Source: Raja brachyura
Taxonomy: Eukaryota
Length of the DNA stretch: 64,000 nucleotides
Assembly: GCA_963514005.1 (NCBI GenBank)
Contig: OY740804.1
Span: 14,880,001 to 14,944,000 of the forward strand
Direction: 5' to 3'
This document shows, one piece after another, positions 1 through 64,000 of this stretch. The notes under the pieces are model-generated. The model saw only the letters and a list, made by a program, of their open reading frames with translations. It was not told the origin of the DNA and searched no databases. Every line of letters starts with the position of its first letter. Positions within the stretch are counted from its first letter, which is position 1. A program made the translations under genes and the position numbers.

Positions 1-2529
1 CGGAACTCCCGCTCCAGACATTCCCTCTGCTCACAGTCTGGACACTGACCCCGACCAAACTCAGGACCCTCATGGATCTGGCCATAGACCCCTCTTGTAC
101 TCCAGGCCCACAGCCTATCTTCTGGATCGTCGAATAAAACAGATTCTTGACCATCAGATTTATAATCAGATGTCACCTCTTTGGAGTTTTACTCCTGTTG
201 TTATCGTCTCATCTCCTCTAGTGTAAGAAGGCAGATCTTGGAATTAAATCAGGTTCACAACACAGGAGGCAGTTGTGGACCTATCAGAAGATCTGACCAA
301 TCTAGTCCTGTATAAACCATTACAGCACATGATCAGGCCGTTCTGTCCACGATGTCCATGCCTAACATGATGCCTACTTAAACTAATCCCTTCTGCCTGC
401 AAGTGCTCCAAATCCCTCCCGCATATCCACGGGTCAACCTAAAAGCCTCTTAAACCTACTATCGTATCTACTTCTATCACCACTCCTGGCAGTGTATCCC
501 AGGCACCTTTCACTGTGTAAAAAATAAAATTACCCCACACATCTCCTTTAAACTTTCCCCTGACCTTACAGTTATGCCTTCTAGTATTTGATATTTCACT
601 CTGGGAAACTGATGCCTAATTAAAATACAGACTGAAGGCCCTTGTGTTATAGTCTCATCTCCTCCAGTTTATGAAGTCATAGAGTTAAAAAAAGTTCACA
701 GCACAATGAGTGTCGTATGCAGCTCCTGTATGCTCTTCAGGGCCAAAATAGAAAAGCATCCCAAATGCCTTTTCAACCACTCGATTGACCCATCATGCTG
801 CATCTAGAATCAGTGGACATACTCTCCGAAGTCCCCAGTCCTTGTACTCCTCGCAATACACTCCCATTTATTACATGTTCCTTTGTTTGTTGCATCTGTT
901 CTAATGTTTGAGTCTTCTCTTTTCTGGCCCAAATGACACTTAGCTACCTAACTGACCACATGCCTATATCTTCCTACAATTTAATTTCACTATTGACCAC
1001 ACAACCTATCTTTTCACATCATCTTCTTCTTTACTATGATCTTACTTTTCATTCTAAATCATTAATAAGTGTTACAAAATACAATGGACTGAGAATTGGA
1101 CCCTACTGGAAAACACAAAATCATACATCAATCAGGATTCTTGATTTCCTACCACTGAGCCATTTCAGATTCAGTCTGTTGGTTTTCTTGAATCCAATGG
1201 GTTTATTTCTTTCTTTTATGAGCCTTGTCAAAGCTTTACAAAAATCCAAAAGATTCAAAAGTTAAAGGAGGTCTTCCCTTCATAAATGCAACCTGACCAG
1301 CCTTAGTCATCTACTTTTCTCCAAATTGAGTTTATTCTGTCCAATAACATATTGATTCCAATAACATGTTCTTTTCCGTAACAATACTAGATGTTACTGA
1401 ATTATGACCACTCCCACAAAAACACTCTGCCACTGATGTCACAGTGGCATACACAATAGGAGGATATTCATGTCTGTGCTGGTTCTCTACCAGAGCAAGC
1501 TGCTCTTTCTATCCATACCCAGCCCTTTCTTCATAGCCTTACAAATCTTTCTCCGCCATATATGTATCCAGTTCCTTCTTAAAGGCCACAGTGGAACCTC
1601 CCTCCACCACATCTGCAGACAGTACAACCCAGATTCCAATCACACAGTGTGTAAATAAAAGGTTTTTCCTCGTGTCACTCTTTATTCCCTTCCTCAGAGA
1701 CCTCTAATCCTTAAGCCCTCCACCAAAGTGAAAGTCTCCCTTTGTCCGCTCTGTCCTGATCCTTCATCAACTACTATCTAATCATCCCCTCAGCCTTCTC
1801 TAATCGATCTTTGTTAACTATAGTCCTTCATACAAGGAATTAAAATAAATCTTTCTGGACCCAATCTAAACCTTTGCTTAAATGTAGCAAACAGAATTGA
1901 ACACAATAATACAGTCGAAGCCAGACGATTTGTTATAAAGGTTTGGTACAAATTCCCTGCTTCTATACACTATGCCTCTATTGACTGAGCACAGAATTGG
2001 CTATGCCTCATCAATCACTTTCTTTGCCAGCGCCCGGTCAGTTTCAAAATCAGTGGACACATAGCCCCAGGTTCCCTCTGCTCCCGCATACTTTTAGAAT
2101 AATATCCTCCTTCGCCTCCTAACTTCCTACTAAGATGCATCGCCTCATTTTTTCCACATCAAACTTCATCTGTCTTGTCTCTGCCAATTCCACCAGCCTG
2201 TTTATGTTGTGCTGGAATGTCTCATTAAACTTCTCAATGTCCACAATACTGCCAATTATTTTGCCATCTGTTAACTTTGAAATTATGGTTTGCCTCACAA
2301 GCCAAGGTCATTAAAACAGATAAAAGAACCACTATCAATCTCAGGGGAATGCGCAAATAGACACTTTCCTCTGCTAAAGAGAAAAACTATTCAGCATGAT
2401 CCTCTGTTGTCTGTTATTTCACCAACTTCATACTTTCGCTATCAATATCCCTTTTGTTCAAATATTCGAGTTTCAATACATCCAACACTGTACCCTGGAG
2501 ACACCCCATCCCAGACAAACGACCCATCC

Positions 2530-3023
2530 TGCCCTGATTCCTGGGATGTCAGGACTTTCATATGAGGAAAGATTGGATAGACTCGGTTTGTACTCGATGG
2601 AATTTAGAAGATTGAGGGGGGATCTTATAGAAACCTACAAAATTCTTAAGGGGTTGGACAAGCTAGATGCTGGAAGATTGTTCCCGATGTTGGGGGAGTC
2701 CAGAACAAGGGGTCACAGTCTAAGGATAAGGGGGAATTCCTTTAGGACCGAAATGAGGAAAACATTCTTTACACAGAGAGTGGTGAGTCTCTGGAATTCT
2801 CTGCCACAGAAGGTAGTTGAGGCCAGTTCATTGGCTATATTTAAGAGGGCGTTAGATGTGGCACTTGTGGCTAAAGGGATCAGGGGGTATGGAGAGAAGG
2901 CAGGTACGGGATACTGAGTTGGATGATCAGCCATGATCACATTGAATGGCGGTGCAGGCTCGAAGGGCCGAATGGCCTACTCCTGCACCTATTTTCTATG
3001 TTTCTATGTTTCTATGTTTCTAT
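2530..3023 (+). mobile_element. CR1 (HER1-like) LINE 3' end, 5'-truncated
   Basis: ORF 2396-2917 C-terminus LIPGMSGLSYEERLDRLGLYSMEFRRLRGDLIETYKI...WNSLP is the CR1 ORF2 end; 3' UTR ends in (TTTCTATG)n tail; near-identical to the ends of the 23-24.6 kb and 33-35.7 kb copies. Confidence 0.92.
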
Positions 3024-3134
3024 GCCCTGTGCCGGCTAGATGCCCCATTGCATGCAAAGCTGATGGTGCATCCCGCCCGGTACCAGGGAGACACCCTGCC
3101 ATGGGCAAACACTCCACCCCTGAATCTGGTAGAT

Positions 3135-3420
3135 TCACTGCCTTACAGTTCCAGAGACACTAGATCCTGACCTCGGGACCTGCTTATGTGGGATTTACAG
3201 ATTCTCATTGTTTGTTCCCATACCCCAAAGATGTGCAGATTGGCAGATTAATTGATGTAAATTGTCCCTAGTGTGCACACAAGTGTTAGAATCTGTGGTA
3301 AGTTGACGTGGATGCGAGGAGAATAAAATAGGATTCATGTAGGATTAGTGTATTTGGGAAACTGCTGCTTGCAATGGACTGAGTAGACCAAGGGGCCTAC
3401 TTCCATGTTATCTGACATCT
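3135..3420 (+). mobile_element. decayed HE1-like V-SINE
   Basis: ctgccttacag...gatcctgacctcggg head, V-domain-like ccccaaagatgtgcagattggcagattaattg...aaattgtccctagtgtg, CR1-like tail. Confidence 0.6.
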
Positions 3421-4026
3421 ACCACACGTAGGTGTGCTGCTGGATGCAGTTATTTACATTAAAAAATATATTTTGTTTAATACAATAAAGTTTTAATTTT
3501 GTTTTACTGTTGTTATCAAATTGTAACACATGATAGCTTAAACTGTGTGTCCAATTCAAAAGTCAGGCATTTGGGATATATTTAGTCTGACATCAATGAG
3601 AGAGGGTTATGCAAGCAGCTGAATTGATCTGGGGAGACACAGACATTAATGCACAGTAAGACCACTGAGAAATACAACCATTGCACAGTCCTCTATTGTC
3701 TTGTCACACAGTCACAGGAGTTGGTCAACCAGATATTCACCTTCACTGATTCCCAACCAGTAATTCCAAAGCTTCAAATGACTGAAAATCACCCCAAAAT
3801 GCTCTGTGATTACAACACAGTCTTGGGGAGAAGATGGTGGGAATAATCAGTACCGTTAACCGATTATGGCAACAGTTACAGAGTTTAACCTCCTTCCAAA
3901 ACACCTTTCCCCAACTCCAACTCACCAACCAATTGAACAGAATTAAAGATACAACAGAACTCTTTACACTGGACCTCTCGGGTGGTGAAGCAGGTGTATC
4001 AAAGTGTGGCATAAGTCTGCCCTTAC

Positions 4027-4094
4027 CCAGGAATGCAGAAATAGTCAACATGATCCCAAATAAGCAGCGTTCTGGTGGAGTTGTCCCAGTGTCA
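4027..4094 (-). CDS. DRAM2: DRAM2 coding exon 2 (68 bp): (S)DTGTTPPERCLFGIMLTISAFL(G)
   Basis: minus-strand acceptor tttctccttcacAG (4096-4095) and donor GTaagg (4026-4025); phase 2 start fits the preceding exon; peptide matches the DRAM-family SDTG..PE.C.FG motif. Confidence 0.93.
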
Positions 4095-4854
4095 CTGTGA
4101 AGGAGAAACAAACCATGGTGAGCATTCAGGAATGGGTAAAGGCACCATAAAACTTCAAACTAAATACTGGAAACAGAAGAAAAAAAACTTGGGACAGAAC
4201 TGTTTCAATTAGATCTGGGGATGGGAAGGATTGTTCTTTGAAGATCACAAGAAAATAGGAGCAGGAGTAGGCCACCAAGCCCCTCAAACCAGCCTTGCCT
4301 TTCAATAAATCATGGTGAATCTATGCTGATGTCGATTCCTCTTCTGTGCTAGTCACCCATAAACTTTGATTTCTTGAGTTTTCAAATATTATTCTACCTT
4401 CACTGCAGATACATTTTATGAGCAGGCCTCCACCACCCTCAGGAAGAGAATTCCAGAGATTTAGAACCTAGGTCATAGGATACGGAGTGGGTCATGCGGT
4501 AGCTCAAGATATTGGATCATGGCTAAACTCATCCTTGGACACAGCTCCATTCCTTACTTTAGAAGTCTTAACCCTCACCAAACTATACCCCAAAAAAAGG
4601 ACTGCTCAGCTAAATCTTAAATGTACTATGACTTAATCTGAGTTTATGCCCCCTCACTCTAAATACCCCCAGTTGGAGAATATCATCTACCATTTTGAAC
4701 ACCCCTCACTACAACACAACCCTGCCCAACTAATGTCAATGTTGTTCACTTACTTAGGCCATATCTCAGCAAGATAATCTTTCGGCCTTAAACCATGCTG
4801 GAGTGTAGCAGAGCTGTGGGGCTTTACACATGCTAGGAGCTCCTGGGACATTAG

Positions 4855-5890
4855 ATTGCATGTGATCCAGGGAGAGCTAGCTAACTGGATACAGATAAAG
4901 ACACAAAGTGGTGGAGTAACTCAGCAGGTTAGGCGGCATCTCTGGAGAATGTGGATAGGTCATGTTTCGGTTAGGGACCCTTCTTCAGTTTGAAGAATGG
5001 GCCCCGATCCGGAAAGTCACCTATCCATGTTCTTCAGGGAGGTTGTCTGATCTGCTTAGTGACTCCAGAATTGTGTGTCTTTTTTGGTAAACCAGCATCT
5101 GCAGTTCCTTCTTTCTACATTTTAACTGGATACAGAATTGGCTTCATGGTAGGAAGCTGAGGGTGGTAGTGAAAGGTTGGTTTTCAGGCTGGAGGCTTGT
5201 GGCGTGTCTCAGATCTATGCTGTTTGTCATCACTAGCACGATTTGAATGAGGCACGTTTAATAAAATTGCAGATTACACTAAAATAAGTGGCATTGTAGA
5301 GGGTGAAAATGGTTAGCAAAGATTACAGCGGGACCCTGATCAGCTAGATATGTGAGCCAAGAAAGGGCTAATGAAGTTTAACTCAGATAAATGTGAGCTG
5401 TTTCATTATGGAAAGTCAAACTGCGGCAGGACCATCACAGTTAACAGTAGGGCCATGGGCTATATTGTAGAGCAGAAAGATCTAGGAGTACTAACTACAT
5501 GGTGAAGAAGGCTTATGGCATGCAGGTCTTCATCAGTCAGGGAACCGAGTGTAGAAATTAGGAAATGTTGTTGCAGTTGCATAAGATATTAGTGAGGCTG
5601 CACATGAAGTATTGTGTTCAATTTTGGTCGTCCTACTATAGGAGAGATGCCATTAAGCTGGAAAGAGTGCAGTGAAGGTTGACGACAATTTTTGCAGGAC
5701 TCAAGGACCTAAACTATAAGGCGAGGTGAAGCAGGCTAGAACTTTATTCCTTGGAGTAAAGGAGGCAGAGGGGCGATCTTATTGATGTACATAAGGGGAA
5801 GAGATAGGGGAATCAAGAACTAGAGAGCATTAAGTTAAGATGAGAGGGTAAAGATTTAATAGGAACCTGAAGGACAACTCCACACAGAGG
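4855..5890 (+). mobile_element. old decayed CR1 ORF2 (RT to 3' end), interrupted at 4896-5122
   Basis: degenerate WIQNWL, K(F)ADDTK-like and LVRLH.(E)YCVQFW-like motifs with many stops and frameshifts. Confidence 0.7.
4896..5122. mobile_element. short palindromic Penelope-derived insert with back-to-back hammerhead-like motifs
   Basis: 14-bp TSD TAACTGGATACAGA (4882-4895 and 5123-5136); ~95-bp imperfect inverted arms meeting near 4989; sequence matches the terminus of the Penelope element at 12.2 kb. Confidence 0.8.
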
Positions 5891-6287
5891 GTTTCTGGAG
5901 ATCTCTGGAGCTGTTGCTATCAGCTGCTATGTCCTCCCTGAAAAACCATCAAAAGATATCAAAGTTTATGTCAAAGATGTCCACATGAACTCTTGCACAA
6001 CGTCTTCCTAAGGAAGACCAAACTGTATGCCATCACTGATATGGATTATAAATATCTCAGCTCCAGCATGGACCACGTACCATGCAACTACAGCCTGGCA
6101 CTTTACTCTGTTTTCCAAGTTAATTAATCCTTTATTCATGTTAATATATTAACCCCAATATCACAAGCTTTTATTGTGTGCAGCTAACTTTTATGCAGCA
6201 TCTTTCGTGACCTTTTAGAACTCCAAATTCAGTTTTCCCTGCACCCACGTTGCTAGTTATATCCCCAAAGAACTCTAATACACATGA

Positions 6288-6752
6288 AAATAGACACAAA
6301 ATGTTGGAGTAACAGTGGGTCAGGCAGCATTTCTGGAAAAAATGAATACGTGATGTTTCGAGTCGAAACCCTTCTTCAAACAGAGTCAGGGTACAGAGAG
6401 ATATGAAAAGTTTCAGAACAAATCAGAGCTGGCATCGATGACCAAGTAGAGCCCACAATGACCCATTGTTAGCTGTGGAAGAGGTGATAACGTAGGAATA
6501 TATGGAAGCGAACAGTGGAACTGGCAGGATGACTAGGGTGGGGAAGGGGCAGAGAGCGAGGGAATGCAGGGTTTAGTTGAAATGAGAGAAATCAACATTC
6601 AAGCTGCTGGGTTGCAAACTGCCTGCCCAAACAAAATATGACGAACTATTTCTCCAATTTGCATGAAGCTGCCTGACCTGATGAGTTACTCCAATATTTT
6701 GTGTCTATCTTTGGTGTAACGCAGCATCTATAGTTCCTTCCAAAACATTTTG
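6288..6752 (-). mobile_element. non-autonomous Penelope-derived element with inverted terminus
   Basis: 14-bp TSD TCTAATA(C/G)ACATGA (6274-6287 and 6753-6766); Penelope 3' terminus plus degenerate hammerhead motif at 6350-6379. Confidence 0.75.
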
Positions 6753-6949
6753 TCTAATAGACATGATTTCCCTTTCATAAATCTATGTTGGTATTATCTA
6801 GTTATATTATTATTTGTTTGTGCCTTGTTAGTACTTCCATAAATATTAATTCCAGCATTCTCCCCTTAATAGAGGTTAGACAAGAAGTTCCCCAATTTCT
6901 GTCTCCTCCATTTTGCAGAACATGTTTGCAGAATCTAGAAAATTTTAGA

Positions 6950-7370
6950 GGATGTCAACTTTAAACTAGAGAGGCAGGGGATGAGAGCCAGAGCAGTAGG
7001 TCAGAAATTGAAAGAAGTGATGGGAAGGTAAAGATTAGAACCAATTAGTCTCAAAGGAAGGACAGGCAGGAAAAGGTAAAGGATTATGTTGAATTTGACG
7101 GGCTGAAGTGTGTTTATTTCAATACCAGGAGTATTGTGGAGAAAGCAGATTAATTTAAAGGCTGGATTGATGCTTGGGACTATGATGTTGTGGCCATTGT
7201 AGAAACTGGAAATACTGGAGATTCATCTGCCGAGGTAGAGCTTAAAAGTAAGAAAGGTGCAAACACTCTTATGGGATTATGCTGTAGGCACTCAGTAGCA
7301 AGCGGAAGATAGAGGAACAGATATGTAGACAGATTACTGAAAGATGCCAAAGCATCAGAGTTATCTTAGA
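6950..7370 (+). mobile_element. old CR1 ORF2 5' (AP endonuclease) fragment
   Basis: LKCVYFNTRSIVEK and WDYDVVAIVET motifs typical of the CR1 endonuclease N-terminus. Confidence 0.65.
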
Positions 7371-7488
7371 GACATAATTGCCTGTTCTTGTGCTGTACCA
7401 TTCTATGACCTGTTCTATATTCTAAGTTCTTTTGGTTTAGACATGCATTCACAGAGAGCCAGAGTTTCACCATGGCCTAATCACACCA

Positions 7489-9840
7489 GCTGTGCTATCT
7501 AAAAGATTACCCACTATTACTTCCTCTGATGTTGCTGCAACACATTCAACCACAGCCCAGGACCGGAAAGAGACAAGACCATCTGAAGTTGCATGCGAAC
7601 CAGGAGCAATGGGTAAATCAGCTCCTTATACCCGCACCAACACATCATTTAATAAGATCACTGCTGATCTGAATTTCACCCCAACTTTCTGTGTACCCAC
7701 AGTAACCTGAATTTCACCCCAACTTCTGTGTACCCACAGTAACCACCTTGCTTATCGGTCTATCCTTGCCTTAAAAATATTCAAACACCCTGTCACTACT
7801 TGAACAATGGTTCTATCATCACAGGATGGAAATAGGAAATACTAGAGGGCATAGCTGTAAGGTGAGAGGGGCAATGTTTAAAGCCCACTCTCACCCACTG
7901 TGCTATCTAAAGCATTAAGCATCCACTACTCACTTAATTTGAGGCTGCTGATCCACGTTTCAGAGAACAGTCCAGGACCGGGGAGAGTTAAGACCATATA
8001 AAGTTGCATACAAATTACAGTGCCCTCCATAATGTTTGGGACAAAGACCCATCATGTATTTATTTGCCTCTGTACTCCACAATTGGAGATTTGTAATAGA
8101 GAAAATCACATGTGTATAAAGTGCACATTGTCAGATTTCATTAAAGATCATTTTTATACCTGTAGAAATTACAGCTGTGTTTATACATAGTCCTCCCATT
8201 GCAGGGCACCATAATGTTTGGGACACATGGCTTCACAGGCGTTTGTAATTGCTCAGGTGTGTTTAATTGCCTCCATAATGCAGGCATAAGAGAGCTCTCA
8301 GCACCTACTCTTTCCTCCAGTCTTTCCATCACCTTTCGAGCCTTTTATCGCTGTTTATCAACATAAGGACCAAAGTTGTGTCAATGAAAGTCAAAGTAGC
8401 AATTATGAGACTGTGACACAAGAATGAAACTGTTAGAGACATCAGCCAAACCTTAGGCTTACCAAAATCAACTGTTTGGAACATTATTAAAAAGAAAGAG
8501 AGCACTGGTGAGCTTACTAATCGCAAAGGAACTGGCAGGCCAAGGAAGACCTCCACAGCTGATGACAGGAGAATTATCTCTATAATAAAGGAAAATCTCC
8601 AAACACCTGTCAGACAGATCAGAAACACTCTTCAGGAGTGGATTTGTCAATAACCACTGTCTGCAGAAGACGTCATGAACAGAAGTACAGAGGCTACACT
8701 ACAAGATGCAATCCACTGGTTAGCCGCATAAATAGGATGGCCCGGTTAGAGTTTGCCAAGAAGTACTTAAAAGAGCAACCACAGTTCTGGAAAAAGGTCT
8801 TGTGGACAAGACAAAGATTCATTTACTGTATATCAGAGTGATGGCAAGAGCAAAGGATGGAGGGGAGAAGGAACTGCCCAAGATCCAAAGCATACTACCT
8901 CATCTGTGGGGGTGTTATGGCCTGGGCATGTATGGCTGCTGAAGGTACTGGTTCACTTATCTTCATGATGATACAACTGCTGATGGTAGTAGCATACTGA
9001 ATTCTGAAGTGTAGAGACACATCCTAACTGCTCAAGTTCAAACGAATGCCTCAAAACTCATTGGCTGGCGGTTCATTCTACAGCAAGACAATGATCCCAA
9101 ACATACTGCTAAAGCAACAAAGGAGTTTTTCAAAGCTAAAAAATTGTAAATTCTTGAGTGGCCAAGTCAATCACCCGATCTGAACCCAATTGAGCATGCC
9201 TATTATATGCTGAAGAGAAAACTGAAGGGGACTAGCCCCCAAAACAAGCAAAAACTAAAGATGGCTGCAATACAGGCCAGGCAGAACATCACCAGAGAAG
9301 ATACCGAGCAACTGGTGATGTCCATGAATCGCAGACTTCAAGCAGTCATTGCACGCAAAGGATTTGCAACAAAATACAAAATACATGACTATTTTGATTT
9401 ACATTATATTGCTGTGTCCCAAACATTATGGTGCCCTGAAATGGGGGGGACTATGTATAAACATTGCTGTAATTTCTACATGGTGAAACCAAAATGTATA
9501 AAAATGGCTGGCCTTTATTAAAATCTGACAATGTGCACTTTAACCACATGTGATTTTTTTCTATTACAAATCACAAATTGTGGAGTACAGAGGCAAATAA
9601 ATAAATGATGGGTCTTTGTCCCAAACATTATGAAGGGCACTGTAGAAGCAGTGGGTGAATCAGCACCTCAAGCCTTCTCAATCATTTAATAAGATCAATG
9701 CTGATCTGAATTTAACCTAAACTCCACATTCCTGTCTACCCGCAATAATCTTACACCCCCTCGCTTATCAGTCCGTCCCTGCCTAAAAAATATTTAAAGA
9801 CCCTGTCACTGCTTGTACAACAATCCTATCATCCCAGGAA
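7489..9840. repeat. diverged local tandem duplication (unit 1 ~7489-7825; unit 2 ~7898-8017 + 9643-9840), unit 2 split by a Tc1 element
   Basis: shared colinear blocks ctgtgctatctaaa, ccaggaccgg..agaccat..aagttgcat, atcatttaataagatca.tgctgatctgaattt, accctgtcact. Confidence 0.75.
8018..9642 (+). mobile_element. full-length Tc1-family DNA transposon (IR/DR type) with inactivated transposase
   Basis: TA TSD (8016-8017, 9643-9644); ~210-bp TIRs starting CAGTGCCCTCCATAATGTTTGGGACAAAG with inner direct repeat at ~8209; transposase remnants TGRPRKTS, FWKKVLWT, QQDNDPKHT, WPSQSPDLNPIE broken by stops and frameshifts. Confidence 0.95.
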
Positions 9841-10607
9841 TCAAGGAAGAGTTCCCATAGTCTAAGGAGCCACTGAGAGATGGGCCATAATGCAGAGCCC
9901 TGACACAGCACAACCTCTCCGAACACAGGTTCATAGAAATTAGGAGTAGATCATCTAGCCCATCGAGCATACTTCACCATCAGTACAATCCTGGTTAATC
10001 CCCTATATCATCTATTGGAGGAGGCTTATCAGAAAATTGTCTGCATTAGAGGGGTATTGGTTACAAGGAGATGTTGGACAAACTTAGATTGTTTTCTCTT
10101 GAACTCTGGAAGTTGAAGGGAGATTTGATGGAAATATACAAAACCATGAGAAGTATAGATAGAGTAGACATAGATAAACTTTAAAGAACATGTGCGGGGA
10201 AAGTCATTTTAGACAGGGAGTGCCTGGGAAGCAAAGCTGTTTTGGTTGTGGAGGCAGATACTATAGTAGCATAACGAGACTATTGTATGATATGCAGGTC
10301 GAGATATGGATTATGTGCAGAAAAATGTTTAGTTTATCTTGGCATGTTGTTTAGAACAGTCATGGGCCCAAGGGCTTATTCCAATCCTGTACTGTTGTTT
10401 GTTCTACACCATCTTCATGCTCTCTCACTATACCCTTTGATATCTTTGTATGTGTAAATCCATTTATTACTTTCATATAGATAATTAGCAACTCAGCCTC
10501 CAACACTCTCTGTAGTAAAGCACTGAAAATTACACCCTCCTAGTGAAGAGATTTCGCCCAATCTCAGTCCTAAATGCTTTACACCATACTCCAAGACAGC
10601 TCTTTGG

Positions 10608-11580
10608 ACAATAGACAATAGGTGCAGGAGTAGGCCATTCGGCCCTTCGAGCCAGCACCGCCATTCAATGTGATCATGGCTGATCATCTACAATCAGTAC
10701 CCCGTTCCTGCCTTCCCTCCATATTCCGCTATCCCCAAGAGCTCTAACTGTCTCTTGAAAGCATCCAGAGAACCAGCCTCCACCGGAGGCAGAGAATTCC
10801 ACACACCCACAACTCTGTTGGACAAAGCTTTTCCTCATCACCGTTCTAAATGGCTTACCACTTATTCTTAAACTATGGCCCCTGGTTCTGGACTCCCCCA
10901 ACATCGGGAACACGTTTCCTGCCTCTAGTGTGTCCAAACCCTGAATAATCTTATATGTTTCAATAAGATCCCCTCTCATCCTTCTAAATTCCAGAGTCTA
11001 CAAGCCCAGCCGCTCCAATCAATCAACATATGACAGTCCCGCCATCCCGGGAATTAGCCTTGTGAACCTACGCTGCACTCCCTCAATAGCAACAATGTCC
11101 TTCCTCAAGTTTGGAGACCAAAACTGCACACAATACTCCAGGTGTGGTCTCACTAGAGCCCTGTACAATTGCAGGAAGACCTCTTTGCTCCTATACTCAA
11201 CTCCTCGTGTTATGAAGGCCAACATGCCATTTGCTTTCTTCACTGCCTGCTGTACCTGCATGCTTACCTTCAGTGACTGATGAATAAGGACCATTTTCCC
11301 AACTTGACACCATTTAGATAATAATCTGCGTTGCTGTTTTTGCCACCAAAATGGATAACCTCACATTTATCCACATTAAACTGCATCTGCCCACTCACCC
11401 AACCTGTCCAAGTCACCCTGCATCCTCATAGCATTCTCCTCACAATTCACACCGCCACCCAGCTTTGTGTCATCTGCAAATTTGCTAATGTTACTTTAAA
11501 TCCCTTCATCCAAATCATTCATATATATTGTAAATAGCTGTGGTCCCAGCACCGAGCCTTGCGGTACCCCACTAGTCACT
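10608..11580 (-). mobile_element. CR1 LINE, RT C-terminal half to 3' tail
   Basis: minus ORFs [53 protein letters not shown]; (ATTGTCT)n-type tail at ~10608-10620. Confidence 0.92.
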
Positions 11581-12042
11581 CGTCTAGTTCCAGAAACCCA
11601 TCCTGGAGGAACATGCACCAATCCAGCCTGAAAAATGTTGTTGATTTTAATGAGATCTCTCATTTTTCCATGCTCCATAAATACTGTTCATCCCTAGGTA
11701 ACGAATAGGTTCCATTTTTATCGATGTTCACAGTAACTTTCGTCAGTAAGTTGGAAAATACACAAAAATCACTGAATATGGTAACCTTCGTTTAAGAAAG
11801 AACTGCAGATGCTGGAAAAATCGAAGGTAGACAAAAATGCTGGAGAAACTCAGTGGGTGAGGCAGCATCTATGGAGCGAAGGAATAGGTATGGTAACCAT
11901 AATAGGAATAGGTAACCATATCTCCACAGTTTAGTATAGTTTAGTTTAGAGATACTGCGAGGAAACAGGCCCATGCTGACCAGCAATCACCATCCTACAC
12001 ACTAGGGACAATTAACAGAAGCCTATCAGAAACAGAACAGAA

Positions 12043-12167
12043 GAGGGTATGGAGAGAAGGCAGGTACGGGATACTGAGTTGGATGATCAGCCATGATCAT
12101 ATTGAATGGCGGTGCAGAATCGAAGGGCCAAATGGCCTACTCCTGCACCTAATTTCTATGTTTCTAT
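12043..12167 (+). mobile_element. CR1 extreme 3' tail inserted in a SINE
   Basis: near-identical to the 3' UTR at 2885-3010, ending in tttctatgtttcta. Confidence 0.8.
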
Positions 12168-12183
12168 TAACCTACAAAATCTG

Positions 12184-14181
12184 TTTGAAGGAACAACAGA
12201 TGCTGGTTTAAACCAAAGATGGACACAAAATGCTGGAGTAACTCAGCGAGACAGGAGAGAAGGAATGGGTGACGTTTTGGATCGAGGCCATCCTTCAGAC
12301 TGATGTTGGGGGGGGGGGGGGGGGAAGGGGGGGGGGGGTTAGATACAGTAGATAGATAAGGAAGTGTGAATGTGTGAAAACAGGGCAAAGGGAATGCAAA
12401 TCATGGAAAATGTAAAAAATAGAGCATTATTAGCCGGGAGAAGGTAACAACAAAGCAACAGAAATAAAATGTAGTCGGTGACAGTAAGACTGGTCGGAGA
12501 ACTGGAAAGGGGGAGGGATGGAGAGAGGGGGAAAGCAAGGGTTATTCAAAGTTAGAGGAGTCAGGGTTCATACTGCTGGGGTGTAAGCTGCCCAAGCGAA
12601 ATATGAGGTGCTGTTCCTCCTATTTGCTCTGTGCCTCACTCTGACAACGGAGGAGGTCGAGGACAGAAAGATCAGTGTGGGAATGGGAGGGGGAGTTAAA
12701 GCGTCCAGCAACCAGGAAATCAGGTAGGTTCAGGCGGACAGAGCGGATGTGTTCAGCGAAACGATCGCCGAGCCTGCGCTTGATCTCGCCGATATACAGG
12801 AGACCACCCCTGGAACAGCGGTTACAGTAGATGAGGTTGGAAGAGGTGCAAGTGAACCTCTGCCTCACCTGAAAAGACTGTCGGGGTCCTTGGACGGAGT
12901 CATTGGGGGTGGTATACGGACAGGGGATTGTACCTGGGGAGGGCGTGGTTTGAATGGGAGGGGACGAGTTACCAGGGAGTTGCGGAGGGAACGGTCTCTG
13001 TGGAAAACGAAAGGGGTGGAACGTGAGGACTAGGGGGACTCTGTCCCTGTTATGACTGGGGGGAGGGGGGGCAAGAGGGAAGCTGCGGGATATCGCGGAG
13101 AGGCTAGTGAGAGCCTTGTCTATAATGAAAGAGGGGAGTCCCCGTTCCCTGGCATGAAACACCTAATCTTGGGCGCAGATGTGGCATAGATGGAGGAATT
13201 GGGAGTAGGGGATATAGCCTTTACAAGAAGCAGGGTGGGAAGAAGTGTAGTCTAGATGGCTGTGGGAGACAGTGAGTTTATAGTAGACGTCAGCTGATAA
13301 TCAGTCTCCTGTGATGGAGACGGTGAGAACAAGAAACGGTAGGGAGATGTCGGAGATGGTCCAAGTGCAGGATAGTAATTAGTAGTAAAGTTAATGAAGT
13401 CAGTGAGTTATGCATGGGTGCACAAGGTAGCACCGATGCAGTCGTCAATGTAGCAGAGGTAGAGTTCAGGGATAGGGCCAGTGTATACCTGGAACAGTGA
13501 TTGGTCGACGTACCCTACAAAGAGGCAGGCATAGCTGGGACCCATGCGAGTGTCCATAGCTACACTTTGGATTTGGAGGAAGTGGGAGGAGTCGAAGGAT
13601 AAGTTATTGAGGGTAAGGACCAGCTCTGCTAAGCGGTGGGGAGTGTTGGTAGAGAGAAATTGGCTAGTTGTGCGGTGGAGGAAGAAACGGAGGGCTTTAC
13701 GACCTTCCTGGTGGGGGATGGAGGTGTACAGTGACTGAATGTCCATAGTAAAGATAAGGGAGTGGAACATGCAAAACGGAAGTCATTGAAGGGCGTGTGA
13801 GGTGTCTTCAACATAGGTGGGGGGGGGGGGGGGGGGGGGGGAGATAGGATGGAATCGAGGTATGTGGAAATTAATTCAGGGGGAGAGGAACAAGCAGAAA
13901 CAATGGTTCCGTTTGTGGATGTTTGGGAGAAGATAGAACCGGGCCACGCATGGCTGGGGAACGATAAGGTCGGATGCTTTGACAGCCGGAAGTGATTGCA
14001 TCTGAAATGGTCTGTAAGATTACGGCTGGGTTCTCATCTGTGGGATCACGGTCCAAAGATAAGTAGGAGGAGGAGGTGTCCGAGAGTTGTCATCTGGCCT
14101 CAGCCCGGTAGAGGTCAGCACACCAGACTACCACGGCAACTCCCTTGTTGGCGGGTTTGATTATAATGTCGAGGTTGTTAG
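12184..14181 (-). mobile_element. Penelope-like element (RT + GIY-YIG endonuclease), 5'-truncated and decayed
   Basis: RT motifs FTMDIQSLYTSIPH, AM.TRMGPSYACLFVG, YIDDCIG; GIY-YIG domain FTCTSSNLIYC.RC..GLLYIGE.KRRLGDRFAEH; flanked by AAATCTG (12177-12183 and 14182-14188) inside an HE1 SINE. Confidence 0.92.
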
Positions 14182-14188
14182 AAATCTG

Positions 14189-14350
14189 CTCATCTTTGGA
14201 ATGTGGGAGGAAACATGAGCACAAGGAGAAAACCCACATGGTCACAGGGTGAATTTACAAACTCCATACAGATAGCACCCCTCGTCAGGATCAAACTTGC
14301 CGCTGGCACTGTAAGGCAGCAACTCTACCGCTGTGCAATTGTGCCGCCCC
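14189..14350 (-). mobile_element. HE1-like tRNA-derived V-SINE, 5' part (3' part at ~11930-12030 and 12168-12183)
   Basis: minus strand begins gggcggcac..gcacagcggtagagttgctgccttacag with B-box-like agtttgatcc, followed by V-domain sequence. Confidence 0.8.
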
Positions 14351-14472
14351 AGTATGTTATGAATACAGGACAGTCGGCGCTGAAGTCTGCTGCACAGTCA
14401 CTCTCTGTCTGTAACTATCCCCATGCGACGGTAACTATAGTTAGCTGCACCCTGCCCCACAGTGTGACTGAC

Positions 14473-14603
14473 CTGATGTACGGCACCAATGGATCAACGT
14501 GATGCAACGTGACAGCTGTAATGAAGGAGAAGACGAAGGCGGCTCCTGACCAGATGACCAATGCAGCCGGAAGGAAGCTCATCCCCTGCTGGAACCACCA
14601 CAT
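14473..14603 (-). CDS. DRAM2: DRAM2 first coding exon (131 coding bp): [43 protein letters not shown](S)
   Basis: ATG at 14603-14601; N-terminus closely resembles vertebrate DRAM2 (MWWFQQG.SFLP.ALVIW); donor AG|GTcagt at 14472; probable acceptor tttctttccttctgatAG at 14662-14661. Confidence 0.96.
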
Positions 14604-15244
14604 CTCCTCCGTCAGTCCAGGGTTTCGACTCTCCAGAGAAAAATCACCACCCAACTCAATCTATCAGAAGGAAAGAAACACAATACCAGGCTTCAATGTA
14701 TGTGCAAAGTGAGCGACAGAACTAACTGTGAACAAGTCTTGCTCAGCAACAGCTTGCTGTATTTTCACTTCCCCATTTACCGATTGAACTTTATCCTCCC
14801 ACACATTTAGCGGAAACAGGCTTTAAAGTCGTCTGCATTTCACATCCCTAAACATGTGCAAAGTTTCACAGAGAAGGCGTAGGGGGTTTTCTCACACCTG
14901 CACTCTTTGGAAGTGGCACAGAGTATTTTGCCCAGAGAAGGGAAATCGAGTACTAGAGAACATAGATTTAAGGTAAGGGGGAAAGATTTAATAGAATCCA
15001 GAGGGGTAACTTTTTTTATACCAAGGGTCTTGGGTGCATAGAATGAGGAGGTAGTTGAGGCAGGTACTATCGCAACATTTAAGAAACATTCAGACAGCTA
15101 CATGGATAGGATAGATTTAGATGTTTATTTGCCAAATGCAGACATGGGGGGGGGGGGGGGGGTACTGGTGCGACATGTTGATTGGTGTGGGCAAGTTGGG
15201 CCAAAGGGCCTATTTCCAACTCTGTATGAGTATGACTCCAAGAC

Positions 15245-15395
15245 ATCTTTGGAATGTGGGAGGAAACTGGAGCACCTGGAGAAAACCCACACATTCACAG
15301 ATAGAAAGTGCAAACTCCACAAAGACAGCACCCAAGGTCAAGATTGAACCCGAATCTCTGGCGCTGTGTGGCAACAACATTTTTAGTGCTACCAA
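15245..15395 (-). mobile_element. HE1-like SINE fragment
   Basis: B-box-like gggttcaatc and V-domain gtgggttttctccaggtgctccagtttcctcccacattccaaaga on the minus strand. Confidence 0.7.
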
Positions 15396-17586
15396 CAGAC
15401 CTGCTGCAAAGTCAAATCATCAACTTTCCCATTGGGCACTCTGAAGACTGGAAATAAACATTGTCTGGTTTTTCGTTTAAACCTTTTCTCAACTGCACTG
15501 CACTGTTACTTTTATGGTTCACTTGTAATTTGGTGAACAGAAGGCTGCTACCCATAGTATTTGACAGCGCTTGGTATTTGATCCTTTGTGTAATGCTTAT
15601 CAATGATTTAGATGTTACTTAAGATGTCTGCACCCAACATTTAAAAAAACTGGGCACGTGGTGGAAGGTGAAGATGATAAACCTAGACTGCAGAAAGGTA
15701 CAGATGACCTGGTCAGTTGGGCAGAAAAGTGAGAACTCAGAGAAGAGAAGAGTGCACTAAGGCAAGGGAATACCCAATAACTGGGAGGATATTGATATGT
15801 TAAATCCCAACATTTAAGAAAAAGTTAGACAGGTACATGGATAGGACAGGTTTGGAGGGATATGGATCAAACGCGGGCAGGTGGAACTTGTGTAGCTGGG
15901 ACATGTTGGCCGGTGTGGGCAGGTTGGGCCGAAGGGCCTGTCACTCTATGACTATAAAGGGACATTGGAGATAATGTTCACTGATCCTCAAAATAGCAGG
16001 TTGGGTTGAAAAGGTTAAAGAGGCGCATTGAATCTTTTCCTTTATTAGCCGAGGTGCTGAACGCAAGGGGACAGACGTTTTGCCCATGAACCCGACTTGT
16101 TCTGATGTCACGCTTTTGAAGCAAGAACCAATGTTGAGAACATCTCATCCATCCAGCTCAACGAAGCCCCATTGCTCACCAAAGTCTGCCCTCTAGAGCA
16201 CTGTGTGGATACCAATTCAGTGCTTAGATGATGGTGAGAATAAAGTACATGAACAGAGAGGATAGTAAGGATAAAGCTAGTACAAATAAGAGGCATGAGA
16301 GCGGAAATATTAGTGAGAATAATATCTATGTGATAAGGAAGGAATAAGTGTCAATTTCAGGAAGAAAATAACAAGGCGAATGGGAGACACTATGAACACA
16401 AGGAGTTAAAATGTGCAACCTTATGCGTAAGTAAATTCTGCAGATAATAGGACGCTAAATGTCAGAAGATGCTGAAATAGTCAATGTATAATCGCAAACA
16501 CCGATCCCTGCAGAACTCAACTGGTCAGACCCTCAGCCTGAGTATTGTCTTCCACCACAACCCTTTGTCCTCTATCAGTAAGCCTGTTCAGAATCCAAAT
16601 GACAAAGTCATTGTTAATCCCATGCATTTTAATTTTCTGGATCAGCCCATCATGTGGGACTTTATTAAATGCCTTACTAAAATCCATGTAGAAAACATCC
16701 ACCCTCATCAATTACCTAACAATCTTGTACCATTCTGCTGTTTTACACATCATTGTATTTATTGCTGTATTTATTACTGTTTACTGTGAGCTTCATGTGA
16801 GCTAGGAATTTCATTATACCCTGGTGTGTATGACAACAATCTAATTAAAAACTGTTCACTTCTCCACTGTCCCATCTCATCCCTATGGCTCCTTTTTGAA
16901 ACATACCAAATTTGAATGCTTGGAAACAAATAAACCACACTCTGGACTAAAAAGCTCCTATCGCAGTCTCCTACCTCTCATCGAGAGAAATCTGGTACTC
17001 AAACCATGAATTACACCACATATTCATAGTACTAAGTCTACAAAACATATCCTATGCTTTTATTTTAGATTGTTTTGGTCTTAAAGAGTCTGCTTGTCTT
17101 CAATACAACACTGACTGTATTGCACGGATATCGTAATTCTGATCACAGGATCTTCCCTTCAAGACAACTTGTCAGCCCAGCCTACGTGACTAAAGGTCAT
17201 GGCAGCACATGATCACGGCTGACATTCCAATGCAGTTGGATTCTACAAAGCAATTGCCAAGTTAGATGTTGGACTTGCGCTTTTCCTGTCATGGGTGAAA
17301 ATGAAAGATCCCAATCACTGTGGGAAAACTCCGCGGATCTTGTCCCATAAATTCCACTGTCAAATAACTCAAAACATGTTCATTTTATTAATCTGCAAAG
17401 TACAGAGACTTTCAATGTAATATGAAATGACCTTTGGTTAGAGTGCTTAATTCACTACATAGTTAGAACTATTACAAAGAGAAGGAGGGAGTTAATGATT
17501 GAACTGGTCGGGAGTGAAGTCGTTAGCACAGTCGGATGTCCAGAATCCAACCTGTTACTCAAATACAGTAATCTCGTTTGCCTTAC

Positions 17587-17850
17587 CAGGATCCTGCAGT
17601 CAGAGAATCCACATTCGCGGGGAGCTGATGGTGCCGGTATTCGCACCAACCTCGTGGTATTGAGTGTCCGTCCCTAAACTCTGGGTTTCCTCAGCTTTGC
17701 AAACACTTTGTTTGGATCAAATTCGATGCCAGTCTCTACCAACACAAGTTCTCCACGTGAATTTGGTCGGTTTGTTGTCAGTGATACATTTTAAAAAGTC
17801 AATTCTATCTCAGCCACAGCACGTCCCTCCAGTAACTGTCGCACCCACGT
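17587..17850 (-). other. candidate DRAM2 5' UTR exon or promoter
   Basis: non-repetitive, CpG-containing sequence; strong minus-strand donor ctg|GTaagg at 17586-17585; E-box CACGTG at ~17754; left-to-right extent is a guess. Confidence 0.35.
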
Positions 17851-18499
17851 CCCCATGACTTCATTGTTTACACTGGACTACAGCTGGAAGTCTTGCTAAA
17901 TATAATTGAAAGATCCAACAAGGCTGACAAGAGAAAGCGTACTCTGCATGTAACAACTCCGGCTCATAGCCCCATCTGCAGGACATACCTACCATTCACT
18001 CCGTAACATTTTTGGCAATGGCTCAACTACAATGCAAAGCGTCTCAACTGGTTTTGGAGTAGTGAATTTTAGATTTCGCTCATCATTTTGCTTTCTGGCA
18101 TCACCCCTAGTTCTGGACTGCCAGAGGTCTAACCTGTTAAATCTAAATTACCTCAATTATATAATTGGTTTATCTTCAATAGAGTAATTTCCATGAATAT
18201 GCCCTCATAATCTATCCCTGCTTGTCCCAATATTATTGCCTAAATCTGTACTTCAACATTTCGATGATCAACATAATGCCCACATGTTGTCAAAAGGACA
18301 TTGGCACTCTTCTTAACACCATTTAAAAAAACTCGAAACAAAATCACAAACTTTGTTCGTTCTCAAGTTCACGGTATAGGAGTAGAATTAGGCCATTCGG
18401 CCCATCAACTCTACTCCACCACTCATGGCTGATCTCTGCCACCTAATCCAATTTTCCTGCCTTCTCCCCATAACACATGATACCCTTTCTAATCAAGAG

Positions 18500-21180
18500 T
18501 AATTGTGTCAGTTCCACAACTATGGTTGTGAGAGGGACACACCTGGCAACTCAACATTGTGGGGTTTTGATGTTTCAGATGTGAGAGGGAGTAGAGGGAG
18601 TAAAAGAGGTGAAGGAGTTGCTCTTTTAATCAGGGAGAATTACACAACAGCACCCGGAGAGGACATGATAGATGGTTCCACCACTGAGGCAATATAGGTA
18701 GAGCTCAAATATTAAGAAGATAGATACTCTAATCGGAGTGCATTGTAGGCCCCCCAATAGCCAATGGGAGTTAGAAGAACAGATAGGCCGACAGATTACC
18801 AAAAGATGCCAAAGTTGCCGGGTTATCTTAGTGGGTGACTTTAACTTTCCAAACATTGACTGGGACTTGCTCAGTACCAAAGCCTGAGACAGGACAGAAT
18901 TTGTTAGACGTATCGAAGAGGTTTTCTTGAAACAACATGTAAATAGTGCAAACATACAAGGTAACATACTGGATCTTATATTCGGAAATGAGCCGAACCA
19001 GTTTATTGGTGTTTCAGTGGAAGAGCATTTTGCGGATAATGATCACAACTGCATACATTTTATGATTGTTTTGAATAAGGATGTCTAACCCTAAGGAAGA
19101 CACCACATTGGAGTGAGGCAAATTACAACATTACTATGCAGGAGCTTGAGAGTATAATTAGGAGCAGTTGCTATTGGGTAATTCCGCATCTGACATGTGC
19201 GAGTCCTTTACAGGCCCGTTGATCGAAGTTTGTGATCATCCTGTTCCAGTAAGGTGAAGGGATAAGGATGACAAAGGATCCTTGGCTGACTGGTGGTTGT
19301 AAATTTGTCAAAAAGAAAGTGTATGCAAGATTTAAGAAGATGAAATCAGATGAAATTGTGGGAATATAAAGCAAGGGGGAAGGATGTGGGCACTTATCAG
19401 GGGCAAAAAGATCCTTTGGCAAGTAGCATTAATGTAAATCACAAAGCATTTTACGCTTACATTACAAACGAGGGTAACCAGGAAGAAGGTAGGATCCCTC
19501 GATAATGGAGCAAATTTGTCTTTGGACTCAGGAAATGTCGGCAAAGTACCAAATTAGTACTTTGCATCTGTATTCAACAAGATGAAGGACGAGGGCAGTG
19601 AGATCAATGTGGAGAATATCAATGTGAAGGGCAGTTTGTGAAGGAGGAAGTATTGGGGCTCTTGAAGAGCATTAATGTGGATAAGTCTACTGGCCTATAG
19701 GATCTCAAAAAGGCTGGCAGCATCATCAAGGACCCACACCACCCTAGCCACACACTCATCTCCCTGCTACCTTCAGGTAGAAGGTACAGGAGCCTGAAGA
19801 CTGCAACAACCCGGTTTGAGAATAGCTACTTCCCCACAGCCATCAGGCTATTAAACCTGGCTCGCAACTATGAACATTAATATCCCTCCATCTGTTATTT
19901 GCACTTTATTAATTTATTAAGTCATGGGTGTATTTACGTATAGAATTGTAGTCAATGCCTTCTATGTTCTGTTGTGCTATGCAAAGAAAGATTTTCATTG
20001 TCCTGTCAGGGACACATGACAATAAACTCTTTTGACTTTGACTTTGACTTTGATCTATCCCAGGATATTGAGAGAGGCAAAAGAGGAGATTGCAGGTACT
20101 TAGACAAAGATCTTTGCATCTTCTCTAGCCGCAGGCAAAGTCCCGGAGAATTGGAAAGTTGTTAGAATTGAAATGTTGTTCCTTTGTTTAAGAAGGGAAG
20201 TAGAGAGAATCCTTGGAATTATAGGCTGGTGAGCCTCACTTCAGTGGTAGGGAAACTATTGAAGAGGATTCATCGGGATAGGGCTTGCACCCATTTGGAA
20301 GAGAATGGGTATGCATGGATTTTACGGAGTAGGTTGTATCTTACTAACTTGATCGAGTTTTTTGAAGAGTTGATGAAGGTGATCAATGAAGGTATAGCAG
20401 AGGATGGTGTCTACATACATTTTAGTAGGCCATTTGATATAGTCGCCCATGATAGGCTGATCCAGAAAAATACCATGCACGGGATTAATAAGGACTCATA
20501 ACTGGCTTATTTATGGAAGGTGATATTCAGGCTGTAAGTCTGTGACAAGTGGAGTTCTGCAGGGCTCTGTGCTGGGACCTCAATTGTTTGTGATATATAT
20601 ATAAATGACTTGGAACTAAATGTAGATGGGTTGATTAGTAAATTTGCAGATGACACCAACATCGCTGGGATCATGGACTGAAAGGAAGGCTGTTAACCTA
20701 TACAATGGTGTATAAAGCAGCTACAGAAATGGACGGAGAATGGGCAGATGGCGTTTAATCCGAGCAAATGTAGGTCTTGCACTTTATACAATGAATGTCA
20801 AGAACATTAACATTATTGATGTACTTATGGATCTTGGAGTCCATAGGCAATAATTTTCTGAAAGTAGCAACACGTAGATTGAGCGGTAAAGAAGGCACTT
20901 GGTTTGCTTACCTCATCGATCAAGGCATTGAGTACAAGTCAAGAAATCACGATGCAGCTTCATAGGACTTTGATCAGGCCACCTTTGGAGTATTGGGTTG
21001 CCCTATTACATGAAGGATGTGGGGACATTGGAAAAGGTGAAAGGAGGTTTACCAGAATGCTGCCTGGATTAGAGAGTATTGGCTACAAGGAAAAGTTGTT
21101 AGACTTGTATTGTTTTTTCTGGAACGCCGGAGGTTGAGGGGAGACCTGATAGTACTATACAAAATGATGAGAGGCATGTC
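18500..21180 (+). mobile_element. old long CR1 ORF2 remnant (endonuclease to RT to 3' region)
   Basis: GEGVALLIRE, LVGDFNFPNIDW, FKKGSRENPWNYRLVSLTSVVGKLL, LTNLIEFFEE, KFADDT, LIRPPLEY motifs, heavily mutated. Confidence 0.85.
19706..20050 (+). mobile_element. Rex1/Babar-like LINE 3' end inserted in CR1
   Basis: IIKDPHHPSHTLISLLPSGRRYRSL..T.RF.NSYFP motif; (TTTGAC)n tail; GATCT on both sides. Confidence 0.75.
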
Positions 21181-21249
21181 CAAAAATGGAACAATGATAT
21201 TCTTACTTCCAGCAGCACAACAGATATGATTCCTGAATCTGGATATTCC

Positions 21250-21627
21250 CGTTTTTAGGCTCCTATATCTTCTTCCCAATGGCAGGAGTGAAATGAAGCA
21301 CAGCCAGTGTGTTGTGAGTCCCTGATCCTGCTGGCTGGCTTTTTGAGGCAGCACCTCCTATAGATCTCTTCAAGGGTGGGGAGGTCGGTACCCGTGATGG
21401 ACTGCACAGTGTTCACCACTTTTTGCAAACTTCTTCGTTCTAGGACATTCGAGTTGCTGAACCAAGCCGTGATGCAACCAGTCAATATGTACTCTGCCAA
21501 GTGCCATACACCTATAGAAGTTCAAGAAAATATTAATTGACATACTGACTCTCTTAAATCTTCTAAGGAAGTACAGGTGTTGATGAGCTTTCTTTATGAT
21601 TGTTTCAATGTGCTGGGTCCAGGACAT
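21250..21627 (-). mobile_element. Rex1/Babar-like LINE C-terminal fragment
   Basis: SWTQHIETIIKKAHQHLYFLRR, EYILTGCITAWF, LLPLGRRYRSL. Confidence 0.8.
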
Positions 21628-21737
21628 TGCCTATCCAAGTCAAGGACAAGGTCCAGTCAGAACTTTTTTTCCAAGATGGTAATATAAAATAATCGAGGGC
21701 ATAGCTTTAGGGCGGGAGGGGCAAAGTTGAAAGAAGA

Positions 21738-22890
21738 CTAAACTAAGTGGGACCCGTTGGGTCCCTTTGTCACACGGGAGGCCTGTTTCCCCAACCAAAT
21801 ATTCCACCACTGAGCCATAGCCCCCAACTGCACATGATCACCTGTCGGGCCCGCACTAACGGCAGAAGTTAAAATTAATAACTTTGCATTTAATATTTCC
21901 ATTACCTCGCAATCCCTCTTCCTACTCCTATCCTCCTCCATTCTCCCCTCATCTCCCAGCACTCTGTCCCCCTCCTCTTGACCGTCCCTCTTCTTTCCCC
22001 TGTCCTCCTTCCCTCCCCAGTTCCTCCCTCACCTCTACCTTCCTCTCTTTGCCCCTACCCTCAGTCACTCCTTCCCTCCATAACTTATATCTCCTCCCTA
22101 TCTCCCTCCTCTCCCTCTATCCCCCTTCCTCCCCCACTCTCCCTTCTCACCTCCCCCATTTTTCCCTTCTTCTCCCCCCATATCCCCTTCTCTCCCTCAA
22201 TCCCCCCAGCCTCCCTCCTCACTCCCAGGATGGCGATGAAATTGCATGAGGCGGGGGCCGTTGGGGGGGGGGGGGGGGGAACGAGCATCCTGGAGCCGGG
22301 CGAGGCCTTGAGGCGGGGACTGTCGGGGGGGGGGGGGGGGTGAGCGTTCTAGAGCAAGGGAGGGTTTGAGGCGGGAGCTGTTGGGGGGGCGACTGTTAGT
22401 AAATTGGTGATGATGTGGGGAGAGGGGGCAGAGAGAGGAAGGGGGATAGAGGGCTTTTTATTAATTGACCTTACATCAATCCATCGAGAATCAGTGAACA
22501 GCTTGAGTGTGTAGGACAGAGTTACTGGAGTGTGTCGTGTTACAGTGAGGGGTGTNNNNNNNNNNNNNNNNNNNNNNNNNNNNNNNNNNNNNNNNNNNNN
22601 NNNNNNNNNNNNNNNNNNNNNNNNNNNNNNNNNNNNNNNNNNNNNNNNNNNNNNNNNNNNNNNNNNNNNNNNNNNNNNNNNNNNNNNNNNNNNNNNNNNN
22701 NNNNNNNNNNNNNNNNNNAAAGGGGGTGAGAGGGAGGAAGAGAGAGAGGGAGGGAGGGAGAGAGGGAAAGGGGGAGTGAAAGCAGGGAGGGAAAGGGGAA
22801 GGGAGGGAGAGAAAGTGGGGAGGGGTGGGAAAGGGGGAGGGGGAGGGAGAGAGAGAGGGAAAGGGAGAGAGAGGGAGGGAGGGAGGGAGA
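21738..22890 (-). mobile_element. non-autonomous Helitron (spans the assembly gap)
   Basis: minus-strand 3' hairpin GGGACCC-AAC-GGGTCCC followed by ...TTAG|T; 5' A|TC; removal restores the CR1 sequence gaaga+tgtgt with no TSD. Confidence 0.65.
22556..22718. other. assembly gap (N run)
   Basis: 163 N bases adjoining GA-rich low-complexity sequence. Confidence 0.99.
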
Positions 22891-23037
22891 TGTGTATGGT
22901 AAGCTTTTTACAAAGGGGATTATGTTTTGAGCTGCCAGGATTGATGTGGAAGCACATTTGGCAGTGGCATTTAAGATACTTTTGTATAATCACATGCATA
23001 TGCAGCGAATGGAAGGATATTGATTATGCGCACAGAT

Positions 23038-24632
23038 AAATCCAGGTTAGTCAGGTAGTGGTGCCATGTAAATTGAATGGATTAAAGGCCGATAAATCCC
23101 CAGGGCCAGATAGGCTGCATCCCAGAGTAAGTAGCCCCAGAAATAGTGAATGCATTAGTGATAAGTTTTCAAGACTCTTTAGATTCTGGAGTAGTTCCTG
23201 AGGATTGGAGGGGAGCTAATGAAACCCCACTTTTTAAAAAGGGAGAGAGAAAACGGGGAATTACAGACCAGTTAGTCTAACATCGGTAGTGGGGAAAATG
23301 CTAGAGTCAGTTATTAAAGATGGGATAGCAGCACATTTGGAAAGTGGTGAAATCATTGGATAAAGTCAGCATGGATTTATGAAAGGTAAATCATGTCTGA
23401 CGAATCTAATAGAATTTTTCGAGGATGTAACTAGTAGAGTGGATAAGGGAGAACCAGCGGATGTGTTATATCTGGACTTTCAGAAGGCTTTCGACAAGGT
23501 CCCACATAAGAGATTAGTATGCAAACTTAAAGCACACAGTGTTGGGGGTTCAGTATTGATGTAGATGGAGAACTGGCTGGCAGACAGGAAGCAAAGAGTA
23601 GGACTAAACGGGTCCTTTTCAGAATGGCAGGCAGTGACTAGTGGGGTACCGCAAGGCTCAGTGCTGGGACCCCAACTATTTACAATACATATTAATGATT
23701 TGGACGAGGGAAATGATTGCAACATCTCCAAGTTTGCGGATGACACGAAGCTGGGTGGCAGTGTTAGCTATGTGGAGGATGCTAGGAGGCTGCAAGGTGA
23801 CTTAGATAGGTTTGGTTATTGGGCAGATGCAGTATAACGTAGATAAATATGGAGTTATCCACTTTGGTGGCAAGAACAAAAAAGTAGACTATTATCTGAA
23901 TGGTGGCCAATTAGGAAAAGGGGAGATGCAACGAGACCAGGGTGCCATGGTACACCAGTCAATGAAAGTAGGCATGCAGGTGCAGCAGGCAGTGAAGAAA
24001 GCGAATGGTATGTTAGCATTCATAGCAAAAGTATTTGAGTATAGGAGCAGGGAGGTTCTACTGCAGTTGTGCAGGGCCTTGTTGAGACCACACCTGGAGT
24101 ATTGTGTACAGTTTTGGTCTCCTAATCTGAGGAAAGACATTCTTGCCATAGAGGGAGTACAGAGAAGGTTCACCAGACTGATTCCTGGGATGGCAGGACT
24201 TTCATATGAAGAAAGACTGGATAGACTTGGCTTGTACTCGCTAGAATTTAGAAGATTGAGGGGGGATCTTATAGAAACGTACAAAATTCTTAAGGGGTTG
24301 GACAGGCTAGATGCAGGAAGATTGTTCCCGATGTTGGGGAAGTCCAGAACAAGGGGTCACAGTTTAAGGATAAGTGGGGGGGTCTTTTACGACCGAGATG
24401 AGAAAAACATTTTTCACACAAAGCTTGGTGAATATGTGGAATTCTCTGCCGCAGAAGGTAGTTGATGCCAGTTCATTGGCTATATTTAAGAGGGAGTTAG
24501 ATGTGGCCCTTGTGGCTAAAGGGATCAGGGGGTATGGAGAGAAGGCAGGTGCGGGATACTGAGTGGGATCATATTGAATGGCGGTGCAGGCTCGAAGGGC
24601 CGACTGGCCTACTCCTGCACCTATTTCCTATG
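23038..24632 (+). mobile_element. young CR1 LINE, RT domain to 3' tail, 5'-truncated
   Basis: [61 protein letters not shown]; few disablements. Confidence 0.95.
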
Positions 24633-25160
24633 TTGCTATAAGAGTTTGTCTTGGCATCATGTTCGGCACAGGGCTGAAGGGCATATTCCTGTGCTGCAGA
24701 GTTGTATATTCAAAGAGAATTCCAAAGATACAGTGAAATTTCAAAATTACAATATTCAGAAATCCTGATGGTTTGGCATGTGACTCACCAGATTATGTTT
24801 GCTAGTCATCCTTCCTTTTTCAGAGCTCTGATTCCTGCAGTCCTCTTACACTCAAGGAGGCTCTGGTTCTCATCCTCTATCAGCTAAACAGGATCCTGCT
24901 TCCCATGCTTCCTTAACTATAACACACCCAGTTCACTGCAAATTTTATTTTATGATTTCACACCATCTTAAAAGGATGAATTAAAATGTGTTGGGGTATT
25001 TTATGGGATTTTTGAAACAGCATCCAGTAATCTGGAAAACTTTCAAATCCAGCACCACTAAACCCCACGTGTACTGGATTTTCAATTAGCTGTAAATAAC
25101 TTTTGACAGAAAAAGTGGCACCTCATCTCTGTCATAATTGGGTGGCATTTAGTTTTCTAT

Positions 25161-25777
25161 GGGTGGCGCCAGCAATGGCTGCCTCGCCAACAGTCTGTTT
25201 GTCCCATCCTTCTTTGTTGTTTTAATAGTATGCGTTAAATGTATGTTTTTAGTGTTCTTTAGTTTGTTTTGTGTGGGGTGTGGGGCTGGGGAAACTTTTT
25301 AAATCTCTTACCTCGACGGAGATGCAATTGTTTTCCGTATCGCATCTCCGTCCGCACTGCGGCCCAACATTATGAAGTTGGCAGCCTTTGCTGGAGCTCC
25401 AACCACGGGATCCTGCGGACTTAAACGTCAGAGCTTGCGGTTGGTTAGAGATTCGAGAGTTTCAAGCCGCTGGAGCTTCGACCGCCCCGACGCGGGGGCT
25501 TCGATCGCCCCGACATGGAGGCTTCGACAGCCGGCTGGCGGAGCTTCGATCGCCCCGATGGATAGTTCGTCTGCCCCGACCGTGGGAGAAAAAAAGAGGA
25601 AGATTGGACTTTATTGCCTTCCATCACAGTGAGGGAATGCGGGGAATCCACTGTGGTGGATGTTTATGTTAACTTTTATGTAGTTATGTGTCTTGTTTTT
25701 TTTAGTATGGCTGTATGGTAATTCACATATCACTGTACCTTAATTGATACATGTGATAATAAAAGACTATTGAAACC
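25161..25777 (+). mobile_element. non-autonomous LINE-derived (Rex/L2-type tail) element with GC-rich repetitive core
   Basis: shares head and tail organisation with 43813-44692 (ctgtggtggatgttt, tcac...catgtgataataaa tail); internal gcttcga.cgccc repeats; no real ORF. Confidence 0.5.
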
Positions 25778-25958
25778 TTTAAACACGTCTTAATTTTAGA
25801 CCCAACACCATTCCAGGAGCTACCAATGAAGGTCCCAACCCAAAATGTTGCACCCTTTCCAGTTTGCTCTGCATTTGTGCAATTTATAGGGACACTTTCA
25901 TTTTGTTTTAACAACAGCACGGAGGTTGATCATTGATTCTGAAATCTGTTCCTCGTAG

Positions 25959-26990
25959 TAGGTATGTTACAAAACTTACCTTGAGCAGCGCTGCAGTTCT
26001 GCCGCTACCCGTGTGCGCGACTTTGGCGCCTTTCAGAGGGGGGCGGGCTTAAAGTGCCATTTTTCCACAGGCAGGGAAAATCGATCAATGTCGGGCGATT
26101 TCGTTGCGGAAGAAAAATCGCTCCGACATTTCATGAATGAAGGTATTTTTAAATTACTCTAAATTATTTATTAACTAGAGTAATTTAAAAATCACCTTCA
26201 AAAGCCGTGAGCGCCGACAACCGGAAGGATTTTGCGTAGGGGAGAAGAAAAGGTAAATAGTTTATTTTTATATTAAAAGTTGTTTTTTCGGGAGGCTTTA
26301 ATAACATTTTCATGTTGCGAAATGGGGTTCAAAAAAATGTATGAACAAACAGTATTTTTCATACCGACTTCACCGGTAACCGCAACGTTCCAATCCACCG
26401 CATTCCACTAAAACCCACTCGCTAGTTGATTTAAATGGCCATTAATTTACAGGAATCAAACACTAAATTCCTTCCATTTGGCCCAGAAATTCATGAAAAT
26501 GGGATTTAAAAATTATGTTATATTGTGGATTATTGTGTGAATGTTATTTGGACACTTAGGCAATTTAAAGAAAGTTTATTTTTTCTTAAGAAATGGGTAG
26601 ATGTTTAGATCTACTCATTGAATTTTGTAATTAGCTACAATTAGATAACTAACTAATTATATGCTTTAATTTCAGGTCATCCGAGTAAGATTGTTTCATA
26701 TTTGTTTCAGAATGCTTCAATCTATAATAACTGAAAATTTCATTTAGTTCTCTTAATTTTTAAGAAAGATATGGGCTTTTAACTGTTCTAGATCACAGCT
26801 TTTGAGTTGTCAATTGAAAGGCAATGGGGAACAAGATGCTAATTTCCGAGTATGAAAATGGTCATAACTTTCTTAGTACTGAAGATGTGAAAGTGAATTA
26901 GGTGTCGAATTAAACTTCATTTTATGCTTTATCTGATGGAATAAATTGCAGACTTGATTTTTAAAATCTCAAAATTTTGTAACATTGCTA
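25959..26990 (-). mobile_element. ~1.03-kb non-autonomous DNA transposon, copy 1 (TAG...CTA TIRs, 7-bp TSD)
   Basis: imperfect TIRs TAG(G/C)(T/A)ATGTTACAAAA; TSD CTCGTAG at 25952-25958 and 26991-26997; reverse complement of copies 2-4. Confidence 0.92.
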
Positions 26991-27279
26991 CTCGTAGCCA
27001 GAGTCCGTGGACGAAATCCACTGCCACCCCATGGCTTGGAACCTCACATCGTGCAGTGGTCCTGGTGATCTGCAGCTGCAGGACAAGCGTCAGACGTATG
27101 GCTAGGAACCTTGAGAGAGAGGATTTCTAATCTGCAGTGTTGATGCAGTGTCACCTTGCATTATGCAGTTTATAATAGAATCGAAGACGAACTACATAGC
27201 CAAATCAAAGCAATGCCCATTTTAGCTTCGGTGAATGAAATGATTCAATGCGTACTAAGCTTAAAAAGTAACATGCAGT

Positions 27280-27800
27280 CTTTGCAACAACCTGGCTTTC
27301 TAGCCTCCAGAGTGCGGTCCTCAGCCGAGCTCGCAGCCCAACCTAGTACGGCTCGGACCAAAATCATAGAGCGGAGCCTATGGTCATTGGCTCGGACGAC
27401 GATGATGCATCAAAGATCATAGAGCGGAGCCGCTCGCTAAAGGATCTTTGGAGCGGAGCTCCCGCTCTATGAACTTTGATGTGCATTGTCTCGGCGGACG
27501 ACAAGTGATTGGACATTTGTTGGACGTTGCGTTATCTCATTGGCTGCTGACGGCCCTCGGGTACAGGGCGCGATGCCTGGGCGCTCGAGCTGGTGGCGCG
27601 CGAGCGGACACGAGCTCGGCTGCGGACAGCGCAAGCGCCGACGGTTCCCGCCCAGGAGAGCGCGCCTCGTATCGCAGCGAGGACGGCCCGTTGTTGTGGC
27701 GACAGGAGAGTGGGTGGGGGTGGGTAAGGTGTGCCAGAGGCAAGGTCACGCGGTGGCGGGAAAACGTCGACTGGCTGTAGAGGGTGAGGTGTCCAGGGAT
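27280..27800. promoter_or_regulatory. CpG-island-like promoter between the divergent DRAM2 and SYCP3-like genes
   Basis: sharp rise in GC and CpG in non-repeat DNA; reverse CCAAT boxes (ATTGG) at ~27508 and ~27539; GGCGGGAA E2F-type motifs at 27645-27652 (minus) and 27755-27762; candidate plus-strand donor gg|GTaagg at ~27724. Confidence 0.65.
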
Positions 27801-28151
27801 AGGGGTGAGGTGATTCCGGATGGGGTAGATGTGTCCGGGGGTGAGGTGTCGGGGAGTAACTATGAGTCGCGAGGAAGGAGCGTGAGGTGTCGGTGGACGA
27901 GGGGTCAGGGGTGAGGTATCGGGGTGGGCGTGAGGTGTCGAGGGTGATATGTGGTCAGAGGGAGCGTGAGTTGGCGAGGGGAGGGGTGTGAGATGTTGAA
28001 GAAGAGGGTGAGGTACCGAGAAGGGGGTGAGGTATTGGGTGAATAGTTGCGGGGGTGAGGTGTCGCGGGGGGGGGGGGGGGGGTGTGAGATGTTGAAGAA
28101 GAGAGTGAGCTGCCGAGAAGGGGGTGAGGTATTGGGGGAATGGGTGTAAGG

Positions 28152-29180
28152 TAGCAATGTTACAAAATTTTGAGATTTTAAAAATCAAGTCTGCAATTTA
28201 TCCCGTCAGATAAAGCATAAAAAGAAGTTTAATTTGACACCTAATTCACTTTCATATCTTCAGTGTTAAGAAAGTTATGACCATTTTCATACTCGGAAAT
28301 TAGCATCTTGTTCCCCATTGCCTTTCAATTGACAACTCAAAAGCTGTGATCTAGAACAGTTAAAAGCCCATAACTTTCTTAAAAATTAAGAGAACTCAAT
28401 GAAATTTTCAATTATAGATTGAAGCATTCTGAAACAAATATGAAACAATCTTACTGGGATGACCTGAAATTAAAGCATATAATTAGTTAGTTATCTAATT
28501 GTAGCTAATTACAAAATTCAATGAGTAGATCTAAACATCTACCCATTTCTTAAGAAAAAATAAACTTTCTTTAAATTGCCTAAGTGTCCAAATAACATTC
28601 ACACAATAATCCACAATATAACATAATTTTTAAATCTCATTTTCATGAATTTCTAGGCCAAATGGAAGGAATTTAGTGTTTAATGCCTGTAAATTAATGG
28701 CCATTTAAATCAACCAGCGAGTGGGTTTTAGTGGAATGTGGTGGATTGGAACGTTGCGGTTTGTGGTGAAGTCAGTATGAACAATACAGCCGGTTCATAC
28801 ATTTTTTTTGTCCCCTTTTCGCAACATGAAAATGTGATTAAAGCCTTCCTAAAAACCAAGTTTTTATGTAAAAATAACCTGTGTAGCTTCTTTTATCGCC
28901 TACCTTAGGTCCGTTCCGCTGTCACCATTCAGAGCTTTAGAAGATGATTTTTAAACTATTCTAGTTAATAAATAACCTAACGTAGTTTAAAAATACCTTC
29001 ATGAATGAAATGTCGGAGCTATTTCTCTTTAGCGACGAAATCGCCCGACATGGATCGACTTGGACTGCCTAGAAAAAATCGGCATTTTAATCCCGCCCCC
29101 CTCTGAAAGGCGCCAAAGTTGCGCACACGGGGAGCGGCAGAACTGCAGCGCTGCTAAAGGTAGGTATTGTAACATACCTA
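28152..29180 (+). mobile_element. 7-bp-TSD DNA transposon, copy 2
   Basis: TAGCAATGTTACAAAA...TTGTAACATACCTA; TSD TGTAAGG at 28145-28151 and 29181-29187. Confidence 0.92.
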
Positions 29181-29321
29181 TGTAAGGTGCCGGGGAATGG
29201 GTGTGAAATGTTGGGTGGGGGTGAATTGTCAGTGGGTGAAAGCACGAGGCATCGGGAGGGGGTATGAGGTGTCGGGGAGAGTGGTTTAGATGTCGGGGAG
29301 GGTCATGAGATGTTGAATATA

Positions 29322-30313
29322 TAGCAATGTTACAACAAAAAATCAAGTCTGCAATTTATCCCATCAGATAAAGCATAAAACGAGGTTTAATTTGGCACCT
29401 AATTCACTTTCATATCTTCAATATTAAAAAAGTTATGGCCATTTTCATACTTGGAAATTAGCATCTTGTTCCCTATTGCTTTTCCATTGACTTAACACAA
29501 AAGCTGTGATCGAGGACAGTCAAAAGCCCATAACTTTCTTAAAAATATAATAAATTTTCAGTTATTATAGATTGAAGCATTCTGAAACAAATATGAAACA
29601 ATCTTACTTGGATGACCTGAAATTAAAGCATATAATTAGTTAGTTACCTAATTGTAGCTAATTACAAAATTCAATTACTAGATCTAAACATCTATCCATT
29701 TCTTAAGAAAAGATTAACGTTTTTAAATAGCCTAAGTGCCCAAATAACATTCACACAAGAATTCACAATATAACATGATTTTTAAATATCATTGTCATGA
29801 ATTTATAGGCCAAATGGAAGGAATTTAGTGTTTAATTCCCGTAAATTAATGGCCATTTTAATCTTGCGAGTGGGTTTTTGTGGAACGCGAACGATTGGAA
29901 TGTTGTGGTTTGCGGTCAATTTGAACCACATATCGGCAGGAAAAACACTGCTGGTTCGTATGTGGTCATAATCACATTTTCGCCAATGAAATTTTGATTA
30001 AAGTCATCCTAAGAAGCAAGTTTATATGTAAACTAAACGACTTACCTTATGTTTTGTCCTGTACGTGAGATCCGTCTCGTTGACGGCGTTAGAAGTCGCT
30101 TTTTTATTTTACTCCAGCGATTAAATTGTCCCGCGATTTTTTTTTAAACTTCTGAGAACGCAAGCCGGAACAATTTTTCAGCATCAGCTAGCAACCCGAG
30201 AAAATATATCTCAGACAGGCAAGAGAAAACAGCATTTTAATCCCGCCAAAGTCGCGCACACGGCCAGTGGCAGAACTGCAGCGCCGCTGAAGGTAAGTAT
30301 TGTAACATACCTA
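29322..30313 (+). mobile_element. same DNA transposon family, copy 3 (diverged subfamily, TSD not recognisable)
   Basis: same termini and first ~600 bp as copies 2 and 4; different 3' interior. Confidence 0.88.
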
Positions 30314-30679
30314 GATGTAGTATGTCATAGGGTGTGAGTATGTGGTGACAGGTGTGAAGGTGGCAGAGGGAAGGGTGAGGGACGAAAGAGTGAGCGAAAT
30401 ATAGTGTGAGATGTCAGGGAGAGAGAGTTGGGGAGAGAGAGGGTGTGAGGGAGAGTGAGAGCGTGGGGGAGAGTGAGGATGTGTGGTTCAGGGGGTGAGG
30501 GGAAAGTAAGCTGTGTAGTATGGTGGGGGACGATGAGTGTGTGCACTACCAGGAGTGGGGTTTGACTGTAGGGAAGACAATTAAGTTATTGAAGTAAATT
30601 GAAGGGTCCAAGAGATATTAACCTCCTTGTTTGCCTCCACCATTATACTGCATTCAGATGCATTTGTCTTTGAGTCTTT

Positions 30680-31471
30680 GATACCTGCAACTGCCATTGT
30701 GACAAAGTCATGCTTTCAAACTGAAGGAACTGGGCCTGGTGAGCAGCACGACCATGAGTGTTCCCGGTGAGCGGGCCCAAATCCTCCAGTTGGCCCAGCA
30801 CACCCGCCACGAAAGTCGACGGGAACTGGACTGTATGAGCGAGGAGGGACCTGCGAGTAACTGCTGAGAGTGAGATGAGCCGTCGGAGAGCAAAGTGGAG
30901 CGGCGTGTGGCTGAGGACGGGCCCACGTGAGGACCGGGGGCCAGACAGGCCCGGGTGAGGACTGGAGGCCAGACAGGCCCGCGGTGGGAGACAGAGGTCG
31001 GACAGGCCCACTGTGGGTGTTGGATGGGCCCTGATGGGTGCCGGAGGTCGGATGTGCCCACATTTGGTGCTGGTGGTCGGACGGGCTGTGGTGGGTGTTG
31101 GAGGCCGGATGGGCCTGTGGTGGGTGTTGGAGGTCAGTTGAGGATGCACCACCAAGCGAACAAAGGGACCTGACAATGGTGGTCCACCGAGAATGAGGAG
31201 GGAACCATCGTGGGGGGGGGGGGGGGGTGGGGGCGCCGAGAGAGCAAAGATGGACCTGGTATGGGGGGGCTACCAAGAGAATAAAGAGGAACCCAGCGTG
31301 GGGCGGGGGGGACTAAGAACAAAGAGGAACCATTGGGACTACTTTGAACACTCTGTAACTTTGTGGGTGCGCTATACGTGGCAACTCTTTGCATACTTTG
31401 TGCATGGTATGCGAAACTAAGAATTTCACTGTGGCATGTCACGTGATAATAAAGTATCATTTATTCATTCA
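30680..31471 (+). mobile_element. GC-rich non-autonomous retro-derived element with Rex/L2-type tail
   Basis: internal ggccagacaggccc repeats; tail gaatttcactgtg..atgtcacgtgataataaa..attcattca; 5' boundary uncertain. Confidence 0.4.
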
Positions 31472-32021
31472 CCTTTCCCTCATTACACCATACAAGATAC
31501 GTATTCAACATGCCTCAATGAACTAGAGAGGAGCATGTCACAAGCAGTACTAGGTGTGCCTAAAGATGAAGTGCCAACCTGTGACGCTGCTGCTTAGGCA
31601 AATGTGCTAACAGCATACCTACCTCCTAATTGCCATTAGTAAATGTTTCTTATAAACAGGAAAATAGATCAGAAATGCAATTCAGCCACATCTAATCGTA
31701 ATTGGTCATAGAGCATTAAGCAACTAATGGAAGAAAGAGATTCCAAGAACATCCCCATCCTCATAATAATGTGCATCAGTCACAAATGCTGAATGGATGA
31801 TCTTCCTGCAGTCCCTACCATCACGTACTGTATACCAGTCTTTAGCCAATTCAATTGAATAATCGAAGATAGACACAAAATTCTGGATCAACTCAACGGG
31901 ACAGGCAGCGCTGGAGAGAAAGAATGGGAGAAGAGAAGGAATTCAATTGAAAAATCATTGTATTAAACACAGCAAAGGCCACAACATCCCATCAAGTTGA
32001 TCCACAAGTATGTTGAGGTAC

Positions 32022-32668
32022 TCTTACACTCGTGTACAGCGCCGCTGAGTACATCGCCCCAGCATGGTGCCGCAGCGCTCATACTAGCAAGCCATCCTCA
32101 ACGACACCATGCGGATCATCACCGTTGCCTACACCCTACTCCGACGGATCTTCTGCTGGTGCTAGCAGGTATCGCACCCGCCAAGCTTCGCAGAAAGTAC
32201 TTCACTCATACACTGGTGTGCAAGGCCCCATCGGACGCCAAACATCCTTTGCACTACCTCGCCCAGGACTCACAGCAACTGGGAGCTCAACGCCTGTCAT
32301 CTTGTCGCCCCTTCTCCCGTCTCGCAGCGAGCCTCTGTGGCTCTGGTTTTAACACAAAGAGCATGGAGAACCAGCTGTGGACAGACTTCACGACCTCCAC
32401 AATTCACTGTTGCACCACAGCCCCACCTGGCTCGGACCTGCCCCGCAAAGAGTGGGTTGCCCTGAACGGCTCCATACAGGGGTCGGCCGGTTCAATGCCA
32501 ACATGCATCGCTGGGGACTGCAGTCATCAGCAGCCTACATGTGTGGAGCAGACCAGCAAATAGCGCAGCACATCATTTTCAACTGCGCTGTCCTCACCCC
32601 CTTGGTGGAGGGGCAGACCTCATGGCCCCCAACAGCACGTTGAACTGGCTACAGCGCTTGGAGGGCAC
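32022..32668 (+). mobile_element. Vingi/Ingi-like non-LTR retrotransposon 3' fragment
   Basis: YSAAEYIAPAWCRSAHT, CL(H)PTPT..L.VLAGIAP..LRR, RLHTGVGRFNANMHRWGL...CG...Q...HI...C C-terminal zinc-knuckle region; GTAC on both flanks. Confidence 0.65.
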
Positions 32669-33034
32669 GTACAATAAAAATCTTGATTGCAATAGCATCA
32701 GGGATATATAGTCTTAGACAGCACATGGAAACAAATTATACATTAGTTACACATTCTACAACGTGAAAGGAAATGAGTGCAATGAAACAAGACATTAGTG
32801 CACAAATATATAATTAGAAAAACAGTTCATGATAGTGCAAAAGGTAGTCCTCCATGTGTCATTACCGAGGTAGAATTAAACTTGTTTTGGTTGGTTCAAG
32901 AACCTCACGATTGTAGGAAAGTAGGTCCTTCTGAATGGCTTGTGCCATTTCTCTCGCCTAACACCTCAAATCCTCTGTCTCCCCGATACCAACACCTAAA
33001 AAAACTGGTGATGTAGGACTTAAGGCTTTTGTAC

Positions 33035-35750
33035 TTAAGGCTGGTTAGAGAGGAAATTAACGCAATAGAAAGGAAGGACATTAGCTTGGAGGATGTGGAA
33101 TCGATATGGGTAGAGCTGCGAAACACTAAGGGGCAGAAAACGCTAGTGGGAGTTGTGTACAGGCCACCTAACAGTAGTAGTGGAGTTGGGGATGGCATCA
33201 AACAGGAAATTAAATGCGTGCAACAAAGGTAAAACAGTTGTAATGGGTGACTTCAATCTACATATAGATTGGGTGAATCAAATTGGCAGGGGTGCTGAGG
33301 AAGAGGATTTCTTGGAATGTATGCGGGATAGTTTTCTAAACCAACATGTAGAGGAACCAACGAAGGCTCTTCTAGACTCTAGAGGAACCCAGGCTCTTCT
33401 AGACTGGGTATTGAGTATTGAGTAATGAGGAAGGGTTAGTTGACAGTCTTGTTGTGCGTGGCCCCTTGGGCAAGAGTGACCATAATATGGTTGAGTTCTT
33501 CATTAGGATTGAGTGACATAATTAATTCAGAAACAAAGGTTCTGAACTTAAAGAAAGGTAACTTTGAGGGTATGAGACGTGAATTGGCCAAGATAGACTG
33601 GCAATTGATTCTTAAAGGGTTGATGGTGGATAGGCAATGGAAGGCATTTAAAGACTGCATGGATAAACTACAAAAATTGTTCATCCCAGTTTGGCAAAAG
33701 AATAAATCAGGGAAGGTAGTACATCAGTGGATAAGAAGGGAAATCAGGGATAGTATCAAAACAAAAGATGAAGCATATAAATTAGCGAGAAAAAGCAGCC
33801 TACCAGAGGACTGGGAGAAATTCAGAGTCCAGCAGAGGAGGACAAAGGGATTAATTAGGAAAGGGAAAATAGATTATGAAAGAAAACTGGCATGAAACAT
33901 AAAAACTGACTGCAAAAGTTTTTATAGATATGTGAAGAGAAAAAGATGGATTAAAACAAATGTAGGTCCCTTGCAGTCAGAAACAGGTGAATTGATCATG
34001 GGGAACAAGGACATAGCAGACCAATTGAATAACTACTTTGGTTCTGTCTTCACTAAGGGAGACATAAATAATCTGCTGGAAATAGCAAGGGACCGGGGGT
34101 CAAATGAGATGGAACTGAGTGAAATCCAGGTTAGCCGGGAAGTGGTGTTAGGTAAATTGAATGGATTAAAGGCCGATAAATCCCCAGGGCCAGATAGGCT
34201 GCATCCCAGAGTACTTAAGGAAGTAGCCCGAGAAATAGTGGATGCATTAGTGATAATTTTAGAAAACTCTTTAGATTCTGGAGTAGTTCCTGAGGATTGG
34301 AGGGTAGCTAATGTAACCCCACTTTTTAAAAAGGGAGGGAGCGAGAAAACGGGGAATTACAGACCAGTTAGTCTAACATCGGTAGTGGGGAAACTGCTAG
34401 AGTCAGTTATTAAAGATGGAATAGCAGTACATTTGGAAAGTGGTGAAATCATTGGACAAAGTCAGCATGGATTTATGAAAGGTAAATCACGTCTGACGAA
34501 TCTTATAGAATTTTTCGAGGATGTAACTAGTAGAGTGGATAAGGGAGAACCAGTGGATGTGTTATATCTGGGCTTTCAGAAGGCTTTCAACAAGGTCCCA
34601 CACAAGAGATTAGTATGCAAACCTAAAGCACATGGTATTGGCGGTTCAGTATTGATGTGGATAGAGAACTGGCTGGCAGACAGGAAGCATAGAGTAGGAG
34701 TAAAAGGGTCCTTTTCAGAATGGCAAGCAGTGACTAGTGGGGTCCCGCAGGGCTGGGTGCTGGGACCCCAGCTATTTAAAATATATATTAATGATTTAGA
34801 CGAAGGAATTGAATGCAACATCTCCAAGTTTGCGGATGACACAAAGCTGGGGGGCAGTGTTAACTGTGAGGGGGATGCTAGGAGGCTGCAAGGTGACTTG
34901 GATAGGTTGGGTGAGTGGGCAAATGCATGGCAGAAGCAGTATAATGTGGATAAATTTTAGGTTATCCACTTTGGTGGCAAAAACAGGAAAGTAGACTATG
35001 ATTTGAATGGTGGCTGGTTAGGAAAAGGGGAGATGCAACGAGACCTGGGTGACATGGTACACCAGTCATTGAAAGTAGGCATGCAGGTGCAACAGGCAGT
35101 GAAGAAAGTGAATGGTATGTTAGCATTCATAGCAAAAGGATTTGAGTATAGGAGCAGGGAGGTTCTACTGCAGTTGTGCAGGGTCTTGGTGAGACCACAC
35201 CTTGAGTATTGCGTAGTTTTGGTCTCCTAATTTGTGGAAAGACATTCTTGCCATAGAGGGAGTACATAGAAGGTTCACCAGACTGATTCCTGGGATGTCA
35301 GGACTTTCATATGAAGAAAGACTGGATAGACTCGGCATGTACTCGCTGGAATTTAGAAGATTGAGGGGGGGATCTTATAGAAACTTACAAAATTCTTAAG
35401 GGGTTGAACAGGCTAGACGCAGGAAGATTGTTCCCGATGTTGGGGAAGTCCAGAACAAGGGCTCACAGTTTAAGGATAAGGGGGAAATATTTTAGGACCG
35501 AGATGTGAAAAACATTTTTCACACAGAGAGTGGTGAATCTCTGGAATTCTCTGCCACAGAATGTAGTTGAGGCCAGTTCATTGGCTATATTTAAGAGGGA
35601 GTTAGATGTGGCCCTTGTGGCTAAGGGGATCAGGGGGTATGGAGAGAAGGCAGGTACAGGATACTGAGTTGGATGATCAGCCATGATCCATTTAATGGTG
35701 GTGCAGGCTCGAAGGGGCGAATGGCGTACTCCTGCACCTATTTTCTATGT
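33035..35750 (+). mobile_element. young CR1 LINE (endonuclease C-half, RT, 3' tail), 5'-truncated
   Basis: ESIWVEL, VYRPPN, MGDFNLHIDW, 342-aa RT ORF 33932-34960 with SPGPD, NYRPVSLTSVVGK, KFADDTK; CR1 3' UTR ending ttttctatg; TGTAC at both junctions. Confidence 0.96.
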
Positions 35751-37199
35751 ACCTCTCGGTAGAAGCGAAAAGAGGGCATGGCCCTATTCATGGAGACCGT
35801 TGATGATAGATGTCAACTTCTTGAAGCAGCGCCTCACATAGATGCCTATCATGGTGGGGAGGACCACCCGGGATGGACCGTGCTGAGTGCGCCACTCTAT
35901 GCTGCCTCTTGCATTCCTGTGCATTGGAATTGTCATACCAAGCATGATGCAACCAGTCAGAAAACTTTTGCCTTGTATGAAGTTATAGTGAGCAAGTCCT
36001 GCCACAGCTGTCAAGCATCTGTCTGTGACTTCAGCTTAGCCCAGTATTGTTTATTTATGCTTACGATGGCCTTCTTCAGGTTGTACGTGGACTGCTTGTA
36101 TGACTCCAGATTGCCAGTCCAAAATGCCACTGATCTAGCTTTCAGCAGATGATTAATCTCAAGAACTTCTTTTTGAAGAAGACCTTTAATGTTTTAAATA
36201 TGCTCAGGAGGTCAGGCAGCAAGAGTTAATGTTTTAGATTGAAGACGCTTTTTCAAAAGTGGAAAGAGAGGAAAATAAACAAGTTTTAAGTTGCAAAGAA
36301 GATGGGGATGGGATTGGACAATAATTATTTGTTATACAGTGAAGTCAGTGTTACCCTGGGCCTACATTTTATTTCAACCTGTCGATGGGTTATTGATGGA
36401 GAGTGCACAAGTAGTACAAATAAAGTATTAGAAAAAAAGTTATGAAATGAGGGGTGTAGGAGGGTAAGAGAGAAAATCTGTGCCAATATCATAAATGGAT
36501 GACTTACAGCAAAATGGCCAGTTCTGATTAAGCTAGTTATCTTAAGTTGTAGACTTCAATATTAAGTCCGGAGCGATTCTGAGCTTCCTGTTGCCTGCTA
36601 CTTTAATTTTTCATTTAACTCCCACTCTGACCTTTCTGTCTGTGGCCTCCTGTAGCCCGGCTATAACAACGCTAAACACAAGCTTGATAATGCCAAGACA
36701 TCTGGGCATTAGCAATTTCTCCCTCCAGTCCTATGGGCCTTTTGGTGACTCTTCTAGTTCATCCACGTCAATCGACTCCTGTTGTGGGGAGTGAAATAGT
36801 GTACCCTTATAAAATACTTAGCAAAGTCAGAGCAGAGGATAGTGGCACTTATAAACTGCAACAGAATCAACTTAATGAGACATAACAGATATTGTCATTT
36901 TGTACAGTTAATCAAAGCAACAAAGGAATTTTATCATCAGTATCAAACACTTCCGGTGAGTAAAATTAGCATATTATGTGCGGCATCTGCTTCCCACATA
37001 GTTTGTGATTCAGAGGCCAATCTACCTCTCAAAGTATAACTTCCCTAATGGTGATGAGGCATTGAAATTGATTCTTGATTTTGTCTCAACAAAGGTGGTG
37101 AAAAGCATTGATTACTCTTTATGTTCTAGTCCTGTGTGGGTAATTGACAGAGAAGAATGTTTAAAAGTGGGGGCTGGTGTGTATGGATTAATGGTTTGT

Positions 37200-37415
37200 G
37201 TAGACACAAAACGCTGGAGTAACTCAGTCGGAAGAAGGGTCTCGACCTAAAACCCCACCCATTCCTTCTCTCCAGAGATGCTGCCTATCCCACTGAGTTA
37301 CTCCAGCATTTTGTGTCTACTTTCGATTTAATCGTTTCATACCAGCCCGCGCTGAGTTACTCCAGCATTTTGTGTCTACCTTCGATTTAAACTAGCATCT
37401 GCAGTTCTTTCCTAT
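37200..37415 (+). mobile_element. short Penelope-terminus-derived insert
   Basis: agacacaaaacgctggagtaactcag with inverted, duplicated ctgagttactccagcattttgtgtcta; TGGTTTGTGTA on both flanks; degenerate hammerhead motif at ~37228-37260. Confidence 0.7.
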
Positions 37416-38021
37416 TTATTGGTTTGTGTAACTGTCAGCAGGAAGGAGTAATATTGGCAACAGAGCTCACCCTCTGATGTCTCGCAAAGTCTTGACATTT
37501 TTTTTCAGCATTGCTCCTTTCTTTGGGGATTGTCACTGTATGCAGATAGTATGTCAGACCCTTCCTGCCATATTCCTCATAGTTGGCTCTCTTGCTACAT
37601 AGCATGTGCTTTCTGGCAATGATCCCAGCCACTAACGCCTTGGAGTTCAAGAATGTCGACATGGATATTTCTCTTCTCTCTTTATTTATCTCTTTTTCCT
37701 GATCTCTCTTTTCTCACTTTTCTCCTCTCTCCATCACAGCCTGGCAGTCTTTGTGAACCATTGTAGACTTAGTTTCTTTCTGGCAGTGTCAGGGACTCTG
37801 CACAGAAGGACTATTACCAGCATTTGATTTCTTTTAAAACGATATTCAAAGAAAGCATTTTATTTCAAATTAAAGTAACGCTAATGACCAGCTGGATGCC
37901 TGATGTCACAAGCTGACTTTTGTTTTGAAAAGTGTTATTGCTTTTTTGGATGGTTTTGTCCCCACATTATACTGAAATGTGCTATAACTTTCTATTTGTT
38001 CCAGATTTGATTGACTGAAAA

Positions 38022-38151
38022 ATGGCTCATAAAACAACAGGACGAAGAAATTCTGTTAAAAACCAGGAGAAAAAAACCTATGATTCATTGTATGGATTCA
38101 GTGAGGAAAATGAGAAAAAGTTGGGATGCAGCTATGAAGATGAAAAACTAG
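38022..38151 (+). CDS. SYCP3-like (synaptonemal complex protein 3 family) first coding exon: MAHKTTGRRNSVKNQEKKTYDSLYGFSEENEKKLGCSYEDEKL
   Basis: acceptor tttctatttgttccAG (38003-38004), ATG 38022 in aaaATGg context, donor ag|GTaaag at 38152 (phase 1); YGFSEENEKKLGCSYED resembles the SYCP3 N-terminal YDF..E.KK.LSGSE.D motif. Confidence 0.7.
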
Positions 38152-38457
38152 GTAAAGCACAGTTAAGTGCTTTAAAAATAATCTAAATTATATTTATTAT
38201 TCTGTTTTCGTTATGTGAACTGGCCAGTAAAATCCATCAATACCTGCAGCCTTTGAATATAACCATGTTAGACAAACCTTCACCAATAGAGTAGTTTCTA
38301 TGAAAGTGTCTTATAGCTAATCTATAGCCCTGGATTATGGTGTGTGGAAAGGAGAATATGTGGTTGAATATTGCCCTCTAATTACAGCAATAAGTTCATT
38401 GTGTTGGGCTGTGGACCCAATTTTTTTTTTTAATGAGGAGCAAGGATTTATTGAATA

Positions 38458-39004
38458 CTAGACTAGTTCACACGGGAGGGCTGAAATTCAAACTTCCACC
38501 TCTGGTTGGTGGGCTGGCAGTTGACTCGCGGCTATTCCTTGAAATTCCATTTCAAGCAGAGTGCAGGCCACCAAATTCAAATTAAGTTTCCTACCATATA
38601 AGCAGGGTGCAAGGCCACCAAATTCAAATGCAGTTTCCTACCATTTCAAGCAGGGTGCAAGGCCACCAAATTCAAAAGCAGTTTCCTACCATTTCAAGCA
38701 GTGTGCAAGGCTACCAAGGTGACTCTCTCCCCCATCTTGCAGAGACCCACACTTCTGGGTTTTATAGTCCCTCCCCCCCCCTCCCACCAGACGGTGAATG
38801 ATAGGAGAGAGAATCTCAACATTTTTAAAACACTAATAACTCTTTTATTTTCTATCCATGGGAAAAGTCCTCTTGTTCTGCACACCGGAGGGGGACTCTG
38901 AGTAAGATGGCCAAAAATCACAGCCGTAAGTGGTAGCGATGTTTCTAAAATCAATATGAAGTGCAAACAGGAAGTGGTCATGATGAGACTTTTAATTATA
39001 TAAA
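38458..39004 (-). mobile_element. non-autonomous Helitron-like element with internal ~41-bp tandem repeats
   Basis: minus-strand 3' end CTAG|T at 38458; shares tcacacgggagg with the 21738 copy; 5' end A|TTTATATAATTAAAAGTCTC (TC apparently mutated); repeats at ~38550-38720. Confidence 0.55.
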
Positions 39005-39551
39005 TGACCTTATAACCTTATCCATGTTAATCATTCAATATAACCAATATAACCTTATCCATGTTAATCATTCTTGATGGGTGTGCAGAGTGAATACTAC
39101 TTTATCTCTATTACTAAAGAGTGGAAGATGAATGGGGTTGTTGTGGAGTAGAAGGAAGGAAATTAGGTAGAAAAAAGGGATGGAAAAATATGATCTTGGG
39201 GCAGAAAAAGAAAAGTGGGGAAGGGTAGCAGGTGAAAAGGAGAGAGAGAATGGGTAGAGCTTGAATGGCGGTTTGGAGGATGAGAGAAAATAGAAGAAAT
39301 AGTGAAGGACAAAAGGAGGACAAGTTGTAGAGATGGTAAAGGGAGCCTTAAGAGACAAAATAATGTGTGTAGGAGGAAAACAGGGATATGGCGTATTAAA
39401 AAGGAAGGAAGCAGAATAGCAACATTGACTAGAGCAAAGTATGAGGGAGCAATTAGAAAATATGAGAGGAGGAGAAGGGCATGGATATAAAAATGACAGG
39501 TAAATGAAGTATTGAAGAAAGAGCTATATAAATGAAGTATTGAAGAAATAT

Positions 39552-39592
39552 GATGGTCTGAAGAAGGGTTTCGGCCCGAAACGTTGCCTATC
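39552..39592 (+). ncRNA. minimal type I hammerhead ribozyme motif of Penelope origin
   Basis: gatggt-CTGAAGA-a-gggt[ttcg]gccc-GAAA-cg-TT-gcctatc: conserved core, stem II with UUCG loop, palindromic AACGTT stem III, stem I arms pair. Confidence 0.65.
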
Positions 39593-42585
39593 TCCTTCGC
39601 TTCTTAGATGCTTCTGCACCCGCTGAGTTTCCCCAGCTTTTTGTGTACTATTGATGAAAGAGAGTAGTTCTGATTTATGAAGGGAAATTGGAGAATGGAC
39701 TGCAAGCAAGGTGAAGTTAGATGGAATGGTTGAAAATATTTGGAGAGAAGGAAGAGAGCACCACTTTGGGAAGCTCCAGAATAGCGAATGTAAGAATAGT
39801 GTGGGAGAAGATCATAAAGATAGGATGGGAAGGAAATATAATGGTTGTAGGATGGGGCAAAGGAAGATGAAGAAAAAGAGAGGAGAGAGTCAATGGTCAT
39901 GGTAATGAATGCAGAAACATGTTGGGAGTCTCTCACCAAACTTAAAGATATACAATGGGATTGTAGTGAATGGGCACTCAGCTGCTCCTGTGGAATCTGT
40001 TGGGAATCAAATTCCTGAGATGGACAGAGACGGGGGAAGAAAGACTGGATGGGAGGAAAAGGAAGAGTACAAGAATAGTTGGGAGTAATGTGGAGAGAGG
40101 AAGTTGTGCAGAAAACAAAAGGAATGAGAGAGAGGGGAAAGAAAGAGGGATTTACAGAGAAGTGAGGAGTATGGAGTAAATGGGGTACAAAGAGGCTTGC
40201 ACAGAGATAGGAGAATGAAGAGTGTTTTACTATCATATGTATCAAAACGGGATAATGAAATTCATACTTGCTGCAGCACATGTTTGTAAACACATTACTC
40301 AATAGATAATATAATATTGAGATATATCAAAGGCCCAAGATCTGGATCTAATCCATTATTAATTCATATGCTTTGGATTAGAAACATAGAAAATAGGTGC
40401 AGGTGTAGGCCATTCGGCCCTTCGAGCCAGCACTGCCATTCAATTATGATCATGGCTGATCATCCAAAATCAGTACCCCATTCCGGCTTTTTCCCCATAT
40501 CCCTTGATTCCCTCAGCCCTAAGAGCTAAATGTAATTTAATCTGACTTCAGTCTGACTTGGCAATAAAAGAGGTAGAAAAGAAAATCAATATTGAAATCA
40601 GATCTGTCTCCCTCCAAGGGTTCAGACTTCTCTCTCCAAGGGTTCTTTTTGTTGTAGCTACCCTAAAACATGTCTAACATGCAAGCTTAACAATGAATGT
40701 CCAAACTATTTTTAGAAAACTGAGGATGTGAGAATCTGAATTTGTAAGATGTGTCTCCTGCGCTCAGGACCCACATTTCTCACAATACGGCTGTTCACTC
40801 TGTGACCGAATAATTTTTCTCTGGGTTTTCCGGTTTCTTTCCACATCTCAAAAATGTGGGGGGTTGGTAGATAAATTGACAAGTATAAATTGCTACTGTT
40901 GTATAATTCGATTACACAATTGATGGGAATGTGATGGGAAGGGTGGAATTGCTCGGTGAGCCATAATGGACTTGATGGGTTTAATGACCTATCTACGTTG
41001 TATGAAAATATGTGCAATTGGTAAATGTTGTACAGAGATCAATGTATGCAAAAAATCTATACGTCAGTTAGGTGCAAATGTTTTTGCAGTCATTAAGCAT
41101 CGGTGAGGAGATAATATAAGCAGTTTAATCTGTACCTGAAGAGGTACGAGTTAATCAAACTAATGAACTGCTGCTGCTAATTTACAATAAAAAACAAAAT
41201 CTTGGAGTAACTCAATGGGTCAGGCAGCATCTCTAGAGGACATGGGTAGCCAACATTTCGGGGTGGAAACCTTCATGCTATTTGTAGTAGGGGGCAGAAA
41301 CCATGAAAAGAGGTGAAGGTAGGATGAAGCCTGGCAAATGATAGGTGGATACAGGTAAAGGGGATTTTGTTTCCCACATCGGTGGACAAAGGGTAGAATT
41401 AAAAAGGAGACAAAAGGCTTTCTTCTTCTTCTTGCATATGGCATGCACAGCCTAAAGTTGTAGGACAACTTGTTCTATTTGATCTTATGTGATTGTGCAC
41501 GCCGGGTTGATTGCATTCGTCAAAACAGGGCGGACCACGTGAAGGTCGCATTCTTCCACCCATCAAAAAGCTACAAGAGAGAAGAGGAGTGAAACACGAA
41601 GCCAGAGGAAGCGATGTAGGTGGAAGAGACAGAAGAAGAGGAAAGTAAGGCATGACATGAGCAAATAGGCTCCATGTCGGAGAAGGTAAAGGGATCCAGG
41701 CTAATTTTGGCAAATTGGATCTTAAATTGATATGGTGACAGGAAGCAGACAGTAATAGTGAAGATAGACAAAAAATGTATTGTAGGAGGACTGTTAACAA
41801 TCTGATATGCACAATTAGGTAGGACTCTGGGAATTACTAAGGAACAGAAAGACTGAGATGTACATGTACAAGGATCCCTGAAGGCAGCAAGACAGGTAGA
41901 TACGGTGGTTAAGAAGGTACAGGGGCTACCTGCCTTCATTTGCTGGGGCAGACACTGTATGAGCAAGGAGATTATGGTTCAGCTTGATAAAAATTGCTTG
42001 GTGGACTACAACTGAAGAAGTACATGGTTCTGGTGTCACACATTTGGAAGGATTGATTGGATAGAGAATTGGAGTCACGGAAGGAAGCAGACGGTGATGG
42101 TGGAAGGTTGTTTCTTGGACAGGTGGTCTGTGACTAATGGACTGCCTCCATTAGCAATGGATCAGTGCTGGGCTCTTTGCTGTTTGTCGTTTTTTTATCA
42201 ATAATTTGGATGAGAATGTACGTCATATTTATCGTTTGCATATGACACAAAAGGCATCGTAGGTTATCGAAAATTGCAGCAAAATCTTGATCGGTTGGGC
42301 ATGCGGGCTGAGGAATGGTTAATGGTGTTTAATACAGATAAATGCGAGGTGTTGCATTTTGGGAAGTCAAACCAGGGAGGGGGGATCTTTGCATGGCGAA
42401 GGCTCAAGTGGGAACCTGACTGAGAAGCATAAATGGGCTAGACAGTATTATAACAAACTATAACAAGAAAACAGTGTTTTAAAAGAAATTGTAAGAGATT
42501 TAGAGGGCTCTTGCACTTTTACACCACAGGATGATTAAAATCCGGACCACAGTGCTTGAGGGAATGGTGGAGGCAAGCACTCTAA

Positions 42586-42881
42586 AGGGCCTGTCCCACT
42601 TAAGCAATTTTTTCGGCGACTTGCCGGCACCTGTCATAGCTGCAGTAGGTCGCCGAAAGTGTTAAAAATGTTGAAAATCCAGCGGCGACCAGAAAAAGGT
42701 ACGACTCTTTGGGCCACATGTCACGGGGTGACGTCTGTATGGTTGTGAGTAGTGGCCCAAAGAGTCGTGCCTTTTACAGGTCGTCGCTGGATTTTCAACA
42801 TTTCGAAAATTGTCGTCGACCTGCTGCGACAGACGGATGCTGGCAACTCGCCGAAACATTTGCGTAAGTGGGACAGGCCAT
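42586..42881. mobile_element. PIF/Harbinger-like MITE
   Basis: TIRs AGGGCCTGTCCCACTTA / TAAGTGGGACAGGCCAT, extensively palindromic interior, TAA on the left flank; inserted in a CR1 3' region. Confidence 0.75.
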
Positions 42882-43812
42882 TTGCAACATTTAAACACTT
42901 GAAATGCCATGGCATGGCTGTGCATAGACTAAGTGCGGGGAAATAAGTACGATGACTGACATATAAATACTAGATCAAGGGGTGTGTTTCTATGCTGCGT
43001 GATTCTATGGTTGCTCACTGATCTCACTTTTCAGGATTTCAGAAGATTATTGTATGCACCAATGTGCCTGTCCCTGCAGAGCTCCACGGGGGAATAGCTT
43101 GGATTAGAGCAGCAAATGTCATGGGAACTAACATTTGGCATTAGGGTACAGCAGTCAGGTAGAAGGGGAGCTTGCTGAGCCCTGTAACTGAGATTTCTTC
43201 CCAATCTTCCAAATTTGAGAGAATGAAGATAACAAATAATATGCCACCCACTAGGTGGCAGCAACAGTAGAAAGAGAAACAGTCAAAGGTTTCAGTCAAA
43301 GATCCTTCATCAGAATTGAAATCATGACAAAACAAGTTAGTTTTCAGTTGAGGATGCGAGGATGGGGATTGCGAGGATGGGGATTGACTGATAGAATAAA
43401 GGGAATATCTTAGTTAGGGTAAGACTAGGATTCCCTTCGTATTATCCAGTTTACAAATAATTCCAGTGAATATGTTGTTTAGGATTGTTAGGGAGAGTAA
43501 AAATAAAGAGAGAGGTAAAAGCTTTGAAATACACGTGGGAGCCAACGAAAACTGAAACCAAAAGGAATGCTGGAAATGCCAGTGGAATAGTATCTGTGGA
43601 GAGTTAAAAAATGAATAATATTACAAGCGGATAAACCTTACAGCAGAACTAGCTATTTCGGATACAAACAGAGAAAACAAGTTCACTGAAATTGTTGAAT
43701 ATGATGTTGAATGCTGACAGCTACAACTTGACCAGATAGAAGGCTTGGTGCTGTTCTCCAAGCTAACATTGGGCGTTGTTGGAATAGTGCAGGAAGCCAC
43801 AAAGAGGTCGGT

Positions 43813-44692
43813 AGGGGCGCTGCAATCCAGCAGCCCTGCCAGCAGCGTGTTAGTTTTTTCAACTTTTAAAATTTTTTTAGTGTGTCATAATGTGTGTTTA
43901 CAATGTTTCTTTGTGTATCTTGTATGGGGGGGTAAGGGGGAAACCGTTTTGGTCGCCTCCTCCACGGAGAGGCGACTTTTTCCATGTCGCCTCCCCCGTG
44001 GCCTAACAGCAAGGTTCCACGTGTGGCCTTTCCCGGAGACGTGCCCGGGGCTTCAGCGGCGGGTGCAGCGTGGACTCTCGTTGCGGAGTGGGCGAGCCCT
44101 CGCCGGAGGGGAGGGTCCGCGGCAGTCTGAAGCTGCGGTCTGCGGAGCTCCAGCTGGCGCGCGTCCGCAGCATGGGATCCCTCATTGGGGACCCAGGAGG
44201 AGAAGAAGCTCCGACCGCCGGCCCGTGGCCTACTTCTATCGTGGGCGCGGCGGTGATTTACCATCGGGAGCGGGGTCCCTCATCGAGGACCCCTAGAGAG
44301 GATCTCTGACCGTCGGCTTTGCGGTCTGCAGTGCTTCTGCCTGCGGCATGGCGGGGACTTTAAATCTTCGACCTGTGGCCTACACCAACCTGAAGCCGTG
44401 GTCTCGGTGGGGAAGCACCAATTCAGGACTTGCCTGGACTTTATCTTGTCTGAACATCTGGACGCCCGCAGCGGCGGCTACGGAGGGTTGAGGTCTCGAC
44501 CCCGGGAAAAAATGGAGGAGGACTGGGCAAATTGTGTGCCTACCACCACAGTGATGAATGCTGTGGTGGATGTTTGTGTTAAATTTTTAGTATGTTTTTT
44601 GTGTGTTCTTTTTTCATTGTACCGCTGCTGGCAAAGTCATATCACTTGCACTTTATGTGCAAGTGATGAATAAAACTGATATTGATATTGAT
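43813..44692 (+). mobile_element. non-autonomous LINE-derived element with GC-rich core and (GATATT)n tail
   Basis: same architecture as 25161-25777; interrupts an older Penelope-like remnant (~43250-45460). Confidence 0.55.
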
Positions 44693-45469
44693 AAACAGAA
44701 GGTCAGAGTGGGAGTGAGATAAGAAATAAAAGTGATAGCTAACAGGAAGCTCAGGGTTATTCCTAAAGACCGAACAAAAGTGCTACTGAAGTTATCACCT
44801 ATCTGCATTTGGTTTCTCCAAATAAGAGGAGACTACATCGTGAGCAATATAAGCTGTACACTACAGTGGTAGAAGTACATGTAAAATGCTGGTTAACCCT
44901 GATAGGACATTTTGAGCTATGAGATGGTGGCAAGGGAAGAGGTACCAATGCATTTGTTACATGTACTATGGTTGGATGAGAAAGTGCTATGAGAGGGAAA
45001 TGGTTTCGCCAGACTTCTGAAAGGATAGGAAAGGATATTGTTGTTGTACTGCAGATCCATTGAATGCAGAGGCGGGTGGACTGGAAATTGAGGACCTGAG
45101 GAACTCTATCCTGGCTCTGGTCCAGTGCAAAGGAGGGAAGAGCAGAAGAGCAGATGTAGATTATAGGCAGCAGAGAGCTTAATCAACTATGTTAGACTGG
45201 AAGGCATGATTAATCTCAGAGGTCTTGTAATCAGAGCTGATATGATGAGGTCGGAGGAACTTGGCGAATGGAATGAAATCCTTCCAGGAGGCAGTGGGAG
45301 GAAGAATAGTCAAGATATTTGTGAAAGTCTATGGGTTATAATAGATGTTTGTTGCTGACTAATCCTCTGAAATGGAAGACAGAGATCCAGAAAGGGAAAG
45401 GAAGAATCGGAGATGTGATGGGTGCAGCATGGTGGAAATTGCTGTCAAAAACAAATTGTCAAGCTCCAT

Positions 45470-46589
45470 ATGAGTGCAGAAAGCAAGACCTTCTACGCCT
45501 GCTTGGATGAGACACTGTCTAGAATCCCCAGGGAGGATAAGATTCTTCTCTTGGGAGACTTCAACGCCAGGGTCGGCCGGGACGAACATGTCTGGAAGGG
45601 TACCATAGGCATCGGGAACATCAACTCCAACGGAGCTCTGCTTCTCAGCAAATGTGCACAGCACGACCTCACCATCACTAAAACCCTCTTTCGCCAGAAA
45701 AACAAACTTAAGGCATCTTGGAGACACCCCCGCTCCAAACAGTGGCATCTCATTGACTGTCATTGTACGAGCCAGGGACCGCCGTGACGTGAACATCACA
45801 AGGGCCATGATTGCTGGACAGATCATCGCCTCATCCGCACCATGATGTCCATCAAACTCAAGAGGAAGAGGATTCAAAATAAGCAGATCCGGCCAAGGCT
45901 GAAGCTTGAAAGCCTAGAAGTAACCTACCGAGCAGCGACTTCGGGCTTCTCTTGTGGAAAGCCTCCAATAGGAATATCCTGATGACATTGAAGAGCACTG
46001 GAAACGGCTCAAATCCACCATCCTTGATACCTGCAAAACGATCTTTGGGTGCAATTCCAGAAAACATCAGGACCGGTTTGACGAGAACGACAGAGATAGA
46101 ACAGCTCATCTCCAAGAAAAGGAAAGCCTTTTTTGCCTGGCAAAATGATGTAACCTGCAAGGCCAAAAGAGAGGCTCACTCCAGAGACAAGACGAATGTC
46201 CAGAGTCGGGTGAGGGAGTTAAGAACTCTTGGTGGGCAGAAAAAGCTCTGGAAATCCAGAGACTGGCAGACTCGGGTGACACCAGAGGCTTCTTCAGCGC
46301 TACTAAGGCCGTCTATGGTGCAAGCTACTACGGTGTAAACCCCCTGCTCTCAAAGGACAGGCAAGAACTGCTGAAGGACAATGTCCATAAATGCCCAATG
46401 GGAGGAGCACTTCCAGGAACTCCTCAACTGTGACAGCACAACTGAACCAGACATTACCGACCACATTCCGCAGAGTCCCATCAGAGAAGACACCGAAGAA
46501 CCTCCCACTATGACAGAGGTTCAAGATGCCATCAAGAGCCTTAAGAACAACAAGGCCACCGGTCCTGATGGGATCCCAGCTGAGATTTT
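45470..46589 (+). mobile_element. RTE-clade LINE, 5' part (endonuclease and tether)
   Basis: FY..LD......DKILLLGDFNARVG, N.NG..LL..C, WRHPRSKQWHLID, LKNNKATGPDGIPAEI. Confidence 0.9.
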
Positions 46590-47624
46590 CTTTTTTAAAA
46601 AAAAAAAATTATTTATTTATTTAAATTTTTTATTAGAAGTAATGTACAATAATATAAACCAAAAATAACATAGTACATTTCATGTACCACTTCTTGTTTT
46701 TAAATTTAATAATAGAAAAGTATCAGGAGCAAGAAAAAGAAAAGTAGAGAAAGTTAATTAAGATAGTGATATTAATAGTATGTGAAAAAGTGGAAAGAAA
46801 GAGCCCATAAAGATGTAAAGCCCGAGAAAGAGAAAGAGAAGAGAAAACAGAGGAAAATATAAATAAAATAAATTAAAATAAAAGGGATATACCTGCTTCG
46901 TGTCTTTACACCCCTCACCCTGTCCTGAAACAGTTTATTTACAGAATTATATGTTGCACCTTATGCTTGTAATAAGTCGATAAATAGAGACCAAATCTTT
47001 AAGAATTGGTCTGATTTGTATGCTAGGACGAATCTCATGTCTTCGAGGTGTAACGTTTCAGACATATTTGAAATCCACATTTTTAGCGTTGGTGTCGGTG
47101 TATTTTTCCAGAATTTAAATTTAAGTATACATTTTTTTGCCGTTACTAAGCCATAATTAAGGAAACTCTTTAGGAACGAAGTCAGCTCAAAGCCGGCTTC
47201 CATTGTTCCAAAAATAATCAGTTCTGCGTTGGGTTTCAGTTTTATTTTAAATAATTCTGTAAAAATTTCAAAATTTAATTCCAAAATTTTTGGATTTTTA
47301 TGCAAAAAACAAAGGAATGTGCCATGGTTGCATCTTGAGATAAACATTTATCAGAAATGGGGGAGACATTTGGAAAGATTTTGTTCATTTTAGTTTTCGA
47401 ATAATATAATCTATGTAAAATTTTGAATTGAATTAAGATATGCCTTACATTGATCATTTATGCACATATAGCAAGTATTTATCCCATCTCTCTTTTGACA
47501 TTTTTATAGATAGTTCTTGTTCCCAATCTCTTCTAATTGTGTCAGATGATGGTATTTCTATATTTAAAATGATATTATACAAGTATGATATTAAGTTAGT
47601 TGAGTCCGCCTTTCTGTTCATAGC
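46590..47624 (-). mobile_element. L1/Tx1-like LINE 3' fragment A
   Basis: IQFKILHRLYYSKTKMNKIFP....(C)DKC.....T..H.F..C zinc knuckle and F.KIW..FI C-terminus; A-rich 3' tail toward 46590. Confidence 0.85.
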
Positions 47625-49475
47625 ATATTTATTTTATTAGAAGCAATTGTACAAGGAGAAAGTAATCGACATAACAATTATACAATTTTAGTACAGCTTC
47701 AGTTTTAAGATTTTACGAGACCAAGTGCAGACCCATTGGGTCTGTTCCCCCAACGTGTAGTTGCAGGAGGGGGGGGGGGGGCTGAGGGAGGCGGCATGCG
47801 GCGTCACATACACTAACTACCCCCGCATACACACTAACTACCCCCTTGATATATTAATATTGTTAATTTGCTCCTTTTACCCCATAACCGCCCTATCCAC
47901 TGACACATAGCCCCCAACTCGCAGGTCCGTCTAGAGAGGGGGTGGGGGGGGGGGTAGAGAGTGTGGGCAGAGAGAGAACGGGGAGATACGGAGAGAGAGG
48001 CAGAGACAGAAGGGCAGGAGACAGAGGGAGAGGGAGGAGAGGGGAAGAGAGAGAGGGGGCTTAGAAGGGGGGAGGGGGAGGGGGAGTGGTGGGAAAGGAG
48101 GGGGAGAGGTGGGGTAGAATGGAGGAGAGAGGTGGAGGGAAAATAGTAGGAGTGTGGAGGGGTGAAGGGGGTTTAGGGGAGGGAGGGTGGGGGAGGGCAG
48201 GTGGTTGGGGGAGAGAGAGGGAGGGGGAGAGAGGGGGGAGATGAAAGAGGGGGGGAGGGAGAGAGAGGAGAGGGGGAGGGGGAGAGAAAGAGTGAGGAGG
48301 GGTGGGGCGGCAGACCGAGCGCAAGGCACGGAGCGATCTGAGGACGGTGAAAAGCAGCAGGGGGACCAGCCGATCGTGGCGTCCACCAGCGTGACAGAGC
48401 CGGGCCAGGCCGGGGGGGGGGGGGGGGGAGTGGAGGAGAGGGGAGTAGGTGAGAAGAGATGTGGGGGGGGGGGGGGGGGGACCGGGCTGCCAAATGAAGA
48501 GGGGGAGAGAAGCGGCATCTGACTCTGGAAGCCCACAGGTGGAATGAACGCGCAGGGCTTCACGAGCTGCGCCAACAGTGATGAGAAAATTCAGCGTGTG
48601 ATCCTATAGCGGAACAGAGCTGTATGAGGATAACTTATGAGGAGTAGATTCAGCGCATGAGGAGTCGCTGGCCCAAGATCTGTAGAACAAAGAAGCTATA
48701 GCGGAACGGAGCTGTAGAATGTTTGTTCTGCAGAACTTTCTCGATCTTTCTGCGCATTCAATCCACAGCGGGGGGGGGGGCCTGGAGGTAGGTGGGCGTG
48801 GATTGGTGGGCATGTGGGCATTGTGACGTCAGCAGCTGGCGAGCGACGTTTATATTTAAAAATTTGAGTTTTGTGATCAATTTTATTCAAAATCTGGGGA
48901 AATAATTGACCAAGGAGTGGATTTCTGAACGCAAGTTAAATCCCTACCGAAATTGTAAAAATCTCTGCGTTTTTGCGTCTGGTTTTCGAGGAGATACGTT
49001 TCACGTGCAAATTAACACACACACACATTCACACCGAGTTTTAAAAGCGTATAGATATGATAAACTAATAAGTAAATCAGAAAAAAGGAAAGAAGGGAAA
49101 GGAAGAAGAAAGGAAAATAAATGAAAGAATTTCTTTCAGTGGAAAAAAAAGTGGAGAGATATCCCACTACCCTTCCCTACACCCGCTCACCCGACCCTAG
49201 CGTCGGTTTTGAATTTGTGTCAACCAAATTCAATGAAAGGAGACCATATTTTGGAAAATGGATCTGATTTGTCAGACAAAACAAGCCTTATTTTTTCTAA
49301 ATGTAGTGTCTTGTCATTTCTTTGATCTACGTCTTCACTATGGGAACTGTTATCTTTTTCCAGAGTTTAAGTTTTTTTGCAGTTATTAAACCATAGTCAA
49401 GGAAGCGTCTTTGGAATATCGTTAACTTAGGGCAGCCCTCTGACATTCCTAACATTATTAATTTTGAATCTGACT
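47625..49475 (-). mobile_element. L1/Tx1-like LINE 3' fragment B (interrupted by a Helitron at 47716-49055)
   Basis: FLDYGLITAKK..LWK motif; 3' end shares ttattagaag with fragment A; whole L1 block bounded by CCAGCTGAGAT(T/C)TT at 46576-46589 and 49476-49489. Confidence 0.75.
47716..49055 (-). mobile_element. non-autonomous Helitron
   Basis: minus strand: A|TCTATAC...hairpin CAGACCC-AAT-GGGTCTG...CTCG|T; no TSD; removal gives contiguous ttttatatgat. Confidence 0.75.
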
Positions 49476-49514
49476 CCAGCTGAGATCTTAAAGGAAGGTG
49501 GACCGGAACTCCTG

Positions 49515-52455
49515 TAATAATAATAATAATAATATATTTTATTGTCATTACACATAAGTACAATGAGATTTGGTTTGCAACTTCCATCCGATGTCATAAC
49601 TTAATCGACAAATAAAATTTAGGTTTAGATACCCCGAGAACAAGGTTTATAAAAACGAACATTAGACCAGTAACATCAACACAGACTAAAGTGTGAGGCT
49701 GGGGGAGACAGTCCATGGGGGTGGGGGGGTACTCAGCAGGGCCAGTTCAGAGCCGCTATAGCTCTGGGAATGAAGCTGTTCCTGAGTCTGGAGGTGCGGG
49801 CATAGAAGGCCTTGTAACGTCTGCCGGAAGGGATTAGTTCGAACAGTCCATTACAAGGGTGAGAGGAGTCTTTATGTATGCTGATGGCCTTCCTGAGGCA
49901 CCGTGTGTGGTAGATGCCCTCCAAGGCTGGTAGCGGTGTCCCAATAATCTGTTGCGCTCTGTGGACAATGTGCTGAAGTGCTCTCCTCTCCGCCTCCGTG
50001 CAGCTGAGATACCACACAGAGATGCCATACGTTAATATGCTCTCTGTGGTGCAGCGGTAGAAGGTCGTCAGCAGCTGTTGGGGCAGACCAGTCCGTTTGA
50101 ATGTTCTTAGGAAGAACAGTCGTTGTTGTGCCTTTTGGACCAGCGCAGCGGTGTTGGTGGACTATGAGAGGTCCTCTGAGATATGAGTGCCCAGAAACTT
50201 GAAGCTGGACACTCTCTCCACACTGTCCCCGTAGATGGAGATTGGGGCGTATTCCCCATTCAGTGACGTCCTGAAGTCGATAATCAGCTCCTTGGTCTTG
50301 GAGGTGTTTAGCGACAAGTTGTTCCGTGAACACCAATCCGCCATGTTCTGCACCTCCACTCTATAGTTTGTTTCATCACCGTTGGTGATCAGCCCGATCA
50401 CCGTTGTGCCTTCTGCAAACTTGACAATGGTGTTGTTGTCAAATGCAGGGACACAGTCGTGGGTGAAGAGGGAGTAGAGCATGGGGTTCAGTACACAACC
50501 CTGTGGTGTGCCGGTGCTCAGGGTGATAGTAGAGGACAGGTGCGGCCCCAGTCTCACTACCTGCGGTCGCTCCGTCAGAAAATTCAGGATCCAATCGCAT
50601 ATCAGTGAGCTGAGGCCTAGCTGGTGGAGTTTGGTGGTGAGCTTGGTGGGGATGACTGTATTGAAGGCAGAGCTATAGTCAATGAAGAGCATCCTCACGT
50701 AGGTGCCCTGTCTTTCCAGGTGGGTCAGGACAGTGTGAAGAGCCACAGAGATGGCATCCTCTATGGATCTATTTGCCCTTTATGCAAATTGAGAATCCAA
50801 TGATGCAGGGATGCTGGATTTGATGTGGGGGAGGACCAGTCTTTCAAAGCACTTCATTGGCATTGGAGTTAGGGTAACCGGGTGGTAGTCATTCAGGTTG
50901 GTGACTTTAGACTTCTTTGGCACCGGCACTATGGTAGCTGTCTTCAGGCACATGGGGACCGTTTCCAGAGATAGAGGCAGGTTGAAGATCCTCGTAAATA
51001 CCTCCGTACAGCACAGTGCTTTAGTACCCTACCCTGGATTCCATCCGGGCCTGCAGCCTTGCGTGGATTGATCCTACGCAGAGCGCACTATACCTCCTGT
51101 GTGCTCAGTGTTAAGGCCTGTCCCTCGCCATGGTCGGGGTTGTTCCTCTCCTGGTGGTGCTGCCAGTTTCGAAGCGTGCGAAGAATGTGTTTAATTCATT
51201 GGCCAGTGTGATATCACTGTGGGGGCAGGTGGGGCTGCTCTTGTAGTCAGTGATGTCCCTGACACCCTGCCGTAAGCGTCTCGTGTCCGCGGTGTTGAAG
51301 TGGTCTTCCACCCTTTGCCTCTGGATGTCTTTGGCCTTTTTTATGCCTTTGTTCAGGTTTGACCTGGCAGCACTGTAGGCAGAAGTGTCCCTGGATTTAA
51401 AGGCAATGTTGTGTGCCCTTAGCAGATTCTGAACCTCCTCGTTCATCCACGGTTTCTGGTTTGGGAACATCTTTATTTGCTTGTCCACTGTGACAGTCTC
51501 CACACAGCAGTTGATGTAGGAGAGCACAGTGGATGTGTACTACTCCAGGTCTACCTCTGTGCCACTGGTAGCCTGTTGTGCAAACAGGTCCCAGTCGGTG
51601 CGATCAAAGCAGTCCTGGAGTTGTAGGGTGGCGTCCTCGGGCCATATTTTGACCGTCTTTATTGCAGGTTTGGTCTTGCGGATGAGGGGTTTGTATGCAG
51701 GCAGTAGAAACAGTGAGAGGTGATCGGATTGTCCCAGGGATGGGCAGGGGAGGGCTCTGTACGCGTCCTTGATGTTGGTGTGCACTTTATCCAGCGTGTT
51801 TGAGCCCCTGGTAGGGCACTGCACATGCTGGTGGGATTTGCGGAGTGCAGCTCGTAGGTCCACCTGATTAAAGTCCTCTGCAACAATGAAGGCACCATCG
51901 GGGTGAGCATCCTGCTGCTTTCTGATGGCCGAGTGCAGCTATGCTAATGCTAGGTTAGCATTAGCCTGTGGTGGGATGTGTATGGCCATGATGATAATCA
52001 CAGTAAACTCCCAAGGCAGTTAAAACGGCCTACATTTAAGCAGTAGGTATTCCAGGTCTGGGGAACAGTAGCTTTCTACTGCAGTGTGGTTGGTGCACCA
52101 GTCCTTGTTGATATAGATGCAGAGCCCGCCGCCCATGCTTTTACCGGAGTCCTTTGGTCTCTCAGCACGATACAGTGACCGGCCGGTTAAGTCCACAGCC
52201 CCGTCGGGAACCAGCGCGCTGAGCCAGGTCTCTGTGAAGATCAGCACACAGCAGTCTTTCAGGGATCGCTGGGTGTTGATCTTCACAGAGACCTGGCTCA
52301 GCTGGGTGTTGATCCAGAGCCTCACCTCATCCAGCTTGTTGGTGAGTGACCGGACATTCGATGGAAAGACGCTTGGTAGCGATGGTCTTTGTGGAGCCCT
52401 CCGTAGCCTGTCCTGCACCGCCGCTCACCTTCCACGTTTCTGCTTCCTCTCCCGG
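49515..52455 (-). mobile_element. near full-length Rex1/Babar LINE, decayed
   Basis: [83 protein letters not shown] (FADD mutated), PSGRRY; (TTA)n tail. Confidence 0.93.
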
Positions 52456-53888
52456 TGCATTACCACATCCACGCTCTACTCCTCCAGGTCTGGGAAAACG
52501 ATCTCCCCTCAGAACTCAGTGATGCTCTAATAGTGACCATTTTCAAGAAGGGGGACAAGGCTGAATGTGGAAACTACAGGGGCATCTCGCTCTTGTCAAC
52601 AACAGGCAAAGTCCTTGTTTGTGTCCTCGCAAACCAACTTCTACCACTGTCTGAAGAGGTACTTCCAGAATCACAGTGTGGCTTCCGCCCATCTAGAGGT
52701 ACAGCAGCCATGATATTCACAGCATGCCAACTCCAGGGAAAATGTTGTGAACAAAAGCAGCCTTTGTGCATGGCCTTCATGGAGCTGATAAAGGCTTTTG
52801 ACTCGGTAGACCATATTATCAAGGTATGGTTGCCATGACAAGTACATCAGAATATTGAGGCCACTACATGATGGCACGTTGGTCATAGTGCTCAGCAACT
52901 GCGGCTCTGAGTCCAAGTCCTTCACTGTGGAAACGGGGGTCAATCAGGAATGCATCATTGCACCCATCCCGTTTGTCATCTTCATTGCTGCCATACTTCA
53001 CCTCATTAGTGAAGAGCTGCCACAGGGGATCCCAATCCGCTACAGAACTGACGGTGGGCTCTTTAACCTTAATAAGTTGAAGGCCAAGAGCAAAGTCAGT
53101 GACACCGCCATCATGGAGCTTCAGTATGCGGACGACTGCGCCATTGCAACACACTCCGCAGAAGACCTCCACGACACCCTGAATGCCTTTGCCAAGGCAT
53201 ACAGAGCCATGGGCCTAGCCTTAAACATCAAGAAGACCCAGGTCCTACATCAACCTCCACCCAACTAGCCATCTACCCAGCCCACTATAAAAGTGGACGA
53301 CTATAAAAGCTGACATCGACTCTGAGGTCAACCATCGCCAGAGTTGTGCCAGTGAAGCCTACGCCAGACTCGGGAAAGAGTCTTTCAAGACCGAGAGATA
53401 AAGGCTAAAAAAAAACATGCTGGTTTACAGAGCCGTTATCCTCCCCACTCTGTTGTATGGAGCTGAGTCATGGACCACTTACAGCAGGCACCTGAGAGCC
53501 CACAGCGGGGTCAAAGAAACGTTTCAGGGACAACATCAAGAGTCAAGAGTGTTTTATTGTCGTATGTCCTGGATGGGCAATGAAATTCCACATCACATCG
53601 AGCAACTGGGAGCACATTGCACTGGACAAGCGCTCCTAGAGGAAATCCGTGCAGGAAGAAACTGCATGTCATGAAACGGAACTACGCCGTGTCGCAGAGA
53701 CAAAGCGACGGCACCATAAGGAGAGAAAGAAGGGGGCTCGACGACTACCAACCACCGCCAGTCTCCACTGCACGCATTGCACCAAAGTGTGCGCATCGGC
53801 CTCTACAGACATCTGCAGACCCACAAATAGACAACCGTATGGAGAGGAGAGGCCAGTCATACTCGTTTAGAGTGACCGCAGATGATGA
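52456..53888 (+). mobile_element. RTE-clade LINE, 3' part (RT and C-terminus), continuing 45470-46589 and 49490-49514
   Basis: IVTIFKKGDKAECGNYRGISLLS, LPESQCGFRP.RGT..MIF, KAFDSV, LQYADD, YRAVILPTLLYGAESWT; GATGATGA tail. Confidence 0.92.
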
Positions 53889-54425
53889 GCAATATATCAA
53901 TGTACTGGAATAAAGAGTTAAGGAAAGAGATTCTGAGTATGACTGAAATAAGGAATATCAATATCACTCATCTCTAATCATGTTTAAAAATGTGTTTTTC
54001 TGTTTAGTGCGTCACACTGATAACTTTACACATTTCCATATTGCATCACATCCGCCCTGTTCTTCCCACTTACTCAGTCATGAGCACCTGAGAGGCCTAG
54101 CCTCGCAGAAACCAGGTGGGCGCCAAGTGTGAAGCACCACAGCATATTAGGGGCTTTCCAAGAGGGCGGTGGAGGCAGGTTCTCCGGATGCTTTCAAGAG
54201 AGAGCTAGATAGGCCTCTTAAAGATAGCGGAGTCAGGGGATATGGGGAGAAGGCAGGAACGGAGTACTAATTGGGCATGATCAGCCATGATCACATTGAA
54301 TGGCAGTTCTGGCTCGAAGGGCCTTATGGCCTACTCCTGTGCCTATTGTCTATTGGGTCTAACTTAACTGAATTCTGCTCAAGATGTATATCCCTATGCT
54401 TTACCCTTACTAAGCTGAATAAATA

Positions 54426-54691
54426 CAGTGCATTCAGAAAGTATTCAGACCCCTTCACTTTTTCCACATTTTGTTACGTTACAGCCTTATTTTAAAATGG
54501 ATCAATGCTTCCTTTTTTTATCATCAATCTACACACAATAGCCCTGAATGAAAAAGCGAAAACAGGTGTTTAGAAATGTTTGCAAAGTTATTAAAAATAA
54601 ATAACTGAAATATCACATTTACATATGTATTCAGACCCTTTACTCAGTACTTTGTTGAGGCACCTTTGGCTGTGATTACAGCCTCAAGTCT
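54426..54691 (+). mobile_element. solo left end of a second Tc1-family (IR/DR) element
   Basis: TA + CAGTGCATTCAGAAAGTATTCAGACCCC with inner repeat GTATTCAGACCC at ~54627; no matching right end seen. Confidence 0.8.
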
Positions 54692-55719
54692 AAGGGGTTG
54701 GGAAAGATAAAAAATTTCACATATTCAAATATGTTGTTACGAATATAACTAGTAGTGTAGGCGAAAACTCCATGAGCCATAATTGCCACATACATACCCA
54801 AAAGTAGAAATGTAGAAAGTTACAGTGTCTCCTTGTACCAATCAAGTGAGAAATTCAAAATTCTATATTTTGAAAATGGGCAAAGCAAAAAGTAGCATGT
54901 TCTCTAAAAAGGCTTATCCTAAAATAATTGATCAGGAGGGTGTGATTTTCAGTCAGTACGTCTGTATCAATCAGTCAGTGAGCTCACGGTCCGGAACCCT
55001 TCTCTATTACCCCACTACATAAAAACAAAGTGTTAATGCCTCTTCAAGGTCTACTAATCCACCCGTAGCTTCAGTTGCAGGTACAGCTGAATGGATTTGG
55101 CGCTTGGGCGACGCTATGAATGTATATGAATTTTTAAAATCCGATATGTTTAAATCATTCAAAAGCTACAACCACAACGTGATAAATAATACTAAATAAA
55201 ACTGAAGCAAATAAAGGCAAACAGAAGAACTAACCTTGAAGGTGAGAGAAAACAACACACATAAACTTATTTTTAAAAATTCATATAACATCCCTAAATG
55301 ACGGGTACAAATTACTAAATAACGTGGGTGAACAAAAATGCTGGAGAAACTCAGAGAGTTAGATGCTGCCTCACCCGCTGAGTTTCTCCAGCATTTTTGT
55401 CCACTTTCGATTGTTCCAGCATTTGCAGGTTAGCGGGCCAGGCGGCATCTGCGGAGGGAACGGACCAGGAGCCGCCACGGCCAGGGCTCCCCCCGCCCCC
55501 CCAACAGGAAGGAACCGCAGATGCAGCGTCTCTGCAAAATGCCGAATGATTCCGGGAATGCTGAGGCGAGAGGGTCAGAGAGGGAGTGATGGAGCGAGAG
55601 AGAGACGAGATGGGGAGCGCGAGAGAGCGTGCCAGATAGAGAGGGAAGGAAGGAGAGGTTGAAATGCAGATAGACACAGTGAGAGAGGGAGAGATGGAGA
55701 GAGAGGGAAGAGAGCGAGA

Positions 55720-55795
55720 GAATAATAAAATAACGTGGAATAATAAAATAACCTGGAATAATAAAATAACCTGGAATAATAAAATAACGTAACTT
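55720..55795. repeat. 18-bp minisatellite (AATAATAAAATAAC(G/C)TGG) x~4
   Basis: directly visible tandem copies. Confidence 0.85.
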
Positions 55796-56481
55796 TACCT
55801 GCACACCAGTAGAAGTCCCTGCTCGCGGTCCGGAGCCTTGTCAGTGAGTTTTAAGAAATTCCCCCGTGAATTGTATTCAAAGGAACGCGGCGTCATTAAT
55901 ACATGGTCAAAACACAATTACATTTACTGAGGAATGTGGATCAATGTATTGGTGACACATTGTATAACTGTTAAGTGCTAACACTGGTAGTTAACAAATC
56001 GTTTTCGTGTCATGGCCGATGCAGTGGTGACTCGTAACGATTATCCATGGTCGTTTAAAAAGAAAATCCGTATTTAACAACTCTGACTCCCTTCTTGTAC
56101 GGAAATTGGACATAAACTGAAAAGTAGGGGAACGCTGTCTACCTGCGTACCCCCCCATTTCCATTACTGAAAATATACTAGTTCTGTATTTTTAGTTTAA
56201 AATGGTGCTGGATGTGTTTTTACTGAGCAACAGATCAAATAACTACATTGCCTCTCTACCTAAGGGAAGAGGCTGTAACCTTGTTTGTAGAGAAAATGTG
56301 TTTTATGTTTTAAGTACAGCTAGGAATAAATGTACTAAATTTGAGCTGAATAAATTTTAAGATTTGATATTACGAAAAAGAAACTAAAGTTTGACTAATT
56401 AAAAAAATGTTACATTGAACCAGCTTTAGAGTATAGCTTCTCTGTGTCAGCATCCATTTATGAACATTTTTATATTTGTAG

Positions 56482-56569
56482 AGGAGGCTGCATTGGCACT
56501 TGGTAGGAAACGGCCAGCATCTAGTGCACGCACTCAGCAGGAAGAGGAAATGGACGACATTAATGTTGG
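56482..56569 (+). CDS. SYCP3-like next coding exon (88 bp): (E)EAALALGRKRPASSARTQQEEEMDDINV(G)
   Basis: acceptor tttttatatttgtAG (56480-56481), donor gg|GTatga (56570); phase 1 start matches the 38151 donor with an open frame; basic RKR, acidic run, then VG, as in SYCP3 just before the (G/N)EVQ.ML motif. Confidence 0.7.
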
Positions 56570-57324
56570 GTATGACAAGCTGAACAATAATTTTGTTGAA
56601 TTTTTATAGATTTTGTAGTTGATGCGGAATATAGTGAACATTGATACAGATCTCTGCTATCTTGCTTAAAGCTCAGGATATGTTATCCAGGATTGAGAAA
56701 AGCAGTACAATCAAATGTAAAAGTGGAAATTATAGCATTACATATAGAGTGAGACACGTTACCAATAGCTGCTGTACTAAGAAACTGGCATAGACTAATG
56801 TCTTCACTGCTGCTGCACACTGCATACCAGGAATTTAGTTGAGGACTCCTGTAAAATGAAACGGTTAAAGTAATCTAATGGCCATGCAGCATCATTTAAA
56901 ATGAGTCAAGGTCATGTGCAGAGGTTGCCTGTGAGGGCTGGTTTTAGGTAGGCTGGGGTAAATGAAGCACATGCTCAGCATTGAGATGCAAGGCTTGCAT
57001 GCTGAGTATGGGCGCCATTGGGATATCTGCTCCATATTTTGTCTTCTGTCTGAATCGTATGGTCTTTATCAATAATTCTTGTTGGAGGTGTTGGAAACTA
57101 TTGCTCCACCCATTTATTTACTGGATGCATAATTTTTTTCCAGCCTGTGACTTCTTCATGGAACAAGCTTAACACCCACAACAACCATTGAATTTGTTAG
57201 CATGGAAAAATTTCTGGGTTATGAGAGCCCTGATTCTTGATACATAGTGTATTCCTGAACCCTGCGTCTCAAGGCTGAGTAGCTACACTGCTCGCCTTGG
57301 CTCACCCAACATCAGCTCTCAAAT

Positions 57325-57830
57325 AGAAACAGAAAAACTGCAGATGTTGGAATCCTGAAGTGCTGGAGGAACTCAGCAGGTCTGGTAACATCTATGGAGA
57401 AAATGCATAGATGTTTAGGGTCAGGAATTCTCCACTTTCAAGTGATGTCACCCTACTCCTTCCCCTTCTTTCACACACTTATCTCAGTCCCAATTCCCCC
57501 ATGTCCTTTCGGTCTCCCCTTTTTCCTTTCCCCTTTCTATCCATATCCCTCCCTCCAGTTTTACATTTCACTCCTTTTATCACCTTGTCTGACACTCATT
57601 TGTCTCCTTTTCACCTCTAGTCTTGTCATTTACTACACCTATCTGCCAATAAATCCCCCCTCACCTGCATTCACTTGCTGGGCTTTGTTCTGCCCCCACC
57701 TCTGCTTTCCAGTGCCCTGTCCCCTACTTCTGTCAGTGCGAAAAAGGGTCCCAAACTAAAACATTACGTATATATCCATTCCCTCCACAGATGCTGCCTG
57801 ACCTGCTGAGTTCCTATAACACTTTGTGAT
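57325..57830 (+). mobile_element. decayed Penelope-derived element with inverted termini
   Basis: ctgcagatgttggaatc..gtgctggaggaactcagcagg at the left end and its inverse gatgctgcctgacctgctgagttcct at the right end. Confidence 0.6.
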
Positions 57831-59339
57831 CAGCTTTCACATGCAGCCTTTATGTCTCAGAAATTAGCACCACATGAAGCCTCGTGATGATGAGATCACT
57901 GTTGTATTGCTGTAGGAGCACAATGCAGACTGAACAGATGTATTTTTAACGTACTAAGAGAATATACCTGTCCGTGTTCAGTTTCCAGGGCTAAGAGAGC
58001 TGTTATGAATGAGTGCTCTGCGGAGTAGCACAAACCGTTGTACCATTTTATATTTGAATTCAAGGATAAAACTGGAATTGAGAGTAATAGGACATTCGTT
58101 CAAAAAATGTGCAAACAAACATGAAGAGGAAAGGTCTGTGTTTGGTTATTATTTGAATAACCTAATGTAATTTCTGATTTTTTGCATTTGACACTTATTA
58201 TCTACCTAATTATCTAGCTAATTATCACAACATTCAATAAAAAATAAGACAAGTTTAATGATGGGGTATCGGTAATTTAGTTTAATTTATTATTGCCATG
58301 TGTACCGAGATACAGTGAAAATACTTGCTATCTGGTCAAATCATATTGTACATGGGTACAATTATGCACAAGTAAAAGAGTGAAAATACTGTAAGTAGAT
58401 CCTCTTCTGGGATAGCCAGCAAAGAGTCGCCTAGCTCCGGAGCCATCTTTCAACTTTTGAGTCTCAAGTCTCTGAAAAGTCCAATCTTGGCCAAAGGAGA
58501 TATGCACATTTTTATTGCTTCACTTTAAACCTCAGTGACCTGGTGGCACTGAATCGATGAAATAGAGGTTGGCCTGGCCCAACACGATGCTGTCACCTCC
58601 TTCTACCTCCCCTGTTCAATCTGCTTGATCACCGGGCTTCTGTAGGGTCTCCAGTAGCCACCTTCACCAACAACTATGCCATCCATTGCCTCCCACAGCC
58701 ACACCTCCACTTCCTTCTGCCAAGGAATTTTAGAGCGCTTTCTGAGGTTGTGGGAGGTGAACTCCCAGATTGTTCATCGCTACTGACTTTCCCTTGTACC
58801 TTCCATTGCCACCATCCTGAGAATGTTGTTGAGAAAATGTCCTAATCTTTTTTTTCACATTAATTTAATCCTTGAGTGCGTGAGTACAAATAGTTAAAGC
58901 CAGAGAAACAATTTCAACAATTACGTTTGATAAATAGAAATACACATCCAACTAGTTAATGGCAGGCAGTTGGAGGGCAGATGTACTAAGGACGAAATGC
59001 AGTATTTTGAGGAACAATTAAAAGTCCTGTTACCCCCTGACTGCCAACTCGATTAAAAAGTGCCAGATAAGGCCTGAACTTGACAGCTGGGGACCGGAGG
59101 AAGTGATCCCTGAGAGATAAATTATAAAGGTTAGCCTGAAGATCACAGTGAGATTACAGATATTATCAAATCAGGAGATGAAAAGCCAGCTGCGGTGGAG
59201 AAGTTCAATGATTGATAGAAAGTTTCCTGCCCCTCCTCATACAAAGAACAACTCTAAAAGCATAAAGACTAACATACCACTTTTTCTTCTTATCACTTGC
59301 TGCACCTGCATCAACAACACATTTAATTAAACAAGTAGT

Positions 59340-59491
59340 AGGAAAGAACTGCAGACTGGTTTAGATCGAAGGTAGACACAAAATGCTGGAGTAATTCAAC
59401 GGGACAGGCAGCATCTCTGGAGAGGAATTAAACAGGGTGATGTTTCGGGTCAAGACCCTTCTTCAGTCTACAGCGTTTTGTGTCTACCTTT
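59340..59491 (-). mobile_element. short Penelope-derived insert with hammerhead core
   Basis: 14-bp TSD ATTAAACAAGTAGT (59326-59339 and 59492-59505); minus-strand CTGAAGA-a-gggt[cttg]accc-GAAA-c-ATC at ~59435-59466. Confidence 0.8.
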
Positions 59492-60699
59492 ATTAAACAA
59501 GTAGTCTTCTATTACATTCACCAAAATGGATGAATTCATATTTTTCTGCATTATATTCCATCTGCCATATTGTTCCCACTCACCTTATTCATAATCCCCC
59601 AAAGCCTAATTTCATCCTCTTCCATACAATCCTACCTAGATTAGTAATATCAGGCTTAGAAATAGAACATTTGGTTCCCTTAACTAAATTGTTGATATAG
59701 TTTGTGAATAGCTGGGGTCCAAATGCTGACACCTGCAACACCGTAATGCTCACAGCCTGTCTAAGAAAGATTCCTACATTTGTTTTCTGACTGTTCCTTA
59801 ATTCTCATGGAGTCGTATAGCACAGAATATTTCCGTCAGCCCACTATGCCGTGCTAACTACCAATACCAGTCTATACTAACCCTTTTACAAGCTTGGTCT
59901 GAAATTTTCCATGCCTTAGTTAAATGCTCACGTGGATTAATCTTAAATATTGTGAGAGCACCTGCCCCTGTCACCCCTTCGTGTCAAATATATCAGGCAG
60001 GTTTTGTTTGTTTTCCTTCATGAAGACAAAATACGACATAATTTCTTAACTTCTCTGCTATTTCCTTATTTCCTATTGTACATTCTTCTTTGTTCATCTG
60101 TAAGAGGCCTACTTTTACCTGCAGGTCTTTCAATTTGTACATACTTATGAAAGTTCTTATAGTTCATTTTTATGTTTGTTGCCAATCTATCCTCCTATTT
60201 CATCTTGCATTCCTTCATCTATCTCTTGCCAACTTTAATCTCTCTTGTTAACCATAGATGAATTACTTTTCCTTTTGTGCCTTTATGTCACTTCTTCTGT
60301 AGTTTGTGTATTTTTTCTTTTCGTGTTAGGCATTGTTTGTCCACAGTCATTCCTTTCAATATGTTCTCCAAATCCACTACAGCCAACTTACCTTCCTTAC
60401 CTCATAGATTCCTGTGTTTAGATTTAAGACCCTTATTTTGCATTGAAAGACATTGCTTTCAAACTTAATTTAAAATTATATCATGTTAAAGTCATTATTT
60501 CCCAAAAGGAAATTATAATCATGAGAGAACAGGGCTAGTTTTCCTATTGCAATAAAGATGGAGTAGGTTTAATAAAGGGATTTAAATTAAGGATAATTTT
60601 TTTTAAAAGCTCCTTCGCTAGCAACAGAAACGGGTAGGAGGTAGGGCAGACAGGGACCATTATACATGACAACAACTGACCAATGCTATATACAGGTAA

Positions 60700-61735
60700 T
60701 AGCAATGTTACAAAATTTTGAGATTTTAAAAATCAAGTCTGCAATTTATCCCATCAGGTAAAGCATAACAAGAAGTTTAATTTGACACCTAATTTACTTT
60801 CATATCTTCAGTATTAAGAAAGTTATGGCCATTTTCATGCTCGGAAATGAGTATCTTGCTTCCCATTGCCTTTCAATTGACTTAACTCAAAAGCTGTGAT
60901 CTGGAAAAATTAAAAGCCCATAACTTTATTAAAAATTAAGAGAACTCAATGAAATTTTCAGTCATTATAGATTGAAGCATTCTGAAACAAATATTAAACA
61001 ATCTTACTTGGATTACCTGAAATTAAAGTATATAATTAGTTAGTTATCTAATTGTAGCTAATTACAAAATTCAATGAGTAGATCCAAACATCTATCAATT
61101 TCTTAAGAAAAGATAAACTTTTTTTTAATTGCCTAAGTGTCCAAATAACATTCACACAATAATCCACAATATAACATAATTTTTAAATCTCATTTTCATG
61201 AATTTCTGGGCCAAATGGAAGGAATTTAGTGTTTACTGCCTGTAAATAAATGGCCATTTAAATCAACTAGCGAGTGGGTTTTAGCGGAATGCGGTGGATT
61301 GGAACGTTGCGGTTAGCGGTGAAGTAGGGAGGGAAAATACTGGGGGTTCATACATTTTTTGGGGAACCCATTTCGCAACATTAAAATAGTATTTATGCCT
61401 CCCAAAAAACCAACTTTTAATTAAAAAATTAAGTATTTACCTTTTTTTCTCCCCTACGGAAAATGCTTCCGGTGGTCTGCGGTCACGGCTTTTGAAGGTG
61501 ATTTTTAAATTACTCTAGTTAACAAATAACTTAGAGTAATTTAAAAAATACCTTAATGGATGAAATGTCGGAGCGATTTTTCTTCCGCAATTAAATCGCC
61601 CGACATTCATCGATTATCCTGGTCTGGTGAAAATCGGCACTTTAAGCCCGCCCCCCTCTGACAGGCGCTAAAGTCGCGCACACGGGGAGCGGCAGAAGTG
61701 CAACGCCGCTAAAGGTAAGTTTTGTAACATACCTA
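60700..61735 (+). mobile_element. 7-bp-TSD DNA transposon, copy 4 (same subfamily as copy 1)
   Basis: TAGCAATGTTACAAAA...TTTTGTAACATACCTA; TSD CAGGTAA at 60693-60699 and 61736-61742; inserted in an older MITE also seen at ~11695-11790. Confidence 0.93.
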
Positions 61736-63956
61736 CAGGTAACAAACAGGTTCCATTTTTGCAGGCGTTCGCAAATAGATTTTTTTCCTCATAAGTTGGA
61801 AAATACACAGAAAGTCAATATGGTAACTATACCTCCACAGTATTCTAATGAATTCATAACAAGCACATTAGACTAAGCTGGATGAACAATTACTAAATGA
61901 GAGAGGAAACTAGTTATGTTGTTCGTAGGAACAAACATTCAATTTTATACAGCTCAGAAACAGGCCTTTCAGCCCAACTAGTCCATGCAGACCAAGTTAC
62001 CCAACCAATCCCACTTCATGTGCCTTGTCCATACTCCTCCATACCTTTTCTGTCCATGTACCTATCCAAGTGTCTTCAATATCATAATTGTACCCATGTC
62101 TACCACTTCCTCTGGCAGCTTGTTCCATATATAGACCATACTCTGAAAAACTAACCCCCAGGTCCCTTTTTGATCTTTCCTCTCACCTTAAAATTATGCC
62201 CTTTGGTTTTAGACGCTCCTGGCGTGGGGAATAAACTTTGATTATTCATTTATTTATTGTTTATTGTATGTTTAACCGTATAATTTAATTATTTTATGGG
62301 AGCTCGCTCATTGGCAACCCAGGGATGGCCTTTGCTTCAACTTATTGCACATTTAAGCGTTCAGGAATTCACTGATTGCCTTCACTGTTTTTATTCCAGC
62401 ATCAACAGTCAGGCAGAGGCATGCAGATTTGCAAGAATTGTAGACTTCCTGACTGTTCTAGTGACGATACACTGCACACATATAGTGCATTCCCCTGCTC
62501 TTGAGAAACGAACGCTGCATGATTCACAAGGCCTATCATTCCCCAAATATACAACTTGGGCCAGACCATGAGAAGAAATTTCTTAGGTCACTATCATGAA
62601 TCCATGAGGTTCACATAACTTCTTGCTCATTTGGAGGATTGGATGTTGAGAAATTAAGCATTTGCCCTACCTTTGTTTTTGATCTGAATCCATACTCCAA
62701 TGAGTGAAACTGATTGCCAGTATAATAATTACCGCAGGACCATCAGAAATAGTGAATGCCAACGGGTCACATAGAATAGGATTCTGGTTTCTCTACTGCC
62801 CTAGGACTGCCCTACAATTCTCACCAGGGAACATTGTTTACTGATTCATAAGCTGTATTCTCCCATTTAACCTCCCTCTCAGTTTTTGCCTGTGACCCTC
62901 CAAAAGGAAGTGGTCGAGCAACAGGTGGTCGAACAACAGACGGAGCAGGCAGCAGAGGCAATCAGCAATGAAACAAGACTCTCCTTAGGTATTTAGCCCG
63001 GTACTATGGCACTGCTCGGCAATTCTTTTGAGGATTTACCCCATAGACTCTACCTGAGCACGGATAATGGAAATGGTGGGCTACACTCTGAACACCTGCC
63101 TTTGATATTCAATTGCCAAGGCCCCATGGTGAAAGGTTTGCATTAAACTCCAACACTGCATTTCAGTTGCAGTTGATACCACCTACAGCTGGTTCCAAAA
63201 GCCTTGATGCTTGCTACAATAAGAATTGCAACAAATTGCAGAAAGGTTTGCCATGATTGCCAGGCAGTTTCCATGGAGTAGTTCCCAATGGAACATTCCT
63301 TTGCCGCAAGCAAAGAATTCCTTAACCCTTTCAGAAGTATTCTTTGTTTCAAGCAGCGAGGCAGTCTGGTGGTTTATATTACTAACGGCTCCAACAGAAT
63401 AAGTATCGCACACCGGATTTAGGAAAAAACTCAGGTTTTTATTTGTATTAATTGCACATCGAACCTAGCTTTAGCAGCTGTCCCCAGCTTCTGAGTTGAT
63501 GCTTTGAGATGTTGGGGCAATTCTCTTACGGATTCACTGCAGAGACCAGGGAGACAACAATGGTAGAAATAGTAGACCATACAAAGGCCACTTGTGTTTG
63601 GTATTCAATTGCACTTCAATTGTAGTTGACACCACCTACAGTTGCTTCCTAATGCCTTGATGCTTGCTACAATAAGACTCTTCAGCTCCTTTTCTTGAGC
63701 TGCTGGGTGAAAGTGAGGGCATGGAGATTTGTGGGTGTTATTGCCTCCAGAGTCCAGAGTGATTCAAGCAAAATTAGGTTAATCATGGTGAATATGTTAT
63801 ACTGTTAAGCAGAATGACCAGCACACATTAGATGCACTTCACTAATGAGAGGAGAGAGTATGTGGTAATGGTCAAATAGATACTTGCGTACCTGGGCTGT
63901 TCCTCGCATTGTCATTTATACCAGGTCCTGAGGCTTGAGCCACACCACGTCAGTTA

Positions 63957-64000
63957 AGGGGCTGTCCCACTGCGGCGACCGAATTCGCGAGTTCAGACGA
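63957..64000. mobile_element. left end of a Harbinger-like MITE (runs off the window)
   Basis: TTA + AGGGGCTGTCCCACT, same TIR type as 42586. Confidence 0.6.

Follow-up and report, generated by a model that had tools for sequence, protein, structure and literature searches.

Elements of the hATw group make target-site duplications (TSDs) of 7 bp and have short imperfect terminal inverted repeats (TIRs). The length of the TSD varies among hAT lineages, for which 5, 6, 7, 8 and 9 bp are known, and Repbase, whose rule for aligning termini tolerates no more than one mismatch in positions 1-11, annotates some hAT families as '7-bp TSD' (PMC4455052). Duplications of this length also are made by fungal hAT7, Kyakuja, Dada and Galileo (PMC4168063 for Galileo). 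They were called rare in the preliminary description of the locus studied here, and of the 273,655 families that Dfam 3.3 contains, hATw (Repbase DNA/hATw; Dfam hAT-hATw) indeed comprises 9 (PMC7805219). The name hATw is used in papers on amphioxus, Hydra and molluscs, and further listings concern a fern, a fungus and a sea louse. No statement of hATw TSD length or termini was found in the published literature searched, nor any jawed vertebrate genome in the literature naming 'hAT-hATw', both searches covering article texts and a minority of supplements.

The window analyzed is a stretch of 64,000 nucleotides from Raja brachyura. It contains four elements at exactly the coordinates first given for them, all full-length at 992-1036 bp and accounting for 6.4% of the window. 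They almost certainly represent a non-autonomous TIR DNA transposon with a 7-bp TSD:

25959-26990, - strand (strand set with the AT-rich TAGCAATG end first): copy 1, 1032 bp, full-length, non-autonomous
28152-29180, + strand: copy 2, 1029 bp, full-length, non-autonomous
29322-30313, + strand: copy 3, 992 bp, the most divergent (78-81% overall)
60700-61735, + strand: copy 4, 1036 bp, full-length, non-autonomous

Conservation across the copies ends sharply at TAG and CTA in every case, and the base just outside the ends is variable (G, G, A and A on one side; C, T, G and C on the other). No fifth copy was detected in the window with nhmmer, and exact matches to the terminal 14-mer numbered only eight. 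Copy 3 bears a 12-nt deletion adjoining the TIR of the AT-rich end and a 17-nt deletion that takes out a GC box.

The elements terminate in TAGGTATG and TAGCAATG, with TIRs of 14-19 bp and TAG...CTA ends, as in copy 1:

25959-25977, + strand: TIR of the GC-rich end, 16/19 complementary to 26972-26990
26972-26990, - strand: TIR of the AT-rich end

Over the first 14 positions, 12 pair in all four copies, and over the first 19 the number is 16, 14, 13 and 16 in copies 1-4, respectively. The short TIRs had been described as asymmetric, and this is borne out by a CA/GT mismatch at positions 4-5 in every copy. When compared with the hAT motif YARNG, YAR is present and G5 is missing at all eight ends (TAGGT, TAGCA).

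Exact 7-bp TSDs flank three of the four copies, as noted originally (p ~6e-12, against a background of 364 exact 7-mers in 3,131,675 pairs separated by 990-1039 nt in the window, or 1.2e-4):

25952-25958, + strand: left TSD of copy 1, CTCGTAG, 7/7 match to the right TSD
26991-26997, + strand: right TSD of copy 1, CTCGTAG
28145-28151, + strand: left TSD of copy 2, TGTAAGG
29181-29187, + strand: right TSD of copy 2, TGTAAGG
60693-60699, + strand: left TSD of copy 4, CAGGTAA
61736-61742, + strand: right TSD of copy 4, CAGGTAA
29309-29315, + strand: possible displaced left TSD of copy 3, GATGTTG, 6/7 match to the right flank at 30314-30320

The flanks adjoining copy 3 match at 2/7 positions with no clear TSD. 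The displaced GATGTTG is situated 6 nt off the element end inside a degenerate G-rich repeat, and its 6/7 match may be due to chance. The length of the TSD is fixed at 7 bp in three of four copies, and its sequence differs from site to site, which indicates that there is no fixed target. The informative TSDs number three only, and they fit a palindrome defined post hoc, YTANTAR, at 11 of 18 positions (p 0.017). When the flanking degenerate repeat within the window was used as a surrogate for the empty site, a length of 7 tied with 1 for copy 2, and copy 3 produced no peak. The emergence of 8-bp TSDs after redrawing of the ends had been named beforehand as evidence against the 7-bp assignment; no such solution was found, and no repeat longer than 7 was shared by two or more copies when either end was shifted by -3 to +3 and lengths of 2-12 were considered.

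Pairwise identity among the four copies is 78-91.5% overall and is distributed unevenly. In keeping with the original distinction between a conserved AT-rich half and a variable second half, identity between copies is 89-97% in alignment columns 1-600, falls to 57-88% in columns 601-975 and returns to 89-93% in the last ~75 columns. In every copy the GC half has an observed/expected CpG ratio of 1.1-1.4, versus 0.44 in the window, consistent with young age or with a promoter-type arm. The following features were located in this half of copy 1:

26041-26046, + strand: GC-box-like motif at a distance of 83 nt from the GC-rich end, shared by copies 1, 2 and 4 and deleted in copy 3
26087-26130, no strand: internal inverted repeat B, z -3.7
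26138-26200, no strand: internal inverted repeat A, ~63 nt, z -7.7

The GC-box-like motif may have a promoter role. Inverted repeat A also is present in copies 2 (z -3.7) and 4 (z -7.9), and repeat B in copies 2 (z -2.6) and 4 (z -4.4) and was not detected in copy 3 (z -0.9), the regions for these z scores having been picked after a scan. Short palindromes in the AT half numbered eight versus ~3.6-4.2 expected in three of four copies, a marginal excess that was reached in 7-16 of 300 shuffles, and none was found in copy 3.

The elements do not have evident coding capacity. Stop-free stretches reach 66 codons at most, whichever frame or copy is considered, and none is common to all four, which upholds the earlier statement that there is no open reading frame; the AT half contains 11-20 stops per frame. 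Five frames of the elements were compared with Pfam and gave no match. When three GC-end frames were aligned and compared with longer proteins, none of 180 candidates reached E<=1, which is weak evidence against a coding remnant. A second GC-end frame gave six matches among 1.84 billion representatives; each was of multi-stretch type, to a repetitive protein with WD40 or other repeats, and was dismissed as an artefact. DNA relatives were not found in prokaryotic genomes (two patterns) or in plasmid and phage DNA (copy 2 as query), as expected for an animal repeat. A hAT transposase was not found in the window when 304 ORFs were compared with Pfam, a set derived from 327 stop-to-stop ORFs of at least 60 aa without N by dropping 23 of low complexity, in which exons shorter than 60 codons would be missed. 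The Pfam matches that were obtained with these ORFs were to Tc1 (8417-9518), reverse transcriptase/endonuclease, ALKBH8_N, zf-RVT and Frag1.

The window carries coding exons of DRAM2 and the host is a batoid, in line with the vertebrate setting first proposed:

14475-14603, - strand: first DRAM2 coding exon, ahead of which lies a splice-acceptor-like site near 14660
4025-4096, - strand: second coding exon of DRAM2
27300-27760, no strand: CpG island that lies between copy 1 and copy 2 and contains three inverted CCAAT boxes (ATTGG)

The CpG island, which also includes a donor-like site at 27724 on the + strand, is likely to be the DRAM2 promoter and possibly is bidirectional. Three of the four copies surround the island, and they are likely to have inserted near to it through local hopping, because open chromatin is preferred, or for the two reasons combined. 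CEPT1 was considered as a + strand gene, for which none of eight short motifs was found. A composite transposon in which copies 1 and 2 carry the promoter was rejected, as the outer flanks, CTCGTAG and TGTAAGG, are unmatched. Removal by splicing in the manner of introners also was unsupported: donor-like motifs occur near the GC end with no conserved terminal acceptor to match.

We consider that the four ~1-kb elements are cut-and-paste passengers moved in trans by a 7-bp-stagger transposase that is encoded elsewhere and probably is hATw, a reading to which we assign a probability of about 0.68. A DDE transposase would bind the two TAG-nn-ATGTTACAA termini together with subterminal sites, for which TTTCAT/ATGAAA, ATGGCCA and TTAAGAAA repeats and the two internal inverted repeats are candidates. 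The enzyme would excise the element and join it to target DNA in which the cut is staggered by 7 nt, repair of which would produce the TSD, and the fixed difference at positions 4-5 may mark distinct left and right ends. Each element may be an internal-deletion derivative that retained two arms, a CpG-rich left one that would have been the parent's promoter end and an AT-rich right one; CpG content is the sole basis on which the 5' end of the parent is provisionally assigned to the former. Arms may have been swapped between related families by recombination or conversion.

The transposase itself is probably of hAT type (hATw). The likeness to hATw lies in the 7-bp TSD and in the short imperfect TIRs. 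A typical hAT element has an 8-bp TSD and YARNG ends, neither of which is found here, whereas the non-autonomous hAT elements of Anolis resemble those in the window in size (0.3-1.5 kb), TIRs of 12-16 bp, absence of an ORF and mosaic families (PMC3014272). The hAT7 elements are hATs with 7-bp TSDs, as here, but are confined to rust fungi and, unlike the present elements, two non-autonomous entries start with CAAC (Kojima 2025, PMC12730594). An ordinary 8-bp hAT or hATm, or a TA-duplicating Tc1/mariner, with misplaced ends is a very improbable source of the pattern. The TAG...CTA ends are those of hATm, which likewise has short TIRs and non-autonomous partners that share termini only, but hATm makes 8-9 bp TSDs and its TAGGGTG...CACCCTA ends, with TAGGGT beginning 24 of 28 termini in figure S3c of that study, agree in ungapped comparison at 4/7 positions at the GC end and 3/7 at the AT end (Zhang et al. 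2018, PMC6004678). An 8-bp model also requires a fixed base outside the 7-mer, which was found in one of three copies on either side, and no 8- or 9-bp repeat occurred in two or more copies at shifts of -3 to +3. Moving both ends inward by 2 produces a TA duplication in all four copies, but this is a by-product of the self-complementarity of TA and does not account for the 7-bp repeats. The same anatomy served by a non-hAT partner that makes 7-bp duplications, whether GingerRoot-like, P/Galileo-like, KDZ-like or an unclassified DDE transposase, is a stronger competitor but unlikely, with the missing G5 in its favor. GingerRoot is present in fish, and its TA...TA termini (72 of 77 copies) also are seen here, yet it has TIRs of 100-150 bp and a usual TSD of 6 bp, with 7 bp in 5 of 77 copies (PMC6839031), such that three of three at 7 bp would be unlikely. 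Galileo, a Drosophila element of the P superfamily, shares the 7-bp TSD, and YTANTAR shares the core of its GTANTAC, but that motif is not matched by CTCGTAG, TGTAAGG or CAGGTAA and its TIRs are long compared to those here (PMC4168063). Kyakuja has CA..TG ends without TIRs and IS3EU has 6-bp TSDs and TAYGG ends (PMC12730594). Dada targets RNA genes, inserting in tRNA and snRNA genes, whereas no Rfam match and no tRNA was found in the window. P-type elements have CA...TG ends. The suggestion that the family is the partner of a rare vertebrate transposase stands in part: the elements are non-autonomous, the host is a vertebrate and the TSD length is rare, but 7-bp TSDs already are known in several groups.

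The relationships among the copies allow a further, local interpretation. In the AT half (columns 1-600), copy 1 shares 97.3% identity with copy 2 and 93.8% with copy 4, and in columns 601-975 the values are 79.9% and 87.7%, respectively. Informative sites flip from 3:24 to 58:31 between the halves (permutation p ~0.0005). Copy 1 therefore is a mosaic, with an AT-rich half like that of copy 2 and a GC-rich half like that of copy 4, and recombination between elements is known in non-autonomous hAT families (PMC3014272). The three subfamilies proposed previously are not demonstrated by four copies, which are better described as four distinct mosaic sequences. It is conceivable, at appreciably less than even odds, that the likeness of copies 1 and 2 in the AT half is due to local gene conversion of an inverted pair 1.16 kb apart, and that the three-copy cluster arose by local hopping instead of promoter targeting. 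The two copies are in opposed orientation with the AT halves, which are 97.3% identical, innermost, and clustering reaches only p 0.03 under a uniform model with no site specified. However, copy 4, which is 31 kb distant, also is 89-95% conserved in the AT half, which shows that this conservation is family-wide. Moreover, columns 601-975 show differences of 20-39% among copies 1, 2 and 3, which thus are not direct daughters of each other, and the TSD pairs of copies 1 and 2 both are intact, so that no net inversion has taken place between them.

The family is of an ordinary transposon kind and has an uncommon TSD length. If it already is an hATw family in Repbase or Dfam, its relevance would be for annotation only. 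A broader scenario is tentative and we regard it as doubtful: a young and abundant skate and ray family may be served by a 7-bp-stagger transposase lineage undescribed in jawed vertebrates, either hATw of marine invertebrate origin or an unclassified DDE enzyme, with a preference for CpG-island promoters and swapping of arms, and may constitute much of the 'unknown' repeats in genomes poor in DNA transposons. A 7-bp-stagger transposase hosted by a vertebrate, if true, would offer a natural comparison in the study of how TSD length is set by hAT enzymes, and would be a possible case of horizontal transfer. The two near-identical inverted arms lie on either side of a gene promoter and might serve as a substrate for its inversion. 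Annotated DNA transposons make up only 0.93-2.90% of five batoid genomes (bioRxiv 10.64898/2026.10.27.761883), as against the 6.4% of the window taken up by this one family. The family is sampled here in one gene-promoter window; were it common genome-wide, it would make up a notable share of the batoid mobilome that is unclassified.

Four related repeats of 992–1036 bp in the window are non-autonomous DNA transposons with terminal inverted repeats (TIRs) and a true 7-bp target site duplication (TSD) in a batoid genome. Cross-copy comparison defined the following full-length copies.

25959–26990, minus strand: copy 1, full-length
28152–29180, plus strand: copy 2, full-length
29322–30313, plus strand: copy 3, full-length
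60700–61735, plus strand: copy 4, full-length

These four copies and intervals had been proposed in the preliminary description and were upheld, with sharp boundaries at TAG and CTA, which are the exact limits of conservation between copies. The terminal 14-mer had eight exact matches in the window, all corresponding to the eight ends of copies 1–4; two further matches with two mismatches were at chance level, and a profile search of the window detected no fifth copy.

Exact 7-bp repeats flanked three of the four copies. Exact 7-mers recurred across a comparable gap at 364 of 3,131,675 position pairs in the same window, and against this background rate the repeats at three of four copies have p ~6e-12. 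When either end was shifted by every distance up to 3 nt with repeat lengths of 2–12, no solution longer than 7 (e.g., 8 bp) was common to two copies, and solutions under 7 bp were sub-parts of the 7-mer or trivial TA. The earlier proposal of exact 7-bp, not 8-bp, TSDs in three copies thus withstood redefinition of the ends. No TSD adjoining the ends of copy 3 was found; a 6/7 match sits 6 nt outside its end, inside a degenerate repeat. In the TSDs at 25952, 28145 and 60693 the first base is always a pyrimidine and the last always a purine; together they fit YTANTAR at 11/18 positions (p 0.017, post hoc), three sites being too few for a target consensus.

In all four copies the TIRs matched at 12/14 positions, the mismatch at positions 4–5 always being CA/GT, in agreement with the short, consistently asymmetric TIRs described initially. 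At the TAGCAATG end is an arm of ~600 bp (AT arm), CpG-poor and with 28–30% GC. The other, at the TAGGTATG end (GC arm), has 41–42% GC and a CpG observed/expected ratio of 1.1–1.4 versus 0.44 for the window. In copies 1, 2 and 4 a GC box is located in the latter arm, 83 nt from the end, and the arm also contains two internal inverted repeats next to each other (z −2.6 to −7.9 for regions picked after a scan); in copy 3 the GC box is absent and the arm has no significant hairpin. The short motifs ATGAAA, ATGGCCA and TTAAGAAA were repeated above shuffle level in several copies, uncorrected for multiple testing. As initially suggested, the elements lack an ORF: none is common to copies 1–4, and no real match emerged when three short frames were searched against proteins. 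A consensus splice donor, AAGGTAAGT in three of four copies, is directed out of the element at 25982–25974 (minus strand) in copy 1 and 16–24 nt from the GC end in copies 2–4. The element terminus read inward is TAG/GTATGT.

Overall pairwise identity among the copies was 78.0–91.5%. The anticipated contrast between a conserved AT-rich half and a variable half was evident: identity was 89.0–97.3% in columns 1–600 of the four-copy alignment versus 56.9–87.7% in columns 601–975, with 88.6–93.3% in the last 70–75 columns. In its AT arm copy 1 was closest to copy 2, and in its GC arm to copy 4. Around column 549 the odd-one-out sites (copy 2:copy 4) changed from 3:24 to 58:31 (permutation p 0.0005). 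Past column 600, 19 of 25 four-way informative sites grouped copies 1 and 4 against copies 2 and 3. Because nearest relatives are arm-specific and the sites switch, the copies are four distinct mosaics, and the three subfamilies envisaged previously were not sustained. Recombination among non-autonomous hAT families is known in Anolis, according to PMC3014272. Alternatively, the AT-arm similarity of copies 1 and 2 might reflect gene conversion between these inverted neighbors. Private substitutions in the AT arm are few (seven in copy 1, four in copy 2) and copy 4 has retained its CpGs far from the CpG island described below, which points to young insertions.

The most likely, putative assignment of the family is to hATw, a group within the hAT superfamily with a 7-bp TSD; copies 1–4 work like a hAT-type non-autonomous element. 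Ends, TSD length, lack of coding capacity and mosaicism are visible in the copies themselves. On the established model of DDE transposition, a trans-acting transposase would bind both ends, excise the element and insert it at a 7-nt staggered cut. More tentatively, the CpG-rich arm may correspond to the promoter end of the parent element, with the internal repeats as putative binding sites. Domain scans of 304 of the 327 window ORFs of ≥60 aa revealed no partner transposase in the window, only Tc1, LINE-type and DRAM domains.

Known families were compared by their descriptions in the cited papers. In typical hATs the TSD is 8 bp and the ends read YARNG (PMC3014272), whereas copies 1–4 share only the YAR part and have neither. 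The hATm group has TAG...CTA ends like those here, but its TAGGGTG termini and 8–9 bp TSDs differ (PMC6004678); like copies 1–4, four of the 28 hATm termini listed lack the G5 of YARNG (PMC6004678, supplementary figure S3). Seven-bp TSDs characterize fungal hAT7 and Kyakuja (PMC12730594), Galileo (PMC4168063) and Dada (PMC8869645), and GingerRoot combines TA...TA ends with TSDs that are mostly 6 bp long (PMC6839031). Neither these nor hATm fit ends and TSD together. In Repbase some hAT families carry the annotation '7-bp TSD', and the length of the TSD together with the first 11 bases serves to classify non-autonomous elements (PMC4455052). Dfam places nine hATw families under hAT without description (PMC7805219); the passages that mention hATw in PMC12905397, PMC13465017 and PMC6128900 describe no features of it, and passages of PMC8721813, PMC9004415 and PMC5753468 add nothing further. 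The element had no match in collections of prokaryotic genomes, plasmids or phages.

Other elements also occupy the window. A Tc1-like element (~8016–9644) is bounded by inverted ends of ~200 bp, and its transposase, with HTH and DDE_3 matches, is broken. LINE copies with endonuclease and reverse transcriptase remnants, which we take to be CR1/L2-like, lie at 33147–35750 (+), 23240–24640 (+), 10611–11690 (−) and 2378–3007 (+). Reverse transcriptase or endonuclease matches mark further retroelement remnants at 49736–52424 (−), 52407–53265 (+), 45419–46335 (+) and 12623–14033 (−). An inverted repeat at 42642–42827 (83 nt, 20-nt spacer) is possibly another small element, and 22556–22718 is an assembly gap (163 N).

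The genic features are as follows.

14603–14475, minus strand: DRAM2 exon of 43 codons with ATG, by protein match
4096–4025, minus strand: second coding exon of DRAM2, by protein match
27300–27760, unstranded: CpG island containing three inverted CCAAT boxes plus a donor-like site at 27724 (+)

The 43-codon exon gave 106 matches among 113 candidates, the best three being batoids (100, 95 and 98% identity). As an acceptor-like site precedes this exon, a non-coding exon lies further right. We infer that the CpG island is the DRAM2 promoter; bin 27501–28000 is the most CpG-dense of the window (46 CpG, ratio 1.12). In human, DRAM2 has CEPT1 as a head-to-head partner; none of eight short motifs of CEPT1 was located in the window. 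Within the island, a CATAGAGCGG motif is repeated in direct and inverted orientation at 27350–27481 (20-nt arms, 95% complementary), possibly a small separate element or a factor-binding array. Three copies begin <2 kb from the island (p 0.001 with the site treated as fixed, although it was picked post hoc); clustering of three copies anywhere in the window has p 0.03. A second CpG-rich bin, 44001–44500 (45 CpG, ratio 0.87), has no copy nearby. Relative to the inferred transcription away from the island, the AT end comes first in 4/4 copies, which is not significant. Inverted copies 1 and 2 flank the island with inner arms 97% identical, and recombination between them would invert it; both of their TSD pairs are intact.

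Elements of this kind are already known, as are 7-bp TSDs and the swapping of arms, and the element family and its host may be new; no report of hATw in cartilaginous fish was found in main texts of the open-access literature. Copies 1–4 together make up 6.4% of the window, in contrast to the 0.93–2.90% that annotated DNA transposons contribute to five batoid genomes, according to bioRxiv 10.64898/2026.10.27.761883. Tentatively, with a probability of roughly 0.3, a 7-bp-stagger transposase of a lineage undescribed in jawed vertebrates may move a young, abundant, CpG-island-preferring, arm-swapping batoid family that would constitute much of the 'unknown' repeats.

Follow-up and report, generated by a model that had tools for sequence, protein, structure and literature searches.

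The two exons described here, which lie in a window of 64,000 nucleotides of Raja brachyura DNA (the whole stretch analyzed), are probably the 5' coding end of a clade B SYCP3 gene that is divergent from DRAM2, likely born in the second vertebrate whole-genome duplication (2R), likely the sole SYCP3 of cartilaginous fishes, and whose product would form the meiotic axis. This reading builds on what was observed: the structure of the exons, the position next to DRAM2, full-length orthologues that belong to the family, a split between clades A and B in the trees, and the presence of both copies in sturgeons. With somewhat less assurance, we lean toward the view that sharks, rays and chimaeras use the opposite duplication copy to mammals, birds, frogs and the coelacanth after reciprocal loss, with sturgeons holding both, that the "SYCP3" entries of all cartilaginous fishes, gar, bowfin and bichir are not orthologues of human SYCP3, and that the shark copy has a CpG-island promoter in common with DRAM2 and is transcribed in somatic tissue too.

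Exon structure and the DRAM2 neighbor

Exon A comprises 17 nt of 5' UTR, an ATG at 38022 and 130 coding nt, flanked by an acceptor (...TTCCAG) and a donor (GTAAAG); since it has an acceptor, a noncoding exon should lie further upstream. Exon B, between an acceptor ...TTGTAG and a donor GTATGA, codes for basic patch 1 (three R/K residues where the alignment places the patch) and an acidic run. The reading frame is open across the joint, giving a peptide of 72 residues, so that the canonical splice sites, compatible phase and peptide described in the first-pass annotation were all borne out (Table 1). With exon A alone as the query, all eight candidates matched (E values of 2e-17 to 4e-13), seven of them from batoids under the name SYCP3 or SYCP3-like, the eighth unnamed; identity to the skate proteins so named was 93%. 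The joined peptide shared 68/72 residues with the full-length proteins of Rhinoraja and Amblyraja and 67/72 with that of Leucoraja, all three of which span the same junction. The matches are far beyond chance, the two exons are genuine, and the assignment to the SYCP3 family stands. The gene is not hidden, as had been claimed, because RefSeq already carries annotated orthologues from skates, rays, sharks and chimaeras (e.g., XP_032898566, XP_055510713 and XP_078276558) with the same junction and the same DRAM2 neighbor. No Cor1-domain exon was found within positions 56570 to 64000 of the window; therefore, the gene extends past it, with its remaining exons, those for Cor1 among them, outside.

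Table 1. Positions of the SYCP3 and DRAM2 features in the window
Feature	Position	Strand	Basis
DRAM2 second coding exon, 68 nt	4027..4094	-	skate DRAM2 identity
DRAM2 start-codon exon, ATG at 14603	14473..14660	-	skate DRAM2 identity, Frag1 PF10277
Single-copy CpG island	27300..27900	.	between SYCP3-B and DRAM2 start exons; CpG o/e 0.83-1.12
Start-codon exon of the SYCP3 clade B gene (exon A)	38005..38151	+	splice sites, open frame, protein matches
GT-AG intron, phase 1, 18,330 nt	38152..56481	+	
Second coding exon (exon B), 88 nt	56482..56569	+	splice sites, tblastn E 2e-14, protein alignment

Judged by eye, the open reading frames inside the long intron resemble retroelement fragments. Mean read depths in two bins over exon A were 7.0/6.9, 4.7/4.6 and 3.4/7.8 in three contig runs presumed to be RNA; in two of the three they fit cover of the exon alone, a hint that was not counted as evidence. 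Over positions 27000 to 38400, the matches of these runs and of one run of unrecorded kind were dominated by repeats, and there was no splice joint among the 15 listed of ca. 1,280.

The first 43 DRAM2 residues in the window were 98 to 100% identical to skate DRAM2. The start-codon exon matched Frag1 (PF10277) with an E value of 4e-5, below the curated cutoff, and the ESM Atlas also put Frag1 in front, with a score under 0.9. The proposed head-to-head arrangement holds as to divergent orientation, but the start-codon exons are 23.3 kb apart. The CpG island between them is single copy (DNA run depth of 5 to 20 versus 10^4 to 10^6 in repeats) and contains three reverse CCAAT boxes, at 27386, 27508 and 27539; a donor scan gave five sites on the plus strand and one on the minus strand, each scoring 7/9 and none decisive. 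We regard the island as a candidate bidirectional promoter common to SYCP3-B and DRAM2. A derivation of the odd N terminus of the sawfish model from this island was unsupported (E = 7).

Among cartilaginous fishes, SYCP3-B and DRAM2 were on the same chromosome or scaffold (contigs of identical size) in 20 of 20 testable species, and their RefSeq accessions were at most 10 numbers apart in 12 of 14 comparable species, Callorhinchus included, if accession order is assumed to track gene order; in Hypanus and Carcharodon they were not adjacent. These linkage counts refer to cartilaginous fishes; none of the 106 DRAM2 matches came from sturgeon, gar, bichir or eel.

Two SYCP3 clades in jawed vertebrates

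SYCP3 is the standard meiosis marker and is handled as a single orthologous gene throughout the vertebrates. In our trees, jawed-vertebrate SYCP3 fell into clade A (tetrapods, coelacanth, lungfish, teleosts and sturgeon) and clade B (all shark, ray and chimaera proteins seen, sturgeon, paddlefish, gar, bowfin, bichir and some teleosts). A careful tree, of 32 proteins, with 7 cartilaginous and 8 ray-finned "like" rows in clade B and 12 bony-vertebrate rows in clade A, gave supports of 100/97 for B, 100/98 for A and 96/90 for A+B without the hagfish. A core-only tree minus seven long rows had the same shape (87/87, 98/98 and 86/81, respectively); clade B support was weak (69) in the first quick tree. 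The cartilaginous proteins did not group with the canonical tetrapod, coelacanth and teleost SYCP3 in two trees, and AU tests rejected both sharks+A and A+ray-finned B (p = 0.0078 each), the groups having been named after the first tree was known. The two tests are not independent, as the likelihood gap was equal (13.64), consistent with one collapsed branch. Shark proteins were 68 to 70% identical to sturgeon B versus 54 to 56% to sturgeon A. At the diagnostic columns they agreed with B in 11 cases, with A in 1 and with neither in 5; about 6 of the 11 carry states that most outgroup rows lack, and the other 5 are ancestral, since they match most outgroup rows. The prediction of a paralogue of human-type SYCP3 is supported by the separate clade B. 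The presence of an S/T-P motif ahead of basic patch 1 did not serve as a clade marker (0/20 cartilaginous, 3/8 ray-finned B and 40/91 scored clade A proteins).

Both copies occur on different chromosomes of one genome in Acipenser ruthenus (SYCP3-A on a 70.0-Mb contig and SYCP3-B on contigs of 15.95 and 23.15 Mb), as in no cartilaginous fish seen; A. oxyrinchus also carries both. The ray-finned "SYCP3-like" proteins of sturgeon, paddlefish, eel and conger belong to the same clade B as the cartilaginous genes, as does the plain-named SYCP3 of gar, bowfin, bichir, whitefish and cavefish; these ray-finned genes have longer branches and, in sturgeons at least, occur alongside clade A. Among the best 120 of 750 matches, no clade A copy of gar, bowfin or bichir was seen, which fits loss and the cutoff alike. 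No tetrapod-like protein was found in clade B among the 50%-cluster representatives, most full-length members lying inside one such cluster.

The RefSeq name "synaptonemal complex protein 3" suggests that the cartilaginous genes are orthologous to human SYCP3, a relationship rejected by the trees. The cartilaginous proteins, 57 to 60% identical to coelacanth clade A, resemble human and mouse SYCP3 (clade A; PDB 4CPC and 6DD8) in the Cor1 coiled coil, two basic patches and N- and C-terminal self-assembly motifs; the cartilaginous gene differs in its clade, in having DRAM2 as its neighbor instead of DRAM1/GNPTAB, the presumed human neighbors, and in an altered Nt6 and a terminal M for F. Monotreme SYCP3Y and rodent Xlr/Slx/Sly are also SYCP3 derived, with a Cor1 domain, but are recent and lineage specific and do not reflect the A/B split. 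All platypus proteins that could be placed (including P0238) were in clade A; the monotreme duplicates, which the first-pass annotation may have meant, are therefore a different event. SYCP3Y dates to the monotreme ancestor (PMC11710854). We found no paper stating the A/B split in the literature. Casey et al. 2015 (Gene 567:146) may discuss SYCP3-like genes outside monotremes.

Probable duplication origin and copy number

The human gene order is, we presume, CHPT1-SYCP3-GNPTAB-DRAM1; the gene in the window adjoins DRAM2 and is thus not located in that block. For little skate, SI Table 3 of PMC10115646 gives E 2-alpha as the linkage group of LER19+22 and E 2-beta as that of LER24; the loop table lists Leri_19C for Dram1 and Gnptab and Leri_24C for Cept1, Dennd2d, Rabif and Anks1a. 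The little skate Sycp3 identifier there (LE29484) adjoins those of Rabif and Anks1a, and its chromosome, read from these neighbors, fits 2-beta. The paralogue reading is supported because the DRAM1 and CEPT1 regions sit on sister segments of the second duplication, the A-side assignment combining the presumed human order with skate Dram1/Gnptab on the 2-alpha chromosome. The skate linkage table makes the vertebrate genome duplication the most likely source of the clade B gene, as had been proposed. The duplication would precede the shark/bony-fish split and follow that of jawless vertebrates, with the hagfish outside A+B in all three trees that include it, although this dating depends on one long-branched row (1.47 changes per site), lamprey, amphioxus and tunicate rows being absent.

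An ancestral DRAM/SYCP3/choline-phosphotransferase block may thus have been doubled in 2R, the 2-alpha copy carrying DRAM1, GNPTAB, CHPT1 and SYCP3-A and the 2-beta copy DRAM2, CEPT1 and SYCP3-B. A would then have been lost in cartilaginous fishes and B in lobe-finned fishes and tetrapods, while sturgeons kept both. Among differentially retained 2R ohnologues, PMC10115646 counts 24 genes that cartilaginous and ray-finned fishes kept and lobe-finned fishes lost; SYCP3 clade B fits that class and may be one of them. The bias reported there is toward beta loss, and the likely alpha-copy loss in sharks runs opposite.

Clade A SYCP3 was not seen in any of 23 cartilaginous species among the protein matches listed. 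Every SYCP3 seen in them formed one orthogroup, clade B, labeled plain "SYCP3" by NCBI or UniRef in 19 of the 23, and all 15 cartilaginous rows among the best 120 of 750 matches were clade B. Slow-evolving clade A proteins do pass the 243-bit cutoff (lungfish, 266; coelacanth, 262; sturgeon, 246 bits), although a fast-evolving or unannotated copy would be missed by a protein search. None of 132 unnamed 50%-cluster representatives was sister to all of clade A. The clade B gene is hence likely the only SYCP3 kept by sharks, rays and chimaeras, and the most likely history is that the two copies were lost reciprocally, the name "SYCP3" in the databases masking their paralogy. Support is lacking for the first-pass annotation's inference that this lineage has two axial-element proteins. 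One of the refuting cases that it named, a genome with no other SYCP3, is likely the true one; this counts against two copies and leaves the paralogue identity unaffected.

It is possible, if rather unlikely, that skates also keep an unseen clade A SYCP3 near GNPTAB/DRAM1 and have two axis proteins. Sturgeons do keep both copies, ohnologues have survived in greater number in cartilaginous than in bony fishes and the DRAM1/GNPTAB region is present in little skate (both from PMC10115646), and the evidence comes from the best 120 of 750 matches. Against this count the 0/23 species with a clade A row among the matches listed, the plain name given to the B gene in 19/23, the use of the B gene as the shark researchers' Sycp3 marker and, in the part of the little skate tables available, a single "Sycp3" without a copy suffix as the sole PF04803 gene, where many other symbols carry -1 or -2.

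We give little credence to the gene being an ordinary shark SYCP3, that is, a true orthologue moved beside DRAM2 or a preduplication gene, in which case only bony fishes would have undergone the A/B duplication. The name, the apparent single copy, the five ancestral columns and the weak quick tree would agree with it, but both alternative topologies were rejected (p-AU 0.0078), about six shark+B columns carry states absent from most outgroup rows, and a chance landing beside DRAM2, the paralogue of the presumed neighbor DRAM1, is unlikely. An equally improbable origin of A and B as ancient paralogues in the first genome duplication or a segmental one would gain from the single hagfish branch (1.47 changes per site), the drop in A+B support to 86/81 and the skate chromosome taken from identifier neighbors. 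It is opposed by the flanking blocks being labeled 2-alpha and 2-beta of one linkage group and by the hagfish position in 3/3 trees.

Protein features and expression

If the split between clades A and B holds, meiosis comparisons and gene trees with shark, gar or bichir "SYCP3" compare paralogues, and a core structural protein has undergone a natural swap experiment, in which A in some lineages and B in others seems to build the axis by itself; in sturgeons, where they coexist, the two may have split the task. Since the gene is already annotated and genome duplications are known to be followed by reciprocal loss, the finding is one for specialists in meiosis and in the evolution of vertebrate genomes rather than a new mechanism.

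Full-length orthologues (P0001 and P0005) matched Cor1/Xlr/Xmr (PF04803; E 2.5e-51, 174 bits, cutoff 32) and the human SYCP3 structure 4CPC (E 7.8e-63), and the ESM Atlas placed P0001 in Cor1 clusters at 0.97, without taxonomic resolution. N-terminal basic patches (DNA binding) and the Nt6 and Ct6 self-assembly motifs were defined in SYCP3 (PMC4102245). Cartilaginous orthologues have recognizable counterparts of both patches and, in altered form, of both motifs: basic patch 2 is conserved, V, M and L remain among the six residues of Nt6, and the last residue of Ct6 is M in 20/20 cartilaginous proteins versus F in 90/95 clade A rows. From these sequence features we infer a meiotic function for clade B. 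By analogy with human SYCP3 (PMC6349405 and PMC4102245), the B protein may form a coiled-coil tetramer with SYCP2, bind DNA through its two N-terminal basic patches and polymerize end to end into the lateral element; its gene would be transcribed from the CpG-island promoter common with DRAM2.

The forward primer of the published cloudy-catshark testis "Sycp3" codes for a hexapeptide present in 11 compared proteins, all of them shark clade B. According to PMC13052469, Sycp3 protein occurs with Sycp1, Sycp2 and Hormad1 in catshark testis. Little skate Sycp3 is also listed in the embryonic fin expression tables (PMC10115646) and is therefore not germline restricted.

Exons of the SYCP3-family gene and their annotation in relatives

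The two coding exons of the SYCP3-family gene lie in the window where the first-pass annotation had placed them, and their bounds, splice ends, phase and open frame all fit. Exons A and B join in phase 1 across an intron of 18,330 nt, with the reading frame open throughout. With exon A alone as the query, all eight candidates were recovered (E, 2e-17 to 4e-13), the best matches being skate proteins, 93% identical and listed by NCBI under the names SYCP3 or SYCP3-like. The peptide encoded by both exons had 68, 68, and 67 of 72 residues identical to full-length skate proteins whose sequences cross the same junction, which bears out the reading as an SYCP3-like gene. The gene was also said to be hidden, which it is not, because the matching proteins of its skate relatives already carry these ordinary names. 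No more exons of the gene were found in the window by tblastn with ten relatives as queries (nothing else was better than E 0.049). Several skate and shark isoforms of 208 to 210 aa (P0002, P0003, P0014, and P0015) lack the same 33-residue coiled-coil block, a recurring skipped exon of database models.

Features of the DRAM2-SYCP3 region in the window
Feature	Position	Strand	Remarks
DRAM2 second exon	4094-4027	-	Frag1-family N-terminus encoded jointly with first exon
Transposase-like ORF fragments	8329-9521		DRAM2 intron; resemble Tc1/mariner type (by eye)
DRAM2 start-codon exon	14660-14473	-	Frag1-family N-terminus encoded jointly with second exon
Assembly gap	22556-22718		163 N, within purine-rich tandem repeats
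AT-rich repeat, ~1 kb, four copies	25958-26991, 28151-29180, 29338-30313, 60700-61736		78-91% alike, both orientations
CpG island, single-copy	about 27300-27900		between the two start-codon exons; three reverse CCAAT boxes
SYCP3 clade-B start-codon exon (A)	38005-38151	+	ATG at 38022, 130 coding nt, AG/GT ends
SYCP3 clade-B second coding exon (B)	56482-56569	+	88 nt, AG/GT ends

Two SYCP3 clades and their origin

A first, quick tree covered 112 rows, after removal of 8 that were isoforms or odd. In it, bony-vertebrate SYCP3 formed one clade (support, 98), and the cartilaginous proteins fell in, at low support (69), with the "SYCP3-like" proteins of ray-finned fishes. Hagfish and three more invertebrate rows were then added, and a careful tree built from a choice of 32 rows recovered clade A, the human-type SYCP3 (100/98), and clade B, which holds the window gene (100/97), the two together without hagfish at 96/90. 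Inside clade B, cartilaginous rows were sister to ray-finned rows, matching the species-tree expectation. Forcing sharks with clade A, or all bony-fish rows together, was rejected in both cases (p-AU, 0.0078), the two tests having one common likelihood gap and groups named after inspection of the first tree. A core-only tree without 7 long rows kept the same shape (87/87 for B and 98/98 for A; one row stayed untrimmed). Shark proteins showed 68 to 70% identity to sturgeon B versus 54 to 56% to sturgeon A, and both copies are present in Acipenser ruthenus and A. oxyrinchus. Also in clade B are the gar, bowfin, bichir, whitefish, and cavefish proteins that go under the plain name SYCP3 (P0017/P0153, P0032, P0064, P0104, and P0172). 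Because the matches listed included nothing from gar, bowfin or bichir in clade A, further reciprocal losses are possible.

We take the human gene order to be CHPT1-SYCP3-GNPTAB-DRAM1. In the accessible part of the little skate genome paper (PMC10115646), LER19+LER22 represent linkage group E 2-alpha and LER24 represents E 2-beta, the two being sister segments that arose in the second genome duplication. In its tables, Leri_19C carries Dram1 and Gnptab, and Leri_24C carries Cept1, Dennd2d, Rabif, and Anks1a; Sycp3 (LE29484) has an ID beside those of Rabif (LE29472) and Anks1a (LE29474), while Chpt1 is LE15712. Together with the assumed human order, the linkage table and the gene IDs would assign B to the 2-beta segment and A to the 2-alpha segment. 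The origin by genome duplication proposed at first pass is thus supported by the trees and by skate linkage, with the A-side synteny taken from the assumed human order, and the window gene is probably the 2-beta sister copy of SYCP3. The accessible text of PMC10115646 also counts 24 ohnologues kept by cartilaginous and ray-finned fishes and lost by lobe-finned fishes, and SYCP3-B might be among them.

Two axial-element proteins had been expected in this lineage, and the evidence speaks against them, as all 15 cartilaginous rows among the best 120 of 750 matches belong to clade B. An A copy that evolves slowly in sharks should have shown up, because the clade-A proteins of lungfish (266 bits), coelacanth (262), and sturgeon (246) clear the 243-bit cut-off. 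Among 132 unnamed representatives (150 listed, length-filtered), none was sister to all of clade A in a fast tree. The plain name SYCP3 is given to the B gene in 19 of 23 cartilaginous species, and the little skate tables at hand, which cover differentially expressed genes, hold at least one PF04803 gene, the sole one there, without a copy suffix. B is thus probably the sole SYCP3 of cartilaginous fishes, and reciprocal loss of the A and B copies is likely. One clade-B protein of Heptranchias perlo (P0130) appears under two accessions on two contigs, reflecting either recent duplication or haplotypes left uncollapsed.

In the titles and abstract starts of the full-text literature covered, which leaves out most subscription papers, no description of the A/B split or of DRAM2 linkage was found; "sycp3" and "dram2" were mentioned together in a clinical gene-panel paper. 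As far as the excerpts go, platypus has three divergent SYCP3 copies (Casey et al. 2015, as cited in PMC5484699), SYCP3Y is a monotreme duplication (PMC11710854), and "SYCP3-like" serves as a name only (PMC4132317). The gene itself was already known; its sister-copy identity and the likely reciprocal loss appear to be new. The observation behind the first-pass annotation and its reading as an SYCP3 paralogue therefore stand; concealment does not, and a second copy is unlikely.

DRAM2 as neighbour

The minus-strand neighbour proved to be DRAM2, as proposed: it encodes a Frag1-family N-terminus with 98 to 100% identity to skate DRAM2 over 43 residues, and all informative names among 106 matches were DRAM2, 2b or 2-like, none being DRAM1. 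Both start-codon exons, 23.3 kb apart, carry acceptors, and therefore each gene has upstream non-coding exons; the spacing may be inexact because the assembly gap intervenes. The CpG island, judged from sequence features, is a candidate promoter common to both genes. It contains the two matches in 64 kb, on opposite strands (27645 and 27755), to an 8-mer that we take to be of E2F type, picked after the sequence had been looked at; a count of 2 in the whole window does not exceed chance expectation (mean, 0.83; at least as many in 17 of 100 shuffles). Such sites are germline-gene silencing elements. Three of the four copies of the AT-rich repeat, which looks like a non-autonomous DNA transposon, flank the island.

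The SYCP3-DRAM2 pairing is old. SYCP3 was seen in 23 cartilaginous species, and it shared a contig size with DRAM2 in 20 of 20 species with both sizes visible (all except Chiloscyllium plagiosum, Scyliorhinus canicula, and Pristiophorus). If closeness of accessions is assumed to reflect gene order, the RefSeq accessions of the two genes agree, being at most 10 numbers apart in 12 of the 14 species that could be compared. These 12 include skates as well as the chimaera Callorhinchus; the exceptions are Hypanus and Carcharodon.

Likely function of the clade-B protein

Full-length orthologues contain the Cor1 domain and align without gaps to the human SYCP3 core 4CPC (E, 7.8e-63). Human SYCP3 is described in the available text as a tetramer that binds DNA via two basic patches and self-assembles via the Nt6 and Ct6 motifs (PMC4102245), and SYCP2:SYCP3 filaments as 2:2 (PMC6349405). 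Clade B keeps both patches, 3 of 6 Nt6 residues and 5 of 6 Ct6 residues, Ct6 ending in M in each of the 20 cartilaginous proteins compared. In the part of PMC13637641 at hand, the "Sycp3" primer applied to testis of the cloudy catshark encodes a hexapeptide that occurred, among the proteins collected, only in shark clade B; catshark testis proteomics (PMC13052469, in part) lists Sycp3 with Sycp1, Sycp2, and Hormad1. Because of the Cor1 and 4CPC matches, the kept motifs, the primer and the proteomics, the clade-B protein is most likely the working meiotic axis protein of sharks, a role read largely from homology.

The RNA tables for embryonic fins of little skate list Sycp3 as well (base means, 162 and 87), the gene being differentially expressed in the accessible SI Tables 4 and 5 of PMC10115646 (LE29484; log2FC, 1.19 for pectoral versus pelvic and -3.31 for anterior versus posterior), which is unexpected for a meiotic gene. 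If the gene and DRAM2 have a common promoter, read-through would account for this RNA; a somatic role is possible.

Follow-up and report, generated by a model that had tools for sequence, protein, structure and literature searches.

The 64-kb window, meaning the whole stretch of DNA analysed here, likely belongs to a ray or skate and contains coding exons of a host gene that we take to be SYCP3, from the Cor1 domain of a relative (E 2.5e-51) and from known SYCP3 sequence features. Its first coding exon was located only via this relative; three heuristic exon scans of the window either missed SYCP3 or returned one exon only. In and around the large intron lie Penelope relics and short inserts carrying hammerhead-like cores, which are arranged as follows:

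4896..5122, no single strand: insert D, 227 bp, 14-bp TSD, two head-to-head arms
6288..6752, minus strand: insert E, 465 bp, 14-bp TSD
11789..11888, minus strand: tail-only insert, 100 bp, 12-bp TSD, 5′ end approximately at the predicted cut site
12175..14188, minus strand: 5′-truncated, broken Penelope-like element with an RT + C-terminal GIY-YIG relic at 14188-12545
31865..31939, minus strand: tail-only insert, 75 bp, 17-bp TSD
36200..36652, minus strand: older-family dead core 36256, with 5 core changes
37203..37415, plus strand: insert F, 213 bp, 15-bp TSD
38005..38151, plus strand: first coding exon of SYCP3 (ATG at 38022), the host gene, outside the element
38152-56481, plus strand: SYCP3 intron, 18.3 kb, holding copy A in sense
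39549..39648, plus strand: short pseudo-LTR arm, copy A, the sole intact minimal type I hammerhead in the window
39552-57/39586-92, plus strand: copy A stem I
39558, plus strand: copy A core C3
39566-77, plus strand: copy A stem II
39581-84, plus strand: copy A palindrome
41190..41414, minus strand: copy H, with 3′ UTR, dead core ~41279 and tail, antisense in the SYCP3 intron
43250..45490, minus strand: older Penelope relic, thumb/GIY-YIG at 45490-44699, ORF end at ~43683
55328..55464, no single strand: tail-only pieces in inverted arrangement
56482..56569, plus strand: next SYCP3 coding exon
57330..57837, plus strand: locus G, with inverted half-core arm, ORF end, spacer, dead core and tail
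59340..59491, minus strand: insert B, 152 bp, 14-bp TSD, direct arm plus short inverted stub

An earlier note, made from the same DNA, had reported recurrent CTGANGA..GAAA motifs, and a pattern search recovered them at its positions, 39558(+), 59466(-), 43313(-) and 4988(-). The bare pattern is not above chance, with 9 matches against a shuffle mean of 5.2, and 9 reached in 10 of 100 shuffles; five of the nine (1697, 8559, 23198, 27324 and 45979) were rejected as non-members of the repeat family. A structured pattern (core, 4/4 stem II and GAAA-NN-U-H) gave 2 matches versus a shuffle mean of 0.02, and the same pattern with palindrome and stem I added gave one, at 39558, versus none in 100 shuffles. 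The degenerate copies previously placed at ~6350, ~12270, ~37230 and ~57735 proved real, and we found additional ones at 4990(+), ~41279(-) and 36256(-), together with a half core at ~57437(-). The repeat family, represented in the window by 18 fragments, has a unit of ~100 nt composed of core and tail; its final profile yielded 18 matches at E<=0.05, versus one (E 0.17) across 20 shuffled windows. An Rfam scan of the window returned no hammerhead at gathering score, nor among its 17 weak matches at E<=10, which is weak evidence either way, because the Rfam hammerhead models are canonical. A covariance model built from 12 copies regained those 12 by construction and nothing further below E 0.3 in the window, and no copies of the repeat were found in GTDB genomes (two exact-pattern scans) or in plasmids (blastn).

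The Penelope origin proposed in the earlier note holds, as the repeat is linked within the window to RT/GIY-YIG relics. At four loci (cores 12298, ~6379, 57738 and 43313) it follows the end of an RT/GIY-YIG ORF by 196-370 nt; core and tail following the ORF end, as in the element at 12175..14188, show that the repeat is the 3′ pseudo-LTR of a Penelope-like element. The relic at 14188-12545(-) aligns along full-length RT+GIY-YIG proteins (of 7 tblastn queries, the best six have E values between 1e-100 and 7e-69). RVT_1 is detected on the window ORF at E 0.003, and the six best protein matches of the ORF come from Hypanus, Mobula and Chiloscyllium. In the closest protein relatives a Cys-rich linker precedes the endonuclease, a feature named for Neptune/Nematis in 10.1101/2021.04.23.441226, and the window elements, which are EN+ Penelope-like elements, are likely of the Neptune type. 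None of them is full-length or intact. The carriers had been described as non-coding, which fits the short inserts for the most part, but not all of them: two carriers form the terminal part of long RT/endonuclease relics, and another two contain the last ORF codons.

The 14-bp TSDs reported earlier are present at 4882/5123, 6274/6753, 59326/59492 and 39510/39649 (two with one mismatch), and further TSDs measure 15 bp (37188/37416), 12 bp (11777/11889) and 17 bp (31848/31940). Overall, TSDs flank 7 of 13 boundary pairs tested, whereas 7 of 149 random pairs reach at least 12 bp; they are 12-17 bp long and 73% AT, compared with 56% for the window. Among 11 TSD-bounded arms, the positions of the 3′ ends are bimodal, six lying 3-10 nt and five 38-50 nt past a common motif. 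The two ends are ~35 nt apart, and each of the 4 inverted loci carries one of each. They match the one-ended “tail” of 30-40 bp described for Penelope-like elements in 10.1101/2021.04.23.441226, and the two RT start sites of a Penelope-like element in anole (PMC11167929).

Individual loci combine these parts in various ways. In insert B, the direct arm has a core at 59466-59439 with 13/13 core bases, an AUC site and the long 3′ end, with palindrome and stem I lost, and the inverted stub bears the short 3′ end. The arms of insert D meet at a quasi-palindrome centred on 4989; the minus-arm core 4988 has G at position 17 and is not cleavable, and the plus-arm core 4990 carries C3>T and A13>G. Insert E consists of the last Penelope ORF codons, a pyrimidine-rich spacer, a core at ~6379 (C3>T) and the short end, and its inverted arm is tail only with the long end. 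Insert F runs from an inverted stub through a dead core at ~37229 (4 core changes) to a second piece, which is tail only and has the long end. The element at 12175..14188 continues into a 247-nt spacer, a dead hammerhead at 12298 (A9>G, G10.1>T, G12>A) and then the tail, while the older relic at 43250..45490, broken up by another insertion, ends in the older-family hammerhead 43313 (C11.1>T, palindrome lost). Core 36256 adjoins an inverted GIY-YIG fragment at 36569-36652(+), and locus G has a pyrimidine-rich spacer of 292 nt and a dead core at 57738 with 5 core changes. Neither core nor TSD was found for the pieces at 55328..55464. The main piece of the tail-only insert at 31865..31939 begins, by eye, near the predicted cut site, and the target of the one at 11789..11888 has microhomology to the cut-site sequence.

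Copy A lies in an insert, 39524-39648, which contains a re-copied piece of the target and is bounded by a TSD at 39510-23/39649-62. Of the 12 aligned copies, it alone keeps 13/13 core bases together with NUH, both stems and the palindrome of helix III. The minimal type I architecture proposed earlier is supported. Its stem I, with 3 bp and another 3 bp beyond a bulge, is better than that of its relatives, which typically have 2 bp. The UUCG cap ascribed to stem II is there, but its closing pair is U.G, and hence it is not the extra-stable tetraloop, which is C(UUCG)G. The cut predicted after 39585 is correctly placed in the sequence, GUU qualifying as an NUH cleavage site (PMC3138052). Trimmed to a 41-mer, copy A has a hammerhead-like predicted minimum-energy fold; fold z-scores of copy A lie between -0.95 and 0.27.

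The other copies are in various stages of decay. All 13 core bases are kept in 3 of 12 aligned copies, and only two (39558 and 59466) have an intact core, a stem II closed by G10.1-C11.1 and NUH; the palindrome replacing helix III also persists in two (39558 and 12298), accompanied by an intact core and stem I only at 39558. Mismatches are as frequent in the core as in the tail (23/130 vs 103/604, p=0.90, 10 copies; 18/117 vs 92/549, p=0.79, without the half-core copy), the tail being compared to one majority sequence across subfamilies in a single window. Intact 13-base cores number 3 in 10 copies versus ~1.1 expected from tail divergence, an excess which mixed ages and subfamilies can explain, although some cores may have been spared. 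The earlier note expected covariation in the stems, yet across these 12 mostly dead copies the score is at shuffle level (0.165 vs 0.167, with 255 of 500 shuffles as high). The stem II variation said to preserve pairing is one-sided (U.G/U-A), with two-sided changes in none of 4 pairs. One stem I pair does show a two-sided change between old and young families, which points to selection having acted on the parent elements. Since cores decay like the tail and covariation is at shuffle level, the window holds a fossil field rather than the very large ribozyme population suggested previously from the motif count, with one of 12 copies retaining every feature.

Taken together, these data make it very probable that the motifs are hammerheads of Penelope-like 3′ pseudo-LTRs, likely carried as passengers of 5′-truncated insertions and likely decaying neutrally. 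Counting against this reading are the surplus of intact cores, the stem I and 41-mer fold of copy A, the two-sided stem I change and the clustering of 5′ junctions described below. By analogy with published Penelope work, the protein of the element would nick AT-rich DNA, and two internal sites, ~65 and ~100 nt downstream of the cut site, would serve as alternative starts of reverse transcription. Most cDNAs would end prematurely, and microhomology would often help to join a second cDNA, made on the opposite strand. The hammerhead would be copied in a large share of insertions because it is so close to the priming sites. Its proper role is likely to have been in the tandem transcript of the parent, where it would have worked as a dimer or been assisted by protein.

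The sense placement of copy A within the SYCP3-like intron, pointed out earlier, is correct, and the note had suggested that it cleaves pre-mRNA through dimerisation. By dimerising with a second hammerhead and cutting the SYCP3 pre-mRNA, copy A would tune a meiotic gene. It does have 13/13 core bases, GUU, the palindrome and both stems in the sense orientation, its partners in trans may be many, and the element's protein can switch on a PLE hammerhead (PMC11167929). However, every other sense core in the window is damaged (4990 with 2 core changes, 37229 with 4 and 57738 with 5), leaving no intact sense partner there. In a native context of 55-201 nt, stem II of copy A is predicted to form with a probability of 0.01-0.21, because the core pairs with a downstream pyrimidine run, and the z-scores given above also count against cleavage. 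Compared with two monomers, the active dimer is predicted to be less favourable by 3.6-15.7 kcal/mol, and two copy A 41-mers would prefer a wrong duplex (-27.6 vs -15.3 kcal/mol); these energetics are prediction only, since nearest-neighbour energies ignore core contacts and proteins. Published minimal monomers were uncleaved and dimers weakly cleaved (PMC4209133), and 8 of 9 Xenopus dimers were uncleaved (10.64898/2026.07.22.740005). We consider such cutting highly improbable; copy A, probably inserted more recently or simply luckier, likely does not cut the pre-mRNA to a relevant degree.

The 5′ ends of the inserts bear on the template from which they were copied. At four of ten core-spanning loci (39549, ~59470, 4989 and ~37224) the 5′ junction lies 1-9 nt upstream of C3, while five others extend at least ~140 nt further and 36256 is unmapped. 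Clustering at the ribozyme's 5′ edge (post hoc P ~0.003 under a constant stop rate) is not what plain random truncation predicts, and it stands as a lead. The short inserts could instead be copies of a defined short template, an RNA starting or spliced just upstream of the core (at an initiator- or acceptor-like TCAG/T) or starting at the cut site, which would make a SINE-like solo pseudo-LTR unit. In long arms the pyrimidine-rich spacer (64-77%) stops 1-2 nt short of C3, with CAG or a close variant of it as its last bases. The Penelope intron of D. virilis extends to the 5′ end of helix I (PMC4209133), and two tail-only inserts begin at about the cut site. On the other hand, junctions 4989 and 37224 fall in TCAG microhomologies, a sufficient explanation for them, and the four short arms belong to different subfamilies without a common 5′ sequence. 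The cut-site starts were read by eye, the aligner having stopped at +11 and +12, the target at 11888 resembles the cut-site sequence, and in anole the cut is neither the start nor the end of any RNA read, uncleaved RNA being the main template (PMC11167929). We judge a defined template to be unlikely, if compatible with passenger hammerheads in Penelope insertions. As for RNA cleavage as the reason why tail-only inserts start at the cut, the coincidence falls short of significance (2 of 15 arms, P 0.10), and we treat it as a lead only.

Also unlikely is the extension that intact Penelope hammerheads number tens of thousands in batoid genomes, amid several hundred thousand fossils whose 5′ junctions record template RNA ends (one class at the ribozyme's 5′ edge, where the RNA would start or be spliced, and another at the cut site). 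If true, the fossils would record PLE hammerhead cleavage in vivo, and the role of the ribozyme, described as unclear for EN+ Penelope elements in 10.1101/2021.04.23.441226, could be tested by counting junctions; splicing might also restore stem I, in which case copy A and its longer stem I would be an example.

At a density of one core-bearing insertion in ~6 kb, a genome would supply the numbers needed to test cleaved or spliced RNA as a template. As passengers of Penelope insertions, the motifs extend a known rule, that minimal hammerheads occur at the ends of Penelope elements, to a dense elasmobranch family, in which motif counts overstate ribozyme numbers about tenfold.

Comparison with known systems involves, first, animal non-LTR retrozymes (PMC7229834; 10.64898/2026.07.22.740005), with which the inserts share the type I motif, long TSDs and pseudo-LTR kinship, and the earlier note had called them retrozyme-like. 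Amplification through self-cleaved circular RNA would suit short, largely non-coding inserts, and retrozymes, proposed to derive from pseudo-LTRs, have been counted in one chondrichthyan (10.64898/2026.07.22.740005). It is nevertheless most improbable here: of 40 tandem-repeat rows for the window, not one spans a hammerhead core, and without tandem units the retrozyme reading fails in the window. The only two-core insert is head-to-head, so that its cores are on opposite strands. Insert ends follow the two 3′ termini of Penelope rather than a cut-to-cut monomer, canonical helix III is absent from the alignment, and no loop-loop contact was seen. The domesticated hammerheads of amniote RECK and CTCL introns (PMC6155905) are likewise type I and sense in a host intron, but they are few, conserved and canonical, whereas copy A is one of many decaying repeats and TSD-bounded.

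Among the closest relatives are the minimal type I hammerheads in pseudo-LTRs of metazoan Penelope-like elements. Truncated PLEs carry single dispersed minimal hammerheads, silent as monomers and weak as dimers (PMC4209133), and the window family shares with them CUGANGA, the extra base before stem II, G10.1-C11.1, GAAA, a CG palindrome replacing helix III, a short stem I, H17 as C or U, and the location 3′ of truncated RT-EN ORFs, as well as widely solo occurrence. It differs in being from an elasmobranch, in its short stem II (4 bp) and in a stem I of 2 bp in most young copies; in the published set, the text of Fig. S3 has no cartilaginous fish among its vertebrate rows, and the supplement PDF does not contain the words “shark”, “Callorhinchus”, “Leucoraja” or “Squalus”. 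The anole Poseidon element PAc, which provides the mechanistic model (PMC11167929), shares with the window elements RT with a C-terminal GIY-YIG, 5′ truncation, inverted arms, a one-ended tail of ~35 nt and AT-rich targets.

The hammerhead motifs reported in the earlier note were borne out at their four main coordinates, both by the sequence itself and by pattern search. The bare CTGANGA..GAAA pattern showed no enrichment, with nine matches in the window against a shuffle mean of 5.2, and a structural descriptor combining the hammerhead core, 4/4 stem II and GAAA-NN-U-H matched twice in the window versus 0.02 on average in shuffles. With palindrome and stem I added, the sole match was the copy with its core at 39558 (+), and 100 shuffles yielded none. 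An iterated profile search of the window placed the motifs at the head of a ~100-nt repeat, the last round giving 18 matches at E<=0.05 versus one weak match across 20 shuffled windows. The core is spanned by 11 arms (direct or inverted repeat pieces within inserts) at 10 loci, and half a core lies in a twelfth arm (~57437). An Rfam scan of the window with canonical hammerhead models detected no copy of the family.

The Penelope origin proposed for these motifs is upheld by in-window linkage of cores to the ends of ORFs for reverse transcriptase (RT) and GIY-YIG. A broken ORF at 14188-12545 (-), with six best matches named from Hypanus, Mobula and Chiloscyllium, aligns along RT proteins with a C-terminal GIY-YIG domain, and is followed 247 nt downstream by a core; the corresponding distance is 196 nt at ~6379, 292 nt at 57738 and 370 nt at 43313. 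The names of those best matches make a ray or skate the likely host. Because such ORF ends precede cores at four loci, the ~100-nt repeat is the 3′ pseudo-LTR of Penelope-like elements (PLEs). The closest protein relatives possess a Cys-rich linker, a feature named for the Neptune type (10.1101/2021.04.23.441226), which points to a putative Neptune-type family.

Direct repeats of 12-17 bp with <=1 mismatch, 73% AT in content, were found at 7 of 13 boundary pairs tested versus 7 of 149 random pairs, and delimit inserts of 75-465 bp, four of the seven with an inverted arm. Measured past one common motif, the 3′ ends of 11 arms bounded by such repeats form two classes, six at 3-10 nt and five at 38-50 nt, with one end of each class at every inverted locus. 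These classes agree with the 30-40-bp tail reported on one end only of PLEs (10.1101/2021.04.23.441226), and with the two internal RT start sites described for anole Poseidon (PMC11167929). Two 5′ junctions (39502-39548 and 11889-11921) re-copy 19-nt pieces, of target or of target plus element, which suggests template switching during repair.

At 4 of the 10 core-spanning loci the 5′ junction lies 1-9 nt upstream of the first C of the core (post hoc P about 0.003 for the clustering); five loci extend at least about 140 nt further, and one is unmapped. TCAG microhomology alone suffices for two of the near-core junctions. Two inserts consisting only of the tail, the part of the repeat 3′ of the core, begin by eye near the cut site (P 0.10, not significant), and the target of one mimics the cut-site sequence. 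The long arms contain a spacer of 64-77% pyrimidine, with CAG or a near variant just 5′ of the core, recalling the D. virilis Penelope intron, which is reported to end at helix I (PMC4209133) and has been described together with the promoter (PMC2377424). In the long arms at 6576-6380, 12545-12298, 43683-43313 and 57446-57738, the region of the ORF stop looks like a splice donor that has decayed, and a CAG resembling an acceptor closes the spacer. An annotated relative (P0003) switches to other sequence at the last residues of the ORF, as if spliced at that point. Among the papers listed in the searches, none dealt with 5′ junctions clustering at a PLE hammerhead, judged by title or opening of the abstract.

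All 13 core bases are kept in 3 of the 12 aligned copies. In copy 4988 (-) position 17 is a G, which gives GUG, a triplet reported as non-cleavable (PMC3138052), and copy 59466 (-) has lost palindrome and stem I, leaving 39558 as the only copy intact by every criterion. Mismatch rates in the 10 younger copies were 23/130 for the core and 103/604 for the tail (p=0.90), or 18/117 versus 92/549 (p=0.79) without the half-core copy, the tail figure being inflated by subfamily differences in a way that would flatter the core; the two old-family copies were excluded because their tails align poorly. The core is not spared relative to the tail, despite this bias in its favour. Three intact cores versus 1.1 expected count against neutral decay. 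Stem II had been described as varying while keeping its pairing, but covariation across copies is at shuffle level (score 0.165 versus 0.167), and none of the 4 pairs in stem II has changed on both strands. In stem I, a single pair has switched from G-C to U-A in both old copies. The picture is one of parent elements under selection and inserts decaying neutrally. The core and the 5′ strand of stem II are predicted to pair with a pyrimidine run just 3′ of the cut site at 39558-39600, 12256-12300 and 59424-59466, a modelled alternative fold common to several copies that would keep the ribozyme off.

Assuming a genome of 2-4 Gb, and scaling from one window, 10 core-bearing loci per 64 kb correspond to 3-6 x 10^5 genome-wide, and one intact copy per window to 3-6 x 10^4 (Poisson range 0.025-5.6 per window). 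The very large ribozyme population envisaged earlier is not supported by this count: only 1 of 12 aligned copies is intact, and motif counts in the window exceed intact ribozymes about tenfold. With one window as sample, the family may be unusually dense: minimal motifs are reported at about 4,000 in coelacanth and 9,000 in Xenopus (PMC4209133), and retrozyme copies at up to 120,000 in axolotl (PMC7229834). A Penelope expansion is on record for shark introns (10.1101/443036).

Other repeats in the window
25958-26991, 28151-29180, 29338-30313, 60700-61736: ~1.03-kb repeat, four copies, 78-91% identical
2378-3007, 10611-11580, 23038-24639, 33440-35750: LINE relics, which we take to be of CR1 type
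45359-46338, 49733-52424, 52407-53268, 9150-9521: remains of further retroelements, with endonuclease and RT domains, plus part of a DDE_3 transposase

The ~1.03-kb repeat is MITE-like: it is CpG-rich and its termini are short and inverted. Three of its four copies lie within 4.4 kb. An ORF in a LINE relic (33896-34960) matches RVT_1 (E 8e-26), and a 163-N assembly gap (22556-22718) interrupts a purine-rich simple repeat.

A 31-residue query led to a 242-residue Cor1-domain protein that maps to exons 38022-38151 and 56482-56569. Since these flank it, copy 39558 lies, as had been proposed, in sense orientation in an SYCP3 intron, 18.3 kb long. A splice acceptor (38004-38021) sits 17 nt before the SYCP3 start codon, so a non-coding first exon is likely upstream of 38004; early in the intron, 38547-38717 holds a tandem 48-bp unit (3.6 copies, 91% matched). 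Helix III of a minimal hammerhead requires a partner, and the remaining sense cores in the window, where the gene is visible up to 64000, carry 2, 4 and 5 core changes. The trimmed 41-mer of copy 39558 has a hammerhead-like predicted fold (stem II probability 0.77); in 55-201-nt context this probability is 0.01-0.21, and the active dimer is predicted to cost 3.6-15.7 kcal/mol over two monomers, in energies that leave out core contacts and proteins. Published minimal hammerheads are described as silent as monomers and weak as dimers (PMC4209133; review PMC6765202), and the anole ribozyme as cleaving only with its protein (PMC11167929). Meaningful cleavage of SYCP3 RNA by this copy is judged highly improbable.

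The label “retrozyme-like” does not hold: retrozymes are defined by a tandem of hammerhead-bearing units (10.64898/2026.07.22.740005), and none of the 40 tandem-repeat entries for the window covers a core. The same source counts retrozymes in one chondrichthyan, and its supplements may already include the present family; no publication devoted to the elasmobranch family surfaced among the papers listed for the literature searched, which excluded most subscription papers and Repbase. The repeat behaves like a Penelope end, unlike a retrozyme, and the elasmobranch family is a newly found, mostly fossil example of the known Penelope hammerhead type.
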